NCBI GenBank assembly: GCA_963664295.1
Contig: OY760935.1
Span: forward strand, 736,001 to 800,000
Reading direction: 5' to 3'
Source of the DNA: Candidatus Altimarinota bacterium
GTDB lineage: Bacteria > Patescibacteriota > Gracilibacteria > CAIRYL01 > GCA-016699755
Length of the DNA stretch: 64,000 nt
Shown: piece by piece, positions 1 through 64,000 of the stretch
Position numbering within the stretch: position 1 is the stretch's first letter
Layout: the number at the start of each line of letters is the position of its first letter
Translations under genes and position numbers: made by a program
Notes under the pieces: model-generated
What the model saw: the letters and a program-made list of their open reading frames with translations, nothing else
Databases searched by the model: none
Told to the model about the DNA's origin: nothing

Positions 1-1563
1 ATGCTCAAGTCTAGGTCCCCAACTTTCAGCAAATATTTTCTTAAAAACGCCAACAACACCCGAAGCAATCAAATTTTTATGCTCAGGATTTTTACATTCC
101 AGCATATTAAAAGCCACAGGATAATCAGTATCCGAAGGATTAAAAATAATCACATCATTGGTTCGACTCTTAGGCACAAAATCCAAAATCGCTTCAGCAA
201 GATCACCATGCGGATCAATAACTGCCAAGCCTTTACCAGACTGAATATCAGAAAAAACCATGTTTTCAAGCAAAGTTGATTTTCCCATACCAGTTTTACC
301 AACTATATACACATGTCTTCTGCGATCATCTTCACGAATACCAAAAACTCGGGGATTACCTCGAAAGTTAGTCTTTCCTAAAAAAGTTAAATTTTCTTCT
401 GTTGGTAAATTTTGCGGAGGTTCAAGTTTCTTAGAAACAACCCATTCAATATTAGGCGTATTAACAGTTTCATTTGGTAAATGAAAAACAGTAGCCAGCT
501 CCTCAGAGTTCATAATCATCTGCCCCTCTAAATACGCTCTTTTAAAATGAATTGTGCCAAGCTTACCTTTGCTAATGGATTTAAGCTTAAATCCATTAAG
601 CTGAGACAAGCTAAATTGCTTAAAAGCACTACTCACCTCTTTGATTTTTGCAGGAGATGGAGCAACAATACGCACGCAAGTATTAAAAGCCAAGCGACTA
701 ATTTTATCAGTTGCCGCAGAGATATCAGTTTCCCGCTCATGACCTCTGCTCATTTCAGCATCTCTTTCTTTTATAAATTTATCCAAGCTCTCGCCACTAC
801 TTCCTTTTCGCAAAAGCCAAAATAACAAAAGCCAAAAAGAAGCCCTAAAACGCCTCCAAAAGCCCATTTGCACAAATCTTTTTTCAAAAATATCCTTCAA
901 TTTATCAAAACTTTTGTAATGACCCTTGTTTAAAATACGCAAACATTTTGTTGCCCGTTTTCTAAACCTATCAGAATTAATAGGCTGAACAACAATTTGC
1001 ATTGCCATTTTTTCTCCTTGCAAAAGCTTACCAAAAGGCAAAGTGATACCAGCAATAGGATCATTGATAGTGCTAGCAATTCTATCTTCAAATTGAGAAT
1101 AGCGCTTAATAGGATAAAAATCTGTATTATTAAATTGCAATTCAGCAAAATAATAATCTTGCGGAATTTTTGCAGTATAATCTTCTATTTCCAAAATTTC
1201 TGCTTCTGGATACTGTGCATAAAACTGACCTTCAATCAAATTGTAACAAGACTTTGGTGTTCGAATATAAAAATTAATCCTTCCTTCAATATTAGCAATT
1301 TCACAAGAAAATCTTGGCTGTTTTCTGCCAGTTAATTTCTCCCAAACAGAAAAATATTCATAAACACCATGCAAGGCAGAAAAAATATTATCCGCAACAT
1401 GCGGATTGCGCTCATTAAGCTTATTGGGAATAATTTTCAAAGTCACCCACTTTTCTTTTAAAACTTTATTTGACCAATAAATAGAACCAATAAGATTAGT
1501 CAGCAAAAGAAGTAAAAAAACTACTCCAATCGCCAATCCTGTATATATCAAATAATCTAGCAT
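1..1563 (-). CDS. VirD4/TraD-like (DUF87/HerA-type) P-loop ATPase with N-terminal membrane anchor; 3' end runs off the window
   Basis: Not in the ORF track. Hand translation from ATG at 1563 gives MLDYLIYTGLAIGVVFLLLL..., then DRRRHVYIVGKTGMGKSTLL (Walker A), GLAVIDPHGD and SWGPRLEH, typical of CPR coupling-protein-like ATPases. Confidence 0.85.
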   Translation of the reverse strand, partial: MLDYLIYTGLAIGVVFLLLLLTNLIGSIYWSNKVLKEKWVTLKIIPNKLNERNPHVADNIFSALHGVYEYFSVWEKLTGRKQPRFSCEIANIEGRINFYIRTPKSCYNLIEGQFYAQYPEAEILEIEDYTAKIPQDYYFAELQFNNTDFYPIKRYSQFEDRIASTINDPIAGITLPFGKLLQGEKMAMQIVVQPINSDRFRKRATKCLRILNKGHYKSFDKLKDIFEKRFVQMGFWRRFRASFWLLLFWLLRKGSSGESLDKFIKERDAEMSRGHERETDISAATDKISRLAFNTCVRIVAPSPAKIKEVSSAFKQFSLSQLNGFKLKSISKGKLGTIHFKRAYLEGQMIMNSEELATVFHLPNETVNTPNIEWVVSKKLEPPQNLPTEENLTFLGKTNFRGNPRVFGIREDDRRRHVYIVGKTGMGKSTLLENMVFSDIQSGKGLAVIDPHGDLAEAILDFVPKSRTNDVIIFNPSDTDYPVAFNMLECKNPEHKNLIASGVVGVFKKIFAESWGPRLEH

Positions 1564-1573
1564 TATTTATTTT

Positions 1574-2503
1574 TTAAGCTTTATTTTGACTACCACAAAC
1601 ATGAACTTTATGACGAACCATTTTAATAAACTCATCTCGAGCCGCACCAAGATATTTTCGAGGATCAAAAACTTCAGGATTTTCCTGTAAATATTTTCGG
1701 ATCATACCAGTCATAACCAAACGCAAATCAGTATCAATATTGATTTTCACAACATTAGTTTCAGTAGCCGCCTTAGTAAGCAATTCCTCAGAAACACCCT
1801 TAGCCCCACCAAGCTCACCACCATATTGATTACACATAGCTACATATTCTTGCAAAACTGAACTAGCACCATGCAAAACCAAAGGAAAATCAGGCAATTT
1901 CTCCTCAATTTGATGAAGTCTATCAAAGCTTAAATAAGGCTCACCTGTAAATTTATAAGCGCCATGAGAAGTGCCCACAGCCACAGCCAAAGAATCACAC
2001 CCTGTTTTATCTACAAATTCTTTAGCCTCATCAGGATCAGTAAATTTAGCATCTTTTTCTTCCACAGAAACCTCGTCTTCAACACCAGCAAGCTTGCCAA
2101 GTTCTGCCTCAACAGGAATATTTCTTTCATGCGCATAATCAACCACACTCTTAGTAATTTCAACATTCTTATCAAATTCATATTTAGAAGCATCAATCAT
2201 CACACTGGTAAAACCAGAATCAATACAATCTTTTGCTGTCTCAAAGCTATCACCATGATCAAGATGAAGAGCAAAAGGAATTTCTGGATAAAGCTCCTCC
2301 GCCGCTTCCACAAGTTTTTTCAAAAAAATCGGATTAGCATAATTTCGTGCTCCCCTAGAAACCTGCAAAATAACTGGGGAATTTTCCGCCTTAACTCCTT
2401 CCATAATCCCCTGAATAATCTCCATATTATTAACATTAAAAGCAGGAATGGCGTATTTACCAGCCAATGCCTTTTGAAACATTTCCCGAGTGTCAGTAAG
2501 CAT
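1574..2503 (-). CDS. fba: Class II fructose-bisphosphate aldolase
   Basis: AFNVNNME, LHLDHG, GTSHGAYK, LVLHGAS and KINIDTD motifs. Confidence 0.95.
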   Translation of the reverse strand: MLTDTREMFQKALAGKYAIPAFNVNNMEIIQGIMEGVKAENSPVILQVSRGARNYANPIFLKKLVEAAEELYPEIPFALHLDHGDSFETAKDCIDSGFTSVMIDASKYEFDKNVEITKSVVDYAHERNIPVEAELGKLAGVEDEVSVEEKDAKFTDPDEAKEFVDKTGCDSLAVAVGTSHGAYKFTGEPYLSFDRLHQIEEKLPDFPLVLHGASSVLQEYVAMCNQYGGELGGAKGVSEELLTKAATETNVVKINIDTDLRLVMTGMIRKYLQENPEVFDPRKYLGAARDEFIKMVRHKVHVCGSQNKA

Positions 2504-2558
2504 AATAATTTAGGTTAAATTTATAAAAATTTTGCCACTTTTAAGCTATAATCTCAAT

Positions 2559-3344
2559 ATGAAAAAAATTTTTGGCATATTAGCACACCCAGCAAAGCAC
2601 TCTCTTTCACCTGTAATGCACAATGCAGGCATGAAAAACCTAGGAATAAACGGCGAATTTAAGTTTTTTGATATTCCCCCGCAAGAATTAGCAAAATTTT
2701 TCCAAAAAATACGCACCGAAAAAGTTCAAGGACTAGCAGTATCAATACCACACAAAGAAAAAGTGAGCCCATATCTTGATAAAATCACGGAAAAAGCAAA
2801 AAAAATAGGTGCAATCAACACAATCTATTGGGAAAATGAAAAACTCTGCGGAACCAACACAGACGAAATTGGCTTCTTAAGAGCACTAGAAGGTCTAAGT
2901 CCAAAAACCGCCTTGGTCTTAGGAGCTGGCGGAGCGTCTCGCGCTGTTTTATATGCTCTACAAAATCAAAAAATCAAAACCAAAATCTGGGCACGCAAAA
3001 AAGAACAAGCAGAAAAACTCGCCCAAGAATTCAAAGCAGAAGCAATAGAAAAACCAAATCAAAAACTAGAGTTAATAATAAATTGTACACCAGTAGGCAT
3101 GAGTCCAAACACAGAAAACTCAATTCTACCTGCAAATTTTTGGCAAGCCCATCACATAGCCTATGACCTTGTTATGAACCCACGCAAAACCCGCTTTATC
3201 AAAGAAGCAGAAAAAGCAGGTGCAAAAATAATCACTGGCGAAAAAATGCTCCTTTTTCAAGGAATAGAACAATTTAAAATCTGGCATAAACAAGAAGCGC
3301 CACAAGATATAATGCAAAAAACACTGAAAAATAATCTTGACTAA
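2559..3344 (+). CDS. aroE: Shikimate dehydrogenase
   Basis: HSLSPVMHN, SIPHKE, GAINT, NTD, GAGGA, INCTPVGM; ATG at 2559 preferred over TTG at 2532. Confidence 0.93.
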   Translation: MKKIFGILAHPAKHSLSPVMHNAGMKNLGINGEFKFFDIPPQELAKFFQKIRTEKVQGLAVSIPHKEKVSPYLDKITEKAKKIGAINTIYWENEKLCGTNTDEIGFLRALEGLSPKTALVLGAGGASRAVLYALQNQKIKTKIWARKKEQAEKLAQEFKAEAIEKPNQKLELIINCTPVGMSPNTENSILPANFWQAHHIAYDLVMNPRKTRFIKEAEKAGAKIITGEKMLLFQGIEQFKIWHKQEAPQDIMQKTLKNNLD

Positions 3345-3387
3345 ACAATATTTATATAGTTAAATATATAACTAAAATTTCCCCAAT

Positions 3388-3747
3388 ATGCAAAACAATT
3401 CCGAAAAAATATTAAAAACATCAACAATAACCAACATAGAGATACCAAATCACCCAAAAAATTTTCCTTGGGATCATTTAATAAAAACAATTCAAAGCAT
3501 AATTACCTTAATTAAAACAGGACAATCCCCTGATGAAGCCTATTGCAAATGTAGTAGGTTTAATTTAGTAGAGCTTGTAAAAATGGCAATGGAGGGCCAT
3601 TTAATAGCTGGTTTTTCAAGCAATAATGAAAACCTAGCATCAGCAATTACCTTAATGATCTGGAACGATGTTTGCACGCTTTGGAACCAACAACAACAAA
3701 CTAATAATCAAATTCATAACGCAATTTGTATGCATCACCACTCTTAG
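3388..3747 (+). CDS. Hypothetical protein
   Basis: 119-aa ORF with an upstream TTGACT/TATAGT-like promoter; overlaps the convergent ORF end by 47 nt; no recognisable motif. Confidence 0.5.
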   Translation: MQNNSEKILKTSTITNIEIPNHPKNFPWDHLIKTIQSIITLIKTGQSPDEAYCKCSRFNLVELVKMAMEGHLIAGFSSNNENLASAITLMIWNDVCTLWNQQQQTNNQIHNAICMHHHS

Positions 3748-4300
3748 AGCCAATAATCACAACATTATTAATTACAAAAATATGCTCCCCGCCACCAGAA
3801 ACAGCATTGATATCAGCTACAATGCTAATTTTTTTACTTTTGCCAGCAGGAATAATCACAGGGTCACTAATAAAATAAATAACAGCACTATTGTATTCTT
3901 TAGAGAAATTAGGCGTAGTACCAAAGCGATAAATCCCATCAAAAACCTTTACAGCATCAATATCATCAAGCAAGCCAAGCCCTTGATGACCAATTTCTAT
4001 TCTGCGAATTTCCAAATCCTCAGAAGAATTAGCAAAAAATTCCAATTCTAAAAATGGCACATTAGTAGCATTTTGAGGAATAGTGCCACCAATATTTTTA
4101 ATTTTCACATTAACAAAAGGGTCAATTTCGCCCTCTTTCCTCTCAAAATCCTCAATAAATTCTTTAACAAAGAAAATGGCTTTTTCTGAATAAATAAAAA
4201 CAGAATTAGCTTGCACAAAAGGCAAAAAGCAAACAAAACACAAAATAAAAATTAAAATTTTTTTCACACAAAAATTACTCAATACGCCTTGGTTGTTCAT
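3701..4300 (-). CDS. Hypothetical exported protein (beta-rich, possibly Ig-like)
   Basis: Signal-peptide-like KKILIFILCFVCFLPFVQA; in line with the upstream ECF operon. Confidence 0.65.
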   Translation of the reverse strand: MNNQGVLSNFCVKKILIFILCFVCFLPFVQANSVFIYSEKAIFFVKEFIEDFERKEGEIDPFVNVKIKNIGGTIPQNATNVPFLELEFFANSSEDLEIRRIEIGHQGLGLLDDIDAVKVFDGIYRFGTTPNFSKEYNSAVIYFISDPVIIPAGKSKKISIVADINAVSGGGEHIFVINNVVIIGSKSGDAYKLRYEFDY

Positions 4301-5000
4301 GGGGAAGTTCCTTAAATGGCAAAATACCTATAGCAAAAAACTCTTTCGTGTCTTTATCAAGAGGTTTACCAAGAGCACGAATTTTAGCACTAATAAAAAG
4401 ATCTGCCTTTGGATGTATTTTTGCTTTTTCAAAATAAACTATCCAGGTTTCCCCCCTAAGATCTTCTATTATTAAAATAGTTTCATCTTTGCTGATAATT
4501 TCACCAGCCAAAAAACCTTCTTTTGGTTTTTGCCAACGCTCAAATCTTTGTTCATGCAAACCTTTATAAAAAGGCACTTTTTCAGCAAAAATTCTATCCA
4601 TTCTCTCAGCCCCACCAGAAACATAAACAAAAGAACCTAACACAATACTCAATAAAATATTTACCAAAAACACAGTCAAAATTGAAAACTTATAACCTTT
4701 TTTTGTGTTTTTTAAAAAAACAATTGAAAAAACAAAAAAACAAGCCAAAAAAACAAGCCAGACAACCGGCAACATCTTTAAAAACAAAGAAAATCCTGAT
4801 TCTTCAAAATACGGAAAAACATCAAAATCATTCTCGCGAAAAGCATAAATAATTACCGAAAAAGCCAAAGCACCGAAAAGAGCAAAAAATACAAAAAAGG
4901 ACCAGATTAAAGCATTTTTAAAAACAAACTGCCAACGAGGGGTTGGTTTTATTTTTTGTGCCTTAATTTTATCAATCACATTTTTTACTGTTTTAGCCAT
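4275..5000 (-). CDS. Membrane protein, putative anti-sigma factor or ECF accessory protein
   Basis: Three hydrophobic helices; starts 1 nt after the ECF sigma stop. Confidence 0.7.
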   Translation of the reverse strand: MAKTVKNVIDKIKAQKIKPTPRWQFVFKNALIWSFFVFFALFGALAFSVIIYAFRENDFDVFPYFEESGFSLFLKMLPVVWLVFLACFFVFSIVFLKNTKKGYKFSILTVFLVNILLSIVLGSFVYVSGGAERMDRIFAEKVPFYKGLHEQRFERWQKPKEGFLAGEIISKDETILIIEDLRGETWIVYFEKAKIHPKADLFISAKIRALGKPLDKDTKEFFAIGILPFKELPHEQPRRIE

Positions 5001-5001
5001 T

Positions 5002-5580
5002 TTAAGTGAGAGTTAAATTTTTTCGCAAAAGAGTTTTTTTAAATTCCTTTTTGGCCCTATTAATCAAAGTTGCTACTGTGCCTTGGGGCTTTTTAATAAT
5101 ATCAGAAATTTCTTCGTATGATTTTTGTTCCAAAAACTTCAAAATCAAAACTTCTTTATATTTCAAAGGTAAAAAATTTAATATTTCATGTACTATTTTT
5201 GAGTTTAACTTAGTGTTAATCTCTGTTTTTAAGTCCATTTCCGAAGGCAAATTGGCAAAAATTTCCTCATCCATAAAAATTTGATTTTTTCTTCCTCTTG
5301 TTTTTTGCTTTCTGTATTCAGAAACAGTTTGATTATGGGCAATGCTATATATCCAGCTAGAAAATTTAGTTTCTTCATCGTAGTCATTAAGATTTTTCCA
5401 GGTTTTTATAAAAACTTCTTGTAATATTTCTTCGCTTTCTTCATGTGAAAAATCAGAAATACGCATAACATAACGCTTTAAAGGTTCTTCATATCTCTCA
5501 ATCAAAACCGAGAAAAAATCAACATCCTCAAGGGACTTTTGAACCAACTGCTCGTCTGTATATTTACTGTAATCCACCAT
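5002..5580 (-). CDS. ECF RNA polymerase sigma factor (SigW-like)
   Basis: EEILQEVFIKTW...FSSWIYSIAHN (region 2); LPLKYKEVLIL...SYEEISDII...GTVATLINRAK (region 4). Confidence 0.93.
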   Translation of the reverse strand: MVDYSKYTDEQLVQKSLEDVDFFSVLIERYEEPLKRYVMRISDFSHEESEEILQEVFIKTWKNLNDYDEETKFSSWIYSIAHNQTVSEYRKQKTRGRKNQIFMDEEIFANLPSEMDLKTEINTKLNSKIVHEILNFLPLKYKEVLILKFLEQKSYEEISDIIKKPQGTVATLINRAKKEFKKTLLRKNLTLT

Positions 5581-5605
5581 AAAAAATTATCTCTTACTTT
5601 TATTA

Positions 5606-5631
5606 TACGCAAATTAAAAAATTTTCTTTCA
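5606..5631 (-). promoter_or_regulatory. Putative ECF (SigW-type) autoregulatory promoter TGAAAG-N16-CGTA
   Basis: 26 nt upstream of the sigma ATG; the same architecture recurs at 6486-6511. Confidence 0.7.
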
Positions 5632-5661
5632 AAAAAGCTCCTTTTAATGAAGGAGCTTTTT
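5631..5661. terminator. Intrinsic terminator hairpin (bidirectional)
   Basis: AAAAAAGCTCCTT-loop-AAGGAGCTTTTT downstream of the 5691-6425 gene. Confidence 0.75.
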
Positions 5662-5690
5662 CTAGAAAACACCTTTTTATATTTGTTTTC

Positions 5691-6425
5691 TTATTGATTT
5701 GAGTTGTTGTTATTGTTGGCAGGTCTTTTCTTTGCTCTGCGCATACCCATTTCTTCTGGCTCAGTATGCTCCTGAATTTTGGCTATTTCTTCCTCATCAT
5801 CAGAGGTAATTGTGATTTTTATGCCATTATCAAGATTTTCTATTGTTCTAGTGACATTTTCATTTTTTGGTTCACGCTCTGGACGATTTTGTAAAAATTC
5901 AACTGCTTCTTCATTGTCAGAAGTAAGAGTAATTTCTACACCATTATCAATGTTTGTCACTTCACGGTTGATGTCAGCAAAGAAAGCTCCACCAGCGCAA
6001 CCATCATCACGATTGCCACCTCTTTTGCCTCTTCCTTTGTTCATACCTGGCTGTTGATTTTTAGAATGCTCCTGAATTTTGGCTATTTCTTCCTCATCAT
6101 CAGAGGTAATTGTGATTTTTATGCCATTATCAAGATTTTCTATTGTTCTAGTGACATTTTCATTTTTTGGTTCACGCTCTGGACGATTTTGTAAAAATTC
6201 AACTGCTTCTTCATTGTCAGAAGTAAGAGTAATTTCTACACCATTATCAATGTTTGTCACTTCACGGTTGATGTCAGCAAAGAAAGCTTCTCTTTCTTGT
6301 CTAACCCTTGGTGCGTTATTTTCTTGATTATCATCAGCACTAGCAGTCAAAGCAAGAGCACTAACTCCAAACAAAAGAGCAAAGGCCGCAAATAAAGAAA
6401 CTGTTTTAGAGATTTTTGTTTTCAT
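5691..6425 (-). CDS. Secreted acidic repeat protein
   Basis: Signal peptide (ALTASA); two identical 74-aa blocks, each with two xxNxDNGxxITxTSD sub-repeats. Confidence 0.8.
   Translation of the reverse strand: MKTKISKTVSLFAAFALLFGVSALALTASADDNQENNAPRVRQEREAFFADINREVTNIDNGVEITLTSDNEEAVEFLQNRPEREPKNENVTRTIENLDNGIKITITSDDEEEIAKIQEHSKNQQPGMNKGRGKRGGNRDDGCAGGAFFADINREVTNIDNGVEITLTSDNEEAVEFLQNRPEREPKNENVTRTIENLDNGIKITITSDDEEEIAKIQEHTEPEEMGMRRAKKRPANNNNNSNQ
5766..6288. repeat. Exact 223-bp intragenic direct repeat (5766-5988 = 6066-6288, period 300)
   Basis: Direct line-by-line comparison of the two segments. Confidence 0.95.
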
Positions 6426-6485
6426 AGTTTTTTAAAAAAATTAAAAATTAAAAAATTCAAATTAGTGATCACTGTCACCCACTAA

Positions 6486-6511
6486 TACGCAAATAAAAAA
6501 AAGTTCTTTCA
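6486..6511 (-). promoter_or_regulatory. Putative ECF (SigW-type) promoter TGAAAG-N16-CGTA
   Basis: About 60 nt upstream of the ATG at 6425; matches the 5606-5631 motif. Confidence 0.7.
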
Positions 6512-6563
6512 AATTTTCTTAAAAAATGTAATATATAAACCTTTTTAAGCCTTAAAAACAGAA

Positions 6564-7022
6564 ATGAACACAGAGCAAATCAAAACAACTAATTGTATTT
6601 GTGTATGTCATTGCGGAGCAGAAAAAGAAGAAATCAGCAAAGCTATACATGAAATAATGAAAGAATTTGCGTCACAAATGTCCAATTTCGACATAGTACA
6701 AATAAAACCAAACCAACCAAAAGAAAAAATAGACACATTTAAATTAGGCAAAAAAGCTGTCAAAGCAAAAAACCTCAAAACAACAGAGGAAAAAGCACAA
6801 GCAAGACCATATTGGGCTGTTCAGGCAACAATAAATAGACTAAAAATCATCTCTCAAATATATCCCTTCTCTATACTACTAGTCTCAAGACAAGTGCAAC
6901 AAGAGATAGAAAAAGCAGGATTAAGCCAACATTTTACTGCCATTAAATCAATATTCATACCTGATAGTGAAAATATTGCTGAGTGTTTAAAAAATATTTT
7001 CGAACAAGCACAAAAAGTATAA
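6564..7022 (+). CDS. Hypothetical protein
   Basis: 152-aa ORF with an N-terminal CxCxCHC cluster; directly upstream of the ZIP transporter. Confidence 0.6.
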   Translation: MNTEQIKTTNCICVCHCGAEKEEISKAIHEIMKEFASQMSNFDIVQIKPNQPKEKIDTFKLGKKAVKAKNLKTTEEKAQARPYWAVQATINRLKIISQIYPFSILLVSRQVQQEIEKAGLSQHFTAIKSIFIPDSENIAECLKNIFEQAQKV

Positions 7023-7047
7023 TATAAATAAGCTTTTATAATAAAAA

Positions 7048-7797
7048 ATGACTGAAGCGCTAATTGCCTCTATTATTGTTAGTTTAATTTCTTTCGTAGG
7101 CGCATTTTCACTTGTTCTTACAGGAAAAATAATTAAAAAAATAACTCATTTTCTAATAGCTCTTTCAGCAGGAACATTGCTTGGTGGTGCTTTTTTACAC
7201 CTACTTCCTGAAGCTCTGGAAAAAAATCATAATTATCACGAAGTTTTTTTATATTTTTTAATTGGCTTTAGCTCTTTTTTTGTTCTAGAGCGCATTTTGC
7301 ACTGGCGCCATTGTCACCACTCTGGGGATAAAGAGTGCAAAGTACATCCTGTTGGCATAATGAACCTTTTTGGTGATGGTATTCATAATTTTATTGACGG
7401 ACTTTTAATTGCCGGTGCTTTTGCAATCAATCCTCATCTAGGAATATCAACAACAATAGCAATTATTATGCATGAAATCCCTCAAGAAATAGGCGATTTT
7501 GGCGTACTTATTCACGCAGGTTATACAGCAAAAAAAGCCCTGTTTTTTAATTTTCTTTCTGCAATTACAGCAATTTTTGGTGTGTTTTGCGGATTTTTAT
7601 TCATAGACAATGTCAGTGGATTTAATAATTTTTTAATTCCCTTTGCTGCTGGCGGATTTTTACATATTTCTGCTAGCGACCTAGTTCCAGAATTACATAA
7701 CGAAAAACAGCTTAACAAAGCCATAATTTCCTTTTTAATTTTCATCGGCGGGCTTGTGTTAATGTGGGCACTAGCAAATGTAGGTCATGCGCACTAA
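7048..7797 (+). CDS. ZIP family zinc/metal transporter
   Basis: LHLLPEA, His-rich loop HWRHCHH, GDGIHNFIDG, HEIPQEIGDF. Confidence 0.93.
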   Translation: MTEALIASIIVSLISFVGAFSLVLTGKIIKKITHFLIALSAGTLLGGAFLHLLPEALEKNHNYHEVFLYFLIGFSSFFVLERILHWRHCHHSGDKECKVHPVGIMNLFGDGIHNFIDGLLIAGAFAINPHLGISTTIAIIMHEIPQEIGDFGVLIHAGYTAKKALFFNFLSAITAIFGVFCGFLFIDNVSGFNNFLIPFAAGGFLHISASDLVPELHNEKQLNKAIISFLIFIGGLVLMWALANVGHAH

Positions 7798-7892
7798 ATT
7801 TCACTCCAAAAAACAAGTACATAAGTTGACTTTTTGGGCAAAAAAGTGTATTATTTATAGATAAAAAATAAAAATTTTGCCCCTAAAACAAA

Positions 7893-10853
7893 ATGAAATC
7901 TCCAAATTTTACAAAATCACTCCTCAAAGGAGTTTTTACAAGCTCACTATTTTTAGTTCTTAGCTTGTGTTTTTTGCCAAAAGCAAGCGCTTTAACGCAA
8001 ATATCAAATTGTACAGAACTACAAGGTATGAACAGTGATATCACTGAAGATTATGAGCTAACTCAAGACATAGACTGTAGCGCAACAAGCACCTGGAACT
8101 CAAACGGAACAGGTGGATACTATGGTTTTGATCCAATTGGTGATGATTCAAATAAATTCACTGGCTCTTTTGATGGCAAAGGATATGAAATCCAAAATCT
8201 TTACATCAATAGACCAAGCACTGATTTTATTGGTCTTTTTGCTTACAATGACACCAACATTGGCTCAATAACAAATGTAGGATTAACAAATGTAGATATC
8301 ACAGGAGGAACATATACCGGCGCAATAGCCGGCATCGCCTTCCTAGGAGACGCGAGTGATTGCTATGCAACAGGAACAGTCACAGGAAAAGAATATACTG
8401 GTGGTCTTTTTGGTTATTACAACAGTGATATTTCCGATTCTTATTTTTCCGGAACTGTCACGGGCTTAGACACATACAACAGTGTTGGAGGACTAATTGG
8501 AGAAACATTTAAATCAAATATCACCAACTGTCACAGTGAAGGCACAGTTAACGGCCAAGGAACAGGAAACAATGTCGGTGGCTTAATAGGAAAAACCAAT
8601 GGCTATTACCATAGTTTTAAAGTGATAAACTCATACTCCACAGCTGATGTTAATTCATCAAAAACTTTCACAGGTGGTTTAGTGGGTCATGCTGATGATT
8701 ATTCTTCTTTTGAATATTGTTATGCATCTGGTGATGTCACATCAACAAATCCAAACTCAGCAGGATTAGTAGGTTATTTATATGACCATTCAAGAATACA
8801 ATATTCCTTTGCAACAGGAAGTGCAACAGGAACAAATTATGTAGGTGGTTTAGTAGGAGCTTCAACTCCCAGCTGTCCAATAGAAAATTCTTTTGCCAGA
8901 GGTGACGCAAGTGGAACTGGCTGGATTGGAGGTTTAATCGGAAGCAATGGTGGTTCAATAGTAAACTCTTATTCATCAGGAGATGTCACCGCAACAACAG
9001 GAAACCATGGAGGTTTATCAGGTGGCACTGGGCAAACAGTGACTTCATCTTATTGGGATACAGAAACTTCAGGAGAAACAAGTTCATACGGAGGAACAGG
9101 CAGAAACACAACACAAATGATGCAAGAAACAACTTTCTCCGGCTGGGATTTTGCCAGTACCTGGGCAATAGACGAAGGCAATAATTATCCATATCTTCAA
9201 TGGTCACCACCATTTGATCCAGCAACAGAAGTGACAGTAGTGGGCTCATCAGCAGACTACAGCAGTAGTGGCTCAACAGAAGTATTATTTAACAATAGTA
9301 GTGGTGTTTCTCAATTACCAGACGGAGCAAACTCTGTCACTCTAAATGAAACACAAGAAATAGATATGTCACAATCCTTGGCAACAAGTAGTGCATCAAC
9401 AACAGTAGGCGGTGGATCAACAACAGTAGGACAAGCACTAACAAGCCTAAAAGGCTCAAGCGTGACAGAAGTAGTAGAAGTAGAATTAAGAGCAGGAAGC
9501 GGACAAACAGGATCAGACATCACCTTAATCACAGACTCACTAGAGGTGACAATGCAAGATCAAACAACAATGTATATGGAAAATTGTACAGATGGAAAAA
9601 TCACTCCACCAATCGATATCACAAGTAGCATTAACAGAAGTGGCTGGATAGTACATAAAGCTCTTAATGTTGGTAATGATGGCTCATGTAGCAGTATAGT
9701 GCATGACAAAGTCGCAAAAGTAGTAGTTCCTGGCACAGACGGCGATACATATTACAGTCCAGACAATACAAACTGGGTAAAAATCACAGAATGTACAGAC
9801 GCAACAACAAGTAGCGCAGGGTCACTCGAGTTTCCAAATGCCTGTTTCATTAAAGACAGTGGCAACACAATAATCTGGACATACCACTACACAACATTCG
9901 GAAACATGACCAGCATAACAAGCTTTACTCCAGAAAATAGTAATCCAGGAGAAGCAACAGGTTGGGGTGAATTCATCTTCACACCATCAATCGAAGTACC
10001 AGCAAGTGGAAAAATAATGTTCATGGTACCAGAAGAATTCACAATGGCAGACGACGCAGATCTAACAGACGATCTCACAACATTCACAGTAGGAGGAAGC
10101 AATTTTACAACAAATGTAAGCAGTGCCACCCTCACAGACAATGTAATCGAAATAACAATCAGTAGCGCAATTAGCGCAGACGATCAAATAGTTCTTAGAT
10201 TTGACAATAGCGTATTTGGAACAAACCCAAGCCAAGCCGGAGAATACGCAATCTCAATTTCAACCCACTCAGACACAGATGAAACCCTAGAAAATGGCTA
10301 CGCAATGGCAGAAATAAATAACTATGTAAATATCCTAGCAACAGTACAAGAAGCACTAATCCTTACCTTAGACGACACATCAATCAGCTTAAATGTTGAT
10401 CCGAGTGTAAACGCAGGCGAAGATTACAGCCAAAAAACAGTACTGGAGTGCAAAACCAACGCAGAAGGAGGCTATAAAATTCAAGCAAAATTAGAAGACA
10501 GCAACACTGGCGCAACAGCAACCCTATACGAAAGCGCAACCGGTAGCACAATCGAAACCGGCGACTCAATAGGCACAGAAAACAGATTTGGCTACATAGG
10601 CTACAACTCAGATGAAACAAAAACAAAATCAGATTTAAAAACCGACGCAACAAATGGCGCAGGTGGCACAATAGGCTTCACTAATAGCAATGCAGATTTA
10701 ATAACCTATCAAGGAGTAGGAAATTACCTAGGACTAACCGGTGTCACAAATTCACAACTACACACAATCTATTACACACTAAATGTAGATTATATGACAG
10801 TAGCAGGAATTTACGGTGCAACAATCACCTACACCGCAGTACCAAGCTTCTAG
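7893..10853 (+). CDS. Large secreted/surface protein with GLUG-type repeats
   Basis: Signal peptide; YELTQDID, FTGSFDGKGY; repeated xVGGLxG units; SSYWDTETSG; Thr/Ser-rich C-terminal beta domains. Confidence 0.85.
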   Translation: MKSPNFTKSLLKGVFTSSLFLVLSLCFLPKASALTQISNCTELQGMNSDITEDYELTQDIDCSATSTWNSNGTGGYYGFDPIGDDSNKFTGSFDGKGYEIQNLYINRPSTDFIGLFAYNDTNIGSITNVGLTNVDITGGTYTGAIAGIAFLGDASDCYATGTVTGKEYTGGLFGYYNSDISDSYFSGTVTGLDTYNSVGGLIGETFKSNITNCHSEGTVNGQGTGNNVGGLIGKTNGYYHSFKVINSYSTADVNSSKTFTGGLVGHADDYSSFEYCYASGDVTSTNPNSAGLVGYLYDHSRIQYSFATGSATGTNYVGGLVGASTPSCPIENSFARGDASGTGWIGGLIGSNGGSIVNSYSSGDVTATTGNHGGLSGGTGQTVTSSYWDTETSGETSSYGGTGRNTTQMMQETTFSGWDFASTWAIDEGNNYPYLQWSPPFDPATEVTVVGSSADYSSSGSTEVLFNNSSGVSQLPDGANSVTLNETQEIDMSQSLATSSASTTVGGGSTTVGQALTSLKGSSVTEVVEVELRAGSGQTGSDITLITDSLEVTMQDQTTMYMENCTDGKITPPIDITSSINRSGWIVHKALNVGNDGSCSSIVHDKVAKVVVPGTDGDTYYSPDNTNWVKITECTDATTSSAGSLEFPNACFIKDSGNTIIWTYHYTTFGNMTSITSFTPENSNPGEATGWGEFIFTPSIEVPASGKIMFMVPEEFTMADDADLTDDLTTFTVGGSNFTTNVSSATLTDNVIEITISSAISADDQIVLRFDNSVFGTNPSQAGEYAISISTHSDTDETLENGYAMAEINNYVNILATVQEALILTLDDTSISLNVDPSVNAGEDYSQKTVLECKTNAEGGYKIQAKLEDSNTGATATLYESATGSTIETGDSIGTENRFGYIGYNSDETKTKSDLKTDATNGAGGTIGFTNSNADLITYQGVGNYLGLTGVTNSQLHTIYYTLNVDYMTVAGIYGATITYTAVPSF

Positions 10854-10875
10854 AAAACTAAAAAAAATTTAAACA

Positions 10876-10903
10876 AAAAAAGCAGTGAATTCACTGCTTT
10901 TTT
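10876..10903 (+). terminator. Intrinsic terminator
   Basis: AAAAAAGCAGTGAATTCACTGCTTTTTT palindrome after the GLUG gene. Confidence 0.8.
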
Positions 10904-10964
10904 AATAAAAACTTTCACAATAAATCTATATACAGCTATAATAAAACAAAATTTTTAACAACAA

Positions 10965-11894
10965 ATGCAAAAAAATTGGCAAAAAATATTTTTATTTTTA
11001 TTTTCAGGAATAGGGGCATTCTCACTATTATTTATTACATTAGCAATACTCTTCAAACATTATTTAGATTTTGATTGTTTGGGATTTTTTAATAGTAAAT
11101 TTTTCCAATATTACATTAATGATTATTATTTTGAAGAATTTATAGAACCAATATATGGAACTAAAATTAGTACAAAAATACTAAAAATTCCACCCATGCT
11201 AACCTTAATTTCATTAAGCATAGCATGGCTACTAACAACAATCTCTATTAAAAACAACAAAAATAATGGTCTAGCTTTTATTATAATTTCTTCATTAGCA
11301 CATATTTTTATCAACCTGCTTACCCTCCACGAAGCAATAAGACACCCCGAAATTTTTCCTATAAAAACAATATTAAAACTAACATTAATTTATATATCTA
11401 TACATTGTGTAATTTTTCTTCTTGCATTTACACAAGGAGTAAAACAACCTCTCAGTTCCCCAAAACAAGCAAAATTAAAAACAAACAAAAGATCAATTAT
11501 TCAATATTGGTCTATATTTTTTATTATTACAACAGGCGCAGGCTTATTTTTTGAAATAAAAAATTTAATAATAAGCACATCTTTTGTGCCAATTGGAATA
11601 GTGTGGAAAATTATTTTTTTAATTCTTGCTGTCATCCTATTTGCTTCAGCAATAACGGTTTTTCATCTTAAAAACAAATCATCAATAATAACTTTTGCCA
11701 CAATATATTTTTCAAATTTAATATTAACCCTAATAGTATTAAATGCTTATTTAAAACCAACATTTACTAAAGCGGGAGGCTTTGAAATGACTCAAGAAAT
11801 GCATATAAAACCAACATTTATGTGTTTAATTGTTTTAACTGGCGTTATTCATTGTTTTTATCTTGATAATAAATTAACTAAAAAGAAAAAATAA
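10965..11894 (+). CDS. Hypothetical polytopic membrane protein (very AT-rich)
   Basis: About 8 hydrophobic segments; converges on the tmRNA 3' trailer. Confidence 0.7.
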   Translation: MQKNWQKIFLFLFSGIGAFSLLFITLAILFKHYLDFDCLGFFNSKFFQYYINDYYFEEFIEPIYGTKISTKILKIPPMLTLISLSIAWLLTTISIKNNKNNGLAFIIISSLAHIFINLLTLHEAIRHPEIFPIKTILKLTLIYISIHCVIFLLAFTQGVKQPLSSPKQAKLKTNKRSIIQYWSIFFIITTGAGLFFEIKNLIISTSFVPIGIVWKIIFLILAVILFASAITVFHLKNKSSIITFATIYFSNLILTLIVLNAYLKPTFTKAGGFEMTQEMHIKPTFMCLIVLTGVIHCFYLDNKLTKKKK

Positions 11895-12047
11895 ACTTTT
11901 ATTTCGTTTCAAGTGCACCCGCGTGTTTTATTAGGTGAACGCAGGTTCAATTTTGTGAACACAACAAATAGCGAACGCTAGTGAGCGAGAGGGGTAAATT
12001 GGGCGGGCGTGTACCGCCCAAGAGGGGCGACGCTAGCCCCTTATAAT

Positions 12048-12482
12048 TGGTGGAGATGGCGGGAATTGAACCCGCGTCCAAAGAGTAAAAATAAAAAACT
12101 TCTACAATCATAGTTTGTTTTTTGCTACCTCAATTGACCTAAAAAACAAACAAAACGAACCAAAAGAGGGCTTTTTGAGATACAAATAATTATTCAAAAA
12201 ACTAAACCATAATTATCCGTTCCGAGTAATCAACGCCTATTTGAAAAGCCCCGGAAAACAAATCAATAGACGCAGGCCGAAAATTAGTCAGCCTGAAGCC
12301 TCACACGCAATTAAGCGTAAGCTGGTTGTAAGCGAAAGCTTGCTTCCATTTTCTCAGCAAAGCGTGCAAGAGGACCTTTTTTTGCATTTAAGCAAGTTTA
12401 ATGTCTGGGTCACGGCGTGACACTAAAAACGCCGGATTGCAATTTTAAACTTTCATCTCATTGTCGAAAGCCTTACATCCCC
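12048..12482 (-). ncRNA. ssrA: tmRNA (435 nt); tag ORF 12385-12311 encodes AKKGPLARFAEKMEASFRLQPAYA*
   Basis: 5' GGGGATGTAAGGCTTTCGAC; 3' GACGCGGGTTCAATTCCCGCCATCTCCACCA; TAAAT-GCA resume context; tag ends in YA-stop. Confidence 0.96.
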
Positions 12483-12483
12483 A

Positions 12484-12498
12484 AATTTTCAAAGAGCT
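12484..12498 (-). promoter_or_regulatory. boxA-like leader AGCTCTTTGAAAATT upstream of ssrA
   Basis: Identical 15-mer upstream of rnpB (47077-47091); resembles rrn boxA (GCTCTTT-AA); preceded by a TTGATT/TATAGT promoter. Confidence 0.7.
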
Positions 12499-12600
12499 AA
12501 TAAACTATACCAGAAATAAGAAAAAAATCAAGACCACAAAACTTCATCTGTTGACAAAAAATAAATTTTAAATTAAAATGCTCTTCCGTTTTTAATTAAC

Positions 12601-13116
12601 ATGCCCACATTAGGAACTATTAAAAAACATTTCGACAATGCTCTTGTACAGGCTGAAGGCATAAGAAAGCCTATATCAGCCTTAAAAGAAATCTCTCCTC
12701 TATACGAAGTAAGCTCAATTATGCAAAGAATTGTTGCAGTAAATAGAAGAAAAGAAGCTGATAAAAAATATATTGTGCTTGAAGAAATAATCTCACAATT
12801 ACAGTCGCGATTAAAAAAAATAATAAAATTATCAAAGCAAAATGAATTTCAAGAGATGTTGGCAAAAAAAATAAATGAATTAAAAAATTTACTAAAAGAA
12901 TTTACAAAAAATGCAGAACAGGATTTTTTAGATAAAGTTGATGGCAACTTTACTGCGCCAACAATTGGTAAAAATAAACCTAATATTGACCCAGAAGAAA
13001 CTGCGTCTAATGATCAAATTTGGGTTTCAATAACTCAGCGTGACCCCCTAGAAACACTGGTCTACAAAACACCAAAAGAGCCAGATCCTTTCTCAGGTTT
13101 TACTTGGGATGAATAA
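12601..13116 (+). CDS. Hypothetical protein
   Basis: 171-aa ORF with TTGACA-17-TAAAAT promoter at 12551-12579. Confidence 0.7.
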   Translation: MPTLGTIKKHFDNALVQAEGIRKPISALKEISPLYEVSSIMQRIVAVNRRKEADKKYIVLEEIISQLQSRLKKIIKLSKQNEFQEMLAKKINELKNLLKEFTKNAEQDFLDKVDGNFTAPTIGKNKPNIDPEETASNDQIWVSITQRDPLETLVYKTPKEPDPFSGFTWDE

Positions 13117-14784
13117 TTATCTTTCCAGAAGCCCCTTTCTTGATTGCTGATACTTATTGCTCTGTGGATAATAAATCAAAGCCTGATCTATGCTTTGCAT
13201 AGCTTTTTCTTTATCGCCTTCAATGTAGTAAATCCTTGACGCAAGATAATAGGTTTCTGCCCAATAAGGATGATCTTCTTTTAATGTATTGATAATTTTT
13301 TCAGCTGTCACCATATCACCATTTCTTATAGACTCAATTGTTAATGTTTGAGCAAATTTTCTATTTGAAGGATGTATTTGATGCGCTTGTAAATAATCTT
13401 CTTGATAATAAAATTTATCTGCCAACCACATCGCACTAGCGGAATAAATCAAAAAAACGGAAATAAAAACCACACAAATCGCATATCCAAATGGCATTAA
13501 GCTCTTTTTGCCATATTTTATGTTATTAAATCCAGTTAAGCCTAAAAATAAAAAGAATAAAAAGAATTCTGTGACAGAAAAAAACTCAAACATTCTTGCT
13601 AAAAATGTTGCTAAAATAGCTATAAACAAAGGACTGCGGGCACTACTAGAAACCAAAGCAAAAACTACAAAAAGAAAATAAGCAATTGCGCCAATCAAAC
13701 CAATTTGAATAAAAAAATCAATAAATTCATTGTGCGCCCTATCTAAAATACGAAAATCAACTAAATCAAAAAGTCGTTCATTGTCAATTCGTTCTAATAT
13801 AAGCTCCTGGTTTTCCAGCCCTGCTCCATATAAAAAATTAGTTTCCTGCGTTATTGTTGGCAAATTTTTCCAAATTAAAAGTCTTGTTTCTGTGGATTCT
13901 GAACGAGAATTAAAGCTGTCATAAAGAAAATAAGCCATGCCTGAACCAAGCAAGGCAGTCACAAAAAACACACTCAAAACTTGTTTCCAATTTACTGCTC
14001 GCAAAACAGCAAACAAAAATAAACCAAAAAACAAAGCGATAAGTCCAGCACGGGATTTTGTTGCCAAAATCCCCGCAAAAATTAAAACAATTAGTAGTCC
14101 ATAAATAATTTTTTGTTTATTTTTAGACTTAAAAAAATAATGTAATCCTACAAAAAACGGAAATAACAATAATCTCGCCAAATAATTTGGCTGACCCATG
14201 GTGCCAATACTGCGTTTATTGTAGGTATCAAGCTGTAAATCGGAAAATAAAAATGTTTTTTCTAAATATTCTTTTATTTTTTTATAACGCTCTGATTCAA
14301 TCTCAGGTAAAAAATCAAATTTAATATACTGAACAATGGAAACCATAGCCTCAAGCGCCCCAGCCACCATCAAGGGCACTAAAAAATATTTAAAAAATTC
14401 TTTTTTATTAGGTTGCAAAAGCACAGCATAAAGCACCAATAAAAAAACCGCTCCATAAAAAACCAAACCCTGATGATAAATAGCAGAACCCCAAAAACTC
14501 TCCAAAGGAGAAAGTGAATAAAAACTTGAAATAACTAAAAACGCACAAAATAAAAGAAAAAACACCAATGAAATCACCTGATATTTATTAAGTAAATATT
14601 TAGGTAATTTAATAAAAATAAACAAAAGCGAAATAACACCACAAAAAATTAAAATAAAAGTAAATTTGTTTATTTCAAAAATCTGATCAGTAAAACGCGA
14701 GTATATAAAGGGGAGAAAAAATATTAATAAGCTATAAAGTGTTAAAACTATTTTTCTCATGTTCTTATTATGCAATAATTTCAT
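13117..14784 (-). CDS. O-antigen ligase/Wzy_C-like membrane protein with C-terminal TPR
   Basis: GTMGQPNYLA, TKSRAG, R..IW, DRAHNEFID...IGLIG; TPR-like tail. Confidence 0.88.
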   Translation of the reverse strand: MKLLHNKNMRKIVLTLYSLLIFFLPFIYSRFTDQIFEINKFTFILIFCGVISLLFIFIKLPKYLLNKYQVISLVFFLLFCAFLVISSFYSLSPLESFWGSAIYHQGLVFYGAVFLLVLYAVLLQPNKKEFFKYFLVPLMVAGALEAMVSIVQYIKFDFLPEIESERYKKIKEYLEKTFLFSDLQLDTYNKRSIGTMGQPNYLARLLLFPFFVGLHYFFKSKNKQKIIYGLLIVLIFAGILATKSRAGLIALFFGLFLFAVLRAVNWKQVLSVFFVTALLGSGMAYFLYDSFNSRSESTETRLLIWKNLPTITQETNFLYGAGLENQELILERIDNERLFDLVDFRILDRAHNEFIDFFIQIGLIGAIAYFLFVVFALVSSSARSPLFIAILATFLARMFEFFSVTEFFLFFLFLGLTGFNNIKYGKKSLMPFGYAICVVFISVFLIYSASAMWLADKFYYQEDYLQAHQIHPSNRKFAQTLTIESIRNGDMVTAEKIINTLKEDHPYWAETYYLASRIYYIEGDKEKAMQSIDQALIYYPQSNKYQQSRKGLLER

Positions 14785-14808
14785 TATAAAAAAAATTTAT
14801 TTTTTAAA

Positions 14809-15387
14809 ATGGATTTTAACAACAAACAAGAAGTTGAAAAAACTATAGCCCTAATCAACAAAAAACTGGATCAAGGAGAAAATGTGCTTGATGTTAAAAA
14901 ACAATTTATTAGTGCTGGCAATAACGAACAAGATTGGGATTTTTTAATCAACAAATACGGAAAAAAAAGCACAAAATCACTACTTAAAAAAATCTTTTTA
15001 GGCATACTTACGCTAATATCATTAAGTACAATATTCATTAGTGCTTACTATATTATGTCTGAAGTTTTTTACATAACCCCTGAGAGACATATTTTACTGC
15101 TTATATATTTCTTTATTGCCTTATTAATAACCGAGGGAATTGTTTGGCTTTTTGTTGAAAAAAATTCACATTCAGTGTCTTTAGTTAAAATACTTTTATT
15201 CATTACAATTGATGCAATTTTGATGCCAATTAATCCAATAGCAAGAGGTATTAATAGTTTTATATTTATCTTTTTTATGTTCAGAATTAGTTTCTCTGCT
15301 TATGTAATATTAGTTATGCTAACTTATTTTATGTATTATGTCGTTTTGTCATTAGGAATGTCGCTAGGCAAGTTCATTTACACTTAA
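14809..15387 (+). CDS. Hypothetical membrane protein
   Basis: 4-5 hydrophobic segments; 5 nt before the next gene. Confidence 0.7.
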   Translation: MDFNNKQEVEKTIALINKKLDQGENVLDVKKQFISAGNNEQDWDFLINKYGKKSTKSLLKKIFLGILTLISLSTIFISAYYIMSEVFYITPERHILLLIYFFIALLITEGIVWLFVEKNSHSVSLVKILLFITIDAILMPINPIARGINSFIFIFFMFRISFSAYVILVMLTYFMYYVVLSLGMSLGKFIYT

Positions 15388-15392
15388 AACTA

Positions 15393-16433
15393 ATGAAAGA
15401 GATAATTTTTGCTTCATTATTGGCTTTTACACTTAGCATTTCTGCATCTTTTTTAATGTTAAAATTTTTTCCAAAATGGGGACTAATGGACAAACCCTGG
15501 AAATATGGACACAAAAGAAAGCCAATCCCCTACCCAGCGGGTATTGCCATGCCTATTATTTTTTCTATAATTCTTTTATTTTTTCTGCCTTTTGATAAGC
15601 ATCTTTTTGCGCTTGTTTTTGGCACACTTTCTCTTGCGATTGTTGCTTTTGTTGACGACAGAAAAGGCTTAAATCCTATTTTTCGTCTTAGTTTTCAGGT
15701 TTTTATTGCTCTGGTGGTTATTGCTTGTGGCATAGGCATAGAAGTAATTTCCAATCCGCTTGGTGGTCACTTTGAACTCAATCAATACAGCCTAGATATA
15801 CCAATCAATAGCATTGATTATCAAATAACTCTACCGTCTGATTTATTCACAATCATCTGGATTATAATAATGATTAACACCCTTAACTGGCTTGATGGTG
15901 TTGTTGGTCTTTCTGCTGGCACTTCTGCTGCGGGAGGTTTAACTCTTGGTATTCTTTCGCTCACTCCGCTAGTTAATCAACCAGAAATTGCCTTAATTGC
16001 TTTTGTTTTTGCTTTTGTTGCCTTAGGCTTTTTGCCTTTTAATATTGCTCCACCAAAAATGCTTTTGGGCGACGCTGGTGCAATGCCCTTAGGCTTTATT
16101 CTCGCTATGTTGGCTATTTTTTCTGGCGGAAAAGTTGCCACTGCCTTCTTGGTTCTTGCACTTCCTGTTTTAGATGCATTTTGGGTGGCTTTATATAGAA
16201 TGATGCATGGAAAAATGCCCTGGAAAGGACAAGATAAAGCTCATCTCCATGATCGCCTGCTTATGTTAAATTGGAACAAAAGACAAATTTTCTTTTTATT
16301 TTTTCTAACTTCGGTTTTTTTGGGTTCAACCAGTCTCTTTTTGGGCACAACCGGAAAGGGCGTAGTAGTTTTCATCTTGCTACTTAGTTTTTTCATTTTT
16401 CGCTTTCAAATCGAAAGAAAATTACAAAAATAA
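15393..16433 (+). CDS. MraY/WecA/TagO family (glycosyltransferase family 4) polyprenyl-phosphate GlcNAc-1-P transferase
   Basis: FVDD, INTLNWLDGVVGL, LLGDAGA, HLHDRL. Confidence 0.92.
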   Translation: MKEIIFASLLAFTLSISASFLMLKFFPKWGLMDKPWKYGHKRKPIPYPAGIAMPIIFSIILLFFLPFDKHLFALVFGTLSLAIVAFVDDRKGLNPIFRLSFQVFIALVVIACGIGIEVISNPLGGHFELNQYSLDIPINSIDYQITLPSDLFTIIWIIIMINTLNWLDGVVGLSAGTSAAGGLTLGILSLTPLVNQPEIALIAFVFAFVALGFLPFNIAPPKMLLGDAGAMPLGFILAMLAIFSGGKVATAFLVLALPVLDAFWVALYRMMHGKMPWKGQDKAHLHDRLLMLNWNKRQIFFLFFLTSVFLGSTSLFLGTTGKGVVVFILLLSFFIFRFQIERKLQK

Positions 16434-16436
16434 AAA

Positions 16437-17342
16437 TTATTCCCCAAAAGCTTCTGCCATTTTTAATAATCGCGTAAAATTTTCATCAACATTTGTCTGA
16501 ATATCTGCAAGCAAATTCTTATTTTCTTTTTTAAATAAGTGCGCAAAACGCTTTTGACCTTTTAAAAATTCCTCAATTGGCTTTCTTTCTTGTGGTTTAA
16601 AATTAATTTTCCATTTTCCGTTTTTAACCTCAAAAAGAGGCCAAAAATTAGTATTTACCGCATTCATAAGCACATCATTGCCTTTTTCTGGTGGCAATTT
16701 CCAATTAGTTGGACAGGTGGTTAAAATATTCAAAAAAGCAGGTCCATCAACTTCAAAAGCTTTTTTTGCTTTCATTTTTAAGTCAGCAATATGCGAAGGC
16801 GAAGCTTGAGCCACATATGGAATATTATGAGCTACCATAATCTCAGTTAATAACTTCCTTTTTTGTGGCTTACCACTAGGTGAAGTAGAAGTTGAAGAAT
16901 ACAAAGGAGTAGAGCTGGAGCGCTGATTGCCAGTATTCATAAAACCCTCATTATCAAAGCAAACAAAAACAGCATTGGTTCCCCTTTCAACAGCACCAGA
17001 AAGCCATTGCAAACCAATATCATACATAGCTCCATCACCACCAATACATAAAAATTTTATATTTTTTTGACTTTCTTTTAATTCGCCAGTTTTTAAGCGT
17101 TTTTTATGCAAAGCTTCCAGTCCAGAAATAACACTGGGTGCATTTTCAAAAAGAGAATGTATCCAAGGCTGACGAAAAGCAGTGTAAGGATAAGCACCAA
17201 AGCAAATCTCTGAACAACCAGTAGAATTAGCAGTAATAACAGGCCCATTCACCATGCTCAAAATAGCACGCAAAGCAATAGGAGTACCACACCCAGGGCA
17301 CATTCTATGACCCGAAGCCAAAATTTCCTCAGCTACATTCAT
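16437..17342 (-). CDS. porB: Pyruvate/2-oxoacid:ferredoxin oxidoreductase beta subunit
   Basis: GHRMCPGCG, TGC, GGDG...DIG, DNEGFMNTGNQRS (TPP-binding), CP. Confidence 0.9.
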   Translation of the reverse strand: MNVAEEILASGHRMCPGCGTPIALRAILSMVNGPVITANSTGCSEICFGAYPYTAFRQPWIHSLFENAPSVISGLEALHKKRLKTGELKESQKNIKFLCIGGDGAMYDIGLQWLSGAVERGTNAVFVCFDNEGFMNTGNQRSSSTPLYSSTSTSPSGKPQKRKLLTEIMVAHNIPYVAQASPSHIADLKMKAKKAFEVDGPAFLNILTTCPTNWKLPPEKGNDVLMNAVNTNFWPLFEVKNGKWKINFKPQERKPIEEFLKGQKRFAHLFKKENKNLLADIQTNVDENFTRLLKMAEAFGE

Positions 17343-17438
17343 CTTTTCTATTTTTTATCTTTTATTAAAAAAAGTCAAAAAGCTTTTTCTTTATTTTTTT
17401 AAAATATTTTGGCAAAATAAGCAGGATTAAAATAACGC

Positions 17439-18008
17439 ATGAAAAGCAACAGTATTAAAAAAGCATTTTTAAATCTCAGTCTATCACGAAAAATCGTTCT
17501 AATTGGAGCAATTCTGGCAATTATTTTTGCTTTTATGCCTTGGTTTGAAACAAACGACACAAGTCTTATCACTTCTGACAAGCCAATAAAAATCAATGGC
17601 TTTGGAAGATATGGCATATTTGGCACCGTTTCTGTGCTTTTTAGCCTAACCTGCATTTTAATTCTCGTTAGAGAAGCTTTAACTGGCAAAGAAAAAACTT
17701 TTTCCTTTGCAAACTCAACAATTTGGATGTTTCTGGCTGGTGAAGCTGTTTTTGCTCTCACTTTAGGCATTTTTGTATTTTCAACAATTTTTGACGAAAC
17801 ATCAGAAGCTGCTTTCCGCTTTGGTATATTTTTATCAATATTCTCACATATTCTAATTTTTGGAGGTGCACATTTTTCTTTTTCCGAAGAGAAAAAAATA
17901 GCAAACAAAAAAGCATTTAGATCAATGAGCGAAGAAGATTTAGCAAAATTAAATCTTCAACCCGAAGAGCCTGATGTTTCTAACGATCAACTTAGTTTTG
18001 GCGATTAA
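17439..18008 (+). CDS. Hypothetical membrane protein
   Basis: 4 TM segments with an F(M)PWF motif; first gene of the run leading to recA. Confidence 0.75.
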   Translation: MKSNSIKKAFLNLSLSRKIVLIGAILAIIFAFMPWFETNDTSLITSDKPIKINGFGRYGIFGTVSVLFSLTCILILVREALTGKEKTFSFANSTIWMFLAGEAVFALTLGIFVFSTIFDETSEAAFRFGIFLSIFSHILIFGGAHFSFSEEKKIANKKAFRSMSEEDLAKLNLQPEEPDVSNDQLSFGD

Positions 18009-18011
18009 ATT

Positions 18012-18302
18012 ATGACAGAAGACGAAATACCCGCATTTAGCATGGAAGATGCGCAAAAAGTGGCATATAAACCAATCCCAGAAGAGGAATGGGAACACCA
18101 AAAAGTAGTTTTTTATTGCCACGATTGTGAAAAAATAGTTCAAGGAAAAAAGCTGGGCAAAAGCTTAAAATTTGCCTGCGCAGAATGCAACGGCAATAAT
18201 GTCAGCTATGGAACTGAAAAAAGCATAAAAAATCACTTCCGTATCCAAGAAGAAACACCAGAAGAGGAAAACACTGAAAAAAAAGAAGAAGAAAGCAAAT
18301 AA
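18012..18302 (+). CDS. Small zinc-ribbon protein
   Basis: CHDC...CAEC cysteine pairs. Confidence 0.75.
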   Translation: MTEDEIPAFSMEDAQKVAYKPIPEEEWEHQKVVFYCHDCEKIVQGKKLGKSLKFACAECNGNNVSYGTEKSIKNHFRIQEETPEEENTEKKEEESK

Positions 18303-18360
18303 TTTACTTTAAATAACTAATAATTTACAATTTTTACTCTTTGATTTTTTAACACACAAA

Positions 18361-19386
18361 ATGAGCGAAGGAAAAAACGAAGCGCTAAAAAACGCACTCT
18401 CACAAATTAAAAAAAGCTATGGCGAAGGTTCAATTATGCAAATGAACGAAGCTTCACATATGAAAACCGAAACAATTTCAACTGGTGCTCTTTCGTTAGA
18501 CATAGCACTTGGAGGGGGTATTCCAAAAGGCAGATTGATTGAAGTTTTCGGCCCAGAAAGCGCAGGTAAAACAACATTAACCCTGCAAATTGCCGCAGAA
18601 GCACAAAAAAAAGGTGGACAAGTTGCCTTCATTGACGCAGAACATGCTTTAAATTCTGAATTTGCTGAAAAAATAGGCTTAGATTTATCAAAATGTACAA
18701 TTTCTCAACCTGATTCCGGAGAAGATGCATTAGAGATTACTGAAATTTTGGTTCGTAGTGGTGCAGTAGATCTAGTTATTGTGGATTCTGTTGCTGCTCT
18801 TACTCCAAAAGCAGAAATCGAAGGAATGATGGGTGATAGCCACATGGGCTTACAAGCAAGATTAATGAGCCAAGCACTAAGAAAACTAACTGGTGCAATC
18901 TCAAAATCAAAATGTACTGTTATTTTTATCAACCAAATTCGCCATAAAATTGGCGTTATGTTCGGTAGCCCAGAAACAACAACAGGAGGTAATGCTCTTA
19001 AATTTTATTCCTCCGTTCGCTTAGACATCCGCAGAATTGCCAAAATCGAACATGGCACAGGCGATGATAAAAAACAAATTGGCAACAAGGTGAGAGTAAA
19101 AGTTGTAAAAAATAAACTCGCTCCTCCATTCCGCCAAGCAGAATTTGACCTAATGTTTTCAGAAGGCATTTCCCGCGAAGGTGATGTGCTCGATCTAGCT
19201 GTTAGCAAAGATATAATCAAAAAAGCAGGTGCATTCTTCTCATATGGAGACACAAAACTAGGTCAAGGACGCGAAAATGCCAAACAATTCTTCCGTGAAA
19301 ACCCTGATTTAATGACAAAAATTGAAAAAGAAATTAAAGAAAACTTAAATAAACCAGAAGAAAAGAAAGAAGCCAAGAAAAAATGA
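18361..19386 (+). CDS. recA: Recombinase A
   Basis: [45 protein letters not shown]. Confidence 0.99.
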
Positions 19387-19853
19387 TTTTAACCGGAGAA
19401 AACAACGAAACATTGCGTAAAAAATCAACAGAAGTTGATTTAAAAAAAAGCAAAGAAATAATTAAAAAATTATTCAAAAATATCTCAAAAAAAGAAGCCG
19501 CGGGCCTTGCGGCTCCGCAAATTGGTGAAAATTATCGAGTTGTATTAGTACAAAATGGAGACGATTTTATGCCCATGATCAACCCAAAAATCACCAGTTT
19601 TTCAGTTAACAAAGAAATTGACGAAGAAGGCTGTCTTTCCTTGCCTAATATCTGGGGAAAAGTGCCAAGACACAGCGAAATAGAAGTGCAATACATAAAC
19701 GAACAAGGCGAAAAAATTCAAAAAAGATTTTCCGGCTGGACAGCACGCGTAATTCAACACGAAATCGATCATTTAGATGGAGTTTTGTTTATTGATCGTG
19801 TCACAGAAGAAAACTCAAGCTTAAGTAATTTAAATAATTTGCAAAAATTATAA
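19383..19853 (+). CDS. def: Peptide deformylase
   Basis: [22 protein letters not shown]. Confidence 0.97.
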
Positions 19854-19909
19854 TTTTCAAACCTTGACTGTATTAAAAAATAATTATAAGGTGTCTTCCT
19901 CCTTAATAT

Positions 19910-20356
19910 TTGAATATGAAATATTTATCAGCCAACTCACTAAAATTTGCAAGCACTAACAAAATAGACGCAGAGAATTGTCCTGATTTTCAGGGCTTAC
20001 AAACTATAATATCAACACAAGATGAAGTTTTAGCGCGTTTAATCACCTGCATAAACCTAAATCCAGACAATTCATGTACTAAAACAGGACAAAATTGCAC
20101 CTGCCTACAAACAGACGATCTTACGCCCATATCAACAAAAATAATAAATATGGGAGACATAATTTCCATTATTTCAAAAGAAGTAAAATCAACACAATCA
20201 ATAGAGAATTTCAAGCAAAATATTCAAACAATAATCCAAAAAATCCTCAAAGCAATACAAGACGCAGAAGATGACATAAAAACATTTTTTCCAAAAACAA
20301 CCCCAACACACTGCATTAAAAACAGAACCTTCCAAAAACATTTTAAAGAAACCTAA
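19910..20356 (+). CDS. Hypothetical protein
   Basis: 148-aa Cys-containing ORF, no recognisable motif; start may be the ATG at 19916. Confidence 0.55.
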   Translation: MNMKYLSANSLKFASTNKIDAENCPDFQGLQTIISTQDEVLARLITCINLNPDNSCTKTGQNCTCLQTDDLTPISTKIINMGDIISIISKEVKSTQSIENFKQNIQTIIQKILKAIQDAEDDIKTFFPKTTPTHCIKNRTFQKHFKET

Positions 20357-20369
20357 ATCAATAGCTTTG

Positions 20370-21062
20370 TTTGGCGCATTGAAGATTTTTCGTGTGTATC
20401 CTAGGTCAAATAGATATTTAATTGAATAAATTAAAATCCAATAATTAAGGTATTTGTTTTTGTTTTCGCGCTCTTTTAATTTACCTTCAGGGGATTTTTC
20501 GTGTGTATCCTAGGTCAAATAGATATTTAATTAAGTAAATTAAGCACAAAAAAACACCCAGTAATTAAGGTGCTTTTTTGTTTTTGTTTTCGCGCTCTTT
20601 TGACGCCTTGAGGATTTTTTGTGTGTATCCTAGGTCAAAATAAGCTTGGACGACCAATCCACTCTTCTTGCCATCCTTTGGATAGTATTTTCGGTCTTCC
20701 CTGGACCTGCCCCATTGATGTTTTCGAGTCTAGGGCACATATGTCCCTGCTGAAAACGAGGCACTCAGAGCAAGCTCTGAGAAGATGAGCTCTTAAGGCT
20801 AGTCGTGCCAGAAAAGCTACATCGGAAAGCGAAGAAGACGGAACCTTTTCTTATGAAGCAAAAGAGTGTAAAGATGCTAAGAATAATGCTTTTTTTGTTT
20901 TGCTTTCTTGCTCTTTAGTCTTTTCTCTTCTCAAGAAAAGGCTCTTGTCTTTTTCACTTATGGTAAATCTTAAAATTTTCAAAGGTCGTTTTGTTTTTAT
21001 TTGTTTTTTTATTTTTTTGTGTGTATTTGTGTTCGTTTTTTTTGATTTCTGATTTTGTGTTT
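20370..21062 (-). ncRNA. Candidate large structured ncRNA (locus A); strand tentative
   Basis: No ORF of 60 aa or more; minus-strand TTGCCA-17-TAGAAT promoter (21097-21069); boxA-like CTTTGAAAATT (20984-20974); GC-enriched nested helices at 20650-20870. Confidence 0.55.
20384..20639. repeat. Three copies of a 27-nt core GATTTTT(C/T)GTGTGTATCCTAGGTCAAA, in units of 109 and 120 nt
   Basis: Cores at 20384-20410, 20493-20519 and 20613-20639; units 1 and 2 also share TAGATATTTAATT, AATTAAGGT and TTTGTTTTTGTTTTCGCGCTCTTTT. Confidence 0.92.
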
Positions 21063-21284
21063 CAGAACATTCTAATCAAAAAAGCCCAATCTGGCAACTA
21101 AAACCCCTTGCATGAACAATAAAAATATTATTTAAATATAATTTAATATCAAATAAATAGCTTAAATAAGCCATTTTAATTTTTTTGACTTTTACAAAAA
21201 ACATCATATATAATGATATGAATTATTTAGATACAATCAAATAAACACGTAAAATTACGTGCTTATTTTTTATAAACTCATCAT

Positions 21285-22769
21285 CTAAAATCTCTTATCC
21301 TCCAAATACTCAGCTGGCACATATTCAATCGGCAATTCTTCAATTGGCAAATAATCGAGAGGATTAACATGCTCCCCATCTTCAAAAACCTCAAAATGCA
21401 AATGCGGACCAGTGGTCATCACACCAGCACCTTTTGTTCCTGGAGTACCACCAGAAAGACCAATAACCTCTCCTTCTTTTACAGTATCCCCCTCTGTGAC
21501 CAAAATTTTAGAAACATGACCATAAAGAGTAGTTAAATTATTTTTATGAGCCAAAATAATATAAGAATAACCCATACCATTATCTACAACCTTATACACA
21601 TAACCCAAAGCAGGTGCACGAATAACCTTGCCCTGCGCATAGCGAATATCAATAGCATGATGCTTCATACCAAAAGTCACTTCATAACTAGGATCAAGAT
21701 AATAAGCAGTAATACCACCAGAAGGATCAACAGGCCAAACAAAAGGAATTCCCTCATCAGCATCTTCAAAAATCTTACCAACCTCAAAATTTTCATCACT
21801 CTCATTTTCCTCAAATTCCTCACGCACAGTCATAAAAGCATCCTGCTTCTGTGACTCCAAAATCTGCAATTTTTCTCTAATCATCTCCCTATCATCACGC
21901 AAATCTTTAATAGCCTGCACACTATCCTCCATTTGTTCACGAGATTCTTCCCATAATCTCTGATATTCTTTTTGCTTTCCCTGAGTTTGACGAATTAAAT
22001 CTTCTTTTGCCTGCTTTTGCACCTCAATATTGTGCTTCTCCTCTGACAATTTAGCGTTTAATTCTTCCAATCGCTCTTTTTCTTGGTTCAAAACTTTTTG
22101 AGTTTCCTCAACCTGCAACAAGGCCAATTCCATATTGTAAAAAATTTCTCTTTCTGTTTTTTCCCAAGAAGAAAGATACATTTCATTACGCAAATGAGAA
22201 GAAAAAGAGCTATCCGCCAAAAGCAAAGTAATAGTGTTTTTTACCTCATCATCTCTAAGGCGAGCATTTTCCTTTTGAATAAGCTTAAAAAACTTCAAAA
22301 CCACCTCTTTTTGTGCATCTGCCTCTGCTTTTATTTTTTCTTCTTCTTCATAAAGCAAGCCAAGATCGGACTTTTTCTTTAAAATCTGCATTTCAATCGC
22401 AGAAATTTTTTCATTTGTTTGATCAAGTTGTAAGTTTATGTTTTCTAGTTGTTGCTTAAGCAAATTAAGCTCAGAGCGTACCTTAACAAGCATTTGCTCT
22501 GTCACTTGTGTTGCTTTTAGTGAATCACTAAAGTCTTTATATTCCTCATCAAGTGAATATTTTATTCTTTCTAATCTTAGTTTTCCTTCTGCCATACGAT
22601 CAGCAAAACGATCCTTATAAAGCTCCTCCAGCTCTTGTTCAAGATATTTTTCTTCCTCTTCGCTTAATGCTGATGCACTAAAAAACCCTGTCAAAAACAG
22701 TGCTAAAACTAATGTTATTGCTAGTAATACCGATATTTTATTTGTCTTTTTTTTCATATATTTTATCAA
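21285..22769 (-). CDS. Coiled-coil protein with C-terminal M23 peptidase (EnvC/MepM-like)
   Basis: Signal peptide, long coiled coil, HHAIDI, TLYGH, TGPHLHFEV. Confidence 0.92.
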   Translation of the reverse strand: MIKYMKKKTNKISVLLAITLVLALFLTGFFSASALSEEEEKYLEQELEELYKDRFADRMAEGKLRLERIKYSLDEEYKDFSDSLKATQVTEQMLVKVRSELNLLKQQLENINLQLDQTNEKISAIEMQILKKKSDLGLLYEEEEKIKAEADAQKEVVLKFFKLIQKENARLRDDEVKNTITLLLADSSFSSHLRNEMYLSSWEKTEREIFYNMELALLQVEETQKVLNQEKERLEELNAKLSEEKHNIEVQKQAKEDLIRQTQGKQKEYQRLWEESREQMEDSVQAIKDLRDDREMIREKLQILESQKQDAFMTVREEFEENESDENFEVGKIFEDADEGIPFVWPVDPSGGITAYYLDPSYEVTFGMKHHAIDIRYAQGKVIRAPALGYVYKVVDNGMGYSYIILAHKNNLTTLYGHVSKILVTEGDTVKEGEVIGLSGGTPGTKGAGVMTTGPHLHFEVFEDGEHVNPLDYLPIEELPIEYVPAEYLEDKRF

Positions 22770-22859
22770 AGTATTATCTCATAAATAAGCCTTTTTTTCA
22801 AGAAAAACCTCCTTGACGAAGCAAATGAAAAACATAAACAAAAAACAGACTATTTTCTG

Positions 22860-23410
22860 TTGTTACGCCATCGTTGCAAGAACGACGCCAAAGGAGGAGG
22901 ATGCGACAATCCACCCTTGCTGTCATTCTGAGCGAAAAACACACCTTTTCTATCATTCTGAGCGGAAAACACGCCCTTGCTGTCATTCTGAGCGGAATGA
23001 AATGGAGCGAAGAATCTCCTTGTCCATTTGCTCAAATCCTGCCTTAGGTAATTGTGCAGTAATGACAACGGGAGATCCTTCGCTTCGCCTAAAGGCTCGC
23101 TCAGGATGACGAAGTAAGGGGGCTCAGGATGACATTACATTTGTCATTATGGATTTTTTGGGATGTCATTGTGGACTTTTTGGGGTGTCATTGCGGACTT
23201 GATCCGCAATCTTGGGAGGCAGGAGGTGTCATTGTGGGCTACGACCCATTTTTCGCCCCTATCGGGCTTCAAAGGGCAAGTCCACAATCTCCTTGTCCAT
23301 TTGCTCAAGACCTGCCTTAGGCGCCCCTACTTTGTCATTCTGAGCGAAGTCCGCCCAGGCGGATGGAGCGAAGAATCTCCTTGCCCATGTTCTCAAATCC
23401 TGTCTCAGTC
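22860..23410. repeat. Mosaic array of TGTCATT-hairpin palindromic repeats (dRS3/RPE/REP-like)
   Basis: At least 7 TGTCATT heads (e.g. 22921, 22981, 23142, 23164, 23186, 23227, 23333), many followed by a hairpin closing in (G/C)AATC; inverted copies end in ATGAC. Confidence 0.88.
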
Positions 23411-23525
23411 TACCATTTTGGGTTCACTATTGCCCTTCCGGCATTTAAACTAGTACTTATAATTTCTTTGCAAAAATGCCGTTAAAAATTCAACTGAGCA
23501 TAGCGAATAATTTGAATTTTTAGGC

Positions 23526-23802
23526 ATTGAGCAATTTTATTAGAAATTAAAGTATTAGTTTAATAAAGGAAAGGTTTTTAGCAGAATGCGAGGAGGACGG
23601 TGCGAAAAGTGGAGTGGGCGAATTAAATCAATGAGCACACGGAACAAAGAGCATGATTTTTGAAAAAAAACTTTAGTTTTTTTAAAAAAAATCAAGTCCA
23701 ACCCATTCGAGTTTCTTTTTAACTGCAAAAAGAAGGAATAGAAGAAATCAAATCCAACCCATTCAAGTTTCTTTTTGCTTACAAAAAGAAAAGATAGAAA
23801 AA
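23526..23802. repeat. Dispersed ~220-bp non-coding repeat, copy 1 (with internally duplicated 3' module)
   Basis: Near-identical to 47141-47359. Confidence 0.9.
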
Positions 23803-23921
23803 ATGAAAATTAACTCATTCGAACTTAAATTTGACCACAAAAAAAACAAACCAAAAACACCCATCAAAACATTGCATTTATCCCAAAAATATGAGATAAT
23901 ATAAAGATTTTTACAACAAAA

Positions 23922-24239
23922 GTGGTAAACACAATCAAACTAATCGAATTCGTCAAAAATTCCCAAATCAGCGAAGAACAAAAAAAAACCCTCATGCCAG
24001 TAATACAAGTCGCAGACGAAGACACAAAAAAACAAATCTACTTCAAAATCAAAGAATTTGAAGACAATTTAGAAAAAATCCGCCAAGGAAAAATGCCACT
24101 AAGCCCAGAAATCGCCAAATACGCAGAAGAAAAAACAAAACAAATCCGCACACAAGCAAGAAAACAAGGCGAAAAAATAACTCGCGATTACGAAGAACAA
24201 GAAGCAGAAAAAGAACTTCAAACACTTTTATCAAAATAA
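23922..24239 (+). CDS. Hypothetical helical protein
   Basis: GTG start; promoter-like TTGCAT...GATAAT upstream; 1 nt before the next gene. Confidence 0.7.
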   Translation: MVNTIKLIEFVKNSQISEEQKKTLMPVIQVADEDTKKQIYFKIKEFEDNLEKIRQGKMPLSPEIAKYAEEKTKQIRTQARKQGEKITRDYEEQEAEKELQTLLSK

Positions 24240-24240
24240 A

Positions 24241-25677
24241 ATGGCAGAAGCAGAAACACCAAATCTACAATTTGATCAAGCAGAAGCAGTTGCAAAAAAT
24301 CCAGAAGCAGACACTGATACAAACGGCAGTATTGATAAACAGAAAACAATAGCAAGCTTTACAACAGCAGTAAAAGAGGATATTGCTGAAATCAGAAATG
24401 CAATGAAAGACTTGCCTGATGACAATACAGCTAAAACTCAATTCGAAGCAAATCAAACACAGCAACTAACAGCACTGGAAACAGCACTTAAAGACAAACA
24501 AGAGACAGAACTTATAGACGCAATGAATACCTTTGTAGAAACCCTTAACACAAAATTCCAAGACGCAATAAAAGTAGCCGAAGGCGCACAAACAAAAGCA
24601 AAAGCAAAAGCACTAGCACCAAGCAACCAAGAAACGTCTAGTAAGTCACCAAACGCAGTAGAAAATGTCAAAGGCAAAGCCAATGAGTTCGCAGAAAACA
24701 TGGTCAAACAAGCAGAAGAGCTAGGTTTACCAAAAGACATGCTCGCCTCCATATTAAAAGGACTCTGCAACATTGCCTTTCTTGGTGATATTTTCAAACC
24801 AATATATGAAAGACTCCGCGCCGACAATATAAAAAATGATGTTAATCAAATTTTAGGAACAGATCACAAACTAAATGATGCTGAAATGGTTAAGCTTTAT
24901 GATTACTATGAAGCAATAATCAACAAAAAAGATGAAAAAACAACAGCAAAAGATATTCTTACCGGTCCACCAACTTTTGCAGCATTTTTAAATCATACTA
25001 TAACTAAAGGTACAAAGCCAGATGGTGGCTGGACATACAAAGCTTTAGTTGAAGCCATATCAGAAGAAAACCCAAAAGCTGAAAAACAACTTACGCCAGA
25101 CAAAGCAGTAGTTACAACAGGTGAAGTAAATCAAGATCAAGAAACTCAACAAGAAAAAGCTCTAGATGCTAATCAAAAAAATAAAGCACTAGAAGCAGTA
25201 AGTGAGCAATTTAAAAATGCAAAAATTAATGACTTAATTGGTATTCACACAAAGGGCAAATATCCTAATGGCTTCAAATTAGATGACGCTGTGAAAGAGC
25301 TAGTGGAGAGTGCAACAACAACAGCAAAAGAAACAACGAACACGGTAACAGAAGTAAAAACAGCACCTGCAAACACAGAATTAACAGAATTTTTTACAAC
25401 ACAATTAAGCAAGCCGGACTTTATCAAGCTGGCAATGGCGCACATTATCCTAAAAAAACTAGAACTGAATACTACTACAGACAATGTTACAATCAATGAA
25501 AATGGAGGCTTTGAGCTTACAATCAAGCCAACAAGTGGTGATAATAAAACAATTACTGTCACAAAATCCACTGCTAATGGGCAAACATGGAAAATTGATA
25601 ATGCAGATTATGCAGACGACACAAAATTAGCTGAATACATTAAGACAATTAAGAGCACAAGTGCAAAAGGCGCATAA
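24241..25677 (+). CDS. Hypothetical Ala/Thr/Lys-rich protein
   Basis: 478-aa ORF with genome-like codon usage; no recognisable domain. Confidence 0.8.
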   Translation: MAEAETPNLQFDQAEAVAKNPEADTDTNGSIDKQKTIASFTTAVKEDIAEIRNAMKDLPDDNTAKTQFEANQTQQLTALETALKDKQETELIDAMNTFVETLNTKFQDAIKVAEGAQTKAKAKALAPSNQETSSKSPNAVENVKGKANEFAENMVKQAEELGLPKDMLASILKGLCNIAFLGDIFKPIYERLRADNIKNDVNQILGTDHKLNDAEMVKLYDYYEAIINKKDEKTTAKDILTGPPTFAAFLNHTITKGTKPDGGWTYKALVEAISEENPKAEKQLTPDKAVVTTGEVNQDQETQQEKALDANQKNKALEAVSEQFKNAKINDLIGIHTKGKYPNGFKLDDAVKELVESATTTAKETTNTVTEVKTAPANTELTEFFTTQLSKPDFIKLAMAHIILKKLELNTTTDNVTINENGGFELTIKPTSGDNKTITVTKSTANGQTWKIDNADYADDTKLAEYIKTIKSTSAKGA

Positions 25678-25687
25678 AAAAATCGTC

Positions 25688-26075
25688 TGTCATTGTGGGC
25701 TTTTTGGGATGTCATTGTGGGCTTGACCCGCAATCTCGGGAGGTGTCATTCCGAGCAAAAAACACACCCTTGCTGTCATTCTGAGCGGAGTGAAACGGAG
25801 CGAAGAGTCTCCTTGAACATGCGCTCAAACACTGCCTTAGGTAATGCAACAGTAATGACAACGGGAGATCCTGAATCGAGTTCAGGATGACAGAAAAAAG
25901 AGGCGGGAGGTGTCATTGTGGATTTTTTGGATTGTCATTGTGGGCTACGACCCGCAATCTCGGGAGGTGTCATTCCGAGCGAATCCTTCGTAGCTTTAGC
26001 GAAGAAGGAGAGCCGAGGAATCTCCTTGGACATGCGCTCAAACACTGCCTTAGGTAATGCAACAGTAATGACAAC
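25688..26075. repeat. Second mosaic array of TGTCATT-hairpin repeats
   Basis: At least 7 TGTCATT heads; shares modules (e.g. CTCCTTG..CAT..GCTCAAA..CTGCCTTAGGTAA) with 22860-23410. Confidence 0.88.
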
Positions 26076-26077
26076 TA

Positions 26078-28330
26078 CTAAATCCTCTCGTGAAAAGTAC
26101 GAGAAATCACCTCTTTTTGTTGTTCACGAGTCAAAGTCACAAACCGCACCGCATAACCAGAAACACGAATAGTAAGTTGCGGATATTTTTCCGGATGATC
26201 CATAGCATCTTGCAAAAGATCACGCTTAAGCACATTTACATTCAAATGATGACCACCCTTAAGAAAATAACCATCCAAAAGCGCCTTGAGATTATCAATT
26301 CTTTGCTCATCGGTCTTACCCAAAGACGCAGGCACAATTGAAAAAGTATTAGAAATACCATCCAAACAGTCATCATAAGAAATTTTAGCCACAGAATTCA
26401 AAGAAGCCACAGCACCATTTGTGTCTCGATTGTGCATTGGATTAGCACCAGGAGCAAAAGGCGCACCCGCCTCCCTGCCATCTGGAGTTGCCCCAGTATG
26501 ATGACCATAAACCACATTAGCAGTAATAGTTAAAATACTAAGAGTGTGCTCAGCATTACGATAAGTTTTATGCTCTTTTAAGCATTTAATAAACTCATGC
26601 ACCACTTCTTTAGCAATATCATCAACCCGATCATCATCATTACCAAATTTTGGAAAATCACCCTCAATCTCAAAACTTTTTGCCACACCATTTTCATCTC
26701 GCACAGCTTTTACTTTTGCATATTTAATAGCAGACAAGCTATCAGCAACAACCGAAAAACCAGCAATTCCAAAAGCCATAAATCGCTTTACGTCACTATC
26801 ATGAAGTGCCATTTGGCTATTTTCATAGTGATATTTGTCATGCATATAATGGATCAAGTTCATGGTTTTGACATATTTTTCTGCCAACCATTTCATATTT
26901 TCAAAAAACACCTTTTTCACCTCGTCATAATCAAGTTTTTCTTTATTTTTTAATTCTGGTGCGTTATCACGAATTGGCGAATTATCCAGCTCATCTTTGC
27001 CCTCATTAATACTCATTAAAAGCAATTTTGCCAAATTACAACGAGCACCAAAAAATTGCATCTCCTTGCCTACCGCCATAGCAGAAACACAACAAGCAAT
27101 TGCATAGTCATCACCAAAACGAGGACGCATCAATTCATCACTCTCAAACTGAATTGCACAGGTTGTGCTAGCTATTTTAGAAGAAAATTTCTTAAAACCA
27201 TCTGGCAAATCTTGCGACCAAGCCACAGTAAGATTTGGTTCTGGTGCAGGCCCAAGACTATTAAGAGTGTGCAACAACCTAAAAGAAGTTTTTGTCACCA
27301 AAGTTCGCCCATCAAGCCCCTGTCCACCAAGCAAGCAAGTGACCCAAGTAGGATCACCAGCAAAAAGCTCATCATATTCAGGTACGCGTAAGTGACGAGC
27401 TAATCTCAATTTCACTACAAAATCATCTATAATTTCCTGCACCTTTTCTTCAGTCAAAACTCCTTTTTTGACATCTCGCTCAGCATAAATATCCAAAAAT
27501 GCATCAATACGCCCAAAGCTCATTGCCGCGCCATCTTGTTCTTTGATAGCCGATAAATATCCAAAATAAGTCCATTGCACAGCCTCCTGAAAATTATCCG
27601 CAGGCTTTGAAATATCAAATCCATATCCCTCCGCCATAATTTTCATGTCTTTTAAGGCTTTAATCTGCATATTTATCTCTTCTCGAGCATGAATATCATC
27701 ACCAGTCATTTCATTAAAATTCTCATTCATATAAATAATTTTGTCCTCAATAAGCCGATCAATACCATACAAAGCCACTCTACGATAATCACCAATAATA
27801 CGACCACGCCCATAATTATCTGGCAAGCCAGTGATAATGCCTTTTTTTCTTAATAATTGTCCATCTGGAGCATGAAAATCGTCCCAAGTTTTATAAACAC
27901 TAAAAACCGCATCATTATGCGTTGTTCTATATTTTGTAAAAATTTCTTCAATTTCTGGATCAAGATGATAACCATATGCCTCGGAAGCACGCTCAACCAA
28001 ACGCACACCACCATTTGGTTTTATTCCTCTTTTTAATGGCTCGTCAGTTTGCACGCCAAAAATTAACTCGTTTTCTTTGTCGATATAACCTGGCTTATGA
28101 CTAGTAATTGTTGATGGTGTTTTTATATCAATATCCAAAACTCCACCTTTTTCTTGTTCTTTTTTTAATAAACGCAAAATTTTCTGCCAAATTTTTTGGG
28201 TTCGTTCAGTAGGACAAGCCAAAAACTGATCATCGCCCTCATAAGGCAGATAATTTTGTTGAATAAAATCACGCACATTAATTTCCTTTTGCCAATCGCC
28301 TCCTTTAAATTCTGTGTGTATCTTTGACAT
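26078..28330 (-). CDS. pflB: Pyruvate formate-lyase (formate C-acetyltransferase)
   Basis: [28 protein letters not shown] (catalytic Cys pair), [11 protein letters not shown] (glycyl radical). Confidence 0.98.
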
Positions 28331-28386
28331 AATGATTAAAAAATATCTTTAAAGAGAATAAAGAAAAGCAAATTAAAAAGCAAAGC

Positions 28387-29571
28387 CTAGTCTTCCTCTT
28401 TCACCGTAATCATTTCTGCCATTTTCTTCGCTTTTTCTCTGGCTTTTTCCACAGTATCCGCATAAGCCAAACAAACTCCCATTCTGCGACCTGGTCTTGT
28501 AAATGGCTTACCAAAAAGACGAACCTTACTGTCTGGCATTTTCATAGCTTCTTCCACTCCTTCAAAACTAATTTTATTTTTTGAATTCTTTCCACTCAAA
28601 ACAACATAACTAGCACTTGGTCGTGCTGGCTTAATTTCATTTATCGATAAGCCTAAAATAGCACGAACATGAAGCTCAAACTGACTCATATCCTGAGAAA
28701 TCATAGTCACCATACCAGTATCATGCGGTCTTGGAGAAATTTCAGAAAAATAAACCTCCTCACCTTTTATAAAAAGCTCACAACCAAAAATCCCATATCC
28801 ACCAAGCTCATCAACAACTTTTCTGCCAATATCATGGCATTTTTCAACAACTTGAGGCGAATATTGCTGTGGTTGCCATGATTCATGATAATCACCACCA
28901 ACTTGCCTATGCCCAACAGGATCACAAAAATAAACTCCTTCCCGACTACGCACAGTTAATAAAGTAATTTCACTATCAAAATTAACAAATTCCTCAATAA
29001 TTACTTTTTCTGATTTTCCACGAGAACCTTCAATCGCATATTTCCAGGCTTTTTCAATATCTTCCTCTGTTTTTATTGTGCTTTGACCTTTGCCGGATGA
29101 AGACTGAATTGGCTTAATCACACAAGGAATACCTATTTTTTCAACACCTGCTTTAAATTCTTCTAAATTACTTGCAAATTCATATTTTGCAGTTAATAAG
29201 CCCAGTTCTTCTGAAGCTAATCTGCGAATACCCTCTCTATTCATAGTCAAATTTGTCGCTCTGGCAGTAGGCACAACATTATAACCTTCTTTTTCTAGTT
29301 CTAATAAATAAGCAGTATTAATAGCTTCAACTTCCGGCACAATCCAATCAGGCTGAAATTCCTCCACAAGCGCTTTTAATTGCTCTTCGTTTTGCATATC
29401 TATTGTGCGAGCATGGTGAGCAACCTGCATTGCCGGTGCATTTTCATAATTATCCACAGCAATTGTTTCCACACCAAAACGCTGTGCCTCAATAACAACC
29501 TCTTTTCCAAGCTCACCAGAGCCAAGTAAAAGTAATTTTTTTGAGGTTTCTGAATAAGGAGTGCCGAGCAT
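28387..29571 (-). CDS. purT: Formate-dependent phosphoribosylglycinamide formyltransferase
   Basis: LLGSGELGKE, APAMQVA, SSSGKGQS, SPRPHDTG, RRMGV. Confidence 0.97.
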   Translation of the reverse strand: MLGTPYSETSKKLLLLGSGELGKEVVIEAQRFGVETIAVDNYENAPAMQVAHHARTIDMQNEEQLKALVEEFQPDWIVPEVEAINTAYLLELEKEGYNVVPTARATNLTMNREGIRRLASEELGLLTAKYEFASNLEEFKAGVEKIGIPCVIKPIQSSSGKGQSTIKTEEDIEKAWKYAIEGSRGKSEKVIIEEFVNFDSEITLLTVRSREGVYFCDPVGHRQVGGDYHESWQPQQYSPQVVEKCHDIGRKVVDELGGYGIFGCELFIKGEEVYFSEISPRPHDTGMVTMISQDMSQFELHVRAILGLSINEIKPARPSASYVVLSGKNSKNKISFEGVEEAMKMPDSKVRLFGKPFTRPGRRMGVCLAYADTVEKAREKAKKMAEMITVKEED

Positions 29572-29629
29572 GTTAAGTTAAAAAAGTTGTCCCTATCTTA
29601 AGGAAAACAATTTTTTTGAGCAAGTTTTT

Positions 29630-31825
29630 TTAATTCCCAATTTGATTAAAAATTGAACTAGTAGAACTGCTTTCACCTAAATCAATCCAACAAATTTCCA
29701 TGCCATTATCACCACTAGTCCCATAATCTTGCCAACAAATATCATCATCACCAGGCGCACTTCCGTTGATATCCAAATCAAAACTAACTCTATCACTAGC
29801 TTGAGAACCTTCAATATCAACTTCTATAGTGATTGTATCTCCGCTTGATGAAATGCTTAAAGGAGTAGAAAAATCAATATTAACATTAGAATTACAAAGA
29901 TTAAATCCACTCACAGAACCCAAAAAATTATTAGCCTGATAAACTCCAATTTTTGTTATCTTTAAGCCACTTCCGTCATCATCACTACAAGCAAGATAAG
30001 TATCTTGAATACCTGTAAATTTTGCATTACCAACACCAGAAGAAACTAGATCAAAAGCCAAAATCTCCTGCCTTGTACCATCAAAAACACTCTCTGCCTG
30101 ATCAGAGCTCAAACTAGCACTTACTTTGTTATTAAAAACATAGATATTATTAACATCATTATCACCAAACAAATCAGAGCAAGAATAATCAGCGCTAGAG
30201 GTAGCACCATCAATATCACACAAGCTATTGTCAGTCGGAAAACCTATTACAAAAGCCATACCTGAACGAGCAATATCAACTTCACTAATTTGATTTACAG
30301 AAACATAAAGCAATAAACTCATATCTTTTTTCCTTTCAATAACAAAATCAAGATTATCAAAAGTAATCAAGTTATTAACAACTGACTCAGTTTCAGCAAC
30401 AGAGCCATTTTTTGTCAAAACAGGAGTATTATCCGCATAATACAAACTGGCAGACTTAATAGCATTAAAATCATCAGAAATATCTAGATCAGAGCCATTA
30501 TAAACACCAGCAGTATCAAGCTCATCAACTATCAAAGTTATTTTATTAACATTCAAAGACTCAATATTTCCCACTAAATCAACAGAAGCCACAAAAATAT
30601 CTTCTTCACCGCCTAAAACAATTTTTGAGGCAGGTGATTCAACCATTCTATACCTATCAGATGCATAATCACTAGTATCTAAACAATATTTAGAGCCATC
30701 AATAGAACTAAGCTCAAAATTAAGCATATCCGCAGAACCATCAAAGCCAACACCATCAGGACTTAAAGAAAAATAAATACACTTTTTTTCTGCAGAAGAA
30801 AGGTGTTCACCGGCAACAAAATCCGCACGAAGAATTAAGTCAACACTTGTACCCGCCACCACATCAATTCCCTGCTCAAACTCAAAATAAACCTGATTAT
30901 TCTCCAAGCGCACACCACTTTTCACCAAACCTATCTTGCCAGCAACAATTTTATATAAAGAAAAATCTTCAACACTGCGAAAACCTCCATTGGTATCCTG
31001 AACCTCAAACAAAAAACTATTCACCACAAAATCTCTTTCTTCCGCAACAAGACTAGCTTTCCAGATTTCCAATTCGTTTTGCGGATCAGAAAGAATAATC
31101 TCTGACGCCTTTTCACCCTGCAAAACTTTTAATTTCTCATCTTTCAAAATGATAACATTATCGTCATTAGTGCCATTATCACCATTATCTTGACCTAAAA
31201 ATTCATTTTTCAGCTCATTAGTGAATTTCTGATTATTATTAGCTTGCACAACAATAAGCCTAAAAATATTTTCCGCCACTCCTTTCCTTTTAATTTTGTC
31301 TCCAGGATAGAAAAAATCACCACTTTCCTCTAAAAGCCCCAATTCCTCCGCCCGCACAACATAAGGAGCAAACCACTGATCACCAGAAACATCATCAAAA
31401 GCAGACTCATCATCACTAACACCAACATTATTAACCTCCAAAATCATTTTAATTGCCTCCACTTTAGAAACATAATCAGCAGGACGAAAATAGCCGTCAG
31501 AATAACCATTCACCCAACCCTGATTCTTCGCATAACAAACATAAGGAGCAAACCACTCAATGCCAACATCAGGAAAACAATCTTTATAATTATCAACACT
31601 AGGTGAAACACCCTTTGCTTCTAGTAAAATTTTCAATAACTCAGCCCGATTGATATTATTGTCAGGCTTAAAAGTGCCATCACTATAACCATTGATCACA
31701 TTTTGCTCCTGCAAATAATCAATCGCATCTTTATTTTTATCATCAGAAGCAAGATCAGAAAAATCCGCACTCACCAAAGGCAAAAAAAGTGCAAAAGCAA
31801 TTAAAAAAAATAATTTTTGTTTCAT
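29630..31825 (-). CDS. S-layer homology (SLH) domain surface protein
   Basis: Signal peptide; GYSDGTFKPDNNINRAE-type SLH repeats (x3). Confidence 0.92.
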   Translation of the reverse strand: MKQKLFFLIAFALFLPLVSADFSDLASDDKNKDAIDYLQEQNVINGYSDGTFKPDNNINRAELLKILLEAKGVSPSVDNYKDCFPDVGIEWFAPYVCYAKNQGWVNGYSDGYFRPADYVSKVEAIKMILEVNNVGVSDDESAFDDVSGDQWFAPYVVRAEELGLLEESGDFFYPGDKIKRKGVAENIFRLIVVQANNNQKFTNELKNEFLGQDNGDNGTNDDNVIILKDEKLKVLQGEKASEIILSDPQNELEIWKASLVAEERDFVVNSFLFEVQDTNGGFRSVEDFSLYKIVAGKIGLVKSGVRLENNQVYFEFEQGIDVVAGTSVDLILRADFVAGEHLSSAEKKCIYFSLSPDGVGFDGSADMLNFELSSIDGSKYCLDTSDYASDRYRMVESPASKIVLGGEEDIFVASVDLVGNIESLNVNKITLIVDELDTAGVYNGSDLDISDDFNAIKSASLYYADNTPVLTKNGSVAETESVVNNLITFDNLDFVIERKKDMSLLLYVSVNQISEVDIARSGMAFVIGFPTDNSLCDIDGATSSADYSCSDLFGDNDVNNIYVFNNKVSASLSSDQAESVFDGTRQEILAFDLVSSGVGNAKFTGIQDTYLACSDDDGSGLKITKIGVYQANNFLGSVSGFNLCNSNVNIDFSTPLSISSSGDTITIEVDIEGSQASDRVSFDLDINGSAPGDDDICWQDYGTSGDNGMEICWIDLGESSSTSSIFNQIGN

Positions 31826-31840
31826 ATTTTAAAAATAAAA

Positions 31841-32245
31841 TTACTCCTTAGTCACAATTCCATTAGCAATTTTAGCAATTCTCCATTCCTCATTCTCTTG
31901 CTCAAGAGTAAACAACAAAAAATTAAGCCCCTCTTCATGCCAACGAAAAGCTTTAGCACCTTCTTTTAAGGTAATTAAAAGCGCAACCTGATAAGCACTT
32001 TCTTCTTCCAGGAAAATAACTTCTTTCACCTCCACAGAATTAAGAGCAGAAAAATTAGCATGCCAAACCTGCATATAAACATCATCAACACTACTATGAG
32101 CCATCTCCAAAGCACTATCTAACTCACCTTTGTCAATCAAATCAAAAAATTTGTTAATAGTATCAGCTTCATCCGATTGAGAAGCGGAACAACCAGCAAA
32201 AACCAATAAAAATCCAACACAAGTCACAAACAAAAACTTTTTCAT
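31841..32245 (-). CDS. Putative lipoprotein
   Basis: MKKFLFVTCVGFLLVFAGC lipobox; ATG at 32245. Confidence 0.75.
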   Translation of the reverse strand: MKKFLFVTCVGFLLVFAGCSASQSDEADTINKFFDLIDKGELDSALEMAHSSVDDVYMQVWHANFSALNSVEVKEVIFLEEESAYQVALLITLKEGAKAFRWHEEGLNFLLFTLEQENEEWRIAKIANGIVTKE

Positions 32246-32348
32246 AAACAATAAAAAATTTAATTTCTTTGTACATTGTAGCAAAAAAATTAAATTTCAT
32301 ATAAATTTAATGCTTTATTTGAAAAAAAATTAAATAATTACAAAGTTT

Positions 32349-33392
32349 TTAATTATTCTCATCTAATATTTTATTCAATCTTCTTATGGTTTCAGAAATC
32401 ATTCTATTGCTTGTTCCTCCTAATGTAACCTCTTCCGTAGTCCCATCTTTTCTATATGCTGTTATTCTTGTTGCTTTAAATTCTCTACTGCTTCCTGAAA
32501 TCTTAAGTGGAATTTTTTCCACAGTCACATCACTAACTTCAGGATTATCTTTTAAAAGAACTCTTAATTGATTTAAAACTGGACCATCAGGTAATCCTGT
32601 GATATTAATTTCATGTTGCAAGTTTGTTGAAGATTTGTCTTCTAATCTTTCTTCGTTTTCTTCTTCAAAATCAGGCTTATTCTCATCTAATATTTTATTC
32701 AATCTTCTTATGGTTTCAGAAATCATTCTATTGCTTGTTCCTCCTAATGTAACCTCTTCCGTAGTCCCATCTTTTCTATATGCTGTTATTCTTGTTGCTT
32801 TAAATTCTCTACTGCTTCCTGAAATCTTAAGTGGAATTTTTTCCACAGTCACATCACTAACTTCAGGATTATCTTTTAAAAGAACTCTTAATTGATTTAA
32901 AACTGGACCATCAGGTAATCCTGTGATATTAATTTCATGTTGCAAGTTTGTTGAAGATTTGTCTTCTAATCTTTCTTCGTTTTCTTCTTCAAAATCAGGC
33001 TTATTCTCATCTAATATTTTATTCAATCTTCTTATGGTTTCAGAAATCATTCTATTGCTTGTTCCTCCTAATGTAACTTCTTCCGTAGTCCCATCTTTTC
33101 TATATGCTGTTATTCTTGTTGCTTTAAATTCTCTACTGCTTCCTGAAATCTTAAGTGGAATTTCTTCCACAGTCACATCACTAACTTCAGGATTATCTTT
33201 TAAAACAGCTCTTAATTGATTTAAAACTGGACCATCAGGTAATCCTGTGATATTAATTTTATGTTTCAAGTTTTCCAATCTTTCTCTGCTACTTGCCTCA
33301 GTGGTTTCTTGTTTTTTTGATAAATTTTCTAAAAACACCAAACGATTTTCTTTGTTGTTTATAAAATCTGTATATTTAATTTGTTTTTTCAT
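32349..33392 (-). CDS. Hypothetical protein made of three 108-aa tandem repeats
   Basis: ORF track; DNA period of 324 nt. Confidence 0.8.
   Translation of the reverse strand: MKKQIKYTDFINNKENRLVFLENLSKKQETTEASSRERLENLKHKINITGLPDGPVLNQLRAVLKDNPEVSDVTVEEIPLKISGSSREFKATRITAYRKDGTTEEVTLGGTSNRMISETIRRLNKILDENKPDFEEENEERLEDKSSTNLQHEINITGLPDGPVLNQLRVLLKDNPEVSDVTVEKIPLKISGSSREFKATRITAYRKDGTTEEVTLGGTSNRMISETIRRLNKILDENKPDFEEENEERLEDKSSTNLQHEINITGLPDGPVLNQLRVLLKDNPEVSDVTVEKIPLKISGSSREFKATRITAYRKDGTTEEVTLGGTSNRMISETIRRLNKILDENN
32353..33273. repeat. About 2.8 near-identical 324-bp tandem repeats (starting 32353, 32677, 33001)
   Basis: Direct comparison; only a few substitutions, concentrated in the 33001 copy. 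Confidence 0.95.
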
Positions 33393-33486
33393 TTTTATTA
33401 TTAAAAATCTTTTTATTATACATTATTTCTAAAAATAAAGCAAGTAAACCTATTAAATTTAAAAAACCACCACTTTGTGGTGAGCT

Positions 33487-34746
33487 TTGTATGGTACCCC
33501 CTAACAGACGAAATTCGAGCTGAGATTTATATATTTAGTGAGAGAGTGAAGAATTTTAAGGAGAATGTGCAATACTCAAAAACTTGCATTCACAGCTCTT
33601 GCAATAATCTCTTCTAGATGCTCTTTGTCTTCATAAAAATTAATTTTATATTGAGAAGTGTAAAATTCAATAGACTCCTTTTCCTTTTTTAATTCTTCTT
33701 TATATTCAACACTTGCCACAAATATAATTTCTATACCTAATCCCATAGTAAAACCTGCTTCAACAAAAACGCTTGGTCTTTGCCCTGTTAAGTCAACTAC
33801 AACAAAACGGCTTTTACGAATTTCACCAAAAGCTTTATCAAGGATAGTTTCAGAATATTGTTTTTCTTTAATGCAAATTGCTTTATAGCCTTTTTCTTTA
33901 TTCCTTTCTATGCCTCGTTCGATTGCTTTTATAAATTGATCATGATCATCATGAAATCGACAAGCTATAAATACTTGTTTTGACTCTTTGTTTTTTTGTT
34001 TCAACTCTTCAACCTTTTGCCAACCTTCCACGGAAAGTCTTACTCCTTTTCCTACACTTAAAGGTGCATTATCAAATGTTTCTAAATATCCAAGTTTAAT
34101 TACAGATTGAATTATAAATAAAAAATCATCTTTATCTCTTGAATAGCTCAAAGGATATTCATTAGGTGGATCTATCGGTCGATACTTACCTTTTTTGTTT
34201 TTAGTTAAATTTCCAAAATTTTCTATAAATTTATCAATTTGTTGTATAGGATTTTCAGGAATAAATACTGTTTGCAATAATTCATCAATCGTAAAATTAG
34301 TTTTTTCTTCTTCTTTAGGTGTTGATCCTGAAAGTAAAATTATATGATTGTCATTATTTATTGTTCTTTGTTTTAAAATGCCTGAAATAATATGTCTATT
34401 TTCATCATTAACACCTGTTTTGTCGTCAAAAAACTCTCTTGTTGCGGAATATTTTCCACAAACAGGACAATTGAATTTATGGATTAAGTTTTCAGGCCTT
34501 ATTACTACATTAGAACTGCGATTACAGATAGGACATGGTAAAATATTTGGTTCGTTCATTTTAAACTAAAATTAAGTATTTATAATTAAACCATAATTGT
34601 AATTTATAACAAGAAAATATAGCATTTAATTGAAAAAATGTTCAAACTTTGTCCTGTGCGCCCCTCGCACATAAAATCACTAAATTCGAACCTAAAAAAT
34701 CACTTAAATAAAGCATTTATAAGGTTTTCGTCTTGTATGGTACCCC
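33487..34746. mobile_element. tRNA-Arg-anchored islet bounded by the 14-bp direct repeat TTGTATGGTACCCC
   Basis: Repeat at 33487-33500 and 34733-34746 (covers the tRNA 3' end); one AT-rich gene inside; no integrase. Confidence 0.6.
33576..34559 (-). CDS. Zn-ribbon plus C-terminal TIR-like/nucleoside 2-deoxyribosyltransferase-like domain protein
   Basis: CPIC...CPVC; LSVEGW; QVFIACRF...EIRKSRFVVVDLTGQRPSVFVEAGFTMGLG matches the D-x(3-5)-P-x-V-x-x-E-x-G pattern. Confidence 0.75.
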   Translation of the reverse strand: MNEPNILPCPICNRSSNVVIRPENLIHKFNCPVCGKYSATREFFDDKTGVNDENRHIISGILKQRTINNDNHIILLSGSTPKEEEKTNFTIDELLQTVFIPENPIQQIDKFIENFGNLTKNKKGKYRPIDPPNEYPLSYSRDKDDFLFIIQSVIKLGYLETFDNAPLSVGKGVRLSVEGWQKVEELKQKNKESKQVFIACRFHDDHDQFIKAIERGIERNKEKGYKAICIKEKQYSETILDKAFGEIRKSRFVVVDLTGQRPSVFVEAGFTMGLGIEIIFVASVEYKEELKKEKESIEFYTSQYKINFYEDKEHLEEIIARAVNASF

Positions 34747-34814
34747 GGACAGGATTCGAACCTGTGACCTTCGCCTTAGAAGGGCGCTGCTCTATCCAGC
34801 TGAGCTACCGGGGC
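34738..34814 (-). tRNA. tRNA-Arg (anticodon TCT)
   Basis: GCCCCGGTAGCTCAGCTGGATAGAGC...CTTCTAA loop...GGTTCGAATCC...GGGGTACCA. Confidence 0.96.
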
Positions 34815-34900
34815 AAAACACTACGCCATTTTGTCTTTTTTTTATAATTTAGTCAACATTAAGGCTGTACTTTTTTCCCTAAATTCGCCATAATCTACGT

Positions 34901-35575
34901 ATGGTTGAAGAATTTGAATTATTTGGCGCCTCACCCCAAGGCAAAGAAAAAACCGGCGAATCTCAAGAAAAATTTCAAGAAAGATACAGGCAAGCCCAAT
35001 CCGCAATTCAACAAGTAAAAAAAGAGGAAAAAAAGAAAAAACAAGATGATGATTTATTGGCGGATATTGTTATTCAATTTTTAAACGAACCTCAACACAC
35101 AAAACATTTTCTTTTAATTTCCCGCTTAGTAGCGCGCAATATGCCATCTGACATTATTATTGCCATCATTGCACTTATTTTTGAGCCTGCCAGAGTTCAT
35201 ATTGAACAAAAATTTGGCGAATCAAATCTAAAACTAGAAGCACCAAAAGAAGCTAATTTTTCAGATAGTGCAAAAACCGCAATCAATTCATGGCTAGGCG
35301 GTATAAACAATGTCGCCACAGTAGAACCACATAGAATTTTGGAAACTGGCCTAGACCACGAACAAAAAATCTATTTTGGCTTAGTACAGTTCACAACAAT
35401 TTGTTTACAAGAATTTTTAGAAAATCAAAAAAACGAAGAGATTAATTTTGATAATATTCAAAATTTTTGTAGTGCTTTTTGGCAAAACCTCTTTACTCGC
35501 ATAGCTGATCAAACTGAAAACCAAACTCTAATCGACAATCCAGAAAATAGCCCTGAAGATCAATCAACACTATGA
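34901..35575 (+). CDS. Hypothetical protein
   Basis: 224-aa ORF, charged N-terminus. Confidence 0.75.
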   Translation: MVEEFELFGASPQGKEKTGESQEKFQERYRQAQSAIQQVKKEEKKKKQDDDLLADIVIQFLNEPQHTKHFLLISRLVARNMPSDIIIAIIALIFEPARVHIEQKFGESNLKLEAPKEANFSDSAKTAINSWLGGINNVATVEPHRILETGLDHEQKIYFGLVQFTTICLQEFLENQKNEEINFDNIQNFCSAFWQNLFTRIADQTENQTLIDNPENSPEDQSTL

Positions 35576-36043
35576 TTCTTTAATTTCTTCAAATAAATTA
35601 AGCTGATTAACAAGCGCTATAGCCAGCTCTTCCCCTTTTTGCATACGCGCAATGGCTTGTTCTGTTGTGTTGCAAGTTAATACCCCAAAAATCACTGGAA
35701 TATTGTATTTTAAATTTAAATCCATTATTCCGCGTGTACATTCTGCACAAATATAATCAAAATGTGGTGTTTCTCCGCGAATTACTGCTCCAAGGGTAAT
35801 AACTCCATCAAACTCCCCTGTTTCTATCAACTTTTTTGCTATAAATGGTATTTCAAATGCACCAGAAACATGAGAGACTGCTATATTTTCCGGGTTTATC
35901 TTACATTTTTTAAGTGCCTTAAAACAATTATCAAGTAATTGTTCGGTAATTTCTTCATTAAAATCAGAAACTACAATTGCCACTTGATAATTTTTTTCTG
36001 CTTTTGGATAGGCAGAAAAAGAAAAAATCGCCATATAAATCAA
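35570..36043 (-). CDS. ribH: 6,7-dimethyl-8-ribityllumazine synthase
   Basis: AIVVSDFN, VSGAFEIP, LGAVIRGETPHFDYI, PVIFGVLT. Confidence 0.96.
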   Translation of the reverse strand: MIYMAIFSFSAYPKAEKNYQVAIVVSDFNEEITEQLLDNCFKALKKCKINPENIAVSHVSGAFEIPFIAKKLIETGEFDGVITLGAVIRGETPHFDYICAECTRGIMDLNLKYNIPVIFGVLTCNTTEQAIARMQKGEELAIALVNQLNLFEEIKES

Positions 36044-36071
36044 TAATAAGTGATTTTATTTTGTCATTTTA

Positions 36072-38699
36072 TCAGCTATCTGACAACACTTGTTCTATTG
36101 TTCCATGCACTTTTACATAATGAGTTGTAATAATGCCTTGAATTTCTGGATCCAAAAGGTCTAAATGGGACAATCTGTGATCTTGGCTTTTTTCTAGGGC
36201 AATAAAAAACCCTGGCCTTACTTCCAAAAGATTTTCTCTTATGCGTGCTCTTATTCCTTCCTTTTTTTCTTTAGCACATTTTCCATATATGCCATTTACA
36301 TGATCCTTCCCTCTTTTAATAGCTGTGTATTGCTCTTTGTATTGCTCAGGATTTTTTTCAAGCTCTTCTGCGCTAATATCAGGATTTTGTTTCAAAAATT
36401 CTTTTTTTTGTAAATCTTCTAAAATTTTTGCCTTTTTAGCTACTGGGTCTGTTGAAAGATCAAATGCGCGCTCTTCAAGTTTTTGCAATTGTGCTTCAGA
36501 AATTCCCTTAAATTCACGAGCTATAGCATTTGCAACCTGACAAGCCTCATAAATAGCATGGTGGGCAAGCCCTGTCTCATTTGTATTTCCAACAAGAACA
36601 ATTTGTATTTCATAACTAACTCCTTCCAAAGTTTCACCTACTATTTTCATATCTTGAAAAAATTCATATTTTGTAGCATCTGTATGTTCAAATCCAGCAA
36701 ATCCTAACTGAAGCATTTCTATTTCACGATCATCTTCTTCGTCAGAAGTAAAAACGTTTTTACTCCTAAATTTAATCGAGTCTCTTCGGCTTGTGCTTTT
36801 CAGCTTTCCTCCTTCTCTCATTAAATATCTAACAAAATTCAAAGCACTTTCCATATCAGGAACCTCAGATCTAATACCCATAAAATCAGTCACTAAATTA
36901 GTGGCAAGTGCTTTTGGCTTATTTAACATTTTTAAAGCAATTCTAATTGTATCCTTATCGCGAGATGTAACTTCACCATGAGTTAATACCTTATTTTCTT
37001 CATTATCATACCTGTTTGCAAATTTCCGCATAACAAAACTATGATCTTCCATGCCTAAATAGTCTCTTGCTTTTGCTTTAATCTCTCCTAATGCCTCTGG
37101 TGTCATTCTTAAGGAGGCTTCTTTAGCAATAGCCCTCTTAACTGCCTTTTGTATCTGATTTTCATCAATATCCGGATTATCTTTCCTTACTCTTTTTTCA
37201 ATTTCTTGCATATCTTCGTTACTCAAAATTGCATTAGCAATTAAAATCAGTCTATCTGTCACAGATTTTTGCTCGGCTTCCTCACGCAATTCGCTCATAA
37301 TTCTTTTTCTTTTTTCACCATCACTTTCTCTTGCCTCAAAGGTTCGCCATTTGTCATGACCACCTTCTTTTTTTTGTACTTTTTTGCTTTTTTTCAACTT
37401 ATCTGCATCTTCTTTTTCTTGAATTGTAATCCCTGAATCATAATCCAAAATTCCAGCCTCAAAATCCGGCATATGTTCCCTTAATTCCTCAAACTTACCT
37501 GCTTCTAATGAAGCAATAATGTGTCTAATAAAAGATTTTCCTGCATCACCTGGCTGATCTTTGCATTCAAAACCTTTTGTTTTAAGAGTCCACAAAAAAC
37601 ATTCTATTAATTTTACCTTTTGCTCAAGTGGAACATCTGGACTTACCAACTGATGTAAGCGTTTTTTTAAGTCAGATTCCCAAGGCATGTCCAATAAACA
37701 AACATCTTTCCATAAAACAGAGGCTGTTTGAAGAGCTCTGGTAAATTTACCTATATTTTCCTTTTGAATAAGTTTCTCAATATTATTGATATCTAATTCA
37801 TCTGCACTTTTTGCAAGTTTTACACCATTTTTTAAGTTAAAAATCATAAAATTAGCCTCTTGCTCAAAAATACTAATAAATTTTTCTACCAATGAACGAT
37901 CAAAGTTTCTTAATATTTCATTTTTTAAACATTTTGCTCTGACAAGGTCATTAATCTCATTTAACAATTCTTTATTTTGCATTTTTGGATACTTTTTAAT
38001 AAGCCTAGCCATGGCCTCAACCACTTCTTCAACAAAAATTTGTAGCCTGCGTTGACGCTCTTTTGGCTTTAATATTGCAAAAACAGAATCTTTGCCTAAA
38101 AGAACTTTGCTGTTCTGAGATATAAATTTCAATATAGACCCACTGCGACTTGTAATAGCGTAAGTAGCTCTATTGATTTCATTTCTCATTTTAACTTCCT
38201 CTTTTGGATCTTTTTTTGCTTGCTCAACAATGCTAGCAATTTCCTCTTTAATAAATCTTCTAAGAGCAAATTCTTTCTCCTGTGTTAAGCAGTCCAAATT
38301 ATCATCTTTACAAATTGCATTTATAACATTATCAACCTCTATTTCTGTCACGCCATTATTTGCTCTTAAAACATTATCTACAGCACTTAAAATGGCATCT
38401 TGAACAATTTCTGATTGTTTTCTTTCTTGCTTTTTTGTGTTTACTAAATCTTGTTTTTTGCAACTTGTTCCATTTCTCAAATACCCCAAAAGACCTAAAA
38501 CTTTATCAGCTGTATGCCCGCCAATATAAGAAACTGCATTTGAGCCAGAAAAAAACATACCTACAGACTCTTTATTAGCACCAAAATCAAAATCATTACT
38601 ATCAATAGGTGTCACCACTGTTTCAGTTGTATCAACAGGAACACCTTTAGAAATATGCTCTATAAGCTCTGCCTTTGATTCTGGGTGACATTTTTGCAT
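36072..38699 (-). CDS. Large hypothetical protein with a divergent RelA/SpoT-like nucleotidyltransferase domain
   Basis: C-terminal SRDK...K, TDFMGIR, YEIQIV, HAIYE in the order of RSH synthetase motifs. Confidence 0.6.
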   Translation of the reverse strand: MQKCHPESKAELIEHISKGVPVDTTETVVTPIDSNDFDFGANKESVGMFFSGSNAVSYIGGHTADKVLGLLGYLRNGTSCKKQDLVNTKKQERKQSEIVQDAILSAVDNVLRANNGVTEIEVDNVINAICKDDNLDCLTQEKEFALRRFIKEEIASIVEQAKKDPKEEVKMRNEINRATYAITSRSGSILKFISQNSKVLLGKDSVFAILKPKERQRRLQIFVEEVVEAMARLIKKYPKMQNKELLNEINDLVRAKCLKNEILRNFDRSLVEKFISIFEQEANFMIFNLKNGVKLAKSADELDINNIEKLIQKENIGKFTRALQTASVLWKDVCLLDMPWESDLKKRLHQLVSPDVPLEQKVKLIECFLWTLKTKGFECKDQPGDAGKSFIRHIIASLEAGKFEELREHMPDFEAGILDYDSGITIQEKEDADKLKKSKKVQKKEGGHDKWRTFEARESDGEKRKRIMSELREEAEQKSVTDRLILIANAILSNEDMQEIEKRVRKDNPDIDENQIQKAVKRAIAKEASLRMTPEALGEIKAKARDYLGMEDHSFVMRKFANRYDNEENKVLTHGEVTSRDKDTIRIALKMLNKPKALATNLVTDFMGIRSEVPDMESALNFVRYLMREGGKLKSTSRRDSIKFRSKNVFTSDEEDDREIEMLQLGFAGFEHTDATKYEFFQDMKIVGETLEGVSYEIQIVLVGNTNETGLAHHAIYEACQVANAIAREFKGISEAQLQKLEERAFDLSTDPVAKKAKILEDLQKKEFLKQNPDISAEELEKNPEQYKEQYTAIKRGKDHVNGIYGKCAKEKKEGIRARIRENLLEVRPGFFIALEKSQDHRLSHLDLLDPEIQGIITTHYVKVHGTIEQVLSDS

Positions 38700-38814
38700 T
38701 TAGAAATTAGTTTTTAAATATATTATATTATTATAAAATATTTTTTAAAAAAAAACAAGGGAGTGTGTCTCTTTTATTGCGGGGAATTTAAGCTTAATTT
38801 TTTATTCCCCGAAT

Positions 38815-39939
38815 TTAAAAGAGGCCGTTAAAAAAGCCCTTGTTATCAACAATTTCGACCTTAGCTGTTTTTGCTAATTCTTGATAATGTTTTTTTTCTT
38901 CAGAACTAACCTTTTTAGGAACTTCAACTTGTATATGCACATAATGATCACCATAACCGGCACGATTAACATGTGGCATGCCCTTACCTTTTATGCGAAA
39001 AATTTGACCAAATTGAGTACCTGCAGGAATTTTTAATACAGTATCTCCATGCATTGTTTTAATACTTTTTTTTGTGCCAAGCACCGCCTCTGTAAGATGT
39101 AAAGTTTGCATTGTGTGAATATCGCTTCCTTCCCTTTTATAACCTTTTAGCGGAGTTATGTCAATATTTACAAACAAATCTCCACTTTTTGCACCTCGTT
39201 CACCTGCCTCACCCTTACCAGGAATACGCAATGTCATACCACTTTCAATGCCTGCTGGTATTTCTATTTTTATGTCAAGTTTTTGACGAACTCGACCAGT
39301 GCCATTACATTTTTCACAAGGTTTTTCTGGAACTTGCCCCCTACCTCCGCACTTATGACAAATAGTGCTAGTTTGCACATAGCCCAATGGTGTCCTACGA
39401 CGCTCTGTTTTTTGTCCTGTTCCCTGACACTCCGAACAATTCACATATTTTGAATCTTTTGCATGACCCTTGCCTTCACACTCAGCACAAGCAACAAAAG
39501 TTTCTAAGCTAATTGTCTTTGTTGCTCCTTCAAAGGCTTCTTTAAGAGTTATTGTGATGTTGGTTTTTAGGTCACGACCCTTACCACTTGGTTTTCTAGC
39601 TCTTCCTCCCATGCCTCCCATGCCACCACCAAAAAAAGTTTCAAAAATATCACCAAGTCCACCAGTAAAATCAAAATCAACTCCATTAAAACCACCAAAA
39701 CCGCCACCAAAACCTCCTGCACCTGGTCCACCAGTGGTGCCAAATTGATCATATTGTGCTCTTTTTTGTGGATCAGAAAGCACTTCATACGCTCCTTGGA
39801 TTTCTTTAAACTTATCCTCTGCGCCTTTTTCTTTATTCACATCAGGATGATATTTAGCAGCCAATTTTCTATAAGCACGCTTAATATCCGCATCTGATGC
39901 TTTTTTATCTATGCCTAAAATTTGATATAAATCTTTCAT
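38815..39939 (-). CDS. dnaJ: Chaperone DnaJ
   Basis: HPD J-domain, G/F region, four CxxCxGxG repeats. Confidence 0.98.
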   Translation of the reverse strand: MKDLYQILGIDKKASDADIKRAYRKLAAKYHPDVNKEKGAEDKFKEIQGAYEVLSDPQKRAQYDQFGTTGGPGAGGFGGGFGGFNGVDFDFTGGLGDIFETFFGGGMGGMGGRARKPSGKGRDLKTNITITLKEAFEGATKTISLETFVACAECEGKGHAKDSKYVNCSECQGTGQKTERRRTPLGYVQTSTICHKCGGRGQVPEKPCEKCNGTGRVRQKLDIKIEIPAGIESGMTLRIPGKGEAGERGAKSGDLFVNIDITPLKGYKREGSDIHTMQTLHLTEAVLGTKKSIKTMHGDTVLKIPAGTQFGQIFRIKGKGMPHVNRAGYGDHYVHIQVEVPKKVSSEEKKHYQELAKTAKVEIVDNKGFFNGLF

Positions 39940-40012
39940 TAGCGTTTTTTGAGGATAATTATTATACTAAAACACGCTTTTATCAAAACAATTTTAATTT
40001 TTTTATTAAAAA

Positions 40013-40039
40013 TTGTCAATCTAAGCTCTAGAGTGCTAA
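40013..40039. promoter_or_regulatory. CIRCE-like HrcA operator overlapping the dnaJ -35
   Basis: TTGTCAATC-N9-GAGTGCTAA (one arm 9/9, the other 6/9 to TTAGCACTC-N9-GAGTGCTAA); minus-strand TTGACA-17-TAAAAT promoter. Confidence 0.7.
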
Positions 40040-40063
40040 AATTTTTCTACTTTAATATAAAAA

Positions 40064-40516
40064 ATGTATTGTCCAAAATGTAAAGCTGAAGACACTCGTG
40101 TAATCGATTCCCGTATTGCTGAAGAAGGACGAACTATTCGCAGAAGAAGAGAGTGTGAAAAATGCGGAACCCGCTTTACTACATTTGAAAGAATTGAGCT
40201 CGTTGGTCTCATGGTACGCAAAACTAATGACACAACAGAACCATACTCTAGAAAAAAACTCGAAAGAGGAATTAGTCTTTCTTGCGGAAAAAGACCAGTC
40301 ACCCGAGAACAAATCGACGAAACAATTCGTTTACTAGAAGAAAAATGGAGTATGCGCAAAGAAATAAGTTCAAAAGAAATTGGCGAAAACCTAATGCAGG
40401 AGTTAAAAAAACTTGATCATGTGGCTTTCATTCGCTTTGCTAGTATTTATCGCAACTTCAAAGATGTTGAAGAGTTTAAGAAAGAATTAAGCACACTTTT
40501 TAACAAAAACAAATAA
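40064..40516 (+). CDS. nrdR: Transcriptional repressor NrdR
   Basis: MYCPKC...VIDSR...IRRRRECEKCGTRFTTFE; ATP cone; VAFIRFASIY. Confidence 0.97.
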   Translation: MYCPKCKAEDTRVIDSRIAEEGRTIRRRRECEKCGTRFTTFERIELVGLMVRKTNDTTEPYSRKKLERGISLSCGKRPVTREQIDETIRLLEEKWSMRKEISSKEIGENLMQELKKLDHVAFIRFASIYRNFKDVEEFKKELSTLFNKNK

Positions 40517-40574
40517 ACTAGCTTTTTTTATTAGTTTTATGGAAAATAAGGTGTGAAATATTTTTTAATTTGCT

Positions 40575-40817
40575 ATGGCAGATAAAAAAATCAGAAAAAA
40601 AGCCAGTAAGTTTCTCCTAGGTGTAGTCATAGGTAGTGCAGTAGGTTCCATACTAGGCTTAACAATGGCTCCAAAATCCGGTCGAGAAATGCGCGGAGAA
40701 ATAGCAAAAAACTCCAAAAAAACTTGGCAAAAAGTCGAGAATGTTATTGAAAAAAAATCAGCTTCCAACCGTTTTTGGGAATTTCTTCATCATATTTTTA
40801 TTCGCAAAAAAAAGTAA
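40575..40817 (+). CDS. YtxH-like small protein
   Basis: FLLGVVIGSAVGSILGLTMAPKSGREMR. Confidence 0.85.
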   Translation: MADKKIRKKASKFLLGVVIGSAVGSILGLTMAPKSGREMRGEIAKNSKKTWQKVENVIEKKSASNRFWEFLHHIFIRKKK

Positions 40818-40874
40818 TAATTAATTATTACTTTTTCTCTTAAATTAAGAGAAAACAGCAAAAACAATTAAAAA

Positions 40875-42671
40875 ATGATAATTCAGCCTTTCAAAAAACC
40901 AAGCTTTGCAAGCATAAAACTTCCCGGTTCAAAGTCTATAACTAACCGGGTTTATTTATATTCTGCATTAGCACAGGGAACAACAGAATTAAATAATGTT
41001 CTTGAAAGTGAAGACACAGAGATAATGCGCACTGCCTTAGAACAATTTGATATAAATATCGAAAATAATAAAGTTCACGGAAAAGGCGGAAAATTCACAA
41101 AAAAAGGTGACCTAGAAATATATTGTGGCAATGCTGGCACAGCTACCCGCTTTCTCATAGCAATAGCAGGATTAAGAAAAGGTACAACAATTTTTAAAGG
41201 CAAAGAAAGAATGCACTCAAGGCCAATAGAGCCACTATTGCAATCTTTAAGAGATTTAGGAGTAAAAGCAGAAAGCATTAACAATAATAATTGTCCACCA
41301 GTAAAAATCATTGGCACAGGCAAAATAAAAGGAGGTAAAACAAAAATGCGTGGAGACCTTTCCAGTCAATTTTTTTCTGCACTTCTAGCCCTTGCGCCAC
41401 TGTGTGAAAATCCAGTAGAAATTGAAATTGAAGAAAAACTAGTTTCCAAGCCATATCTTGAAATGACTATTGCTCTTTTAAAAAAATTTGGTATTCAAGT
41501 TGATTTCAGTGGACAATTTCTCAAAATAAAACCACAAAAATATATTTCACCAAAAAAATTTGAAATAGAAGGAGATGCCTCATCAGCAAGCCACTTGCTT
41601 AGTATAACCACAGCAGTAGGAGGTTATCTCGAGGTTTATCCATTGCCCGCAGATTCAGTTCAAGGTGATGCAAAATTCTGCACTGTCCTAGAAAAAATGG
41701 GTGCAAAATATGAACAAAAAGAAAATAAATTAATTTTAATTCGCAATCCCGAAAAATACTTAAAACCATTAGTAGAAATTAACCTTGAAAACATGCCTGA
41801 TGCAGCCATGAACGCAGTGGTATTATCCACATTAGCCAGTGGAGAATCGACAATTAAAGGCTTATCCACGCTTCGCCACAAAGAAACAGATAGAATAAGT
41901 GCATTAACAACAGAATTAAAAAAACTAGGAGCAATTGCGGAAAAAGGAGACGACTTTATAAGCATAAAAGGAGGAAAAGAACTAAACGGAGCAGAAATAG
42001 AAACCTACGACGACCATAGAATGGCAATGTGCTTTGCCGTATTAGGAGCAAAAATAAAAAATATAGATATAAAAGATCCAGATTGTGTTAAAAAAACTTT
42101 CCCCAATTTCTGGAAAGTTTTTGAAAAAATGAAACCCAAAAAAAACATAGTATTAAGCGGAATGCGCTGTTCAGGTAAGACAGAACTAGGAAAAAGACTA
42201 GCCAAAACTTGGGAATGGGATTTTTTTGACACGGACCAATATATAGAAGAAAAAGCAGGCAAAACAATTAACGAAATTGTTGCAGAAAATGGCTGGGATT
42301 ATTTCCGCGAACTCGAACACATTGCCTGTAAAAAAGCCAGTGAAATGAGCAATACAGTAATTGCTCTCGGCGGAGGCGCAATCACCTTTCCAAAAAACCA
42401 AGAATTACTAAAAAACTCCCTCAAAATATTCTTACAAATGCCATTAGAAATACTTTGTGATCGCATAGCAAAAACAAGCGATAGGCCATCATTAACCGGT
42501 CAATCACACATTGAAGAAATGGAAAAAATCTGGGACGAACGCAAAAAAATCTACTTAGAAACAGCAGATTTAGTAATAAAATTCAATAATAACGATATTG
42601 AAGACAATGCAAATAATCTATTGACAAAATTGGAAACTTTGTATAAGATAATATCCTTTGCCAAGAGCTAA
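40875..42671 (+). CDS. aroA: EPSP synthase fused to a C-terminal shikimate kinase (AroA-AroK)
   Basis: LPGSKSITNR, GNAGTATR, SSQF, RHKETDR, DDHRMAM; then GMRCSGKT, DTD, FRELE, GGG, RP. Confidence 0.95.
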   Translation: MIIQPFKKPSFASIKLPGSKSITNRVYLYSALAQGTTELNNVLESEDTEIMRTALEQFDINIENNKVHGKGGKFTKKGDLEIYCGNAGTATRFLIAIAGLRKGTTIFKGKERMHSRPIEPLLQSLRDLGVKAESINNNNCPPVKIIGTGKIKGGKTKMRGDLSSQFFSALLALAPLCENPVEIEIEEKLVSKPYLEMTIALLKKFGIQVDFSGQFLKIKPQKYISPKKFEIEGDASSASHLLSITTAVGGYLEVYPLPADSVQGDAKFCTVLEKMGAKYEQKENKLILIRNPEKYLKPLVEINLENMPDAAMNAVVLSTLASGESTIKGLSTLRHKETDRISALTTELKKLGAIAEKGDDFISIKGGKELNGAEIETYDDHRMAMCFAVLGAKIKNIDIKDPDCVKKTFPNFWKVFEKMKPKKNIVLSGMRCSGKTELGKRLAKTWEWDFFDTDQYIEEKAGKTINEIVAENGWDYFRELEHIACKKASEMSNTVIALGGGAITFPKNQELLKNSLKIFLQMPLEILCDRIAKTSDRPSLTGQSHIEEMEKIWDERKKIYLETADLVIKFNNNDIEDNANNLLTKLETLYKIISFAKS

Positions 42672-43150
42672 TAATGTAAGTCAGTTAAATCAAACATTTG
42701 TTTTGGCAAAGAATTGGGCAAGAGACGGGGAATTTTTCACCTGCTCACTCAACAAATCATTGGTGTAGCAGAGGTGTCCCCCCGTCTCAACGATACTCAT
42801 TACGATCATCAAAGGGACAAATCGAATGAGCTAGGTGCAAAATCGTCGACTCGGCGAAAATGCATCAGCTCCCTACCGTTCTTTGGCATATCTGTAAACC
42901 GGAATGCCAGCGGTATTTTTTGTTTTTATTTTTTTTGGACCTGCTATACGCAAGGTTAAAAACAATTTTTTTATTTTTGTTTTTTTTGTTCACCTCACAA
43001 GGAGGCTACTTTTTAATGGTGTCGGCCAGAGTCGAGTGGCCATCAAAAAGTAGGGAGGAAGAGAGCTTGAATATTTTTATGTTTCAATTAAGATTAATTT
43101 GGTTTCAAGCCCCAATTCCTAACTACCATTTCCGTCTCTGTCAAAGATCA
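42653..43150. ncRNA. Candidate large structured ncRNA (locus B) between convergent sigma70-type promoters
   Basis: About 9 consecutive hairpins plus long-range complementarities; + promoter at 42621-42649, - promoter at 43191-43163 followed by boxA-like GATCTTTGACA. Confidence 0.6.
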
Positions 43151-43242
43151 AGTTATCAGATAATTTTATCAAAAATTTTCTCATCAGTCAATCACTTCCT
43201 TTTTCTTAACGTTTCATACTATAATACTATAATTTAAAATAA

Positions 43243-43833
43243 ATGTCAAATCTAAAAGGTAAATTATTTTTACTCATCGGACCCTCTGGAGTAGGCAAAG
43301 GCACAATAATAAAAAACCTCAAAAAACAGCATAAAAACTGGGTATTTCCGGTTTCCGTCACAACTCGCAAAAAAAGACCCGGCGAAAAAGAAGGCAAAAC
43401 TTATTATTTTTACAGCAAAGAAAAATTCGAAAAACAAAAAAAAGAAGGAGCTTTCCTGGAGTGGGCATGTGTACATGGCAAAAATTATTATGGTCTCCTC
43501 AAAAAAACAGTTTTTGATGCACTAAAAAAAGGCAAAGTTGTCTTTCGTGAAATAGATATACAAGGATTTGAAAGCGTGCGCGAAATCGTACCAAAAGAAA
43601 ACTTAGTATCAATTTTTCTTTTACCGCCAAGCCTAGAATTGCTAGAAAAAAGAATTCGAGAAAGATCACCACTAACAGACGAAGAAGTAGCCAATAGATT
43701 AAAAAGCGCAAAAAAAGAAATATCCTTAGCAAAAGAGTGTACTTATCAGGTACAAACAGTGAACCTAGAAATCGAAAAAGGTGTAAAAGACATAGAAAAT
43801 ATTGTTTTTAGTGAACTTGCTGACAAAAGCTGA
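43243..43833 (+). CDS. gmk: Guanylate kinase
   Basis: GPSGVGKGT, SVTTRKKRPGEKEG, FLEWA, YYG. Confidence 0.96.
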   Translation: MSNLKGKLFLLIGPSGVGKGTIIKNLKKQHKNWVFPVSVTTRKKRPGEKEGKTYYFYSKEKFEKQKKEGAFLEWACVHGKNYYGLLKKTVFDALKKGKVVFREIDIQGFESVREIVPKENLVSIFLLPPSLELLEKRIRERSPLTDEEVANRLKSAKKEISLAKECTYQVQTVNLEIEKGVKDIENIVFSELADKS

Positions 43834-43866
43834 TTTTGCTAAGCTATTGCTTGTTCTAAAAAATAA

Positions 43867-43941
43867 TGCCCGGTAGCCAAGCGGTAAGGCAGGGGACTCT
43901 GAATCCTCTATGCGTAGGTTCGAATCCTACCCGGGCAGCCA
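43867..43941 (+). tRNA. tRNA-Gln (anticodon CTG)
   Basis: TGCCCGGTAGCCAAGCGGTAAGGCA...CTCTGAA loop...GGTTCGAATCC...GGGCAGCCA. Confidence 0.96.
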
Positions 43942-43989
43942 TTTAAAAACAGTTGTCACAAAGTGACAATTTTTTTAAATTATTGTTTA

Positions 43990-44125
43990 GGTAGGATCGA
44001 GAACCTGGTTCGACACTCAAGCGAGCGAGAGAATTTGCGCTTGTGCAAAATTCCGAGCAAGCGCAGAAGGCCTTGTTTTTGAGGAGCAAAGCTCCGAAAA
44101 AATGAGCATCCTACCCGGGCAGCCA
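43990..44125 (+). repeat. tRNA-linked structured element ending in an 18-bp copy of the tRNA-Gln 3' end
   Basis: ATCCTACCCGGGCAGCCA at 43924-43941 and 44108-44125. Confidence 0.8.
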
Positions 44126-44186
44126 GTTGCTTAGCGATAATTACAAAATTATCGTCTTTTTTGTCAAAAAACAGTAAATTATAAAT

Positions 44187-45038
44187 ATGAAAATATTACT
44201 TAAAATCACTATTTTCTACTTGTTTATGGTAAGCTTTCTGTCAAGCACTATGGCAACAGCCGGCTGGGCAGAATGGTCTTATGATTTTGAATATAATAAT
44301 TTTATTGAACTTAACAAATGGGTACCTGACGATGAATGCAAAAACTGTTTTCATATAATATCAAAAAGCAATCGCTATCAAGAAAGAACTATAAAACCAC
44401 TAAAAAAAATAAGCATACCTAAAAATAATAATGAGCCATTGCTTATAGCACAAACAATAGATGATATTTGGCATATATATAACTCTCAAAAAAACGAAGT
44501 TATTTTAAGTGGAAACAAAAAGGACATTCTACAAAAATGGCAAGGATTAGGTTTTCAAAAACCAAAATTTATTAATGATGATTTATCAGATGTATTTAGC
44601 GAAACGCATTACTCTAAAGCGCAAAACGAAAAGCATGATCAACTTTTACTAATACTAAGTTTATATATGATACTTCCTGTTTTATTACCTATATCAATTG
44701 CTATTTTTTTATGGATATTTTTTTGCTTGGCATTAAAATTTAAAATTATTAATAACAAACTAAATTATAAATATTTTTTAATCTATCCTCAATTTATAAT
44801 GTTTTTTGAGGGCTTAGTATTAAAAAAATGGCTCAATGACTCTTTTAATATAAACACAGCTAACATTTTTATCGACTATTGGATCTGTTTCTTGCCTTTT
44901 ATAATTTTCCCGCTAATTTTGTTAATCAGTAAAATTAATAAAAAACAAATCAATAAAATTAATCTTTGGGAATTTTTTCTATTTTATCCTGCCACAACAG
45001 GTTTTTATTTCTATTTTCTATTTTTTGTACTACTATAA
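44187..45038 (+). CDS. Hypothetical membrane protein (very AT-rich)
   Basis: Signal peptide, soluble domain, about 4 C-terminal TM helices. Confidence 0.7.
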   Translation: MKILLKITIFYLFMVSFLSSTMATAGWAEWSYDFEYNNFIELNKWVPDDECKNCFHIISKSNRYQERTIKPLKKISIPKNNNEPLLIAQTIDDIWHIYNSQKNEVILSGNKKDILQKWQGLGFQKPKFINDDLSDVFSETHYSKAQNEKHDQLLLILSLYMILPVLLPISIAIFLWIFFCLALKFKIINNKLNYKYFLIYPQFIMFFEGLVLKKWLNDSFNINTANIFIDYWICFLPFIIFPLILLISKINKKQINKINLWEFFLFYPATTGFYFYFLFFVLL

Positions 45039-45043
45039 GCCCC

Positions 45044-45790
45044 ATGAACATAACAATAAAAACACCGGAAGAAATTCAAATCATGCGTGAAGGTGGCAAA
45101 ATCCTTGCCACAATCTTAAAAACACTCAAAAAAGAAGTTAAAGAAGGAATAAGCACAGCAGAACTCAATCAAATTGCACTCAATATGTGTGCGCAATATA
45201 ATGTTCAACCTAGTTTTTTAGGATATGGAGGATTTCCTGGTGCAATTTGCGCCAGCGTAAATGAAGAAATAGTTCATGGAATTCCTTCAGATAAAAAACT
45301 AAAAAAAGGCGATTTAATTAGCATCGATTTTGGTGTATATCATAAAGGACTACACACAGACTCCTGCATTACTGTACCAGTTGGTGAGATTTCTCCACAA
45401 AAACAAAAATTATTAAAAGTCACAAAAGAAGCTCTAAATAATGCCATTTCCCTAGTTCGCGATGGCGTTCAGCTTGGTGATATTTCTAATATTATCCAAG
45501 AAACTGCGGAAAAAAATGGCTTTAATATAGTAAAAAACCTGACTGGACATGGTATAGGTGAAAATCTCCACGAAGAACCTCAAGTTCTTAATTTTGGCAA
45601 AAAAGGCACAGGAATAGTTTTAAAAAAAGGCATGACCATTGCAATTGAGCCAATTATTACTATTGGAAGCCCAAAAAACTACACCCTGAGTGACGATTGG
45701 ACCATTGTCACAGAAGACGGGTCGCTATCTGGTCATTTTGAACACACAATGGCAGTCACTCAAAACGGCGCTGATATACTGACAACCTAA
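45044..45790 (+). CDS. map: Methionine aminopeptidase type I
   Basis: SVNEEIVHGIP, DFG, TDS, GHGIG..LHEEP, AIEP, HFEHT; ATG at 45044. Confidence 0.97.
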   Translation: MNITIKTPEEIQIMREGGKILATILKTLKKEVKEGISTAELNQIALNMCAQYNVQPSFLGYGGFPGAICASVNEEIVHGIPSDKKLKKGDLISIDFGVYHKGLHTDSCITVPVGEISPQKQKLLKVTKEALNNAISLVRDGVQLGDISNIIQETAEKNGFNIVKNLTGHGIGENLHEEPQVLNFGKKGTGIVLKKGMTIAIEPIITIGSPKNYTLSDDWTIVTEDGSLSGHFEHTMAVTQNGADILTT

Positions 45791-46725
45791 AAACTAAGTC
45801 GATAAGCCTGATCTCCCTCTAAAAGCAACAAAATGCTATCCTCGCTTTCGCAATTTATTTGTAAAAGAGGTTTGTTGATTGAAAAATCAATTATTTGTGT
45901 TTTGTCTACCAAATCATCGACACTTATTTGATAAAAAGCGTTATTTTCCACAATAAAAAAACTTTTTTTATTATCTACAACACAAATTGAATTTAAATCT
46001 GTATCAAAATTAAACTCTTGAAAGTCTTCATCGTTTTTTCTAAACAAAATTCCACCTTCAGCCTGTACAAACAAAAAATTCTTATCAAAATAAACTTCTT
46101 TTATCTGCTTTCCTGCCAATAATTGATATTTTCTTTTTCTTTTTATGTCAACTTCAAAAAGTTGATTATCCGCTACAACAAATGCTTTATTGCCAGCAGG
46201 ATAAATATCTGCCTTTTCTATTCCCTCAAATTGAGATACAAATTCACGCTTTCCGTTTACGCCTAAAAAATAAAACTTATTATCTTCTCGGCTCAAAACA
46301 AAAACATTACCAACTTCATCAACAGCATAAAAATCTTCAACAGAAAAAGAAGAAATTGGCGTTAAATTTTCTTTAAAAACTGCTGGCACTTGTTCAAGCT
46401 GATCCAAAGAGGGTATTTTTTTAGGCTTAACAAGAACTACTTTGTGTTGACCTAATGTAGCATTTACCTCTGCAGAAGTTTGAAAAAATCCTTCTTTATT
46501 AATTCGCACAATATATTTATCTGGAGGTAAAGAAAATTCGCAATTTTCTTTTTCACATTGCAAACGAGCATGACCAACAAAATCTGCCTCAAAAGGAGCT
46601 TTAATGCCCTCAAAAGAAACAAAGCCTTTATTTAACCAAACTCTAAAAATCAACAAGCCAATTAAAACTATTGACGCAAGTAATAAAAACTTTTTGTTCT
46701 GAAATAAATTAGCTAGAAAGTTCAT
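45787..46725 (-). CDS. Hypothetical membrane-anchored protein (PEGA-like segment, possible beta-propeller)
   Basis: N-terminal TM helix; LPPDKYIVRINKEGF. Confidence 0.7.
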   Translation of the reverse strand: MNFLANLFQNKKFLLLASIVLIGLLIFRVWLNKGFVSFEGIKAPFEADFVGHARLQCEKENCEFSLPPDKYIVRINKEGFFQTSAEVNATLGQHKVVLVKPKKIPSLDQLEQVPAVFKENLTPISSFSVEDFYAVDEVGNVFVLSREDNKFYFLGVNGKREFVSQFEGIEKADIYPAGNKAFVVADNQLFEVDIKRKRKYQLLAGKQIKEVYFDKNFLFVQAEGGILFRKNDEDFQEFNFDTDLNSICVVDNKKSFFIVENNAFYQISVDDLVDKTQIIDFSINKPLLQINCESEDSILLLLEGDQAYRLSF

Positions 46726-46747
46726 AAGCTAATTATACATAAAAATC

Positions 46748-47076
46748 GGCGCCGTATAAGCCGAATTCTGTCGAGGGCAATCATCTATCTAGACATATTG
46801 TTGCCAATATGTTCCAGCAGCGGGCGAATTTATAAACCCAAAGCAAGGTTAAATTATAAATTCCCCATCCCGCCTTGCACACAAGTGGGGTTTACCAAGA
46901 CTTCTTTGTCGCCAAAGATCTCCCCGAAAACTAAGGGGCGTTTCATATTTCTCGTCTCTGCGGCACTTTCCGTACCTGAATCTTATTAGGTTTTCAGGTC
47001 ATTTCCGTTAGAAATCACTTTTGCTTTTGTGTGTTCGGACTTTCCTCCTCGCAAGCGAGGCGATTGCCACGGCGCC
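46748..47076 (-). ncRNA. rnpB: RNase P RNA
   Basis: GAGGAAAGTCC near the 5' end, ACAGAATTCGGCTTAT near the 3' end, P1 helix GGCGCCGT/ACGGCGCC. Confidence 0.96.
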
Positions 47077-47091
47077 AATTTTCAAAGAGCT
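47077..47091 (-). promoter_or_regulatory. boxA-like leader AGCTCTTTGAAAATT upstream of rnpB
   Basis: Identical to 12484-12498. Confidence 0.7.
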
Positions 47092-47140
47092 CATATATTA
47101 TTCATAAAAAAATATATTTTGTAAAGAGTTAGCAAAATTA

Positions 47141-47359
47141 ATTGAGCAACTATAGAAATTAAAGTATTAGTTTAATAAAGGAAAGGTTTTTAGCAGAATG
47201 CGAGGAGAACGGTGCGAAAAGTGGAGTGGGCGAATTAAATCAATGAGCACACGGAACAAAAAGCATGATTTTTAAAGAAAAAAGCTTTAGTTTTTTCAAA
47301 AAAACCAAGTCCGACCCATTCGAGTTTCTTTTTGCTTACAAAAAGAAAAGATAGAAAAA
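47141..47359. repeat. Dispersed ~220-bp non-coding repeat, copy 2
   Basis: Near-identical to 23526-23802. Confidence 0.9.
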
Positions 47360-47450
47360 TAAAAATAGTTCAAAACAATGATGATCAATAAAAACAACCT
47401 TGAACAATCCCTCTCAAAAAGGCAAAATTACATATATATTAAAAACTCAC

Positions 47451-48770
47451 ATGCAAATCGAAAACGTGAATTTAAAACCAAACTTTTGGGATAAAATAAA
47501 TAATTTTCCAGAAAAAATTTTCATAGTACTAATCGCCACAAAACCAGACATAATCAAACAAGCACCGCTATATCTTGAGCTAAAAAAAAGAGGAATGGCA
47601 GTCTTACTAGGGCACACAGGACAACATTATGACTTCAATCTCTCTGGCGGAATGCTTGAAGAATTCGGGATTGAAGCTGATTTTAATCTTAATATTCGTG
47701 GATCATTGCATCAAAAAACTTCACAAATTATCTCTCGCCTGGGTGACTTATTAGCAGAATTAAAAAAAACAGGAAAAACACCAATTCCTATTGTACACGG
47801 AGACACAACTACTGCCTCAGCCTCTAGTAATGCCTCTTGGTGCAACTGCCTTGCTGTTGTGCACAATGAAGCAGGAATTCGCACCCTAACACCAAAAAAA
47901 GAATTCTTTCATGAATTACTAGAAAAAAAAGATATCAATAAATGGTTCGAAGTCATGAAAAATCGTAATAATTTTCAAAGAGGTTCAACCGAACCAACAC
48001 CAGAACAATTCAACACTCGCATAACAGAGCCAGCAACTGGAATTTACCTAGTTCCTCATGAACTAGATAAAGAATTTTTATTAAAAGAAGGTTATCCAGA
48101 AGATCGCATGTTTACAGTGGGTAATTCTGTTGTTGATGCAACTCGTCAAGCACTAAAAGAAAGCGAGAAATCAGATATTTTTGAGCAATATCCTGCCCTA
48201 AAAAAAGGCTGTATTCGTTTTTGTATTCACCGCAGAGAAAATTGTGAAAATGAAAAACGCTTCAAAGCAATATTTAAAGCAATAAAAACCATGGTCGAAA
48301 GCGGAGAAACAGTGCTTTTAATATCACTCTTCGCAACAGAAAGCGCAATTGACAATTTTGGATTAAGAGAAGAAATAGAAGAGCTTAAGAAAAAAGAAAA
48401 CTTTATCTACTCCCCTGTTTGGCCTTATTATCGTGATGTTATCAAAGCAATGAGCTATGCCAAAGTCTGTGCAACTGATTCTGGAAGTATGCAAGAAGAA
48501 ATGAATGAATTAGGCGTACCATGCGTCACTCTTCGCTTTGGATCAGATCGTCCAGAAACATTTTTTGCAGGCAGTAATGTAATCGCTCCACCAATAAATG
48601 GAGACTTGATCGCAGATATAATCAAAAAAGTAATCAATGAAAATTTATTAAAAAACGCACCAAAAATATATGGTGAAAATGTATCTGAAAAGTGCGCAGA
48701 AGTGCTTCAAAAAATCACAAAAAAAGAAAATATCTTAAGAACAGAAGAAGAAAGACTTGAAATCACATGA
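47451..48770 (+). CDS. wecB: UDP-N-acetylglucosamine 2-epimerase
   Basis: ATKPDIIK, HTGQHYD, VHGDTTT, HNEAGIRT, HRREN, TDSGSMQEE; ATG at 47451 preferred. Confidence 0.9.
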   Translation: MQIENVNLKPNFWDKINNFPEKIFIVLIATKPDIIKQAPLYLELKKRGMAVLLGHTGQHYDFNLSGGMLEEFGIEADFNLNIRGSLHQKTSQIISRLGDLLAELKKTGKTPIPIVHGDTTTASASSNASWCNCLAVVHNEAGIRTLTPKKEFFHELLEKKDINKWFEVMKNRNNFQRGSTEPTPEQFNTRITEPATGIYLVPHELDKEFLLKEGYPEDRMFTVGNSVVDATRQALKESEKSDIFEQYPALKKGCIRFCIHRRENCENEKRFKAIFKAIKTMVESGETVLLISLFATESAIDNFGLREEIEELKKKENFIYSPVWPYYRDVIKAMSYAKVCATDSGSMQEEMNELGVPCVTLRFGSDRPETFFAGSNVIAPPINGDLIADIIKKVINENLLKNAPKIYGENVSEKCAEVLQKITKKENILRTEEERLEIT

Positions 48771-49402
48771 AAGCAGTAATTTTTGATATGGACGGCGTAC
48801 TAATCGACTCAGAAAAAATCTGGGCAATCCATGAGGTTGAATTTGTAAACACAATAGCCCCAGGCTTTTCCAGCAAAGATCACAGCAAAATAACAGGCAA
48901 AAGTCCCACAGGAACTTATGCTTATTTAAAAGAAAAATATAACTTAAAACTCACAAAAGAAGAATTTTTAGAAATTTATAAAAATTTTGCCCTAGAAAAA
49001 GTCTATCCATTTAGTAAAATCTCTCCCCATGCACTCGAATTCATTAAATATCTTCAAACAAAACAAATTCCAATGGCAATAGCCAGTTCTTCAATCCAAG
49101 CTTGGATTGATTATATTGTTAATAAATACGAATTAAAAAAATATTTTCAAGCAATAGTAAGTGCAGATCACATCGGTGGAATAGGCAAGCCAGCTCCAGA
49201 TATTTTTCTATACACTGCTAGGCAATTAAACATAAAACCAAAAAATTGCCTTGTTTTAGAAGATTCTGAAAATGGCGTAATTGCAGGAAAAAACGCAGGT
49301 ATGACAACCTATGGCTACAAAAATGGCTATAACGAAAAGCAAGATCTTTCTCAAGCTGATAAAATTTTTACTAATTTTTTAGAACTTAAAAAAATATTCT
49401 AA
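48767..49402 (+). CDS. HAD family phosphatase (beta-PGM/CbbY-like)
   Basis: FDMDGVLIDSE, KPAPDIF, EDSENG. Confidence 0.93.
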   Translation: MKAVIFDMDGVLIDSEKIWAIHEVEFVNTIAPGFSSKDHSKITGKSPTGTYAYLKEKYNLKLTKEEFLEIYKNFALEKVYPFSKISPHALEFIKYLQTKQIPMAIASSSIQAWIDYIVNKYELKKYFQAIVSADHIGGIGKPAPDIFLYTARQLNIKPKNCLVLEDSENGVIAGKNAGMTTYGYKNGYNEKQDLSQADKIFTNFLELKKIF

Positions 49403-49405
49403 GTT

Positions 49406-49513
49406 TTAATTAAGAAAAACAGTCAAACTCGGCAAAAGAGCAATGCCAATAAGAGAAAGTGTGGCAAGAATAGCTAAGCTAATGACAAAAATTCTTTGTG
49501 TTTTTTTCTTCAT
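49406..49513 (-). CDS. Putative 35-aa single-pass membrane protein MKKKTQRIFVISLAILATLSLIGIALLPSLTVFLN
   Basis: Hand translation; begins 12 nt after the PKD gene stop and fills the gap; basic N-terminus plus TM helix. Confidence 0.6.
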   Translation of the reverse strand: MKKKTQRIFVISLAILATLSLIGIALLPSLTVFLN

Positions 49514-49525
49514 AAATGATAAAAA

Positions 49526-51616
49526 TTATTCTTGTGAAGCAGAAACCTCAATAGTCAAAGTTTCTGTAGATACATTATTTTTATCATCAAACACCTTCAA
49601 TTGTACAGTATAAACTCCAGGCTCTTTAAAAGTATGGGTCGGCTTTCTGGTTTTTTGCTTAATACCATCGCCAAAATCCCACTCCCAAACATCAGTAGAG
49701 CCAATAGTGCAAGAGGGATCAAAAGAAACAGTAAGAGGAGAAGTGCCCTCAGTTCTACTAGCAAGAAAACAAGCGGTAAGAGGTATTTCACGCACATAAA
49801 CTTTTTTTGTTGTTTTTGCACTTCTATCAGTATTGGTATAAATAGTTAAACTAACATCATAAATACCAACATTAGGATAATAGTGTTGAACCTGAGCACC
49901 AGTAAGCTCTGGATTAGATCCATCACCAAAGTCCCACTCAAAAGATACAATATTGCAACTATCTTCATCACACCAAGACTCAGAACCATCAAACTCAACA
50001 GTTAAAGGAGCAGTGCCAGTAGAAGGATTAGCCATAATCTCTGCTTGCAATTTTTGTTTTTCCGCAATAATTTTTATAATTTTTTCAACCACATTATCAT
50101 CAGCATCAATAAGTGTTAATTTAACATCATATTCTCCCTCTTCTCTAAAAATATACTCCACAACACTACCATTATCATCAACCTTATCATCACCATCAAA
50201 ATCCCAATTATAATCAATAATATTATTATCTTTATCCAAAGACTTAGAAGCATCAAATTTCACTGTTAAAGGTAATTGACCTTGCACAATACCTTTAGTA
50301 TTAGCTTTTGGTGTTGTTGTGATCACAGCCTCAGGCACAGAAATAGGCGCTTTAACTGTCACTGCTTTTTCTGTTTGATGAATATTACCCATTTCATCTT
50401 TTACAGTTAATTCAATATTATAAGTCCCTGGCTCTTCAAAAATATGAGTAATGGTTTCACCATGAATTGCAACAGAACCATCATTAAACTGCCATTGATA
50501 ATTTATAATTCTACCATCAACACTAAAAGAATCAGTACCAGTCAAAACAACTTTAAATGGAGCTGTTCCGCTATTTTCTGATATAAAGTTAATTACCGCA
50601 CCTATACGACCAGCACTCTCTCCTGTCACAGTAATTTTTTTCTCAAAAAGCTTAACATTACCACTATTATTTACAGCCCTGAGCTTAACATCATAAACAC
50701 CGATTTTCTCATAAGTAAAAACAGCTTTTGGCGTTTTTGTTGTCTCGTCAAACTCACCATCACCATCAAAATCCCAATCATAAGTACCTGTGCTAATGCT
50801 TTTTGTCACACTACTAGCATCAAAATTAACCCTGAGCGGTGCATCACCAACAGAAGGATCAGCCATAAACTCAGCTCCTTCTATTTCTAGTGTCAATTTA
50901 TAAGGACTAAAATCATTTTGTTCTTCTGTCACAACTTCAAGCTGAATTAAAAACTCACCAGAGGTACTAAAATGTTGAATAACACTATCTTCGGTTCTCA
51001 TTGGCTGAAAAACACCAGTACCAAAGTCCCACTTAAAACCCTCAACAGTATAGCCTTTTCTTTCAATGGATTTACGCACATCTTCTGCAGAAAATTTAAT
51101 ATCAATAGGCGCTTTTAAGTCTTCTGGGTCACCCTCTGTATACATCAAAATATTTGCGCCTGAAGAAGATTCAACAACAAAAGCATTTACAAAATTCCAC
51201 ATTCCCAACCACACAAGAATAACCACAAAAATCATTGCCGCACTGGTCAAGGATAATATAAAAGACCCTCGCCTCTTTAATTTCTGTTCTTTTTTTGTTG
51301 CTAAACCAAGAAAAAGAGCAATAGTAAATACAATTAAAAGCAACAACGAAAATCCACCAAAAACCCAGTTAACAAGTCCTAATAAAAAGTTTTTTGTGTC
51401 ATCTTCTGGCACCCCAAAAGCCTTTAAAACAGGATTTCCAGACCCTCCCACGCTCATTACAAAAATAAATAACGCAATAATCAACAAAAAAAGCATAAAA
51501 ATAGCTACAAATAAAGCTATTGCTGATTTTTTCTTTTTAGGTTTATTTTGCTTATCTCCAGAAGAACCTGTTTCCAGTTCTTGTAAAAATATACTTTTTT
51601 GTTTGTCTGTAGGCAT
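49526..51616 (-). CDS. Membrane-anchored multi-PKD-domain protein
   Basis: 3 N-terminal TM helices; repeated APLTVxFD...WDFGDG...HxF..PGxY units. Confidence 0.92.
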   Translation of the reverse strand: MPTDKQKSIFLQELETGSSGDKQNKPKKKKSAIALFVAIFMLFLLIIALFIFVMSVGGSGNPVLKAFGVPEDDTKNFLLGLVNWVFGGFSLLLLIVFTIALFLGLATKKEQKLKRRGSFILSLTSAAMIFVVILVWLGMWNFVNAFVVESSSGANILMYTEGDPEDLKAPIDIKFSAEDVRKSIERKGYTVEGFKWDFGTGVFQPMRTEDSVIQHFSTSGEFLIQLEVVTEEQNDFSPYKLTLEIEGAEFMADPSVGDAPLRVNFDASSVTKSISTGTYDWDFDGDGEFDETTKTPKAVFTYEKIGVYDVKLRAVNNSGNVKLFEKKITVTGESAGRIGAVINFISENSGTAPFKVVLTGTDSFSVDGRIINYQWQFNDGSVAIHGETITHIFEEPGTYNIELTVKDEMGNIHQTEKAVTVKAPISVPEAVITTTPKANTKGIVQGQLPLTVKFDASKSLDKDNNIIDYNWDFDGDDKVDDNGSVVEYIFREEGEYDVKLTLIDADDNVVEKIIKIIAEKQKLQAEIMANPSTGTAPLTVEFDGSESWCDEDSCNIVSFEWDFGDGSNPELTGAQVQHYYPNVGIYDVSLTIYTNTDRSAKTTKKVYVREIPLTACFLASRTEGTSPLTVSFDPSCTIGSTDVWEWDFGDGIKQKTRKPTHTFKEPGVYTVQLKVFDDKNNVSTETLTIEVSASQE

Positions 51617-51631
51617 TTTTATTATTAAAAA

Positions 51632-51895
51632 TCAAAGTGAATCAATTTCAGATTCAATTTCTTTAATTATCTGTTCTTTTTCACTATTTTCATTGTGTTT
51701 TGTCAAATCTTTAAGTTGATTTTCCTTAAATTTCTTAAATTTTTCAAGCTCAAGAACTAAAATTTCCATTATTTTTAACCTCTTATCATCTGCTAAGTTC
51801 TGCACTTTTGCCAAAAAACTAGCTTTATTCTCACTTGGTATTTCCAAAGCGTCTAAAATTAACTCCACCTGATCTAAAAATTCTTTTTGGTCCAT
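51632..51895 (-). CDS. Hypothetical helical protein
   Basis: 87-aa ORF directly upstream of the PKD gene. Confidence 0.65.
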   Translation of the reverse strand: MDQKEFLDQVELILDALEIPSENKASFLAKVQNLADDKRLKIMEILVLELEKFKKFKENQLKDLTKHNENSEKEQIIKEIESEIDSL

Positions 51896-51958
51896 TTATA
51901 GATAATTATTCATATAATTATACCAAAAAGAAAGCAGTTTTTCAAGTGAATAAGCTAG

Positions 51959-52627
51959 TTAAACCCTTTTTTCTTGCTCATCCCCAAGACCAGCATCAGC
52001 AATAAAAATATTATTTTGCTCAATTTTTCTAGTTGGTTCATAAAACCAACCCTCTGGCGTATCTTCTATTGCGCTATTTATAGACGCAAACATTTCCTCT
52101 TTTGGCTTTGCGAACAATTGATAATCTTTTGCAAAAAAATCAGCAACAAATTTGCCAGGTGTTTTTAAAAATTTACCTTTATCATGCCTTTTAACATAAG
52201 AAAAAGCACTTTCCAAAGAAGCAAGTATTGTCTCAACTTCATTGGTATCTAACTCTAAAAATCCTTTTTCACCAAGTCCAAACCAAGTGTCTTTTTTATA
52301 AAGCTCAATAACCCTTTCTAAAGCTGTCACAAAATAAAGTGGCTCAAGCATGCCCTCTTTGGCACTAATCATCTCATTAATTTCTTGTGCTACAAATTGA
52401 CCAACTTTTTCTTTTGTAGCCTTACTACCCTTTGCCTTTTCAAGGCGCTTATTTAAATCCTTAATTTGTTCAACTAAAAAAGAAGTTTTATGAGTAAAAA
52501 GCTCTGCTAATTGTGTTCTATTAGCAACTTCAATATTACCATTTTTAGCCAAAATAAAATGTTCTTTTACTTCTTCGGACCGATCCGGATCTTCACTTGG
52601 CCTTTTCGCAAAAGCAAATTCACTCAT
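51959..52627 (-). CDS. Hypothetical protein
   Basis: 222-aa ORF, no recognisable motif. Confidence 0.7.
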   Translation of the reverse strand: MSEFAFAKRPSEDPDRSEEVKEHFILAKNGNIEVANRTQLAELFTHKTSFLVEQIKDLNKRLEKAKGSKATKEKVGQFVAQEINEMISAKEGMLEPLYFVTALERVIELYKKDTWFGLGEKGFLELDTNEVETILASLESAFSYVKRHDKGKFLKTPGKFVADFFAKDYQLFAKPKEEMFASINSAIEDTPEGWFYEPTRKIEQNNIFIADAGLGDEQEKRV

Positions 52628-52667
52628 TTTTATTTTTTATATTATATTATTATAACATAAAAAATAA

Positions 52668-53261
52668 TCAGAGTAAACTAAAATGCCACCACTCAGATTT
52701 TATCCCCTCAAAACCAGATTTAATCATCACACTCTTTAGTAATTCCCTATTTTTCTGAGCTTTTTTGTCTTTTTCTGTTTTCGGTGGATTTTTTTGAAAA
52801 AAATCCATATGAGCTTTTTCTGAAAAATCATCAAAATCTGTGCCCATTTCTAATAAAACATTTTTTTCTTTATCAAATAAAGTTAAATCAATAGTAAAAC
52901 CATGCTGATGCAAAGCTCGCTCATCAGGAAAGGCAACAAAAATATTAGTCATTTCCAATAATTCATCATTCACTAGAGATGGAAATTGTTTTTTTCTTTT
53001 TTGATAAAGCTCATCAAAAAGTTCTTTCTGAAGCTCTAAAGGGCGAAAACCATCCCAAAACAAAAAACAAATATTATCAGGCAACAATTTTTCTGCTTTT
53101 TTTAATACCTCCAAAGCCTCTTTTTTTAAATAAACTTTTTCCAAAGCCCACTTATAACCACGATCAAAATACTCTGGCTTTACTAAAAATCCATATTTTT
53201 CTGCACACAAAAGATTATCAGGACAATTAGGATTAATTTTTTGATAATCAGCAAGGATCAT
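52668..53261 (-). CDS. D-alanyl-D-alanine dipeptidase (VanX/DdpX, peptidase M15D)
   Basis: WDGFRP, H..G..IDLT, MGTDFDDF, EWWHFS. Confidence 0.92.
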   Translation of the reverse strand: MILADYQKINPNCPDNLLCAEKYGFLVKPEYFDRGYKWALEKVYLKKEALEVLKKAEKLLPDNICFLFWDGFRPLELQKELFDELYQKRKKQFPSLVNDELLEMTNIFVAFPDERALHQHGFTIDLTLFDKEKNVLLEMGTDFDDFSEKAHMDFFQKNPPKTEKDKKAQKNRELLKSVMIKSGFEGIKSEWWHFSLL

Positions 53262-54844
53262 AAAATTTCTTTAAGGCGACTAATTACAAAATCACGATCC
53301 AAAGCAGAAAGCAAAAAACCAGCCTTAGGACCACTTTCCCTACCTAAAAATGCTTTATAAATCGGCACAAAAACATCTCTTGGCGCAAGAGCAAGTTCTT
53401 CTTTTAATTCATGGAAAAATCCATGCAAATCATGCCCGTAAACTTCTTGGTGGCTTTCAAAAAATTCCAAGATTTTTTCCAATACTTTTTTATTTTCTTC
53501 TGTAAATTCACTCTTATCAATTGGTAATTCGTCAGAAATTTTAAATATAAACTTCTCTGGCGCTTGTTCATTAAGCCATTTTTGTACATATTCAATTCTC
53601 CTTTGTGAAGCATCTTTTTCGTCAGAAGTAAGTGGTGCTTCCTTCATTTCTTCCAACTTTTCTGCAATATCAACATGCGGAACTTGAACCAAAAAAGCCA
53701 AATCACGAAAACGAGGCCTAAAAATAGGTTTTTGATCAGGTAAATCATTAAAATCAAAACAAATTTGATACTGTCTTGCAAAATCAGCCTTACTTTCATC
53801 ACCTTCAAAATAAATTTTCTCTAAACGATCAAATTCATCAAAAAGATTTGGAATAGTATCCCCAGTAGGATCAAAATCAATTGCTCTTTTTGGTGGTTTA
53901 CCAACTAATAAAAGCCTAGTTATTTCCTGTGGTAAAAGATCAGAAATCTCTTTAGCGCTTGCTCCTGATCCTTTTGAGCTAGACATTTTTTTACCACCAA
54001 CTAAGACAAACTCGTGTGGAATATCAAAAGGTGAAGAATGTTTAAATACTTCTTCGCAAATAGCACGAGAAACATCTCTTGAACCTCCTTTGGTATAATG
54101 ATCTTTTCCTGCCCCCTCAATATCTACACCAACTACAGCCCACTTTGCTGCCCATTCTACTTTCCAAGGTAAAGTTGCTTGACCATCAAAAGGCGAAATT
54201 CTGCCTTTTTCTCCACAACCTTCAGCCCAGGAAACCTGATCTGGTAAACACTCAAAAGCTACAGTCTCTCCATCAAAATCAGAAACATGAGTAGTGCCAA
54301 CCTTGCCACATTTTGGACAAACAACGTTCAAAGGAAACCAAGTATCTGGCTTTTCGCTTTTGGCAACTCTTTTATAAATTTCACGGATTTGATCCGCATG
54401 CTCCAAAGCTAAACGAATTACATCATTAAATTTACCAGCTTGATATAAATCAGAAAGTCGATAAAACTCTGGCTTAAAATCAATTGATTCAATTACTTTT
54501 TTGTATTCACCTGCATAAAACTCTGCAAAATTTTTTGCTTTTCCATCAGGCGAAGGAATGGTATATAAAGGCTGTCCCATGTATTTACGAAAACTTTCAT
54601 CAAGACCCACAGGAAAGCCGTCCATAGGATCTGTGTCATTAATTTCAAAAAGAAACTTTGCCTTCACTCCTTTTTCATTTAAAACCTGAGCAACAAGCCC
54701 ATGAATAGCTGCGGCACGCAAAGATCCAATATGAACCCTGCCTGAGGCTGTTTTTTCATCACGCACAACAAGTTCCTCACCATTTTTAATTCTGTCTGCA
54801 AATCTATTTTGAATTTGCTCTGTAATATCATCTGCCCAAAACAT
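53258..54844 (-). CDS. lysS: Class I lysyl-tRNA synthetase
   Basis: MFWAD, TASGRVHIGS (HIGH), LPWKVEWAAKW, GKDH, KMSSSKG. Confidence 0.96.
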   Translation of the reverse strand: MFWADDITEQIQNRFADRIKNGEELVVRDEKTASGRVHIGSLRAAAIHGLVAQVLNEKGVKAKFLFEINDTDPMDGFPVGLDESFRKYMGQPLYTIPSPDGKAKNFAEFYAGEYKKVIESIDFKPEFYRLSDLYQAGKFNDVIRLALEHADQIREIYKRVAKSEKPDTWFPLNVVCPKCGKVGTTHVSDFDGETVAFECLPDQVSWAEGCGEKGRISPFDGQATLPWKVEWAAKWAVVGVDIEGAGKDHYTKGGSRDVSRAICEEVFKHSSPFDIPHEFVLVGGKKMSSSKGSGASAKEISDLLPQEITRLLLVGKPPKRAIDFDPTGDTIPNLFDEFDRLEKIYFEGDESKADFARQYQICFDFNDLPDQKPIFRPRFRDLAFLVQVPHVDIAEKLEEMKEAPLTSDEKDASQRRIEYVQKWLNEQAPEKFIFKISDELPIDKSEFTEENKKVLEKILEFFESHQEVYGHDLHGFFHELKEELALAPRDVFVPIYKAFLGRESGPKAGFLLSALDRDFVISRLKEIL

Positions 54845-54926
54845 AGTATTAATTAAATAAGCTTTAGTATTCTAGCTCTAAATAAGATACTGGACAATAA
54901 AAATTATTGCTTTAAAATAAGCTCAC

Positions 54927-55970
54927 GTGAACACAAGAGCAAAAAATATAGTTTATAATGCTTGGGAGATAGTTAAAAAAGAGCGCCATCTCATTAAGTT
55001 TGGATTTTGGCCATCTTTTTTTGTGCTCATTGTTAGTGGTGCTTATATTTTTTATCAAATCCAAGCTTTTATGCATTCACCTTTGTTCTCAAGTAAGCAT
55101 ATTAACTACACAAAAATATTTAGCATTGTATTAGATTTTGCAAAATCCAACCAAGGAATATCAATAGCTTTTATTATTACAGCCATTTTAGTACTTATTG
55201 CTTATTTCTTTCTGCCAATTATTTGCGAAGGTGCATTAGTTCATTTAATTTCTAATATCTACCATGGCAAAGAATCAAAACATGGTCTTTCCACTGGTAT
55301 TTTTCGCTTTTTACCACTCTTTGAGACTAATGTTGTAAAAGGCACAATGAAGCCAACTTCATTTTTTACAGAATGGTCTTTTGTAATTCGCAATCTTGGA
55401 CCTGGCCGTGCCTGGCTTCTAACTCCATTTTTAATATTTTTTCTTTTAATCGGCGTTGTAATGCTTTTTTTCTTCGCTTTTACAAGCCAATTTATAGTAT
55501 TAGAAAAAGACAGCTTTGCACTTAGTATAAAAAACTCAATCAAAATGGTAATTCGTAATATAGGCACTACCTTTTCACTCTTTTTAATCTTTATCTTAAT
55601 TGAACTTAGAGTAATTCTAAATATTGCAGTAATTTTATTTATCCCAATAGCTGTAATTTTTATTAGCGGTATTTTTAACACACTTCTTTCTATGGAAACA
55701 GTGGCAATAATAATTGCCGGAATAGTTGTTTTAATTTTGTTAGTATTAACAGCCTACATCACAGGCACCTTATCTGTATTTGCAAACGCCATTTGGACAT
55801 TAGCTTATTTAGAATTTAAAAAAGAAGAACAAGAAGATGAAATAGTAAAAACGCCACCTTCACAAGCAGAAGAAGACCAAGAAAGTCCAGATAGTCCTGA
55901 ACAAGCTATAAATCCTTCACCAAATACAAACCCTGATCCAAATAACCCAATTTCCGCCAATAATTTTTAA
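54927..55970 (+). CDS. Hypothetical polytopic membrane protein
   Basis: About 6 TM helices; acidic Pro-rich tail overlaps the elp3 3' end. Confidence 0.75.
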   Translation: MNTRAKNIVYNAWEIVKKERHLIKFGFWPSFFVLIVSGAYIFYQIQAFMHSPLFSSKHINYTKIFSIVLDFAKSNQGISIAFIITAILVLIAYFFLPIICEGALVHLISNIYHGKESKHGLSTGIFRFLPLFETNVVKGTMKPTSFFTEWSFVIRNLGPGRAWLLTPFLIFFLLIGVVMLFFFAFTSQFIVLEKDSFALSIKNSIKMVIRNIGTTFSLFLIFILIELRVILNIAVILFIPIAVIFISGIFNTLLSMETVAIIIAGIVVLILLVLTAYITGTLSVFANAIWTLAYLEFKKEEQEDEIVKTPPSQAEEDQESPDSPEQAINPSPNTNPDPNNPISANNF

Positions 55971-57573
55971 CACCAATTCCTGAAATAACAGCCATTTTTT
56001 GATAGCCAAACTTTTCTTTAGCTATTTTTTCCGCTTGTTCAACTAATTTCTTACCCAACCCGCTATGCTGAGCTTTTTTTTCTTTTTTCACACCAACGGG
56101 CACAACTTCACCATAAGTATGTAATTCCCTAATTAAAGCCACATTTTCCAATTCTTCAAAAATCGGCTTATTTTTTGATGGAATTCTAAGTCGCAATAAG
56201 GTCAAAAGCTTATCATTTTCCGTTTCATAAGAAAGAAAAAACTCTTTTCCGCCAGAAGCACCAAACTCTCTACAAATAAAATTAGCCTCCTTAAAATCTT
56301 CACCTTTTATTTCTCGACAACGAATACAATTACACTTTTCACCTTTTTTCTTTAATTCTTCTAGTAAATGTTGGCGCATATTTGTTGTTTTTGAACCAGC
56401 CAAAATAGAAGTAGCAGGAATGTCGCGCACAAGCCTAGATATGCGCACCCACGGCGGACACATTTTTTTAATTTCCATCAAAAGAGGAAATAATTCTTTT
56501 TCTGTCAAAGGTTGATATTTGCCAGATTTATACCACTCTGCCAACTCAGAAAAAGGCGCAACAGTGCAAGGATATATCTTCAAAAAGTCCGGCTTAAAAT
56601 CATCATGCTCAAAGATTTCCTTAAAAACTTGTATATCTTTCTCGGGATCAGATCCAGGCAAACCCGGCATAACATGATAACCAATTTTAAAACCAGTATC
56701 TTTAAGCATTTTCACAGCATCAACACTCTCTTTTCTGCCATGACCTCTTTTACAAAGCTCTAAAGCTTCATCATCGGTACTTTGAACACCAAGCTCAACC
56801 TTGGTACAACCTAATTCACGCAAAAACTTAACTTCTTCTTTGTTGATATAATCAGGCCTAGTCTCAATAACTAAAGCAATACAGCGATGATCAGAATTTT
56901 CATTTTCTTTTTGTGCTTGCCCTAAATCAACTTCTCTATTTTCATCATCCTGATTTAGTGCCTGCAAAGCACGAGTCACAAATTCTTCACGATAATCATT
57001 GGGTAGATCAGAAAAAGTTCCACCCAAAATAATCAATTCAATTTTTGAGGTATCATGTCCTGTCAAAGTTAATGATTTTAAGCGTGATTTAACCTGAGTA
57101 AATGGATCAAAATCTGCCAAAAGAGCTCGCGAAGCCGCAGGTTCATTAGAAAAATAAGACTTCGGCATTACATCATTGCCAGATTTTTTATATTCAGATG
57201 GAATAGCATCAGCATTTTTCTTGTCTTTTGCATCTTGCTCAAAAAGAGTTTCTCCTTTTTCTCCAGCAATTTCCTGTGGACAAAAAACACACTTACCAGG
57301 ACAAGAAAAAGGCTTAGTCAAGATAGTAATAACCGCAACTCCGCTTTGAGTGCGCACTTTTCTTTTTTGCAACAACTTAATAATGTTTTCTGGAAAACCA
57401 ATCCCTGTACGCAAAACTTCAATATTAGAAATCGTAGGGATTTTTTCTGTTTCACAAATTTTATTTTTAATTTTCTCTAATTCTTCAAAAGTTTCTGGCT
57501 TTTGTTTAATAATCTCTCTGGCTATCTTCAGAGCTAAATCTTTATTTTTTGGCTTATTAAAAGGAAAATTCAT
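55906..57573 (-). CDS. Elp3-family radical SAM/GNAT tRNA uridine(34) acetyltransferase
   Basis: VRTQSGVAV, CPGKCVFCP, PKSY, ETRPD, VELGVQS, KIYP, RELHTYG, QHSGLG, VISGIGVKNY. Confidence 0.95.
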   Translation of the reverse strand: MNFPFNKPKNKDLALKIAREIIKQKPETFEELEKIKNKICETEKIPTISNIEVLRTGIGFPENIIKLLQKRKVRTQSGVAVITILTKPFSCPGKCVFCPQEIAGEKGETLFEQDAKDKKNADAIPSEYKKSGNDVMPKSYFSNEPAASRALLADFDPFTQVKSRLKSLTLTGHDTSKIELIILGGTFSDLPNDYREEFVTRALQALNQDDENREVDLGQAQKENENSDHRCIALVIETRPDYINKEEVKFLRELGCTKVELGVQSTDDEALELCKRGHGRKESVDAVKMLKDTGFKIGYHVMPGLPGSDPEKDIQVFKEIFEHDDFKPDFLKIYPCTVAPFSELAEWYKSGKYQPLTEKELFPLLMEIKKMCPPWVRISRLVRDIPATSILAGSKTTNMRQHLLEELKKKGEKCNCIRCREIKGEDFKEANFICREFGASGGKEFFLSYETENDKLLTLLRLRIPSKNKPIFEELENVALIRELHTYGEVVPVGVKKEKKAQHSGLGKKLVEQAEKIAKEKFGYQKMAVISGIGVKNYWRKLGYLDQGLYLVKDL

Positions 57574-57577
57574 AATA

Positions 57578-59353
57578 TTAGCTTGCCTCAAGTAATGCTT
57601 TTTGTCTTTCTATTCTAGTTATTTCTACAATTTTTTCAACCACCATTCTGCGTAAATGAACTGGAACTTCTCCTTTTAATTCTTTTAATGTTTCCAATGA
57701 AGAAACATCATTTGGAATGTCTTGTAAAACTTGTCTTAAAGCATTTTCCTGACCTTTGTCAGTGCTATAAATATTAACTTTTTCAACAAAAGCTTCTGTT
57801 GTTTTCTTTTCTACTGGCTGACTACCAGGAAAACCAGCACGAACAGGCAAAGAAGCTTCCACTACTTCCGAAATAAGCTCATCTTCTGCCTCTTCTGCTA
57901 CCTTGCTAGCAGGTAATATTTCTTCTTGTAATTCTGATAATATCTCCAACTCTTCTGATTTTTGATCCAACATTTCTGCTCTAATTTCTGGATCAAGCAC
58001 AATTTCTTCTTCAGACAAAGCCTGCAGTTCTTCAGTAAAAGTTTCCAAATGAGCCTCTGCCATACCTCTATTGTCAGTAGAGGCAAGACTATGAACTTCC
58101 CATAAAGTTTCTTTTGTTGCTCTTGCTTTTACTGCCACAGGATCAGTAGAAAAATTTTCCAAAGCTTCTTCTATGGCTTTTTTAGCAGGAAAAAATTCAT
58201 CGTTCGGAGTAGAAAACTGCAAATATTTTTTACCTTTTTGTAGCTCAAGCTCAACAACAGTAAGCAAACTAGGATCAAGCTCAACTGCTTTATTTAAATT
58301 ACTAAAAAAATTATCAAAATCTTGTTCTGATTTTTCTATTTCACCTTTTTTAATTGCCAATAAGGCTTCATAAAAATCTCTTTTAGCTAGCGCTAAATAC
58401 TTTTCACCAGTCTCAGATTGAAATGTTAAAGACACATTTTCTTTTAACTTAGCAAAAGAACTTTCTAAATACTCTGTTTCTTTGTCTATAAAATTATCAA
58501 TATACTTTTGATCAAGCGCTATGTTTACTTGTACCCACTCTTCAGTCTTTTCTTCATTAGTAATTTTTTGTATTTCACCTAATCCCAAAAGAGTAGATCG
58601 CACCTCCTTGCCAGCTATCAAAATAATAGACTTACGGTTTCTTTCTCCTCTGTATGAAACCCTGGAGCTTCGCTCAAACATACGCACAATATTGATATTA
58701 CCATTTCTTTCAAGATCAAAAGCACTATTTTCTGGAGTAATCATTAAATCACCAGAATAAACTTCAATTCCTGTGTAATCACTTTTTTCACCTAATGTTT
58801 TTAGCCAAATTCGACCAAAATCAACCTCGATAGCAACAGTGCCAACATCAGAAACAATAGGATGGGGAACAAGATTTTTAATTTTTACTCTTGTGTTTGA
58901 ATCAAGCCTTAAAACCGAGTCCTCAAAAAACACAACAGAAGCAGATGAATCTTCACCAGTACGCAAAATATCACCACTACCCAAAATATCTTCAACCTCT
59001 ACAGAATAAAAATCAGAACCATTATCCGAAACCTCAACAACACCCTTAATATCTTCAATATAAGTTTTTTCACCAGCAGAAGTAGGTATAGAATATAAGA
59101 AAAAACCACCAATAAAAATTAGAAACACAGAAAGAGCACCAGTAAAAGCAAATCCTCTCATAAAACTTAACAAAGGTGCTTGTTGGGCTTTTCTTGGGTC
59201 TTTAACAGGGATAAAAGGAAAAATCTTATGAATAAGTGTTTTATTTTTTTCAAGACTTTTTAAGTAGATATTATTCTTTACTTTTTCTCGAAATTTTTGT
59301 GAAGGATTTACCCTACCTATCTGCCGTAATTTGTTTCGAAATCTTTTTTGCAT
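57578..59353 (-). CDS. FecR-domain membrane protein, putative anti-sigma factor
   Basis: TM helix, then GDILRTGEDSSASVVFFEDSVLRLDSNT (FecR-like); follows the ECF sigma. Confidence 0.8.
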   Translation of the reverse strand: MQKRFRNKLRQIGRVNPSQKFREKVKNNIYLKSLEKNKTLIHKIFPFIPVKDPRKAQQAPLLSFMRGFAFTGALSVFLIFIGGFFLYSIPTSAGEKTYIEDIKGVVEVSDNGSDFYSVEVEDILGSGDILRTGEDSSASVVFFEDSVLRLDSNTRVKIKNLVPHPIVSDVGTVAIEVDFGRIWLKTLGEKSDYTGIEVYSGDLMITPENSAFDLERNGNINIVRMFERSSRVSYRGERNRKSIILIAGKEVRSTLLGLGEIQKITNEEKTEEWVQVNIALDQKYIDNFIDKETEYLESSFAKLKENVSLTFQSETGEKYLALAKRDFYEALLAIKKGEIEKSEQDFDNFFSNLNKAVELDPSLLTVVELELQKGKKYLQFSTPNDEFFPAKKAIEEALENFSTDPVAVKARATKETLWEVHSLASTDNRGMAEAHLETFTEELQALSEEEIVLDPEIRAEMLDQKSEELEILSELQEEILPASKVAEEAEDELISEVVEASLPVRAGFPGSQPVEKKTTEAFVEKVNIYSTDKGQENALRQVLQDIPNDVSSLETLKELKGEVPVHLRRMVVEKIVEITRIERQKALLEAS

Positions 59354-59383
59354 ATTTGTCCTATTATTTAAACGAAAAAGTTG

Positions 59384-59938
59384 TTATTTTGTTTCATCTT
59401 CTGTCATAATTTCTCGAAGTCTTTTTAGCCCTCTAGAAAGCAATATTCTTGTTGCCCCTTCTGATTTCTTGAGCACAGTTGCAATTTCTTGATTAGAAAG
59501 ATCAGAAAAATAACGCAAAGAAACTGCATCAGCCTGTAAGGCAGGAATTTGTTTCAATGCTTCTAATAATTTTCTTCGCTCAAAATCTCGCTCCGCATTG
59601 CGAATAATGTCATTTTCCGCATTCTTATCAACTTCCTCATCAGAAAGTTCTAAAGTGTCTTTTCTTTTACGCCAAAAATCAGTCACTGTGTTTTTTGCTA
59701 TTTGAAAAAGCCAAGCAGAAAAAGGAATATTTTTCCTTTTTTGAAAACTTGATAAATTCTCCCATGCTTTTAAAAAAACCTCTTCTGTTAAATCTTCAGC
59801 ATCTTCTGTAGTGTCAACTCGAAAATAAACAAATCTATAAATTGAAGTTAAAAATAAATCAAAAAGCTCACCAAATGCCTCTGCATCACCATTTTGAGAT
59901 TTTAAAACTAAGCCGTCAATATTTACGCCAAAATCCAT
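59384..59938 (-). CDS. ECF RNA polymerase sigma factor
   Basis: GDAEAFGELF, AEDLTEEVFLKAW, FSAWLFQIAKN, LSNQEIA...SEGATRILLSRG. Confidence 0.94.
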   Translation of the reverse strand: MDFGVNIDGLVLKSQNGDAEAFGELFDLFLTSIYRFVYFRVDTTEDAEDLTEEVFLKAWENLSSFQKRKNIPFSAWLFQIAKNTVTDFWRKRKDTLELSDEEVDKNAENDIIRNAERDFERRKLLEALKQIPALQADAVSLRYFSDLSNQEIATVLKKSEGATRILLSRGLKRLREIMTEDETK

Positions 59939-59991
59939 AATACTTTAAACGCAAGTATTATCTTAATTTTGTCTTATAAATTCAAGCAAAA

Positions 59992-60450
59992 CTAACAAAT
60001 TCCCGCTTGCTTTTCTGCTTTTTTAGTATTAACCATAATTTGATACTCATTTTTAAAAATCTCAACAACCTTATCTAAAAAAGAAGAATTAAAAAAAGCT
60101 TTATGACTCAAAAATCCTTTTAACAAAGGCAATTCTCTTTCTGCTAAAATCGAAAATAAAAAACCTGTATCACATTGTTCACCACCATAAGTGCGATAAC
60201 AATTCACTGGCACTTCATTTATTTTGTTTAATTTTTCTTCAAAATTATTTATATATTTAAAAGCTATTTTTTTGTCTTTACAATCAGGCATCTCAGCTAA
60301 TGAATTTTTAATAAAATTCAAAAATTTTCTAGTTTTTATAAAATAATCATCTTCCACAACCCGCACCCTTTTAACAAATCTGGGCTTATCTATGCCTGCG
60401 CGCATTTGCGAAGTTATTTTTAATTGAGACTCAATAGTAAACTCAGACAT
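59992..60450 (-). CDS. Hypothetical protein
   Basis: 152-aa ORF, no recognisable motif. Confidence 0.6.
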   Translation of the reverse strand: MSEFTIESQLKITSQMRAGIDKPRFVKRVRVVEDDYFIKTRKFLNFIKNSLAEMPDCKDKKIAFKYINNFEEKLNKINEVPVNCYRTYGGEQCDTGFLFSILAERELPLLKGFLSHKAFFNSSFLDKVVEIFKNEYQIMVNTKKAEKQAGIC

Positions 60451-60550
60451 CTTTTAATAAATAAGGATATTATTTTTAAACAAAAAAAATATTTTGTCAA
60501 GGAGTTGAAAAAAAAATTAAAAAAGGGGAAACTGTTTAGGTACAAAAATT

Positions 60551-61576
60551 ATGGCAAAAGTCAGCATAAATCCAATAACGGCTCCAGCTCAAAGCAAAGA
60601 AGAAGCTCAATTTGAAACCACGCTCAGACCACAGAGTTTTGATGATTTTATTGGGCAAAAAATTCTTAAAAAAAATCTTAAAATTCTTCTTTCTGCCTCA
60701 GAAAAAAGAGGAGATAGCCCAGAACATATCTTATTACACGGCCCTCCGGGTCTAGGAAAAACCACTTTAGCAGGCATTATTGCCAAAAAAGTAAACGGAA
60801 ATTTACGCATAACCAGTGGACCTGCTGTTGAAAAAACAGGTGATATAGCAAGTTTATTAACAAATCTCGAAGCTGGAGATGTGCTTTTTATAGACGAAAT
60901 TCACAGACTTAAAACCCCAATAGAAGAAATGCTTTTCTCTGCTATGGAAGATTTTGCTATTGATTTAATGATGGGCAAAGGTGCTGGCGCAAAATCAATG
61001 CGACTTCCCCTGCCTCCCTTTACTTTAATTGGTGCAACCACTAGAATTGGTGCAATTTCATCTCCCCTGCGAGATAGATTTGGCTTTGTTTCAAAATTAG
61101 AATTCTATAAAGACGAGGACATAATGCAAATTGCCGAACGCAATGCAAAATTACTTGATATACAAATTGAAGATCCTGCAAAAAAACTATTAGCTCAATG
61201 CTCACGCAGAACACCAAGAATAGCAAATCGCTTACTAAAACGCTTAAGAGATTTTGCACATCACAAAGACACAGAAAACATTGACTTAAAAGTTGCCAAT
61301 GAAGCCTTGGAATGCCTAGGCATAGACTCAATTGGCTTAAATCAAAATGATGTTGAATTTTTATCAGTAATTATTGAAAAATTTCAAGGAGGACCAGTAG
61401 GTCTTTCTACTCTTTCCGCCGCCTTATCAGAAGAAAAAGAAACAATCGAAGAAATAATGGAACCATTTTTAATTCAGCTAGGATTTTTAGAAAGAACAGC
61501 AAAAGGCAGAGTGGCAACAGAAAGAGCCTTTGAGCACTTAGGATTAAACAAAAAAATATCCCCAAGCTTATTCTAA
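60551..61576 (+). CDS. ruvB: Holliday junction branch migration helicase RuvB
   Basis: LRPQSFDDFIGQ, GPPGLGKTT, FIDEIHRL, GATTR, PLRDRFG, TPRIANRLL. Confidence 0.98.
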   Translation: MAKVSINPITAPAQSKEEAQFETTLRPQSFDDFIGQKILKKNLKILLSASEKRGDSPEHILLHGPPGLGKTTLAGIIAKKVNGNLRITSGPAVEKTGDIASLLTNLEAGDVLFIDEIHRLKTPIEEMLFSAMEDFAIDLMMGKGAGAKSMRLPLPPFTLIGATTRIGAISSPLRDRFGFVSKLEFYKDEDIMQIAERNAKLLDIQIEDPAKKLLAQCSRRTPRIANRLLKRLRDFAHHKDTENIDLKVANEALECLGIDSIGLNQNDVEFLSVIIEKFQGGPVGLSTLSAALSEEKETIEEIMEPFLIQLGFLERTAKGRVATERAFEHLGLNKKISPSLF

Positions 61577-61588
61577 AAAAAATAAACA

Positions 61589-63091
61589 ATGAGTTTTAAA
61601 AAAATATCTTTAAAAAAAAGGCATAGAAAAAAACGCATAAAAAAGGCAATAAAAAAGTTTTTTGGCTTTTTCAAAAATCCATTCGCAAAAAAACAATCTA
61701 TTTTTAAAATTCATAAAAAGAAAAAATTGTTATCTGCGCTGGTAATAAGTCTGATGGTTGTTTTTGGTGGCATGGCAATATACAGCATGAGCAAAACTCT
61801 TTATCAAAAATTCGCTAATTTTAGCTTCAAAGATGTTATTGTGGATATAGTTGGTAAAGAGCTACCAAAAGATGAAAATGGCTACACTAATATTTTAATA
61901 ATGGGCATTGGTGGAAAATGGCACCAAGGAGGAGAATTAACAGACACTTTGATTGTTGCCTCAATTGACAAAGAAACAAATAGCGTGGTTATGCTTTCAG
62001 TTCCTCGTGATTTTTATGTAGAAACAGAGGCAACCAGTAGCAGAATTAACGAAATTTTACGCGATGCACCAAAATATTACCAAAAACAAGGTTATTCTGA
62101 TGAAAAATCTCAAGAATTAGCATTAAAAACTCTTGATAAAAAAATCACAGAACTCACAGGCTTAGAAATACATAAGTATGCCAAAATAGATTTTCAGGGT
62201 TTTGTAAAAATAATAGATGCCTTAGGCGGTATAGAAGTCGATGTTGAACGCACTATAGATGACCCTGCCTACCCAGATAATAATTGGGGCTATGAGAGAT
62301 TTTATCTTCAAGCAGGTAAGCAAAAATTAGACGGAGAAACTGCTTTAAAATACGCTCGCAGTCGTCATGATTCTTCTGATTTTGACAGAGCAAAAAGACA
62401 ACAAAAAATACTTGAAGCAATTCGTGAAAAATCTTTAAGCTTAGGCATACTCACTAGTCCTGAAAAAATTAGTAATATTTTTAATATTATTGATGAAAAT
62501 TTTACCAGCGATCTCAGCTTACAAGAACTTGTCACCTTAGCAGGCTTTGCTTCAAACTTTGATCGCAATAATATGTTTTCTCATGTTTTAAATGATGATC
62601 AATTTTCTGAAGGTGGTTTTTTAGTCACCCCCGATCGCTCTTTGTATGGCGGTGCTTTTGTTCTTGTGCCTTATTTAAATTTAGTTGAAGGTCATAAATA
62701 CGACCAAATTAAATTATTTTCTGAAATAATTTTTCAAAATCGCTACCTAAGTCTAAGTCCACCACAAATAGAAATTGCCAATGGCACAAACATAAGCGGT
62801 CTAGCCAGAGAATTAATGTATCATTTAAATCGCTATGGAATACCAATTAGCAGAATATATACCTCTGATGAAAAGCTGGAAAAAACAGTAATTATTTATA
62901 AAAAAGATAATCAAAATCAAAAAATTACCAATCTTTTACAAAAATTATTCCGTGCTGAATTAAAAGAGCAAACAAATGAAGCAATTACTGCTACAACAGA
63001 AAACACGGAACAAATCACAGAAGAAAAAGAGCCAAACATAATAACAATTATTATTGGCTCTGATTACAAAACTTTCCGAATTCCAGAATAA
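61589..63091 (+). CDS. LytR-CpsA-Psr (LCP) family protein with C-terminal LytR_C
   Basis: TDTLIV, SVPRD, DFQGF..IIDALGGI, ALKYARSR, DFDRAKRQQ; IANGTNISGLA. Confidence 0.93.
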   Translation: MSFKKISLKKRHRKKRIKKAIKKFFGFFKNPFAKKQSIFKIHKKKKLLSALVISLMVVFGGMAIYSMSKTLYQKFANFSFKDVIVDIVGKELPKDENGYTNILIMGIGGKWHQGGELTDTLIVASIDKETNSVVMLSVPRDFYVETEATSSRINEILRDAPKYYQKQGYSDEKSQELALKTLDKKITELTGLEIHKYAKIDFQGFVKIIDALGGIEVDVERTIDDPAYPDNNWGYERFYLQAGKQKLDGETALKYARSRHDSSDFDRAKRQQKILEAIREKSLSLGILTSPEKISNIFNIIDENFTSDLSLQELVTLAGFASNFDRNNMFSHVLNDDQFSEGGFLVTPDRSLYGGAFVLVPYLNLVEGHKYDQIKLFSEIIFQNRYLSLSPPQIEIANGTNISGLARELMYHLNRYGIPISRIYTSDEKLEKTVIIYKKDNQNQKITNLLQKLFRAELKEQTNEAITATTENTEQITEEKEPNIITIIIGSDYKTFRIPE

Positions 63092-63094
63092 ATA

Positions 63095-64000
63095 TTATTG
63101 ATTTTTATTAAAATCATCGCTTTCTTCTGGGGGTATCTCTTGCCAGTCGCTTTCTTCGGATTCTTCTGTTGTAGGCTTTTTTTCTGTTTGTTCTGATTTT
63201 TCTGGAACAACTTCTTCTGCAGGCTCTTCAAGAATTTCCCCCTCTTCCTCCTCCTCTTTCTCTGTTTCTTCTTTTATTTTTTCTGCTTCATCTTCTTGAG
63301 CATTATCTTCACTTTCTACTTCTGGCTTAATTTCTTCCTCTGACTTAATTTCCTCAGGCTTCTCTGGTGCTTCTGTTAAATTTTCTTCCTGAACTTCTTG
63401 TGCTTTTTCCTCTATTTTTTCTTGAGAATTATCAATAAATTCATCTTTTTTATTTTCTTCTGACAACTCTATTTCATTTTTATCTTCCTCTTGCTCCTCG
63501 TTTTTAAGCCAATCTGGTAAATCTTGCTCCATTTCTGTTTTTAAGCCAATTTTTTCTTCTGACAACTGGTCTTCAGCTTGCTCCTCTTGAGCCACTTGAT
63601 TACTATCTGGAGTTTCTACTTTTTCGCCAAAATTATTATTTGGTTGATTTTCTTTAGGTAAATCCTGATTATCTTGAACTTCTAAGTCATCATCGCCTGC
63701 TTGATTAGAATCAACTATTTGTTCCTCTACTTTTGCATCAGGAATTGCTGGTTCACTTAAAAGCACAGTCTCTTCCGGCATTTTTGAATCCTGACTAATT
63801 ATTTCTGGCTCTTTTGTTTCTTTTTCTACTTCAGGCTCAACTTTAGGTTCAACCACAGATTCCTCTTGTTTTACTTCTGGTTCTGGTGGTAAAACAAATT
63901 CATCTTCAATTTTTTCATCTTCAACTTGCTCTTCCTCTGCTTCATCTTCTTCGTGAAGCCAATCTGGAACTTCATCTTCTTTTGCGCTTTCCTCTTGAGG
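63095..64000 (-). CDS. Highly acidic low-complexity protein, 5'-truncated by the window edge
   Basis: Frame stays open to the window end; Glu-rich with recurring PDWL motifs. Confidence 0.75.
   Translation of the reverse strand, partial: PQEESAKEDEVPDWLHEEDEAEEEQVEDEKIEDEFVLPPEPEVKQEESVVEPKVEPEVEKETKEPEIISQDSKMPEETVLLSEPAIPDAKVEEQIVDSNQAGDDDLEVQDNQDLPKENQPNNNFGEKVETPDSNQVAQEEQAEDQLSEEKIGLKTEMEQDLPDWLKNEEQEEDKNEIELSEENKKDEFIDNSQEKIEEKAQEVQEENLTEAPEKPEEIKSEEEIKPEVESEDNAQEDEAEKIKEETEKEEEEEGEILEEPAEEVVPEKSEQTEKKPTTEESEESDWQEIPPEESDDFNKNQ

Follow-up and report, generated by a model that had tools for sequence, protein, structure and literature searches.

The stretch of DNA analyzed here, referred to as the window, comprises 64,000 nucleotides of a Gracilibacteria-class genome of 1,215,430 bp (G000). 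An earlier note had singled out four boxA-like motifs in it, two of them an identical 15-mer directly 5' of the tmRNA and RNase P RNA genes, and all four were recovered at the same coordinates on the minus strand. The 15-mer has exactly two exact copies in the genome, beginning at window positions 12498 and 47091. The first (12484..12498) forms part of the short leader of the tmRNA gene (12048..12482; Rfam RF00023, 123.7 bits; ARAGORN), a few nucleotides past the -10 box, and ends 1 nt ahead of the mature tmRNA (12482-12048 by Rfam and ARAGORN). The second, identified by motif match (47077..47091), is located in the leader of the class A RNase P RNA (46741..47079; RF00010, 176.1 bits), where the first bases of the RNase P model match (47079-46741) fall within it. 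The remaining two motifs are variants (20974..20987 and 43139..43149), also identified by motif match, which lie ahead of two loci proposed to encode unknown RNAs.

The boxA-like character of the motif held up in the comparison with the rRNA genes, which are unlinked in this genome, as variants were found in the leaders of both 16S and 23S; a nusB gene was also found (PF01029, 110 bits, in a frame of 141 aa). The strict boxA pattern has 38 matches in the genome, 16 of which are intergenic, with intergenic DNA making up 8.5% of the genome. Seventeen strict sites lie outside genes, six of them before non-coding RNAs, six before SD-bearing protein genes and five unassigned, and only 3 of the 37 tRNA genes carry the motif. 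The SD-bearing mRNAs led by boxA derive from accessory genes, the genome being otherwise without SD, and in two other genomes promoter-plus-boxA sites lead to SD-bearing ORFs in 22 of 27 cases. For a GC-rich boxA-led protein no relative was found among 2801 candidates of similar length, and the atlas leads were all <0.8, so no donor was found for it. Across the class, 13 of 30 genomes have boxA ahead of tmRNA (controls, 1 of 90 windows), with its spacing to tmRNA kept at 13-15 nt in 11 of the 30. It precedes RNase P RNA in only 3 of 30 class genomes, with a strict match in 3 of the 7 family members examined; this location is mainly a trait of the source organism's family. The suggestion that the lineage uses a boxA leader on long non-coding transcripts generally thus retains its class-wide link to tmRNA, but not its generality, given the SD-bearing genes and the scarcity of marked tRNAs. 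A specificity of boxA for non-coding transcripts is not supported, and as a genome-wide finder of ncRNAs the motif is impure, since only about a third of its extragenic sites lead to one.

The variant at 43139..43149 marks the 5' end of a predicted ncRNA of about 420 nt (42720..43138, minus strand; folding z -5.0), which has homologues and no Rfam match. It is preceded by a predicted extended -10 sigma-70 promoter (43163..43191, minus strand; 10/12 match), and its divergent neighbor is gmk (43243..43833, plus strand), encoding guanylate kinase (Pfam PF00625) and kept in synteny across the class; a second promoter-like site (43249-43221) overlaps the gmk start. Within the RNA, the sense strand holds no ORF that matches Pfam. 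The predicted molecule consists of a variable 5' hairpin, a conserved core (42867..43060, minus strand, supported by CM hits and by covariation in P1 and the kissing loop), a hairpin that supplies the kissing partner and, at the end, a hairpin whose internal loop is conserved. The core is closed by helix P1, of 13 bp (about 43057-43045 with 42881-42869), and includes hairpin P2, the loop of which (43036-43029) pairs with 42852-42846 in a kissing pseudoknot, two A/C-rich linkers (42990-42966 and 42936-42916) and a small pseudoknot (about 42914-42885); the ends of these elements are ruler readings and may be off by a few bases. A closing helix between the 5' and 3' ends, initially proposed for G000, was abandoned because the homologues support the local terminal hairpin instead.

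With training genomes included, CM searches located this RNA in 59 of the 150 class genomes when E<=0.01 was required and in 43 when E<1e-5 was, and among 20 weaker hits that were fetched the core was visible by eye in 19 and gmk was present in the locus in 15. The Gracilibacteria copies stand divergently to gmk; those of other Patescibacteria classes often lie between dinG and a dksA-like gene. A CM built exclusively from non-Gracilibacteria copies found the window RNA with 47.5 bits (E 1.9e-7). The RNA may not be universal, because most of the sampled Patescibacteria (matches in 31 of 151) and nearly all genomes of several large Gracilibacteria families (f10, 1/14; f13, 1/14; f23, 0/10) gave no match; all genome counts are lower bounds, because the copies of the type found at the 20987 locus described below gave no full-length hit with model R1 and were missed by R2. 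Hits judged false were left out of the homologue lists (L068, L069, L085, L086, L088, L231), as were weak phylum hits (G308, G348, G426, G055, G394, G377). Three records titled Nitrospirota were rejected as evidence for a second phylum, their gmk/ssb layout being of the Peregrinibacteria type, and are read as mislabelled, and two patterns gave no matches in viral contigs.

Base pairs covary across the homologues, as expected of a structured ncRNA. In P1, both-side changes were found in 10 of 13 pairs, with 49 cells compared to 17 in shuffles and none of 500 shuffles as high. For the kissing loop, 34 of 71 homologues can form five or more Watson-Crick pairs (20 shuffles gave 6-16), and no fewer than nine different complementary versions of it occur. 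The RNA strand retains its G-U wobbles, and this strand-specific retention, together with the kissing covariation, indicates a folded RNA and argues against an element that acts only in cis, as a leader or switch, or at the level of DNA, without yielding a free RNA. Such an element would agree with the conserved pyrimidine strand, which has three mutually exclusive, switch-like partners, and with the frequent location outside Gracilibacteria upstream of a same-strand dksA-like gene; we consider it very improbable, as the Gracilibacteria copies face away from gmk and run into a convergent gene, and most homologues end in a hairpin with a U-tract. The 43149 locus is described here as the gene for a predicted large structured ncRNA whose Patescibacteria family is uncatalogued. 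Its A/C-rich tract belongs to the best-conserved parts of this RNA, and 29 of 41 homologues have a strict boxA at a distance of 67-149 nt upstream of the core. Outside Gracilibacteria the strict motif accompanies only 5 of 27 copies (0/27 on the reverse strand), and a loose pattern gave 16 versus 6.

The other variant (20974..20987) precedes a second predicted structured ncRNA (20546..20973, minus strand; folding z -8.2), backed by a paralogue, a descriptor hit and a terminator, so that both flagged loci do resemble genes for structured RNAs. Between its predicted sigma-70 promoter (21069..21097, minus strand; 10/12 match, 17-nt spacer) and boxA there is an A/C-rich leader, predicted to be unstructured (20988..21062, minus strand), which is also present in the paralogue (C1:1190920). 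The earlier claim that the variants follow near-consensus promoters at these loci is therefore correct for the promoters (10/12 in each case), but at 20987 boxA lies about 75 nt downstream; promoter-like sites at the two loci reach only about twice the shuffled count (8 vs 3.5; 5 vs 2.1). The predicted fold comprises a 5' rod hairpin, a closing helix (about 20837-20824 with 20681-20662), a kissing loop (20806-20801 with 20655-20650), a small pseudoknot and a terminator hairpin (20581-20546), and the paralogue carries a compensatory kissing change. Three partial direct repeats of the 3' end, spaced by about 110-120 nt (20370..20639, minus strand), are likely duplication scars; contigs break at these repeats, and the contigs of three runs from one sample have zero differing letters over 11500-22000. 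A descriptor for this RNA type, designed after the 20987 locus had been seen, gave 2 hits in the genome and 0 in 12 shuffles. CMs trained without the 20987 RNA missed it, model R1 gave no full-length match for copies of this type, and R2, although trained on them, did not recover them in its whole-genome search; BLAST of the locus against 61 relatives returned short A-rich matches only. On the basis of the descriptor, the 20987 RNA probably belongs to the gmk-RNA family as a divergent copy.

Rfam 15, including raiA, OLE, ROOL, GOLLD, ribozymes and riboswitches, gave no match to the new RNA at gathering score in the window, and in E-value mode 13 + 12 + 12 loci returned only tRNAs and sub-threshold chance matches. 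OLE, ROOL and GOLLD are orphan ncRNAs of bacteria, large and multi-helix, each with a promoter and a terminator to itself; the new RNA is likewise large, multi-helix and orphan, with predicted promoter and terminator of its own, but does not match them even below gathering score and differs in host range and gene context. CrcZ/CsrB-type sponges display repeated single-stranded A-rich motifs on an RNA of about 400 nt, as the new RNA would, but in the latter the core is pseudoknotted and conserved, there are no more than two or three tracts, and no Rfam family matches. The raiA motif RNA, a structured ncRNA that stands on its own and has two covarying pseudoknots, is vertically inherited in Bacillota and Actinomycetota (PMC10861870). 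The new RNA shares its free-standing nature, two pseudoknots, vertical inheritance and a placement that is not riboswitch-like, but is larger (about 420-800 nt) and, with A/C-rich linkers and few invariant nucleotides, occurs in Patescibacteria and lacks an Rfam match. A catalytic role, as a ribozyme or another RNP built on a compact tertiary core, of the kind speculated on for the raiA motif RNA, would be compatible with two pseudoknot-type contacts, a conserved junction, mostly single-copy occurrence and vertical synteny. We nevertheless regard it as improbable, because phylum-wide invariant positions are few (3 in alignment A5, 4 in A7, in the P1 strand and the A-rich linker) and no ribozyme family matches.

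The source genome appears to be without two housekeeping RNAs, 6S/Ms1 and SRP RNA, a type to which the new RNA could be likened, but neither model matches it and its fold is no rod. Identification as 6S RNA was rejected, as there is no RF00013 match in the genome, with a model that is insensitive, as the control recovered 6S in only 5 of 14 reference genomes; identification as SRP RNA was rejected because neither the helix-8 motif nor the Ffh M-domain (the RNA-binding domain) was found in the genome. A functional analogue of 6S/Ms1, regulating RNA polymerase in connection with stringent or cell-cycle control, might be suggested by that missing 6S RNA, by neighbors that include gmk and a DksA/TraR-family gene, and by upstream repeats in several non-Gracilibacteria copies, which we take to be DnaA-box-like. 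This appears unlikely, since 6S RNA folds as a rod with a central bubble whereas the new RNA is multi-branched and pseudoknotted, a motif scan found no dksA-like ORF in the source genome, and neighborhood alone is weak evidence. A template RNA of a retron, DGR or DRT was likewise rejected, as the neighbors are gmk and aroA-aroK, or dinG and a dksA-like gene, with no linked reverse transcriptase; a crude scan for reverse-transcriptase catalytic motifs gave 3 unconvincing matches in 989 ORFs. A replication origin was rejected on the GC-skew extremes, at 330 and 982 kb.

The rrn boxA/Nus element (NusB-S10, NusA, NusG, SuhB) is also found before suhB and CRISPR arrays in Gammaproteobacteria, in a survey that by its own statement left non-coding RNAs out (PMC5725501, PMC13753749). 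NusB of Bacillus subtilis binds boxA-like RNA (PMC13753749), and a folding chaperone role has been proposed for the rrn complex (PMC10250234). The motif described above is likewise of the 11-12-nt consensus type, lies shortly after the promoter on the transcribed strand and occurs in both rRNA leaders of a genome that encodes nusB. It differs in standing also before tmRNA (class-wide), RNase P RNA (at family level), the new RNA and SD-bearing accessory mRNAs, and in its host lineage, in which Rho was not detected: rho was not found in G000 and was over the cut-off in none of 61 class genomes. If Rho is really absent, protection against Rho-dependent termination, the classical form of antitermination, cannot be the purpose of boxA here. 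Among the publications listed by the literature searches, and in a term search of PMC11109978 (0 occurrences), neither boxA before tmRNA nor the gmk-divergent RNA was found described.

The explanation that we favor as a whole, and consider reasonably probable, is that boxA loads NusB-S10 and that the 43149 RNA represents a family of large pseudoknotted scaffolds or decoys. By analogy with Escherichia coli and B. subtilis, NusB-S10 very probably binds boxA here, which would likely put it on RNA polymerase right after transcription start, on transcripts likely not followed by the own ribosomes of a Rho-less cell. With odds that we put slightly above even, the Nus complex would then, without Rho, serve processivity and folding by holding the 5' end during a strand swap: the complex would keep this end close to the exit channel until the conserved pyrimidine strand has exchanged its early partner on the 5' side for the distal one with which it finally pairs. 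Much more tentatively, the folded core might show its repeated A/C-rich single-stranded tracts to an RNA-binding protein of the transcription or translation machinery, which would land there, so that the RNA would act as a scaffold or sponge; it is from this that we infer the scaffold/decoy role.

The SD-bearing mRNAs that share boxA with the RNA, a 16S 3' end without a canonical anti-SD motif and an anti-SD-like loop kept in many Gracilibacteria copies could instead suggest that the RNA aids translation initiation or mRNA handling, its conserved anti-SD-like pyrimidine stretches, in the terminal internal loop and the P3 stem, pairing with the SD of boxA-led mRNAs and so replacing the degenerate 16S tail or packaging these mRNAs. 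We think this has little chance of being correct, as the loop is not evident in most non-Gracilibacteria copies and two genomes (G002 and G003) have the RNA, yet 0 promoter-plus-boxA matches. A long shot is that boxA marks every Patescibacteria transcript not translated by own ribosomes, including SD-bearing mRNAs for secreted proteins and lipoproteins that would be written for host ribosomes and pass as RNA out of the epibiont into its host, with the new RNA aiding their handling or delivery.

For these bacteria, the combination of promoter and boxA constitutes a practical finder for orphan RNAs and unusual accessory genes. With these results, boxA/Nus biology comes to include tmRNA as well as SD-led accessory genes of a lineage without detected Rho, and the role of Nus complexes without Rho thereby becomes a directly testable question. 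The predicted RNA, with its alignments, models and predicted pseudoknots, offers a new target for structure and genetics; it is kept at fixed loci across several classes, in genomes of about 1 Mb without Rho, SRP and much of ribosome biogenesis, and the retention of a large folded RNA in genomes so reduced points to a basic, unrecognised function.

The motif positions listed in the earlier note were all four correct in the window, and the identical 15-mer reported before the tmRNA (12498-12484) and RNase P RNA (47091-47077) genes was borne out, with exactly two copies in the whole genome, a closed sequence of 1,215,430 bp with 33.5% GC. Two of the checks that the note had proposed also gave positive results: nusB is encoded in the genome and boxA variants are present in the leaders of both the 23S gene and the 16S gene, which is unlinked from the 23S-5S genes and whose variant sits behind a small hairpin. 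A strict boxA pattern matched 38 sites, 16 of them within the intergenic DNA that makes up 8.5% of the genome. Of the 305 matches to a relaxed pattern, 19 (6.2%) followed a promoter; none of 30 permuted patterns exceeded 4.7%, and the excess is modest. Three of 37 tRNA genes are preceded by boxA. Separately, tRNA genes at positions 419414 (tRNA-Met), 591493 (tRNA-Tyr), 606549 and 1068128 (both tRNA-Ser) of C1, the contig that holds the window, are intact and are each preceded, 60-80 nt away, by a second copy of their 5' part.

Across Gracilibacteria, the class of Patescibacteria in which this genome falls, counting was restricted to the best-scoring 30 of 46 genomes and to boxA within 70 nt of the RNA gene. 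The motif was found before tmRNA in 13 of the 30 genomes (at 13-15 nt in 11) against 1 of 90 control windows, and before RNase P RNA in 3 of 30 against 0 of 90; among seven RNase P leaders from the window's family, three carry a strict boxA and two more nearly match. Use before tmRNA is therefore class-wide and that before RNase P mostly local. The motif is a real boxA, with a range of use wider than the earlier note supposed. The region upstream of RNase P also contains a stretch of about 130 bp (window 47180-47300) that recurs past the paralogue of the 20987 RNA, at C1:1191560-1191690, and is probably a small dispersed repeat.

As a specific leader or finder of non-coding RNAs, the role first suggested for it, the motif did not hold: of 17 strict sites outside genes only 6 precede an ncRNA, 5 are unassigned, and 6 open long hairpin leaders of protein genes, with a seventh such gene recovered by the relaxed pattern. 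These seven sites (loci L328-L333 and L234), at C1:88969(-), 170117(-), 265101(-), 269718(+), 332907(+), 574174(-) and 619052(-), combine a strong promoter, boxA, a long near-perfect hairpin (of one common family in four leaders), a Shine-Dalgarno (SD) sequence and an orphan ORF of secreted type, mostly GC-rich. By the same score, an SD was found in only 4 of 778 first-Met ORFs of this genome, whose 16S 3' tail has a degenerate anti-SD instead of the canonical one; the accessible text of PMC9297842 reports that part of Parcubacteria has lost the motif. Among long ORFs, a GC of 0.44 or more is confined to six of these genes (GC3 0.50-0.61, median 0.22), whose products have N-termini that look signal-peptide-like by eye. 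Three ORFs encode paralogous repeat proteins (24-33% identity), and a search with one boxA-led protein found no relatives among 2801 candidates of similar length. In five other genomes the promoter-boxA pattern had 0, 0, 1, 10 (G036, loci L335-L353) and 17 (G443, loci L336-L361) matches. An ORF with a strong SD followed 22 of the 27 sites in the last two, compared to 9 of 275 ORFs at loci anchored on housekeeping genes, a comparison that favours the boxA set because the best start was used there and the first Met for controls. The boxA-led genes of these two genomes are accessory, many of them lipoprotein-like, and mostly not GC-rich; the housekeeping genes beside them lack an SD. The simpler reading is that the SD-bearing boxA-led genes are imported; on a less likely one, their mRNAs may be exported to a host.

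At the 43149 locus, divergent from gmk, a predicted promoter (43191-43163, minus strand) is followed by boxA and a stretch of about 420 nt with a folding z of -5.0. BLAST matched this locus in 7/7 members of its family and 5/12 of the sister family, and pattern searches yielded 18 loci in GTDB, 7 in metagenomes and matches in 33 of 301 genomes of the class, some of these last being false. When 150 genomes of the class were searched with a covariance model of the conserved pseudoknotted core, 59 matched at E<=0.01 and 43 at E<1e-5, counts that take in the genomes used for training; among 20 weaker matches fetched, the core was visible by eye in 19 and gmk lay in the locus in 15. In 29 of 41 copies a strict boxA precedes the core by 67-149 nt; with a pattern widened after inspecting them, the number rises to 36. 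No match was found in Rfam, and no description in a literature search that included a term search of PMC11109978, with subscription papers and supplements outside its scope. At this locus boxA precedes what is predicted to be a large structured RNA of a new family. Three records titled Nitrospirota (L050, L053, L060) carry the RNA in the gene order of Peregrinibacteria, with gmk divergent and ssb convergent, and are likely mislabelled bins or contigs. Next to the window's copy, 40875-42671 encodes a fused EPSP synthase-shikimate kinase, and a dehydroquinate synthase II gene lies near C1:1192000; aromatic-pathway genes are unusual in so reduced a genome.

In the predicted fold, a variable hairpin 3' of boxA has a 5' purine strand with which a highly conserved strand of pyrimidines can pair; the alternative partners of the pyrimidine strand are local (hairpin P2) or a distal purine strand, the latter giving the 13-bp closing helix P1. 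Among 30 diverse copies both sides change in 10 of the 13 P1 pairs, with 49 double-change cells compared to 17 in shuffles and 14-22 with partners slid one or two columns; the alignment was built without reference to the structure, yet the register was picked by us. The P2 loop would kiss a hairpin 3' of P1: 34 of 71 copies, against 6-16 in 20 shuffles, can form five or more Watson-Crick pairs there, in at least 9 different complementary versions, and the contact is lost in some sub-lineages. One to three A/C-rich tracts per RNA, predicted to be single-stranded, rank with its best-conserved parts. A small pseudoknot or a hairpin with an A-rich loop is predicted 5' of the distal P1 strand, and most homologues end in a GC-rich terminal hairpin and U-tract.

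The 20987 locus runs from a predicted promoter (21097-21069, minus strand) through an A/C-rich leader, boxA and about 430 nt folding at z -8.2 to a predicted terminator (20581-20546, minus strand). BLAST with it found no relative; a paralogue lies at C1:1190920-1191420 (z -4.5). Both have counterparts of P1, the small pseudoknot and the kissing pair, which differs between them by compensatory change. A P1-strand descriptor, written with both the 43149 and the 20987 locus already known, picked out these two and no others in the genome and had no match in 12 shuffles, whereas independent models missed the 20987 copy. We consider common ancestry of the 43149 and 20987 RNAs probable.

Outside Gracilibacteria the first core model gave weak matches only, yet one genome (G363) had a full core. 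When dinG, the gene beside it there, served as bait, matches came from 17 of 200 genomes of Patescibacteria, 12 of them with the core downstream of dinG, and the RNA is often upstream of a DksA/TraR-family gene. Refined models matched 32 genomes in a sample of 150 from the phylum and 31 in one of 151, the 31 comprising 22 training genomes and 9 others, of which the 5 inspected all had the core; one family with the RNA carries the Andersenbacteria label. In most sampled phylum genomes the RNA was not found by these searches, which are insensitive to divergent copies. A model built from non-Gracilibacteria copies only finds the window RNA (47.5 bits, E 1.9e-7), which is an independent link between the two groups. 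Among 27 such copies boxA was strict in 5 (control 0) and loose in 16 (control 6). Seven loci here (L239, L240, L246, L247, L250, L253, L257) have repeat clusters between dinG and the RNA promoter that we take to resemble DnaA boxes and that may point to control linked to replication or to an origin close by. In family f100 (L257, L258, L259) the RNA is much longer, about 800 nt, and its boxA variant is preceded by an A/C-rich leader, an arrangement also seen in the 20987 copy. Family f57 (L252, L255) has a different conserved structured stretch between dinG and a dksA-like gene, without a model match, possibly a very divergent member.

Two models found no rho in the window's genome, and 0 of 61 class genomes reached the cut-off; from their size and pairing, we read the 30 weak matches as ATP synthase subunits. 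Searches of the window's genome for SRP RNA, the Ffh M-domain and 6S RNA found none. According to the accessible portion of PMC13753749, boxA recruits NusB-S10 to assemble the elongation complex of rrn transcription, and the NusB of B. subtilis binds that species' boxA; in that of PMC10250234, this complex is proposed as a chaperone of long-range helix formation. Repression of translation by boxA near an SD appears in the available part of PMC5725501, a survey which there leaves ncRNAs out of consideration. The raiA motif RNA has 51 conserved positions (accessible text of PMC10861870), whereas the new family is without many invariant bases. What is conserved in the 43149-type RNA is a closing helix together with tertiary clamps and exposed repeats rich in A and C, not many invariant catalytic bases, and on this ground we tentatively propose that it acts as a scaffold or decoy that binds protein. 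Where Rho is missing from the cell, boxA would give a processive, folding-assisting polymerase to transcripts without a trailing ribosome, and such a polymerase would fit an RNA whose conserved strand swaps an early partner for a distal one.

Follow-up and report, generated by a model that had tools for sequence, protein, structure and literature searches.

Only a handful of large non-coding RNA classes are known in bacteria, and several of them turned out to act as ribozymes or to form RNA assemblies of a new type. Stable-RNA genes can also carry repeats, as at tyrT of Escherichia coli, which is followed by tandem copies of its 3' end and terminator. The OLE, ROOL, GOLLD and raiA motif RNAs are described as several hundred nucleotides long, with their own promoter and terminator, covarying pseudoknots and loop-loop contacts, and disordered variable linkers; ROOL and GOLLD are linked to phages, and their covarying loop contacts are placed between molecules (PMC12286853). 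The Pseudomonas Hfq decoys CrcZ and CrcY are free-standing RNAs with repeated single-stranded A-rich motifs and common paralogues, and CrcZ titrates Hfq via its A-rich sites (PMC4063720). TIGR arrays consist of 36-nt dual-repeat units or of stem-loop units with two 8-12-nt spacers, are associated with a Nop-domain (Tas) protein and occur in candidate-phyla bacteria (PMC12045711).

The locus analysed here lies in a window of 64,000 nt from a Candidatus Altimarinota bacterium of the class Gracilibacteria (contig OY760935.1, positions 736,001 to 800,000). In keeping with a candidate-phyla host, its RecA is closest (75-76%) to entries labelled Peregrinibacteria, Gracilibacteria or Peribacteria. 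A first-pass annotation of this window had reported three conserved 27-nt cores separated by partly variable segments, and had proposed a processed RNA array, repeated protein-binding modules at the end of a locus, or iterated DNA-binding or recombination sites. The reading that we regard as quite probable is that the cores represent the 3' tail of a predicted minus-strand RNA gene in tandem copies, two of them decayed beyond its terminator, and that this RNA is likely a protein-binding housekeeping scaffold; the scaffold role, taken by itself, is put forward more tentatively below. The array itself is ordinary, and it marks an uncatalogued family of knotted RNAs.

The cores were confirmed at the reported positions, starting at 20384, 20493 and 20613 with spacings of 109 and 120 nt; two are identical and the third differs by one mismatch. 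No fourth copy with up to six mismatches exists on either strand of the complete 1,215,430-base genome, so the recurrence is not a matter of chance. Units 1 and 2 share 96% identity across 51 nt, and full units show 80% aligned identity over 151 columns with block-like indels. The segments between cores, 82 and 93 nt long, had been described as partly variable; they are diverged copies of one another rather than unique spacers. The partial core noted in the leader of the putative transcript was recovered as a 14-nt match at 21013-21026, in the minus-strand leader, while the palindromic hexamer of the cores carries no weight, as it occurs 110 times in the genome with both strands counted. In runs X1-X3, which represent one sample, likely the source sample of the window, a 40-nt stretch common to units 1 and 2 assembles as a separate contig, with roughly double the coverage of the single-copy 129-nt link (17 versus 8.8, 46 versus 22.7 and 27 versus 13.9, respectively). 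These depths show that the assembly is correct and the array is not an artefact.

The array is flanked by a plus-strand 148-aa ORF ending at 20356 and a minus-strand M23 peptidase gene ending at 21285. The ORF (19910-20356) is convergent with the array, matches no Pfam family above cut-off and is also present in a strain represented by a seawater-metagenome contig. The stretch 21185-21268 contains a near-perfect plus-strand promoter-like site (11/12), which points toward the 3' end of the peptidase gene, beside a hairpin that was scored as a terminator on both strands. Elsewhere in the window, 22800-23450 and 25690-26000 hold repeated palindromic stretches that probably represent a small repeated DNA element, as short peptides recur in their translations.

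Strand and ends of the RNA gene were assigned from folding and from comparison with homologues. The 700 nt around the array give a folding z-score of -10.1 on the minus strand versus -1.8 on the plus strand (20 shuffles each), and the stretch from promoter to terminator gives -7.9. All 20 copies from the organism's own order carry a sigma-70-like promoter (8-11 of 12 consensus matches) located 3-4 nt ahead of a common start, end in a hairpin with a U-run and are 370-700 nt long. Conservation of the promoter and ends across these copies places the gene on the minus strand and, together with the folding, led us to reject a plus-strand transcript. A protein-coding gene was also rejected: the longest sense ORFs range from 3 to 134 aa and share no common peptide. 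One member folds poorly (z -0.5, 8 shuffles). On these sequence criteria the predicted RNA gene is very probably real, and we infer that it would be transcribed from the minus strand as a free RNA. Its elements and those of the array are listed in Table 1.

Table 1. Predicted elements of the RNA gene and its downstream repeats, in window coordinates
Feature	Position	Strand	Remarks
-35 box of predicted sigma-70-type promoter	21092..21097	-	10/12 consensus matches, 17-nt spacer
-10 box	21069..21074	-	start predicted about 21063-21062
Predicted non-coding RNA gene, ~520 nt	20546..21064	-	fold z -7.9, homologues, no Rfam match
Unstructured A/C-rich 5' leader	20990..21064	-	holds the partial core (21013-21026); an A-rich motif lies near 21002
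Long variable arm P2	20827..20959	-	missing in the shortest members
Core-closing helix, 5' strand	20824..20832	-
Hairpin P3	20784..20823	-	its loop (20806-20799) and that of P7 are complementary
Small hairpin and variable arm P4	20708..20781	-
Predicted H-type pseudoknot	20680..20707	-	stem 20707-20693; A-rich linker 20690-20688
Core-closing helix, 3' strand	20668..20676	-
Hairpin P7	20647..20661	-	loop side of the predicted loop-loop contact, 20657-20650
Last hairpin P8	20594..20645	-	core 3 (20613-20639) forms its 5' strand and loop
A-rich 11-nt motif	20579..20589	-	present in most family members, at varying positions
Intrinsic terminator hairpin, 14 pairs	20546..20581	-
Unit 2, decayed copy of P8, A-rich motif and terminator	20415..20523	-	core 2 20493-20519; two deletions in the terminator
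Unit 1, partial copy of P8 without terminator	20365..20414	-	core 1 20384-20410

From 5' to 3', the predicted fold comprises a short hairpin, a variable A/C-rich leader, an optional long arm, the 5' strand of the closing helix, P3, the variable arm P4, P5, an A-rich linker, the 3' strand of the closing helix, P7, P8 and the terminator. In the pseudoknot, two invariant loop G residues (20701-20700) pair with two invariant C residues (20681-20680) across the A-rich linker. When 13 named pairs of the closing helix and pseudoknot were scored in 33 aligned cores, 87% of cells were paired and 9 of the 13 pairs had changed on both sides; none of 500 shuffles reached the observed value and all slid controls were lower, in a comparison where the structure was derived from the same sequences and related copies are not independent. 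In the set of 81 copies, the two G-C pairs of the pseudoknot are invariant (80 of 80), and its third pair is retained in 70 of 80 copies and occurs as five pair types. Five types were likewise seen for one pair of the closing helix, intact in 70 of 71 copies; another closing-helix position was often unpaired (54%). Twelve positions are at least 90% conserved, and eleven of them lie in or beside the pseudoknot. A tree of the 33 cores was poorly resolved and does not order the duplications.

Among 20 clear cases, 14 show a P3 loop able to form 5-8 bp with the P7 loop, and the paired sequence exists in several versions. An automatic test of 71 members scored cognate loops at 9.3, compared with 8.4+-0.2 for permuted partners (maximum 9.1 in 300) and 7.9+-0.2 for shuffled loops, a noisy measure in which kin are not independent; scores of at least 11 were reached by 28% of cognate and 18% of non-cognate pairs. 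Paralogues within one genome have differing loop pairs, each matched inside its own copy. Of 79 members, 59 carry the A-rich 11-mer, in 1-4 copies whose position varies, and the other 20 lack it; as controls, 3 of 79 antisense sequences and 8 of 57 flanking sequences contain it. The shortest member, about 310 nt, retains little beyond the 5' hairpin, the core, P7 and the terminator. Pairing of a leader motif with the closing helix, or its mimicry of the 16S tail, was considered and dropped after inspection by eye revealed no covariation.

The genome contains one paralogue (G000:C1:1190915-1191411, plus strand; L049:1289-1785), found by blastn near 1,191,200; aligned globally, the two sequences (517 and 497 nt) agree at 318 positions. 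The gene facing this second copy, in convergent orientation, encodes dehydroquinate synthase II, an arrangement shared with genome G006. A first blastn search of 60 relatives gave matches in 13 genomes, mostly T-rich noise with two real, partial matches, and an exact 15-nt motif was found in 7 of 401 genomes, four of these being chance coding matches. With a sequence-only model built from five copies, 11 of the 20 genomes searched in the order were seen to hold 20 loci between them at E<=2e-10, the five training copies included, and a wider model reached further families. Searching by blastn from a distant member matched 12 of 101 genomes (10/10 of its own family and 2/8 of another). Of 151 genomes in the class, 29 were matched by the final model, and two of these (G069 and G089) proved false on inspection; in a second order, 67 of 121 genomes were matched. 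Twenty of the weaker loci there were fetched and all were supported, a local profile confirming 19 and inspection by eye the remaining one. When 40 genomes representing 12 additional families were searched leniently, 12 weak matches emerged, four judged by eye and the rest by profile score, with G041 as the sole true member. One member that the profile missed, L170 (G400:C27:10700-12050), has a pseudoknot hairpin with a longer stem and loop in which the pairing is kept. Among 142 genomes of other classes of the phylum, the sequence-only model found no match, a result that cannot show absence, and the lack of matches outside the known range may reflect the limits of the model. The family totals 81 distinct copies at E<=0.001 in several orders of Gracilibacteria, a breadth given by profile searches.

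Genomes carry 1-3 copies of the RNA, often as whole-gene tandems. Such tandems lie between eno and the serine dehydratase gene at L086/L097 (G219), L087 (G189), L091 (G231), L092/L099 (G120), L134, L138 and L140, and in G219 an orphan ORF is bracketed by two near-identical copies. Neighbouring genes are constant within a family but not from one family to the next (examples are eno with serine dehydratase, lgt, truB, comM, purN and mechanosensitive channels); they are ordinary housekeeping genes, mostly convergent or divergent, and the downstream ORF lies on the opposite strand at 32 of the 41 loci with a call. A scan of 50 neighbours detected no reverse transcriptase (RT), nuclease effector or transposase, a RAYT-like gene recognised by eye adjoins one copy, and viral contigs and phage records contained no true match to the family. 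These varied, unrelated and mostly opposite-strand neighbours indicate a free-standing, vertically inherited chromosomal gene, and the same observations reject a riboswitch or cis-regulatory leader. That a reduced 1.2-Mb genome keeps two copies, and relatives across several orders 1-3, points to a needed function in a group of mostly unknown biology.

Searches with cmscan in E-value mode, covering both strands of the window stretch and sets of 18 and 20 loci, returned no Rfam match near the gathering score, and the covariance models of OLE, ROOL, GOLLD and raiA were unmatched in the same material. The RNA resembles those classes in that its sequence exceeds 300 nt and predicts its own promoter and terminator, covarying tertiary contacts and no conserved ORF; it differs from them in the absence of an Rfam match at 39 loci, in the order of its helices and in its chromosomal setting, away from tRNA islands and phages. 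The literature examined yielded no such RNA in this group; subscription papers and supplementary candidate lists, which lay outside its scope, could contain one. The family is uncatalogued, large, knotted and spread through much of Gracilibacteria. Several known RNAs were rejected individually. SRP RNA gave no RF00169 match, and SRP54 (Ffh) just one sub-threshold match in the genome; the genes for RNase P RNA and tmRNA both sit elsewhere in the genome and do not match here; a retron, DGR or other RT-associated RNA is not indicated, with no RVT_1 match in the genome and no RT beside the copies scanned. Likeness to the SRP, twister, pistol, preQ1 and c-di-GMP folds is superficial and finds no Rfam support.

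As to function, we tentatively favour a protein-binding scaffold, at somewhat less than even likelihood. The reason for this reading is that the A-rich motif has traits expected of a protein site, being single-stranded, specific to one strand and not tied to a fixed position; and because the shortest member consists of little more than the 5' hairpin, core, P7 and terminator, the knotted core is taken as the working part. The RNA would be abundant and stable, its closing helix, H-type pseudoknot with A-rich linker and P3-P7 contact folding into a compact, nuclease-resistant body, and the 1-4 movable A-rich motifs may serve as the docking site of a dedicated protein. The covariation-backed model of the closing helix, pseudoknot and loop-loop contact, with a minimal member of about 310 nt, makes the fold directly testable in vitro. 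A broader view, possible but clearly less likely than the scaffold, is that the RNA is a core RNA machine of Gracilibacteria with its own housekeeping reaction or assembly, whether a new ribozyme, an RNP or an RNA-only multimer; its setting would be cells without detected SRP, 6S RNA, Hfq or CsrA, in which a double-knotted RNA is present in most genomes of several orders and is often duplicated.

It is unlikely, at perhaps one chance in five, that the RNA acts alone, either through intermolecular loop-loop multimers like those of ROOL, GOLLD and OLE or as a ribozyme or ligand-binding fold in trans. The covarying loop-loop pairs, the pseudoknot with invariant bases and A-rich linkers, and the crowding of highly conserved positions around it would all suit such a role, and the comparable covarying loop contacts of ROOL and GOLLD proved intermolecular (PMC12286853). 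However, the invariant bases are few for a catalytic or ligand-binding core, and the loop pairs that differ between paralogues and match within each copy suit intramolecular pairing or strict homo-assembly; the phage association of ROOL and GOLLD also has no counterpart in the viral contigs and phage records searched.

Somewhat less probable still is a decoy role, in which the RNA would titrate a global regulator with affinity for A-rich sequence, in the manner of CrcZ and Hfq, with the extra units adding sites on read-through. Like CrcZ and CrcY (PMC4063720), the RNA is free-standing, of similar size, has repeated single-stranded A-rich motifs (1-4 copies in most members) and commonly has paralogues; its own promoter and terminator, the frequent whole-gene duplication, the strand-specific and movable placement of the motifs and the intact motif in unit 2 also fit a decoy. 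Against it, neither Hfq nor CsrA was found in the genome, which rejects a CsrB/RsmZ- or CrcZ-type decoy acting on its cognate protein, and the motif is not enriched in 70-nt windows before genes (25 matches versus 9-33 for 12 shuffled motifs). A conserved double-knotted core, which further sets the RNA apart from CrcZ and CrcY, would be needless in a decoy, and unit 2 lies past a strong terminator. A stand-in for 6S RNA (or an Ms1-like RNA) binding RNA polymerase is considerably less likely again. No 6S RNA was detected in the complete genome, the single-gene, vertically inherited pattern is that of a housekeeping RNA, and the long forms do possess a long irregular arm; yet this arm is missing in short members, the conserved part would be a compact knot rather than a rod with a central bubble, and 38 loci gave no Rfam 6S match.

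Set against this gene, the array is very likely a by-product of the duplication of its tail. Core 3 supplies the 5' strand and loop of P8, and the 11-15-nt segment described as variable is the 3' strand of the same hairpin; the segment enclosed by AT-rich stems is the terminator arm. In unit 2 that arm is truncated, two deletions having removed the terminator arms while leaving the A-rich motif intact, and unit 1 repeats P8 alone. Folding z-scores against shuffles are -4.9 for unit 3, -0.05 for unit 2 and -0.56 for unit 1, and units 1 and 2 lie past the terminator of the RNA gene. The near-identity of units 1 and 2 over 51 nt amid a diverged remainder needs gene conversion or recent recombination. 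A unit-1-like stretch is also present past the terminator of the paralogue (7 of 2000 random 100-mers score equally), so that copying could have run in either direction.

Comparison with the seawater-metagenome contig shows how the number of units can change. The two sequences are about 98% identical (12 differences over 627 bp), and on that single contig, at depth 4, 20426 is joined to 20536, so that exactly one 109-bp unit (20427-20535) is lacking; two changes in P8 keep its pairing. The decayed part of unit 2 departs from its template far more than the strains differ from each other, which indicates that the duplication is likely older and that the seawater strain likely lost a unit. Slippage or unequal recombination would have duplicated the tail of the RNA gene, a process for which many tRNA genes of this genome offer parallels, and one unit would later have been lost in the other strain through recombination between the 40-50-nt repeats. 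Such an array was seen in one of 76 family members with enough downstream DNA, and two others have a 24-51-nt repeat.

The proposals of the first-pass annotation fare unevenly in this light. It was right to place the repeats where a structured-RNA locus, likely transcribed, comes to its end, and the partial core in the leader, with the minus strand as the sense strand; the comparison of unit number that it suggested did reveal a difference between strains. Neither a processed array of scaffold plus variable loop nor iterated DNA-binding or recombination sites find support: the variable segment pairs with the core, and units 1 and 2 fold no better than shuffles, lie past the terminator and are missing in other members. 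The contrary case that it had named, a decaying tandem duplication, fits best, though the changes fall in blocks. That the units are functional and processed, as guides or iterated binding sites, is highly improbable: the conserved cores, block-like variation and strain-dependent unit number would agree with it, but the inter-core segments are mutually homologous rather than unique, units 1 and 2 fail to fold, other members lack the array, the units have no match elsewhere in the genome or in phage records, and Cas1, Nop, TnpB, IS110 and RT were all not found in the genome.

The array shares with CRISPR and TIGR-Tas loci short conserved repeats with variable sequence between them, and was rejected as either. 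CRISPR spacers are unique and about 25-45 nt long, in contrast to the longer, homologous inter-core segments here, and a search of the genome for Cas1 and Cas12f/TnpB domains returned nothing, in line with the reported absence of cas genes. Units of 109-120 nt, in which the short variable segment pairs with the core, are equally unlike TIGR arrays. The Nop domain PF01798 is absent from the genome, although diverged Tas domains could escape Pfam; PF01548 (IS110) gave one 14.5-bit match, below cut-off and 155 kb away; and no Tas gene was recognised in the flanks, which hold the M23 peptidase on one side and the ORF without an assigned family on the other.

The arrangement instead parallels the tyrT-type repeats, in which the last part of an RNA gene with its terminator and trailer recurs head to tail, decaying and variable in number; it differs in that the gene here is a new non-coding RNA, not a tRNA. 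Within this genome, copies of a gene's own 3' end lie downstream of 16 of 38 ARAGORN genes (tRNA/tmRNA), compared with 18 of 300 random sites, and at three of these genes they are plain head-to-tail tail repeats like the present array. Perfect head-to-tail repeats of 80-85 nt, comprising a tRNA tail and trailer, are located at G000:C1 559162 (tRNA-Glu), 965409 (tRNA-Phe) and 1034804 (tRNA-His).

Other tRNA genes carry inserts of ~150-190 nt, on either side of which the final 17-22 nt of the host tRNA are repeated exactly, at 43867-44130 in the window and near 32591, 274706, 488826, 606549 and 1068128 of G000:C1. An internal module of 70-140 nt, 88-100% identical, is common to inserts at unrelated tRNA genes (Gly, Arg, three Ser and Gln), a second module occurs at G000:C1 136190 and 557369, and some inserts are tandem. 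This looks like a small non-coding element moving between tRNA 3' ends, rather than a set of single integration scars.

Follow-up and report, generated by a model that had tools for sequence, protein, structure and literature searches.

A predicted large RNA with a pseudoknotted four-way-junction core forms a new family in Patescibacteria

Large, highly structured classes of bacterial RNA are, to our knowledge, few, and most of those with known roles are central to the cell (RNase P RNA, tmRNA, SRP RNA, introns). OLE RNA has an associated gene, oapA, and no such gene accompanies the RNA described here. Among described systems, the raiA motif RNA (ModT) is likewise a bacterial RNA that stands alone, with two pseudoknots in a compact core and variable peripheral stems, and it has been reported to bind KhpA/KhpB, its function being unknown (available part of PMC12968392). 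In the same text a 5'-3' helix P1 of fixed length closes raiA, and the raiA PK1 connects loop P3b with the P5-P6 linker, whereas PK1 of the present RNA joins a loop within the junction to a hairpin past the closing helix, there is no Rfam match and the phylum is different; neither the P1 closure nor the P3b/P5-P6-linker PK1 that mark raiA was found in the topology of the core. ROOL, GOLLD and OLE are similar in size (500-800 nt), covarying kissing loop, A-rich loops and unknown function (available part of PMC12286853), but the new RNA matches none of their models, has far fewer conserved helices and gave 0 hits in viral contigs with three exact patterns. OMEGA RNAs (IsrB/IscB, HEARO) resemble the new RNA in their long 5' hairpin, followed by a closing stem that encloses further hairpins, in a pseudoknot to the region beyond this stem and in their terminal hairpins (available part of PMC9581776). 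They differ from the new RNA, which has no adjacent nuclease gene, carries its own conserved promoter and terminator and has a 5' hairpin that overlaps the closing stem; in place of a short variable 5' guide it has a conserved start motif and 5' regions of 30-530 nt.

Other known RNAs were also compared. tmRNA, RNase P, SRP and 6S RNAs resemble the new RNA in having their own promoter and long-range helices likely guarded by temporary pairings, and the tmRNA and RNase P RNA of this genome have a boxA-like site in common with it, but its conserved motifs and topology match none of the four. With regard to 6S RNA, neither the rod of about 190 nt with a central bubble nor any match to RF00013 was found in this genome; 6S-like matches just below the Rfam cut-off were observed in two of five carriers, both Patescibacteria (G029:C48:1532-1687 and G227:C2:256557-256741). 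Neither a helix 8 domain with an Ffh partner nor a large SRP RNA was found, Ffh having no match above cut-off in this genome and the small-SRP model being covered within the Rfam scans of the loci. Retron, DRT and DGR systems are likewise not indicated, with 0 RVT_1 matches in the genome and no reverse transcriptase among the neighbours. A riboswitch or T-box would not be expected from downstream genes that vary and are often convergent and from a terminator outside the alternative helices. Resemblances to P7 of group I, to P4 of RNase P and to the HDV and VS ribozymes were discarded because the order of the strands does not agree. A literature search over titles and the starts of abstracts found no published description of the RNA. 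It is also unnamed in the accessible part of a 2026 preprint clustering intergenic regions (bioRxiv 10.64898/2026.10.21.760802), whose database or closed supplement might hold it as an unnamed cluster.

The locus lies in a closed genome of 1.215 Mb (GC 33.5%), within the stretch of 64,000 nt analysed here (the window), between a convergent ORF of 148 aa, past recA and def, on one side and an M23 peptidase gene on the other. A preliminary description, made from the letters of the window, had proposed here a candidate novel large non-coding RNA on the minus strand, and this was supported both by strong covariation and by the Rfam check that it had called for. In the window, Rfam 15 returned RNase P RNA, tmRNA and two tRNAs, and nothing at the locus either at the gathering threshold or at E<=10. 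In 32 homologous loci (20 + 12) all matches were sub-threshold, the best of all being a 29.9-bit RsmY match against a cut-off of 57. The gap holds no ORF of at least 60 aa between 20356 and 21285, as had been noted; its size, described as unusual, is not, since 75 gaps of at least 350 nt were counted by a crude ORF mask. The coordinates of the features are collected in Table 1.

Table 1. Features of the RNA locus, as positions in the window
Feature	Position	Strand	Basis or remark
Sigma-70-type promoter (-35, 17 nt, -10)	21069..21097	-	same layout before homologues
Predicted RNA gene, ~520 nt, from start to terminator U-tract	20546..21065	-	fold, promoter and terminator motifs, homologues
Conserved start motif, a few bases past the -10 box	21059..21065	-	invariant columns in alignment A1
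A/C-rich single-stranded leader	20990..21058	-	length and content differ greatly among homologues
boxA-like site, likely a NusB/NusE site	20974..20987	-	a similar motif precedes the core in many homologues but not in every one
Segment 2, 5' arm of long hairpin P0, upstream partner of segment 3	20947..20959	-	fold and comparison
Apical part of hairpin P0, very variable in length	20841..20944	-	fold and comparison
Segment 3, pyrimidine-rich, pairs with segment 2 (P0) or segment 4 (Pc)	20824..20839	-	covariation
Hairpin P2, loop 20799-20806 is 5' side of PK1	20784..20823	-	alignments
Perfect hairpin, an insertion absent here in most homologues	20764..20781	-	fold and comparison
P3, short conserved base helix, 3' bulge of 4-6 nt, variable extension	20708..20763	-	comparison
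Hairpin P4 (20693-20707), loop pairs with 20680-20684 (PK2), A-rich linker between	20680..20707	-	covariation
Segment 4, 3' strand of closing helix Pc	20666..20676	-	covariation
Hairpin P6, loop 20650-20657 is 3' side of PK1	20647..20661	-	comparison
3' hairpin P7, variable among homologues	20598..20640	-	fold and comparison
A-rich linker and intrinsic terminator (20581-20546)	20546..20590	-	terminator call
Decayed tandem copies of the RNA 3' end (one 109-nt copy, one partial)	20370..20520	-	past the terminator; this copy only

The 5' parts of the unit agreed well with what had been proposed. The promoter TTGCCA-17-TAGAAT (21097-21069, minus strand) matches the consensus at 10 of 12 positions, a promoter-like site being weak on its own (12 such sites in 19800-21400, 7.3 expected). 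The nearly G-free leader, put at about 75 nt, measures 73 nt (20990-21062; 54 A, 12 C, 5 T, 2 G) and is one of 2 tracts genome-wide with at least 54 A+C in 60 nt, the sole one outside an ORF. The boxA-like motif also gained support, as its 8-nt core lies ahead of 4 of the 40 stable-RNA genes of the genome, including those for tmRNA and RNase P RNA, where 0.37 would be expected, and NusB is encoded in the genome. In addition, the core is GC-enriched (0.43 against 0.34 for the window) and the perfect hairpin is present at 20764-20781. Leaders of other members show repeats of their own: two copies in one genome (G036; L175 and L231) have five to six tandem repeats of 42-46 nt in the leader, 5' of the core, and leaders of family f20 have a different A/C-rich motif, repeated two or three times. 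A role of the leader as a rut site was considered and dropped because Rho was not found in any of five RNA carriers; it gave no match in this genome.

A loose pattern rule yielded a promoter-to-terminator unit in 50 of 53 homologues, with rough lengths of 285-807 nt (median 525); the other 3 are truncated at the edge of a contig or of the sequence examined, and a few unit ends were called wrongly. The rule requires the start motif, so the start-motif count obtained with it is not independent. No common reading frame was found among the homologues, in which the distance between landmarks modulo 3 is distributed 14/8/15 and the longest sense ORF ranges from 15 to 148 aa. As to the strand, left open between plus, minus or both in the preliminary description, the evidence leans to minus, with 16 G-U against 1 A-C in ten covarying pairs read in that orientation. 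The minus-strand fold has a z of -7.9 against shuffles and the plus strand one of -2.95; folding energy alone leaves the strand unsettled, because the antisense z is equal or stronger in 2 of 6 homologues. The locus is predicted to be transcribed independently as a stable non-coding RNA.

The RNA has homologues well beyond this genome. Two collinear double BLAST hits led to homologues in three other genera and to a second copy in this genome, whole-unit BLAST otherwise matching mostly low-complexity A/C tracts. Successive covariance models found the RNA in 26 (R1), 32 (R2) and 55 (R3, E<=0.05) of the 151 genomes of the window's class, two R1 hits being discarded as coding; at E<=1e-4, R3 retained 39 of the 151, training genomes included. 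The full architecture was recognized by eye in 13 families of this class. Of 20 new R3 hits checked in the same way, 13 show it complete and 1 has the 5' half alone; 5 look like false hits and 1 was unscored. R3 gave no or few hits in several families (f9 0/15, f24 0/7, f13 1/14, f23 1/10). Outside the class, R2 found nothing in 150 other genomes of the phylum sample, which reflects a limit of sensitivity because R3 then found real members there (11 hits, of which 3 look real by eye), in two other classes. In a second class, a BLAST DNA query from one member matched 106 of 146 genomes, mostly with one copy each, against 10 of 146 with R3, 5 of them real by eye; three families of that class gave no match in 16 genomes. 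Search sensitivity is clearly limiting, and the blank families in both classes may still carry the RNA. A BLAST search with the second-class core over 401 genomes of the phylum gave 31 hits, those outside the second class being short and A-rich and the two inspected not being homologues. Pattern searches contributed little: one over the genome collection found 33 loci with only 2 family members, a leader-plus-boxA pattern failed as a probe (0 of 151 genomes, this genome's own locus being missed as well), and three exact patterns, insensitive and leaving out one subfamily, gave the 0 hits in viral contigs. We are nearly certain that this is a real conserved structured RNA family.

Its core is modelled as a four-way junction composed of the closing helix Pc, the hairpin P2, the bulged helix P3 and the hairpin P4. 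In PK1, a kissing-loop pseudoknot, the loops of P2 and of hairpin P6, the latter just beyond Pc, pair with each other; in PK2, in the window's class, the P4 loop pairs with a short strand ahead of the 3' side of Pc, and a simple hairpin takes the place of PK2 in the second class. P6 is followed by the variable hairpin P7, an A-rich linker and the terminator. These pairings were evaluated on plain MAFFT alignments, built from sequence only. In A7 (28 units) 13 pairs of Pc, P4 and PK2 are paired in 95.3% of cases, 8 of them with two-sided change, and controls slid along the alignment reached 24-45%; in A9 (13 second-class units) 45 pairs, including PK1, are 95.7% paired, 18 with two-sided change. 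In each of the two alignments 0 of 500 shuffles reached the observed pairing, so that the covariation check proposed in the preliminary description was passed; the shuffle control ignores relatedness, and the covarying changes span families. One Pc pair occurs as five pair types across all 28 sequences, and Pc holds a conserved U-C mismatch in 19 of the 28. The PK1 loops covary across families, scoring 12.5 with their own partner against 9.6 with those of other families (some loops being mis-picked by the script), and PK2 pairs also change, in two homologues. A tRNA-CCA-sensing role was therefore dropped, since the PK2 bases covary.

None of the long-range pairings previously listed turned out to be a conserved one. 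The 20650-55/20984-89 helix appears in the single-sequence fold, but the conserved partner of 20650-57 is the loop 20799-20806, and the three others overlap strands with conserved partners elsewhere. The length of the core between landmarks is 89-149 nt, mostly 102-124, and the smallest whole unit (G025) has 285 nt. Few bases are invariant (8 of 198 columns in alignment A8). The most conserved sequence is an A-rich 9-mer, which 39 of 50 units contain, compared with 8.9% of windows drawn at random from the genome, and which is often repeated in loops and linkers; the A-rich linker past P2 is near-invariant in A9. The second-class form was also seen to be extended on its 3' side by a large additional domain, in which a long conserved hairpin precedes the terminator (L240, L248, L258, L281, L283). 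We take this conserved knotted fold, as predicted from the alignments, to be a new family, absent from Rfam.

The comparison further indicated that segment 3, the 5' strand of Pc, has two possible partners, being complementary to an upstream arm in most homologues of the window's class. It pairs better with its own partner than with that of other families in 37 of 37 cases for the upstream arm and 35 of 37 for segment 4; the arm was picked as the best duplex, which favours this test, and it beats all 60 shuffles in only 21 of 37. In nested folding without pseudoknots P0 is preferred by a median of only 4.5 kcal/mol; Pc appears in 2 of 37 folds of the full unit, and deleting the 5' part raises this to 31 of 37. 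PK1 and PK2, unscored in nested folds, could tip the balance to Pc. The sharing of the Pc 5' strand with the upstream arm suggests a transient folding helix or a switch, and the simplest reading is a transient P0 helix guarding the Pc strand. For RNase P, SRP and tmRNA, the available part of a review (PMC8632103) describes temporary helices by which the 5' strand of a long-range helix is guarded. The exchange of partners is not universal: P0 is missing from one unit (G025) and is no more than short in another (G139), and second-class members have P0 and Pc at the same time, enclosed by an outer closing helix. Segment 2 can itself be held, in several families, by an additional upstream strand.

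The genes around the RNA differ from genus to genus and are often convergent, with truB adjoining in three genera. The expected synteny between def and the M23 gene was not supported: def was present in 20 of 20 genomes of the order and the RNA lay within about 1.5 kb of 0 of the 20 def loci in other genomes. No transposase, nuclease or reverse transcriptase was found in 54 neighbouring ORFs, and no partner gene travels with the RNA among the neighbours scanned. The 148-aa ORF (19910-20356, plus strand), which has no Pfam match and converges on the RNA tail, differs at several positions in a related strain, and structure look-ups for two neighbouring ORFs gave no match. In the second class the RNA lies between a conserved unnamed gene upstream and dksA/yteA-like and lspA genes; the upstream gene has no homologue in this genome. 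Its product, of 450 or more aa (L264:1-1374 and 11 similar ORFs), has no NCBIfam name and one sub-threshold Pfam match, and its C-terminus presumably resembles a degenerate DinG-type helicase domain. Elsewhere in this genome, the 3' tail of the 16S rRNA (C1:568657 region, L078) appears to deviate from the usual anti-Shine-Dalgarno form, as the latter is generally known.

Repeats and duplications were found at several scales. The unit had been described as about 700 nt long with a repeat tail: the three-copy tail is there (spacing 109 and 120), but most of it lies past the terminator at 20581-20546, which makes the RNA about 520 nt long and leaves most of the tail outside. The tail arose by duplication of the last hairpin and terminator and has since decayed; it was seen in 1 of 50 complete units, and a contig of a related strain skips 109 nt of it (one contig, depth 4.2). 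A 16-nt tail pattern matched 37 metagenome loci, none homologous outside the pattern; the tail is an accident of this copy of the locus. The second, diverged copy in this genome (C1:1190860-1191420, plus strand; locus L125:4875-5425) has its own promoter and terminator and is flanked by a gene for a nucleotidyltransferase and a convergent one for dehydroquinate synthase II. Furthermore, eleven genomes carry 2-3 copies, some being recent duplicates of the whole unit, as in G002 (L166:1171-1900 and L167:1175-1905; 99.9% over 731 nt, unrelated flanks) and G130 (L178; 91% over 592 nt). The duplicated units include the promoter, and therefore the gene was copied at the DNA level. Other repeats were observed in the window: REP-like clusters (22900-23410, 25690-26075), a dispersed element of 150-250 nt (23541-23809, 47153-47366) also found upstream of the RNase P RNA and past the second RNA copy, and, probably within protein genes, three tandem 324-bp copies (32353-33300) and two copies spaced by 300 bp (5763-6288).

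The explanation that we favour, and that could equally well prove right or wrong, is a stable RNA under Nus control which would pass from P0 to a pseudoknot-locked core and offer its A-rich strands to a protein partner. NusB/NusE would load at boxA, as would be the case for the tmRNA and RNase P RNA of this genome, and during synthesis segment 2 would keep segment 3 in the long hairpin P0. Once segment 4 and P6 emerge, segment 3 would switch to Pc, with PK1 and PK2 paying the cost, and the four-way junction would then present several copies of the 9-nt A-rich motif. These copies may bind, store or titrate an RNA-binding protein or a component of the ribosome or of RNA polymerase, in the manner of raiA, 6S and CsrB RNAs. 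Low sequence conservation (8 of 198 columns invariant) together with high structure conservation fits a scaffold better than a catalytic centre, and the conserved, often repeated A-rich 9-mer combined with this scaffold-like pattern favours a stable protein-presenting RNA; the A-rich linkers may also be mere unstructured spacers. A ribozyme of a new class, its core kept inactive by P0 as long as the 5' arm is neither displaced nor cut away, would account for the compact junction with two pseudoknots and fixed core length, for the conserved U-C mismatch in Pc and for an inhibitory-looking upstream helix. We consider it unlikely, given the few invariant bases, a PK2 that varies in two homologues and is absent from the second class, and no evident substrate. 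A wider proposal, speculative and rather doubtful, is that of a phylum-wide housekeeping RNA of Patescibacteria, a new ribozyme or a core RNP, made as an inactive P0 precursor and activated by strand exchange in streamlined cells without SRP and Rho, and missed elsewhere only through sequence drift.

The near-equal energies of the P0 and Pc states, the further upstream strand that can hold segment 2 in several families and the position of the second-class RNA ahead of dksA/yteA-like and lspA genes would also suit a two-state regulatory switch, responding to a ligand, temperature or transcription speed and acting in trans or on the next gene. Such a switch seems less likely again than a ribozyme, as the switching region does not include the terminator, the next gene is frequently convergent and the P0/Pc overlap is absent in the second class. 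The size and A-rich loops of the RNA fit an RNA-only oligomer as well, with PK1 formed between molecules, as the covarying kissing loops of ROOL and GOLLD are (available part of PMC12286853), and A-rich loops serving as A-minor bridges; against this long shot stand the lack of an Rfam match to either family, just one conserved kissing pair and a chromosomal location, with the insensitive scans of viral contigs blank. Still more improbable is a guide-RNA scaffold of OMEGA type (IscB/IsrB), orphaned or domesticated, or a non-autonomous mobile unit of another kind, to which the loose likeness in part order (available part of PMC9581776) and the recent whole-unit duplications could point. The neighbouring ORFs hold no transposase or nuclease, there is no HEARO match, the position is stable across genera (truB in three genera, and the second class), and the RRXRR domain was found in 0 of five genomes in a search with a silent control. 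Least probable of all is a diverged housekeeping RNA (6S, SRP or a second RNase P RNA) or a reverse transcriptase template. The near-universal single copy in the second class, the lack of a 6S or large SRP RNA in this genome and the template-like A/C single strands speak for it; the separate, below cut-off 6S-like matches in two carriers, RNase P RNA and tmRNA present separately in the window, a topology unlike each, and the blank Ffh and RVT_1 searches speak against it.

Lastly, we regard these loci, on the sequence evidence gathered here, as a predicted new class of large structured RNA in Patescibacteria, new in both family and fold, and the RNA is likely a stable, protein-binding one of a hitherto undescribed kind. 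Its 285-nt minimal form and covarying core are ready constructs for probing, cryo-EM, activity assays and pull-downs. Patescibacteria have shed nearly all dispensable functions. The RNA is present in about three quarters of the genomes of one class and in 2-3 copies in many of another, and is therefore probably needed by the cells.

Follow-up and report, generated by a model that had tools for sequence, protein, structure and literature searches.

A conserved structured element beside gmk in Gracilibacteria as a candidate family of large non-coding RNAs

Results

A structured element between aroA-aroK and gmk

We analysed a 64,000-nt stretch of DNA (hereafter the window; contig OY760935.1, assembly GCA_963664295.1) from Candidatus Altimarinota bacterium, in which the 42621..43191 region carries a structured element flanked by an aroA-aroK fusion and by gmk (Table 1). 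Read on the minus strand, the order of features is (i) a sigma70 promoter, (ii) a boxA-like motif, (iii) a structure of ∼450 nt, and (iv) a terminal stem. A first-pass annotation had proposed two convergent promoters, a boxA-like motif, five hairpins followed by a T tract and by four more hairpins, and three perfect long-range complements with one local competitor. Both promoters (10/12 consensus each) and the boxA-like motif were found again, and every complement, the local competitor included, proved to be perfect. Among 500 dinucleotide shuffles, 3 had as many as three perfect 8-nt complements separated by 100 nt or more (mean 0.31), and for 7-mers the number was 28 of 500. Most of the nine hairpins appear in the minimum-free-energy folds of the strands, and the T tract is present, but it is the reverse of A-rich linker 2 of the minus strand. 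The H-type pseudoknot, a competing upstream purine strand, the second minus-strand promoter (43249-43221), and two paralogues had been missed.

Table 1. Coordinates of the features, numbered from the first letter of the window.
Feature	Coordinates	Strand	Remarks
tmRNA gene, true	12048-12482		
Paralogue (type II)	20480..21090	-	Promoter-boxA-U-S-kiss-pseudoknot-D chain as in the main element; A-rich tracts at either end; z -7.35
aroA-aroK fusion	40875..42671	+	Convergent neighbour in this genome only
Convergent sigma70-like promoter	42621..42649	+	Inside the aroA-aroK end; 10/12 consensus
Last hairpin	42655..42711	-	Second possible RNA 3' end; first hairpin of any plus-strand transcript
P8 terminal stem	42721..42788	-	Conserved internal CACCUCU (42776-42770) opposite GUG
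P7 domain	42793..42835	-	GCUC/GAGC-type helix around variable stems; by eye
P6 hairpin	42836..42864	-	Loop 42852-42846, kissing partner of P2b
D strand	42869..42886	-	Distal purine-rich partner of S; closes helix P1
H-type pseudoknot	42884..42914	-	P5 stem 42914-42911/42901-42898; loop 42909-42904 with 42889-42884
A-rich linker 2	42915..42937	-	Single-stranded
P4 hairpin	42939..42956	-	Variable
A-rich linker 1	42966..42989	-	Single-stranded
P3 hairpin	42992..43006	-	Variable length
L strand	43006..43019	-	Pairs locally with the 3' half of S (P2a)
P2b hairpin	43024..43041	-	Loop 43035-43029 kisses the P6 loop
S strand	43040..43057	-	Conserved, pyrimidine-rich; pairs with D (P1), L (P2) or U
P0 hairpin	43062..43113	-	Variable 5' hairpin leading into S
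U strand	43116..43127	-	Purine-rich leader; candidate first partner of S; evident in many homologues but weak in others
boxA-like motif	43139..43150	-	Directly downstream of the proximal promoter
Proximal sigma70-like promoter (labelled P2)	43163..43191	-	10/12 consensus; TG extension; predicted start near 43156
Upstream sigma70-like promoter (labelled P1)	43221..43249	-	11/12 matches; overlaps the gmk start region
gmk (guanylate kinase)	43243..43833	+	Divergent neighbour in 43/55 homologues

Judged by sequence comparison, this conserved, structured, non-coding element is very likely a real ncRNA family, its main RNA is very probably the minus-strand transcript, and a putative stand-alone stable RNA of ∼450 nt is likely. 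Folding exceeded that of shuffled sequences on both strands, with z-scores of -4.39 (plus) and -4.64 (minus) and none of 100 shuffles as good on either. A promoter-like site lies on the element strand in 47/55 homologues, with tandem minus-strand promoters seen in relatives too, and a boxA-like motif of at least 9/12 occurs in 34/47 homologues versus 20/136 control promoters; in the same genome, boxA-like motifs also precede tmRNA, RNase P RNA, a tRNA cluster, and 16S. By a loose test, a hairpin with a U run lies downstream in all 44 homologues scored, versus 29/44 on the opposite strand. A strand test on internal pairs gave 60 G-U versus 67 A-C, its rRNA control having too few counts; one P2a position is A-C in 20/23 sequences and would be G-U on the plus strand, and in 40/46 homologues the plus-type strand gives the more stable fold of the S-to-D region.

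The element has neither a conserved ORF nor a conserved start codon after its A-rich tracts, and the idea of a conserved peptide was rejected, since the longest closed Met ORF ranges from 3 to 135 aa, with no shared frame. A replication-origin role was likewise rejected, the skew minimum being near 982 kb and the element at 779 kb. A riboswitch or 5' leader does not fit either: the downstream gene differs in kind and direction between homologues, and gmk is divergent.

The first-pass annotation had also offered a sense/antisense RNA pair. Such a pair, or an excludon tied to gmk, would have the plus promoter produce either an antisense transcript or an extended leader for gmk, with mutual control of the two transcripts. 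The convergent promoter is kept in 8/8 genomes of the family and 12/18 of the order, with a conserved CCUUU-type start following it; the element is head-to-head with gmk in 36/48 homologues found without synteny; and both strands fold. However, the promoter (≥10/12) is lineage-limited, occurring in 13 of 52 scored homologues, 12 of these in one order, and nearly all homologues outside that order lack it (one strong case, G034); gmk does not adjoin in 11/48; and gmk has its own promoter-like site at 43206-43233. Mutual control is quite unlikely to explain the family, whereas a sense/antisense arrangement may well be a genuine addition in this order, rather than what the family as a whole is for.

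A strand with three partners, a kiss and a pseudoknot

The S strand has three conserved, partly exclusive partners, namely U, L, and D. Its helix with D, P1, comprises 9 bp, extendable to ∼13 with one mismatch, and the kiss between P2b and P6 joins arms at opposite ends of P1. Across 24 sequences, 21/35 pairs change on both sides, versus a shuffle mean of 12.5, and 0/500 shuffles reached this count; the structure so scored was drawn from those 24 sequences themselves. Both-side changes affect 5/6 kissing pairs, 3/4 P2b pairs, 3/6 P2a pairs (S with L), and 4/5 pairs of the H-type pseudoknot. Furthermore, five held-out homologues, found with a pattern lacking S and the kissing loops, all have a P1 of 9-10 bp and a kiss of 5-8 bp, each differing in sequence. 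Two of the long-range pairings proposed earlier, the 42869/43050 helix and the loop-loop kiss 42846-52/43029-35, are thus conserved. U:S pairing was only slightly better than in cross-family controls (18.7 versus 16.8). The third pairing, 42721/43132, put forward as a switch, did not survive comparison: as a 5'-3' closing stem, its own pairing ranks in the top 10% of cross-species pairings for 7/37 homologues only, and a conserved stem of this kind was rejected. The earlier proposal of a large, novel ncRNA that has alternative helices and contains a pseudoknot is supported by the missing Rfam match, the conservation across most of the class, the covarying kiss, and the partly exclusive partners of S; in place of its plus-strand hairpin series, however, a minus-strand transcript is likelier.

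Covariation of the kiss, its position across P1, and the palindromic sequence of several loops would all suit an RNA-built oligomer or scaffold like ROOL, GOLLD, and OLE, in which kisses would link different molecules to form dimers, rings, or a cage, with the A-rich linkers making A-minor contacts or hanging inside. PMC12286853 describes ROOL/GOLLD kisses, first seen by covariation, that proved intermolecular, and a variable linker inside the ROOL/GOLLD cage. However, several lineages have lost the palindrome but retained the complementarity of the two loops, the element's linkers are conserved in sequence, unlike the ROOL linker described in that paper, and reduced homologues lose helices and retain the A-rich tract. 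We regard an oligomer as possible, if somewhat doubtful.

Invariant residues cluster at the P1-pseudoknot junction, and a U-rich run follows P8 in most homologues. The nested long-range helix, the two pseudoknots, and the strand exchange recall the P1/P10 exchange of group I introns, and S could be the internal guide of a ribozyme or self-processing RNA, pairing first with U on the 5' side and later with D on the 3' side. That the junction gathers the invariant residues agrees with this, but few invariant residues are unpaired, the P8 motif is absent from many homologues, and no Rfam score was obtained against any ribozyme, which leaves catalysis improbable. A group I/II intron also disagrees with the intergenic position and the element's own promoter, as well as with the Rfam result.

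Distribution within the class

The predicted element is conserved across most of the class. Homologues were confirmed after inspection in 43/151 sampled class genomes (Gracilibacteria, Peregrinibacteria), and checking beside gmk in 24 model-negative genomes added 9 further copies; ∼60 related elements of these ultra-small bacteria were found in total, none outside the class. Weak model matches (G022, G038, and G136, as well as second matches in G012, G061, G072, and G118) were excluded after inspection, and L042, L059, and L060 were dropped as purB-like coding matches. No copy was found in G008 (99% complete), G019, or families f10, f13, f20, f23, f24, and f30, where divergence could hide one. 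Among 150 genomes of the phylum outside the class, 4 weak model matches were obtained, none with the element's architecture, and none of 25 gmk loci outside the class showed it by eye. An exact-pattern scan gave 10 matches in 185,579 species genomes, all in the Gracilibacteria group, 2 in metagenome contigs, and none in viral contigs; blastn against phages and plasmids gave no match. The element is chromosomal.

Two diverged paralogues occur in the same genome, and paralogues are sporadic across genomes. The type II paralogue, which did not align with type I in MAFFT, was judged homologous to the main RNA by eye and had no Rfam match at the gathering score. Its pattern gave 6 matches in 5/201 genomes, 3 real and 3 by chance, and a backward control gave 12.

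Comparison with known RNAs

By these searches, the predicted family matches no known RNA family. Nothing in Rfam 15 passed the gathering threshold at the element (best 22.5 bits versus 56), only neighbouring tRNAs passed it at 20 diverse homologue loci, and none of the ROOL, GOLLD, OLE, and raiA covariance models was listed up to E 10. Our literature search found no published description, although supplements of 2026 preprints may list an unnamed cluster.

Like the element, ROOL, GOLLD, and OLE appear in PMC12286853 as stand-alone RNAs of several hundred nucleotides and of open function, with numerous helices, kissing loops and pseudoknots that covary, and extended linkers. The element differs from them in its topology, its absence of an Rfam score, its conserved A-rich linkers, and its three-partner strand, and in being chromosomal and gmk-tied across one class, rather than found in viral contigs, phages, or plasmids. 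A boxA right after a sigma70 promoter is shared with rRNA leaders, and PMC8632103 describes Nus factors as chaperones of local and long-range folding; here, however, no rRNA follows, and the 5'-3' processing stem is not conserved. With tmRNA, the element shares a pseudoknot beside a single-stranded mRNA-like region and, in this genome, a boxA-headed gene, its ribosome-facing role being our proposal; it has no tRNA-like domain, CCA end, or conserved frame.

CrcZ and CsrB/RsmZ are stand-alone RNAs with repeated single-stranded motifs, A-rich in CrcZ, and with paralogues, a layout that the element resembles; its tertiary structure is far more extensive, and the CrcZ score at the element is at chance level (10.2 bits versus a cut-off of 95). 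6S RNA is likewise stable and stand-alone, has a long-range helix, and may switch by refolding, but it is a rod of about 180 nt with a central bubble (RF00013), whereas the element is more than twice as long, branched, and bubble-free, with two pseudoknots. A decoy for another protein, either sigma70-RNA polymerase (6S-like) or an unknown A-rich RNA-binding regulator (CsrB/CrcZ-like), would turn the U-to-D exchange on S into a release switch. Sponge RNAs typically combine a stand-alone gene, a repeated single-stranded motif, and sporadic paralogues, as seen here, and 6S RNA was not detected in the genome. However, no 6S-model score was obtained at the element or at the 20 diverse loci, the fold is not that of 6S RNA, and the cognate proteins, Hfq and CsrA, were sought in the genome and not found; such a decoy appears unlikely.

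In ciliate telomerase RNA, a closing helix and a single-stranded repeat lie with an adjacent pseudoknot and a 3' stem, which the element resembles; P1 would close a loop with a repeated A-rich template beside the pseudoknot, which a reverse transcriptase or some other polymerase would copy. We consider this highly improbable, as the complete genome has no RVT_1 match and no tandem array of the repeat exceeding 15 nt, and the tract sits outside P1 in some homologues. A retron or DRT RNA was set aside on the same RVT_1 result, with no linked reverse transcriptase among the neighbours of homologues, and a Y RNA because no Ro60 (TROVE) partner was found in the genome.

A-rich linkers resemble translation starts

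No feature is more constant than the A-rich linkers, which resemble the Shine-Dalgarno (SD)-free translation starts of the lineage. At least one A-rich tract is present in 41/46 homologues and two in 24, leaving five A-rich-poor homologues; G072, G108, and G132 have lost the inner tracts and carry one at the 5' end instead, which fits a movable binding site. SD words occur at or near the shuffled level in 7/7 genomes. Of 748 starts, 2.3% have an 11-letter linker motif within 14 nt, versus 0.2% of intergenic windows; against a composition-matched shuffle the difference is only about twofold in this genome (3.2% versus 1.7 ± 0.4%), with too few counts in six others. The best linker windows score at the median 77th percentile of real starts, and above the 90th in only 6/46, and a start codon follows 4/92 of them. 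G045 has the same SD-free starts, yet no element copy was found in it. An A-rich, G-free RNA is also a generic way to remain unpaired, which counts against a decoy.

The genome encodes NusB and a bS1-like protein with three S1 domains, whereas Hfq, CsrA, Ro (TROVE), Rho, and RVT_1 were looked for and not found; for SRP, sought as an Rfam SRP match with Ffh/FtsY, one weak match under the cut-off was obtained. By eye, neither U nor D fits the 16S tail of the genome. PMC6847099 reports a postulated replacement of SD pairing by bS1 on A/U-rich RNA in SD-less lineages. The A-rich tracts probably bind a protein, for which bS1 or the 30S subunit is a tentative candidate.

Discussion

Our preferred reading, with a probability of roughly 0.3, is that the RNA may be a Nus-chaperoned decoy, holding bS1 or the 30S subunit on A-rich strands that mimic translation starts. 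NusB-S10 would load on boxA and chaperone folding, a role suggested by the presence of NusB in a genome with no Rho to antiterminate against. S would pair first with the leader strand U, pass to L, and finally to D, as each emerges, and the mature fold would be locked by the kiss and the pseudoknot, with one or two A-rich tracts held open within the P1-closed loop. These tracts would bind bS1/30S without a start codon, so that initiation capacity is stored or titrated, which paralogues under other promoters would tune. In its fullest and rather doubtful form, this proposal makes the element an ancient Gracilibacteria housekeeping RNA, transcribed with a boxA/Nus complex in the manner of rRNA, tmRNA, and RNase P RNA and folding by a programmed cascade of strand exchanges into a pseudoknotted, possibly ring-forming particle that would store bS1/30S, an RNA-based ribosome hibernation tuned by its paralogues.

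Large, structured RNAs are rare in bacteria; those known either have central roles (tmRNA, RNase P, SRP, and 6S) or are puzzles (OLE, ROOL, and GOLLD). The present element has retained its location and its fold across most of a genome-reduced class, in whose studied member SRP, 6S, Hfq, CsrA, and Rho were not detected, and its retention despite genome reduction suggests a core job. At ∼300-600 nt and with ∼60 natural variants, it is a ready target for probing and cryo-EM, and it offers a link, open to testing, to the way in which SD-free Patescibacteria begin or pause translation, in a genome where boxA heads several stable RNAs and no Rho was detected. If the decoy reading is true, mimics of SD-free starts that lack a start codon would, in an RNA, store bS1/30S in host-dependent cells.

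Setting of the element

The element, a structured region read here as a putative minus-strand RNA from ~43156 to ~42715 or ~42655, fills the gap between gmk and the aroA-aroK fusion (a single fused ORF of 598 aa) in a genome that is one 1.215-Mb contig of 100% completeness (G000; contig C1). The first-pass annotation had described a densely structured, possibly novel region between convergent promoters, and these checks bore it out: (i) both promoter-like sites have 10/12 consensus matches; (ii) folding z-scores were -4.39 (+) and -4.64 (-); (iii) the three long-range complements and their local competitor are exact, with 3/500 shuffles reaching at least three perfect 8-mer complements; and (iv) the element's best Rfam score was 22.5 bits. 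Within the window, Rfam searches identified RNase P RNA, tmRNA, and a pair of tRNAs and nothing else; at 20 diverse homologous loci, they identified only adjoining tRNAs.

Other features of the genome include a tmRNA (window 12048-12482) whose tag is long, at 24 aa, and ends in QPAYA, and a partly duplicated tRNA-Gln 3' end with an intervening hairpin (window 44047-44126), which is probably an insertion scar. An A/T-rich region with a duplicated ~40-nt unit (C1 984450-984850, -), close to the GC-skew minimum (982 kb), is likely the replication origin region. The 16S (C1 570160-568650, -) and 23S (near 1137289, +) rRNA genes are apparently unlinked, and a protein-coding region follows the former.

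Coordinates of the element, its neighbors, and related features (window positions unless C1 or L282 is given)
Feature	Position	Strand
aroA-aroK fusion (neighbor)	40875-42671	+
gmk (neighbor)	43243-43833	+
S, pyrimidine strand	43057-43040	-
D strand	42886-42869	-
boxA-like motif directly after promoter, RNase P RNA	upstream of 47079	
boxA-like motif directly after promoter, tmRNA	upstream of 12482	
boxA-like motif directly after promoters, tRNA cluster and 16S	C1 near 591949 and 570370	
Type II paralogue, boxA-headed	~20480-21090	-
Type II paralogue, boxA-headed	C1 1190880-1191410	+
Third type II paralogue (genome G011)	L282 ~1170-1830	+
~35-nt repeat with A-rich end	C1 469294, 515135, 579959, 658730, 690484, 710555	+
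~35-nt repeat with A-rich end	C1 310476, 303584, 143120	-

Architecture and covariation

Read 5' to 3', the minus strand comprises a promoter, boxA, the purine strand U, the hairpin P0, and the pyrimidine strand S; then P2 (bearing a kissing loop), the L strand, P3, the first A-rich linker, P4, and the second A-rich linker; and finally P5 (bearing an H-type pseudoknot), the D strand, P6 (bearing the partner loop), a P7 domain, and the terminal stem P8. Element lengths are roughly estimated at ~310 to 625 nt. In a structural alignment of 24 sequences, chosen by diversity and length out of 46, pairing held in 83.4% of cells (36-52% in slid registers), and 21/35 pairs had changed on both sides, against a shuffle mean of 12.5 with 0/500 as high; such changes affected 5/6 kiss pairs, 4/5 pseudoknot pairs, and 2/9 pairs of P1, the S:D helix. 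Because this structure had been drawn from the same sequences, we added five held-out homologues, found by a pattern without S and without both loops. P1 has 9-10 bp in all five and includes a compensated pair in two; the kiss has 5-8 bp, in five different sequences. The long-range helix and loop-loop contact proposed earlier are conserved, whereas the proposed 42721/43132 helix is no family feature. Across the 46 homologues, own pairing scores exceeded cross-family scores for the pseudoknot (14.0 vs 10.2), the kiss (16.0 vs 13.9), P1 (20.6 vs 18.5), and U:S (18.7 vs 16.8).

S has three possible partners, namely U, L, or D (~13 bp). The extended S:D helix, found in nearly all 46 homologues, is incompatible with S:L, and in some lineages the 5' half of D can alternatively pair with the strand after P6. 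These alternatives are compatible with either a hand-over during transcription or a switch.

Likely strand of the RNA

In 47/55 homologues, the minus-type strand has a promoter-like site on its 5' side, followed by a boxA-like motif in 34/47 (20/136 control promoters); because the best-scoring of each homologue's several promoters was used, this comparison leans toward a positive result. The same motif precedes tmRNA, RNase P RNA, the tRNA cluster, and 16S in G000. A hairpin with a U-rich run lies downstream in 44/44 on the minus-type strand vs 29/44 on the other. Pairing asymmetry overall (G-U 60 vs A-C 67) does not settle the strand; P1 (29 vs 7) and P2a (9 vs 1) both favor minus, but one P2a position is A-C in 20/23 sequences, and in an imperfect alignment the count for the pseudoknot columns is 6 vs 12. 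Of 46 homologues, 40 have an S-to-D region that folds at lower energy on the plus-type strand, possibly an effect of U/G-rich composition. The plus promoter is a real feature, but its reach is restricted by lineage: it scores at least 10/12 in 13/52 scored homologues (every one of the family's 8, 4/10 of the sister family, and G034).

The boxA-like motifs ahead of stable RNAs occur in a genome in which Rho was not found. A strong promoter, boxA-like motif, and structured leader also precede protein genes at C1 265102, 170118, and 88970 (all -), which, unlike the rest of the genome, have clear Shine-Dalgarno (SD) sites and higher G+C; similar promoters lie at C1 269683 (+) and 619076 (-).

Distribution

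Records carrying the core pattern belong by title to Peregrinibacteria, Gracilibacteria, Peribacteria, or Altimarinota, which places the element in the Gracilibacteria group of Patescibacteria. By blastn, it is present in 7/7 other family and 4/12 sister-family genomes, and a motif search added six more. Two covariance models of a 60-nt core matched 39 and 45 of 151 class (Gracilibacteria) genomes; every match was read, three genomes and four second matches were dropped, and the whole architecture stood in 43/151. Beside gmk in 24 model-negative genomes, we judged by eye seven copies to be clear but diverged, one to be reduced (G042), and one to persist in the TGA-recoded G060, where it is diverged and very A/U-rich (locus L144, upstream of gmk). 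A pattern scan of 401 genomes gave five more homologues. Families f10, f13, f20, f23, f24, and f30 yielded no confirmed copy among searched genomes. Outside the class, four weak model matches in 150 genomes lacked the architecture, 0/25 gmk loci held the element, and searched viral contigs, phages, and plasmids had none. Among 48 sequence-found homologues, gmk is head-to-head in 36, downstream in 1, and not nearby in 11.

Diverged paralogues

Two boxA-headed type II elements in G000 match one another (E 7e-8 and 4e-5), and a third occurs in G011; occurrence is sporadic. By eye, U, P0, an S-like strand, and a kiss are recognizable in all three, as is a D strand that complements S; in each, the P5 loop pairs just before CCAAAG and the A-rich tracts are terminal. 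When the genome was scanned for S...CCAAAG...complement, four sites emerged, of which two, the main RNA and the 1.19-Mb copy, have a promoter and an A-rich tract. We judge type II by eye to be homologous to the main type, a homology that MAFFT alignment did not recover. Downstream of the window copy, its 3' end is repeated twice more in tandem, in decayed form (~20370-20520).

Candidate function

The A-rich tract is the most constant sequence feature (41/46 homologues). It is kept in reduced copies and shifted to the 5' end in others, which favors a binding site and disfavors a template. The genome encodes NusB and an S1 protein with three domains; RVT_1, 6S, Rho, Hfq, TROVE, and CsrA were not found, and SRP54 had no match above the cut-off. 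Because the usual A-rich binders were not found, the simplest candidate ligand is ribosomal protein bS1 or the mRNA channel of the 30S subunit, and we propose, at a probability of roughly 0.3, that the A-rich tracts would act as a decoy for it. A decoy for some other protein is doubtful. An RNA-only multimer, of the kind described in PMC12286853, is a tentative alternative of nearly equal weight. An antisense or gmk-related role seems unlikely, a ribozyme is quite improbable, and a template RNA is very improbable.

The 16S 3' tail of G000 is non-canonical, with a run of four C (C1 ~568650, -), and that of G061 is canonical. In G000, 0.5-1.7% of 787 ORFs have an SD word ahead of them, and in seven genomes the frequency of such words is at, or close to, that of shuffled sequence. 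Starts are G-poor, with ~50% A at -8 to -1. An 11-letter linker motif occurs at 2.3% of 748 starts vs 0.2% of intergenic windows, its 9-letter form at only ~2x a composition-matched shuffle, and a start codon follows 4/92 best linker windows. G045 has the same kind of starts, yet the RNA was not found there. An intergenic ~35-nt repeat ending in the A-rich motif has at least nine copies in C1. PMC6847099 presents bS1 as a postulated replacement for SD pairing, and PMC8632103 presents Nus factors on boxA as folding chaperones.

Full-text literature searches and term searches of 2026 preprints turned up no description of the element, and it fits no known family by the membership criteria tested. 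The element is most aptly classed as a new family of large, structured, presumably transcribed ncRNAs in bacteria.
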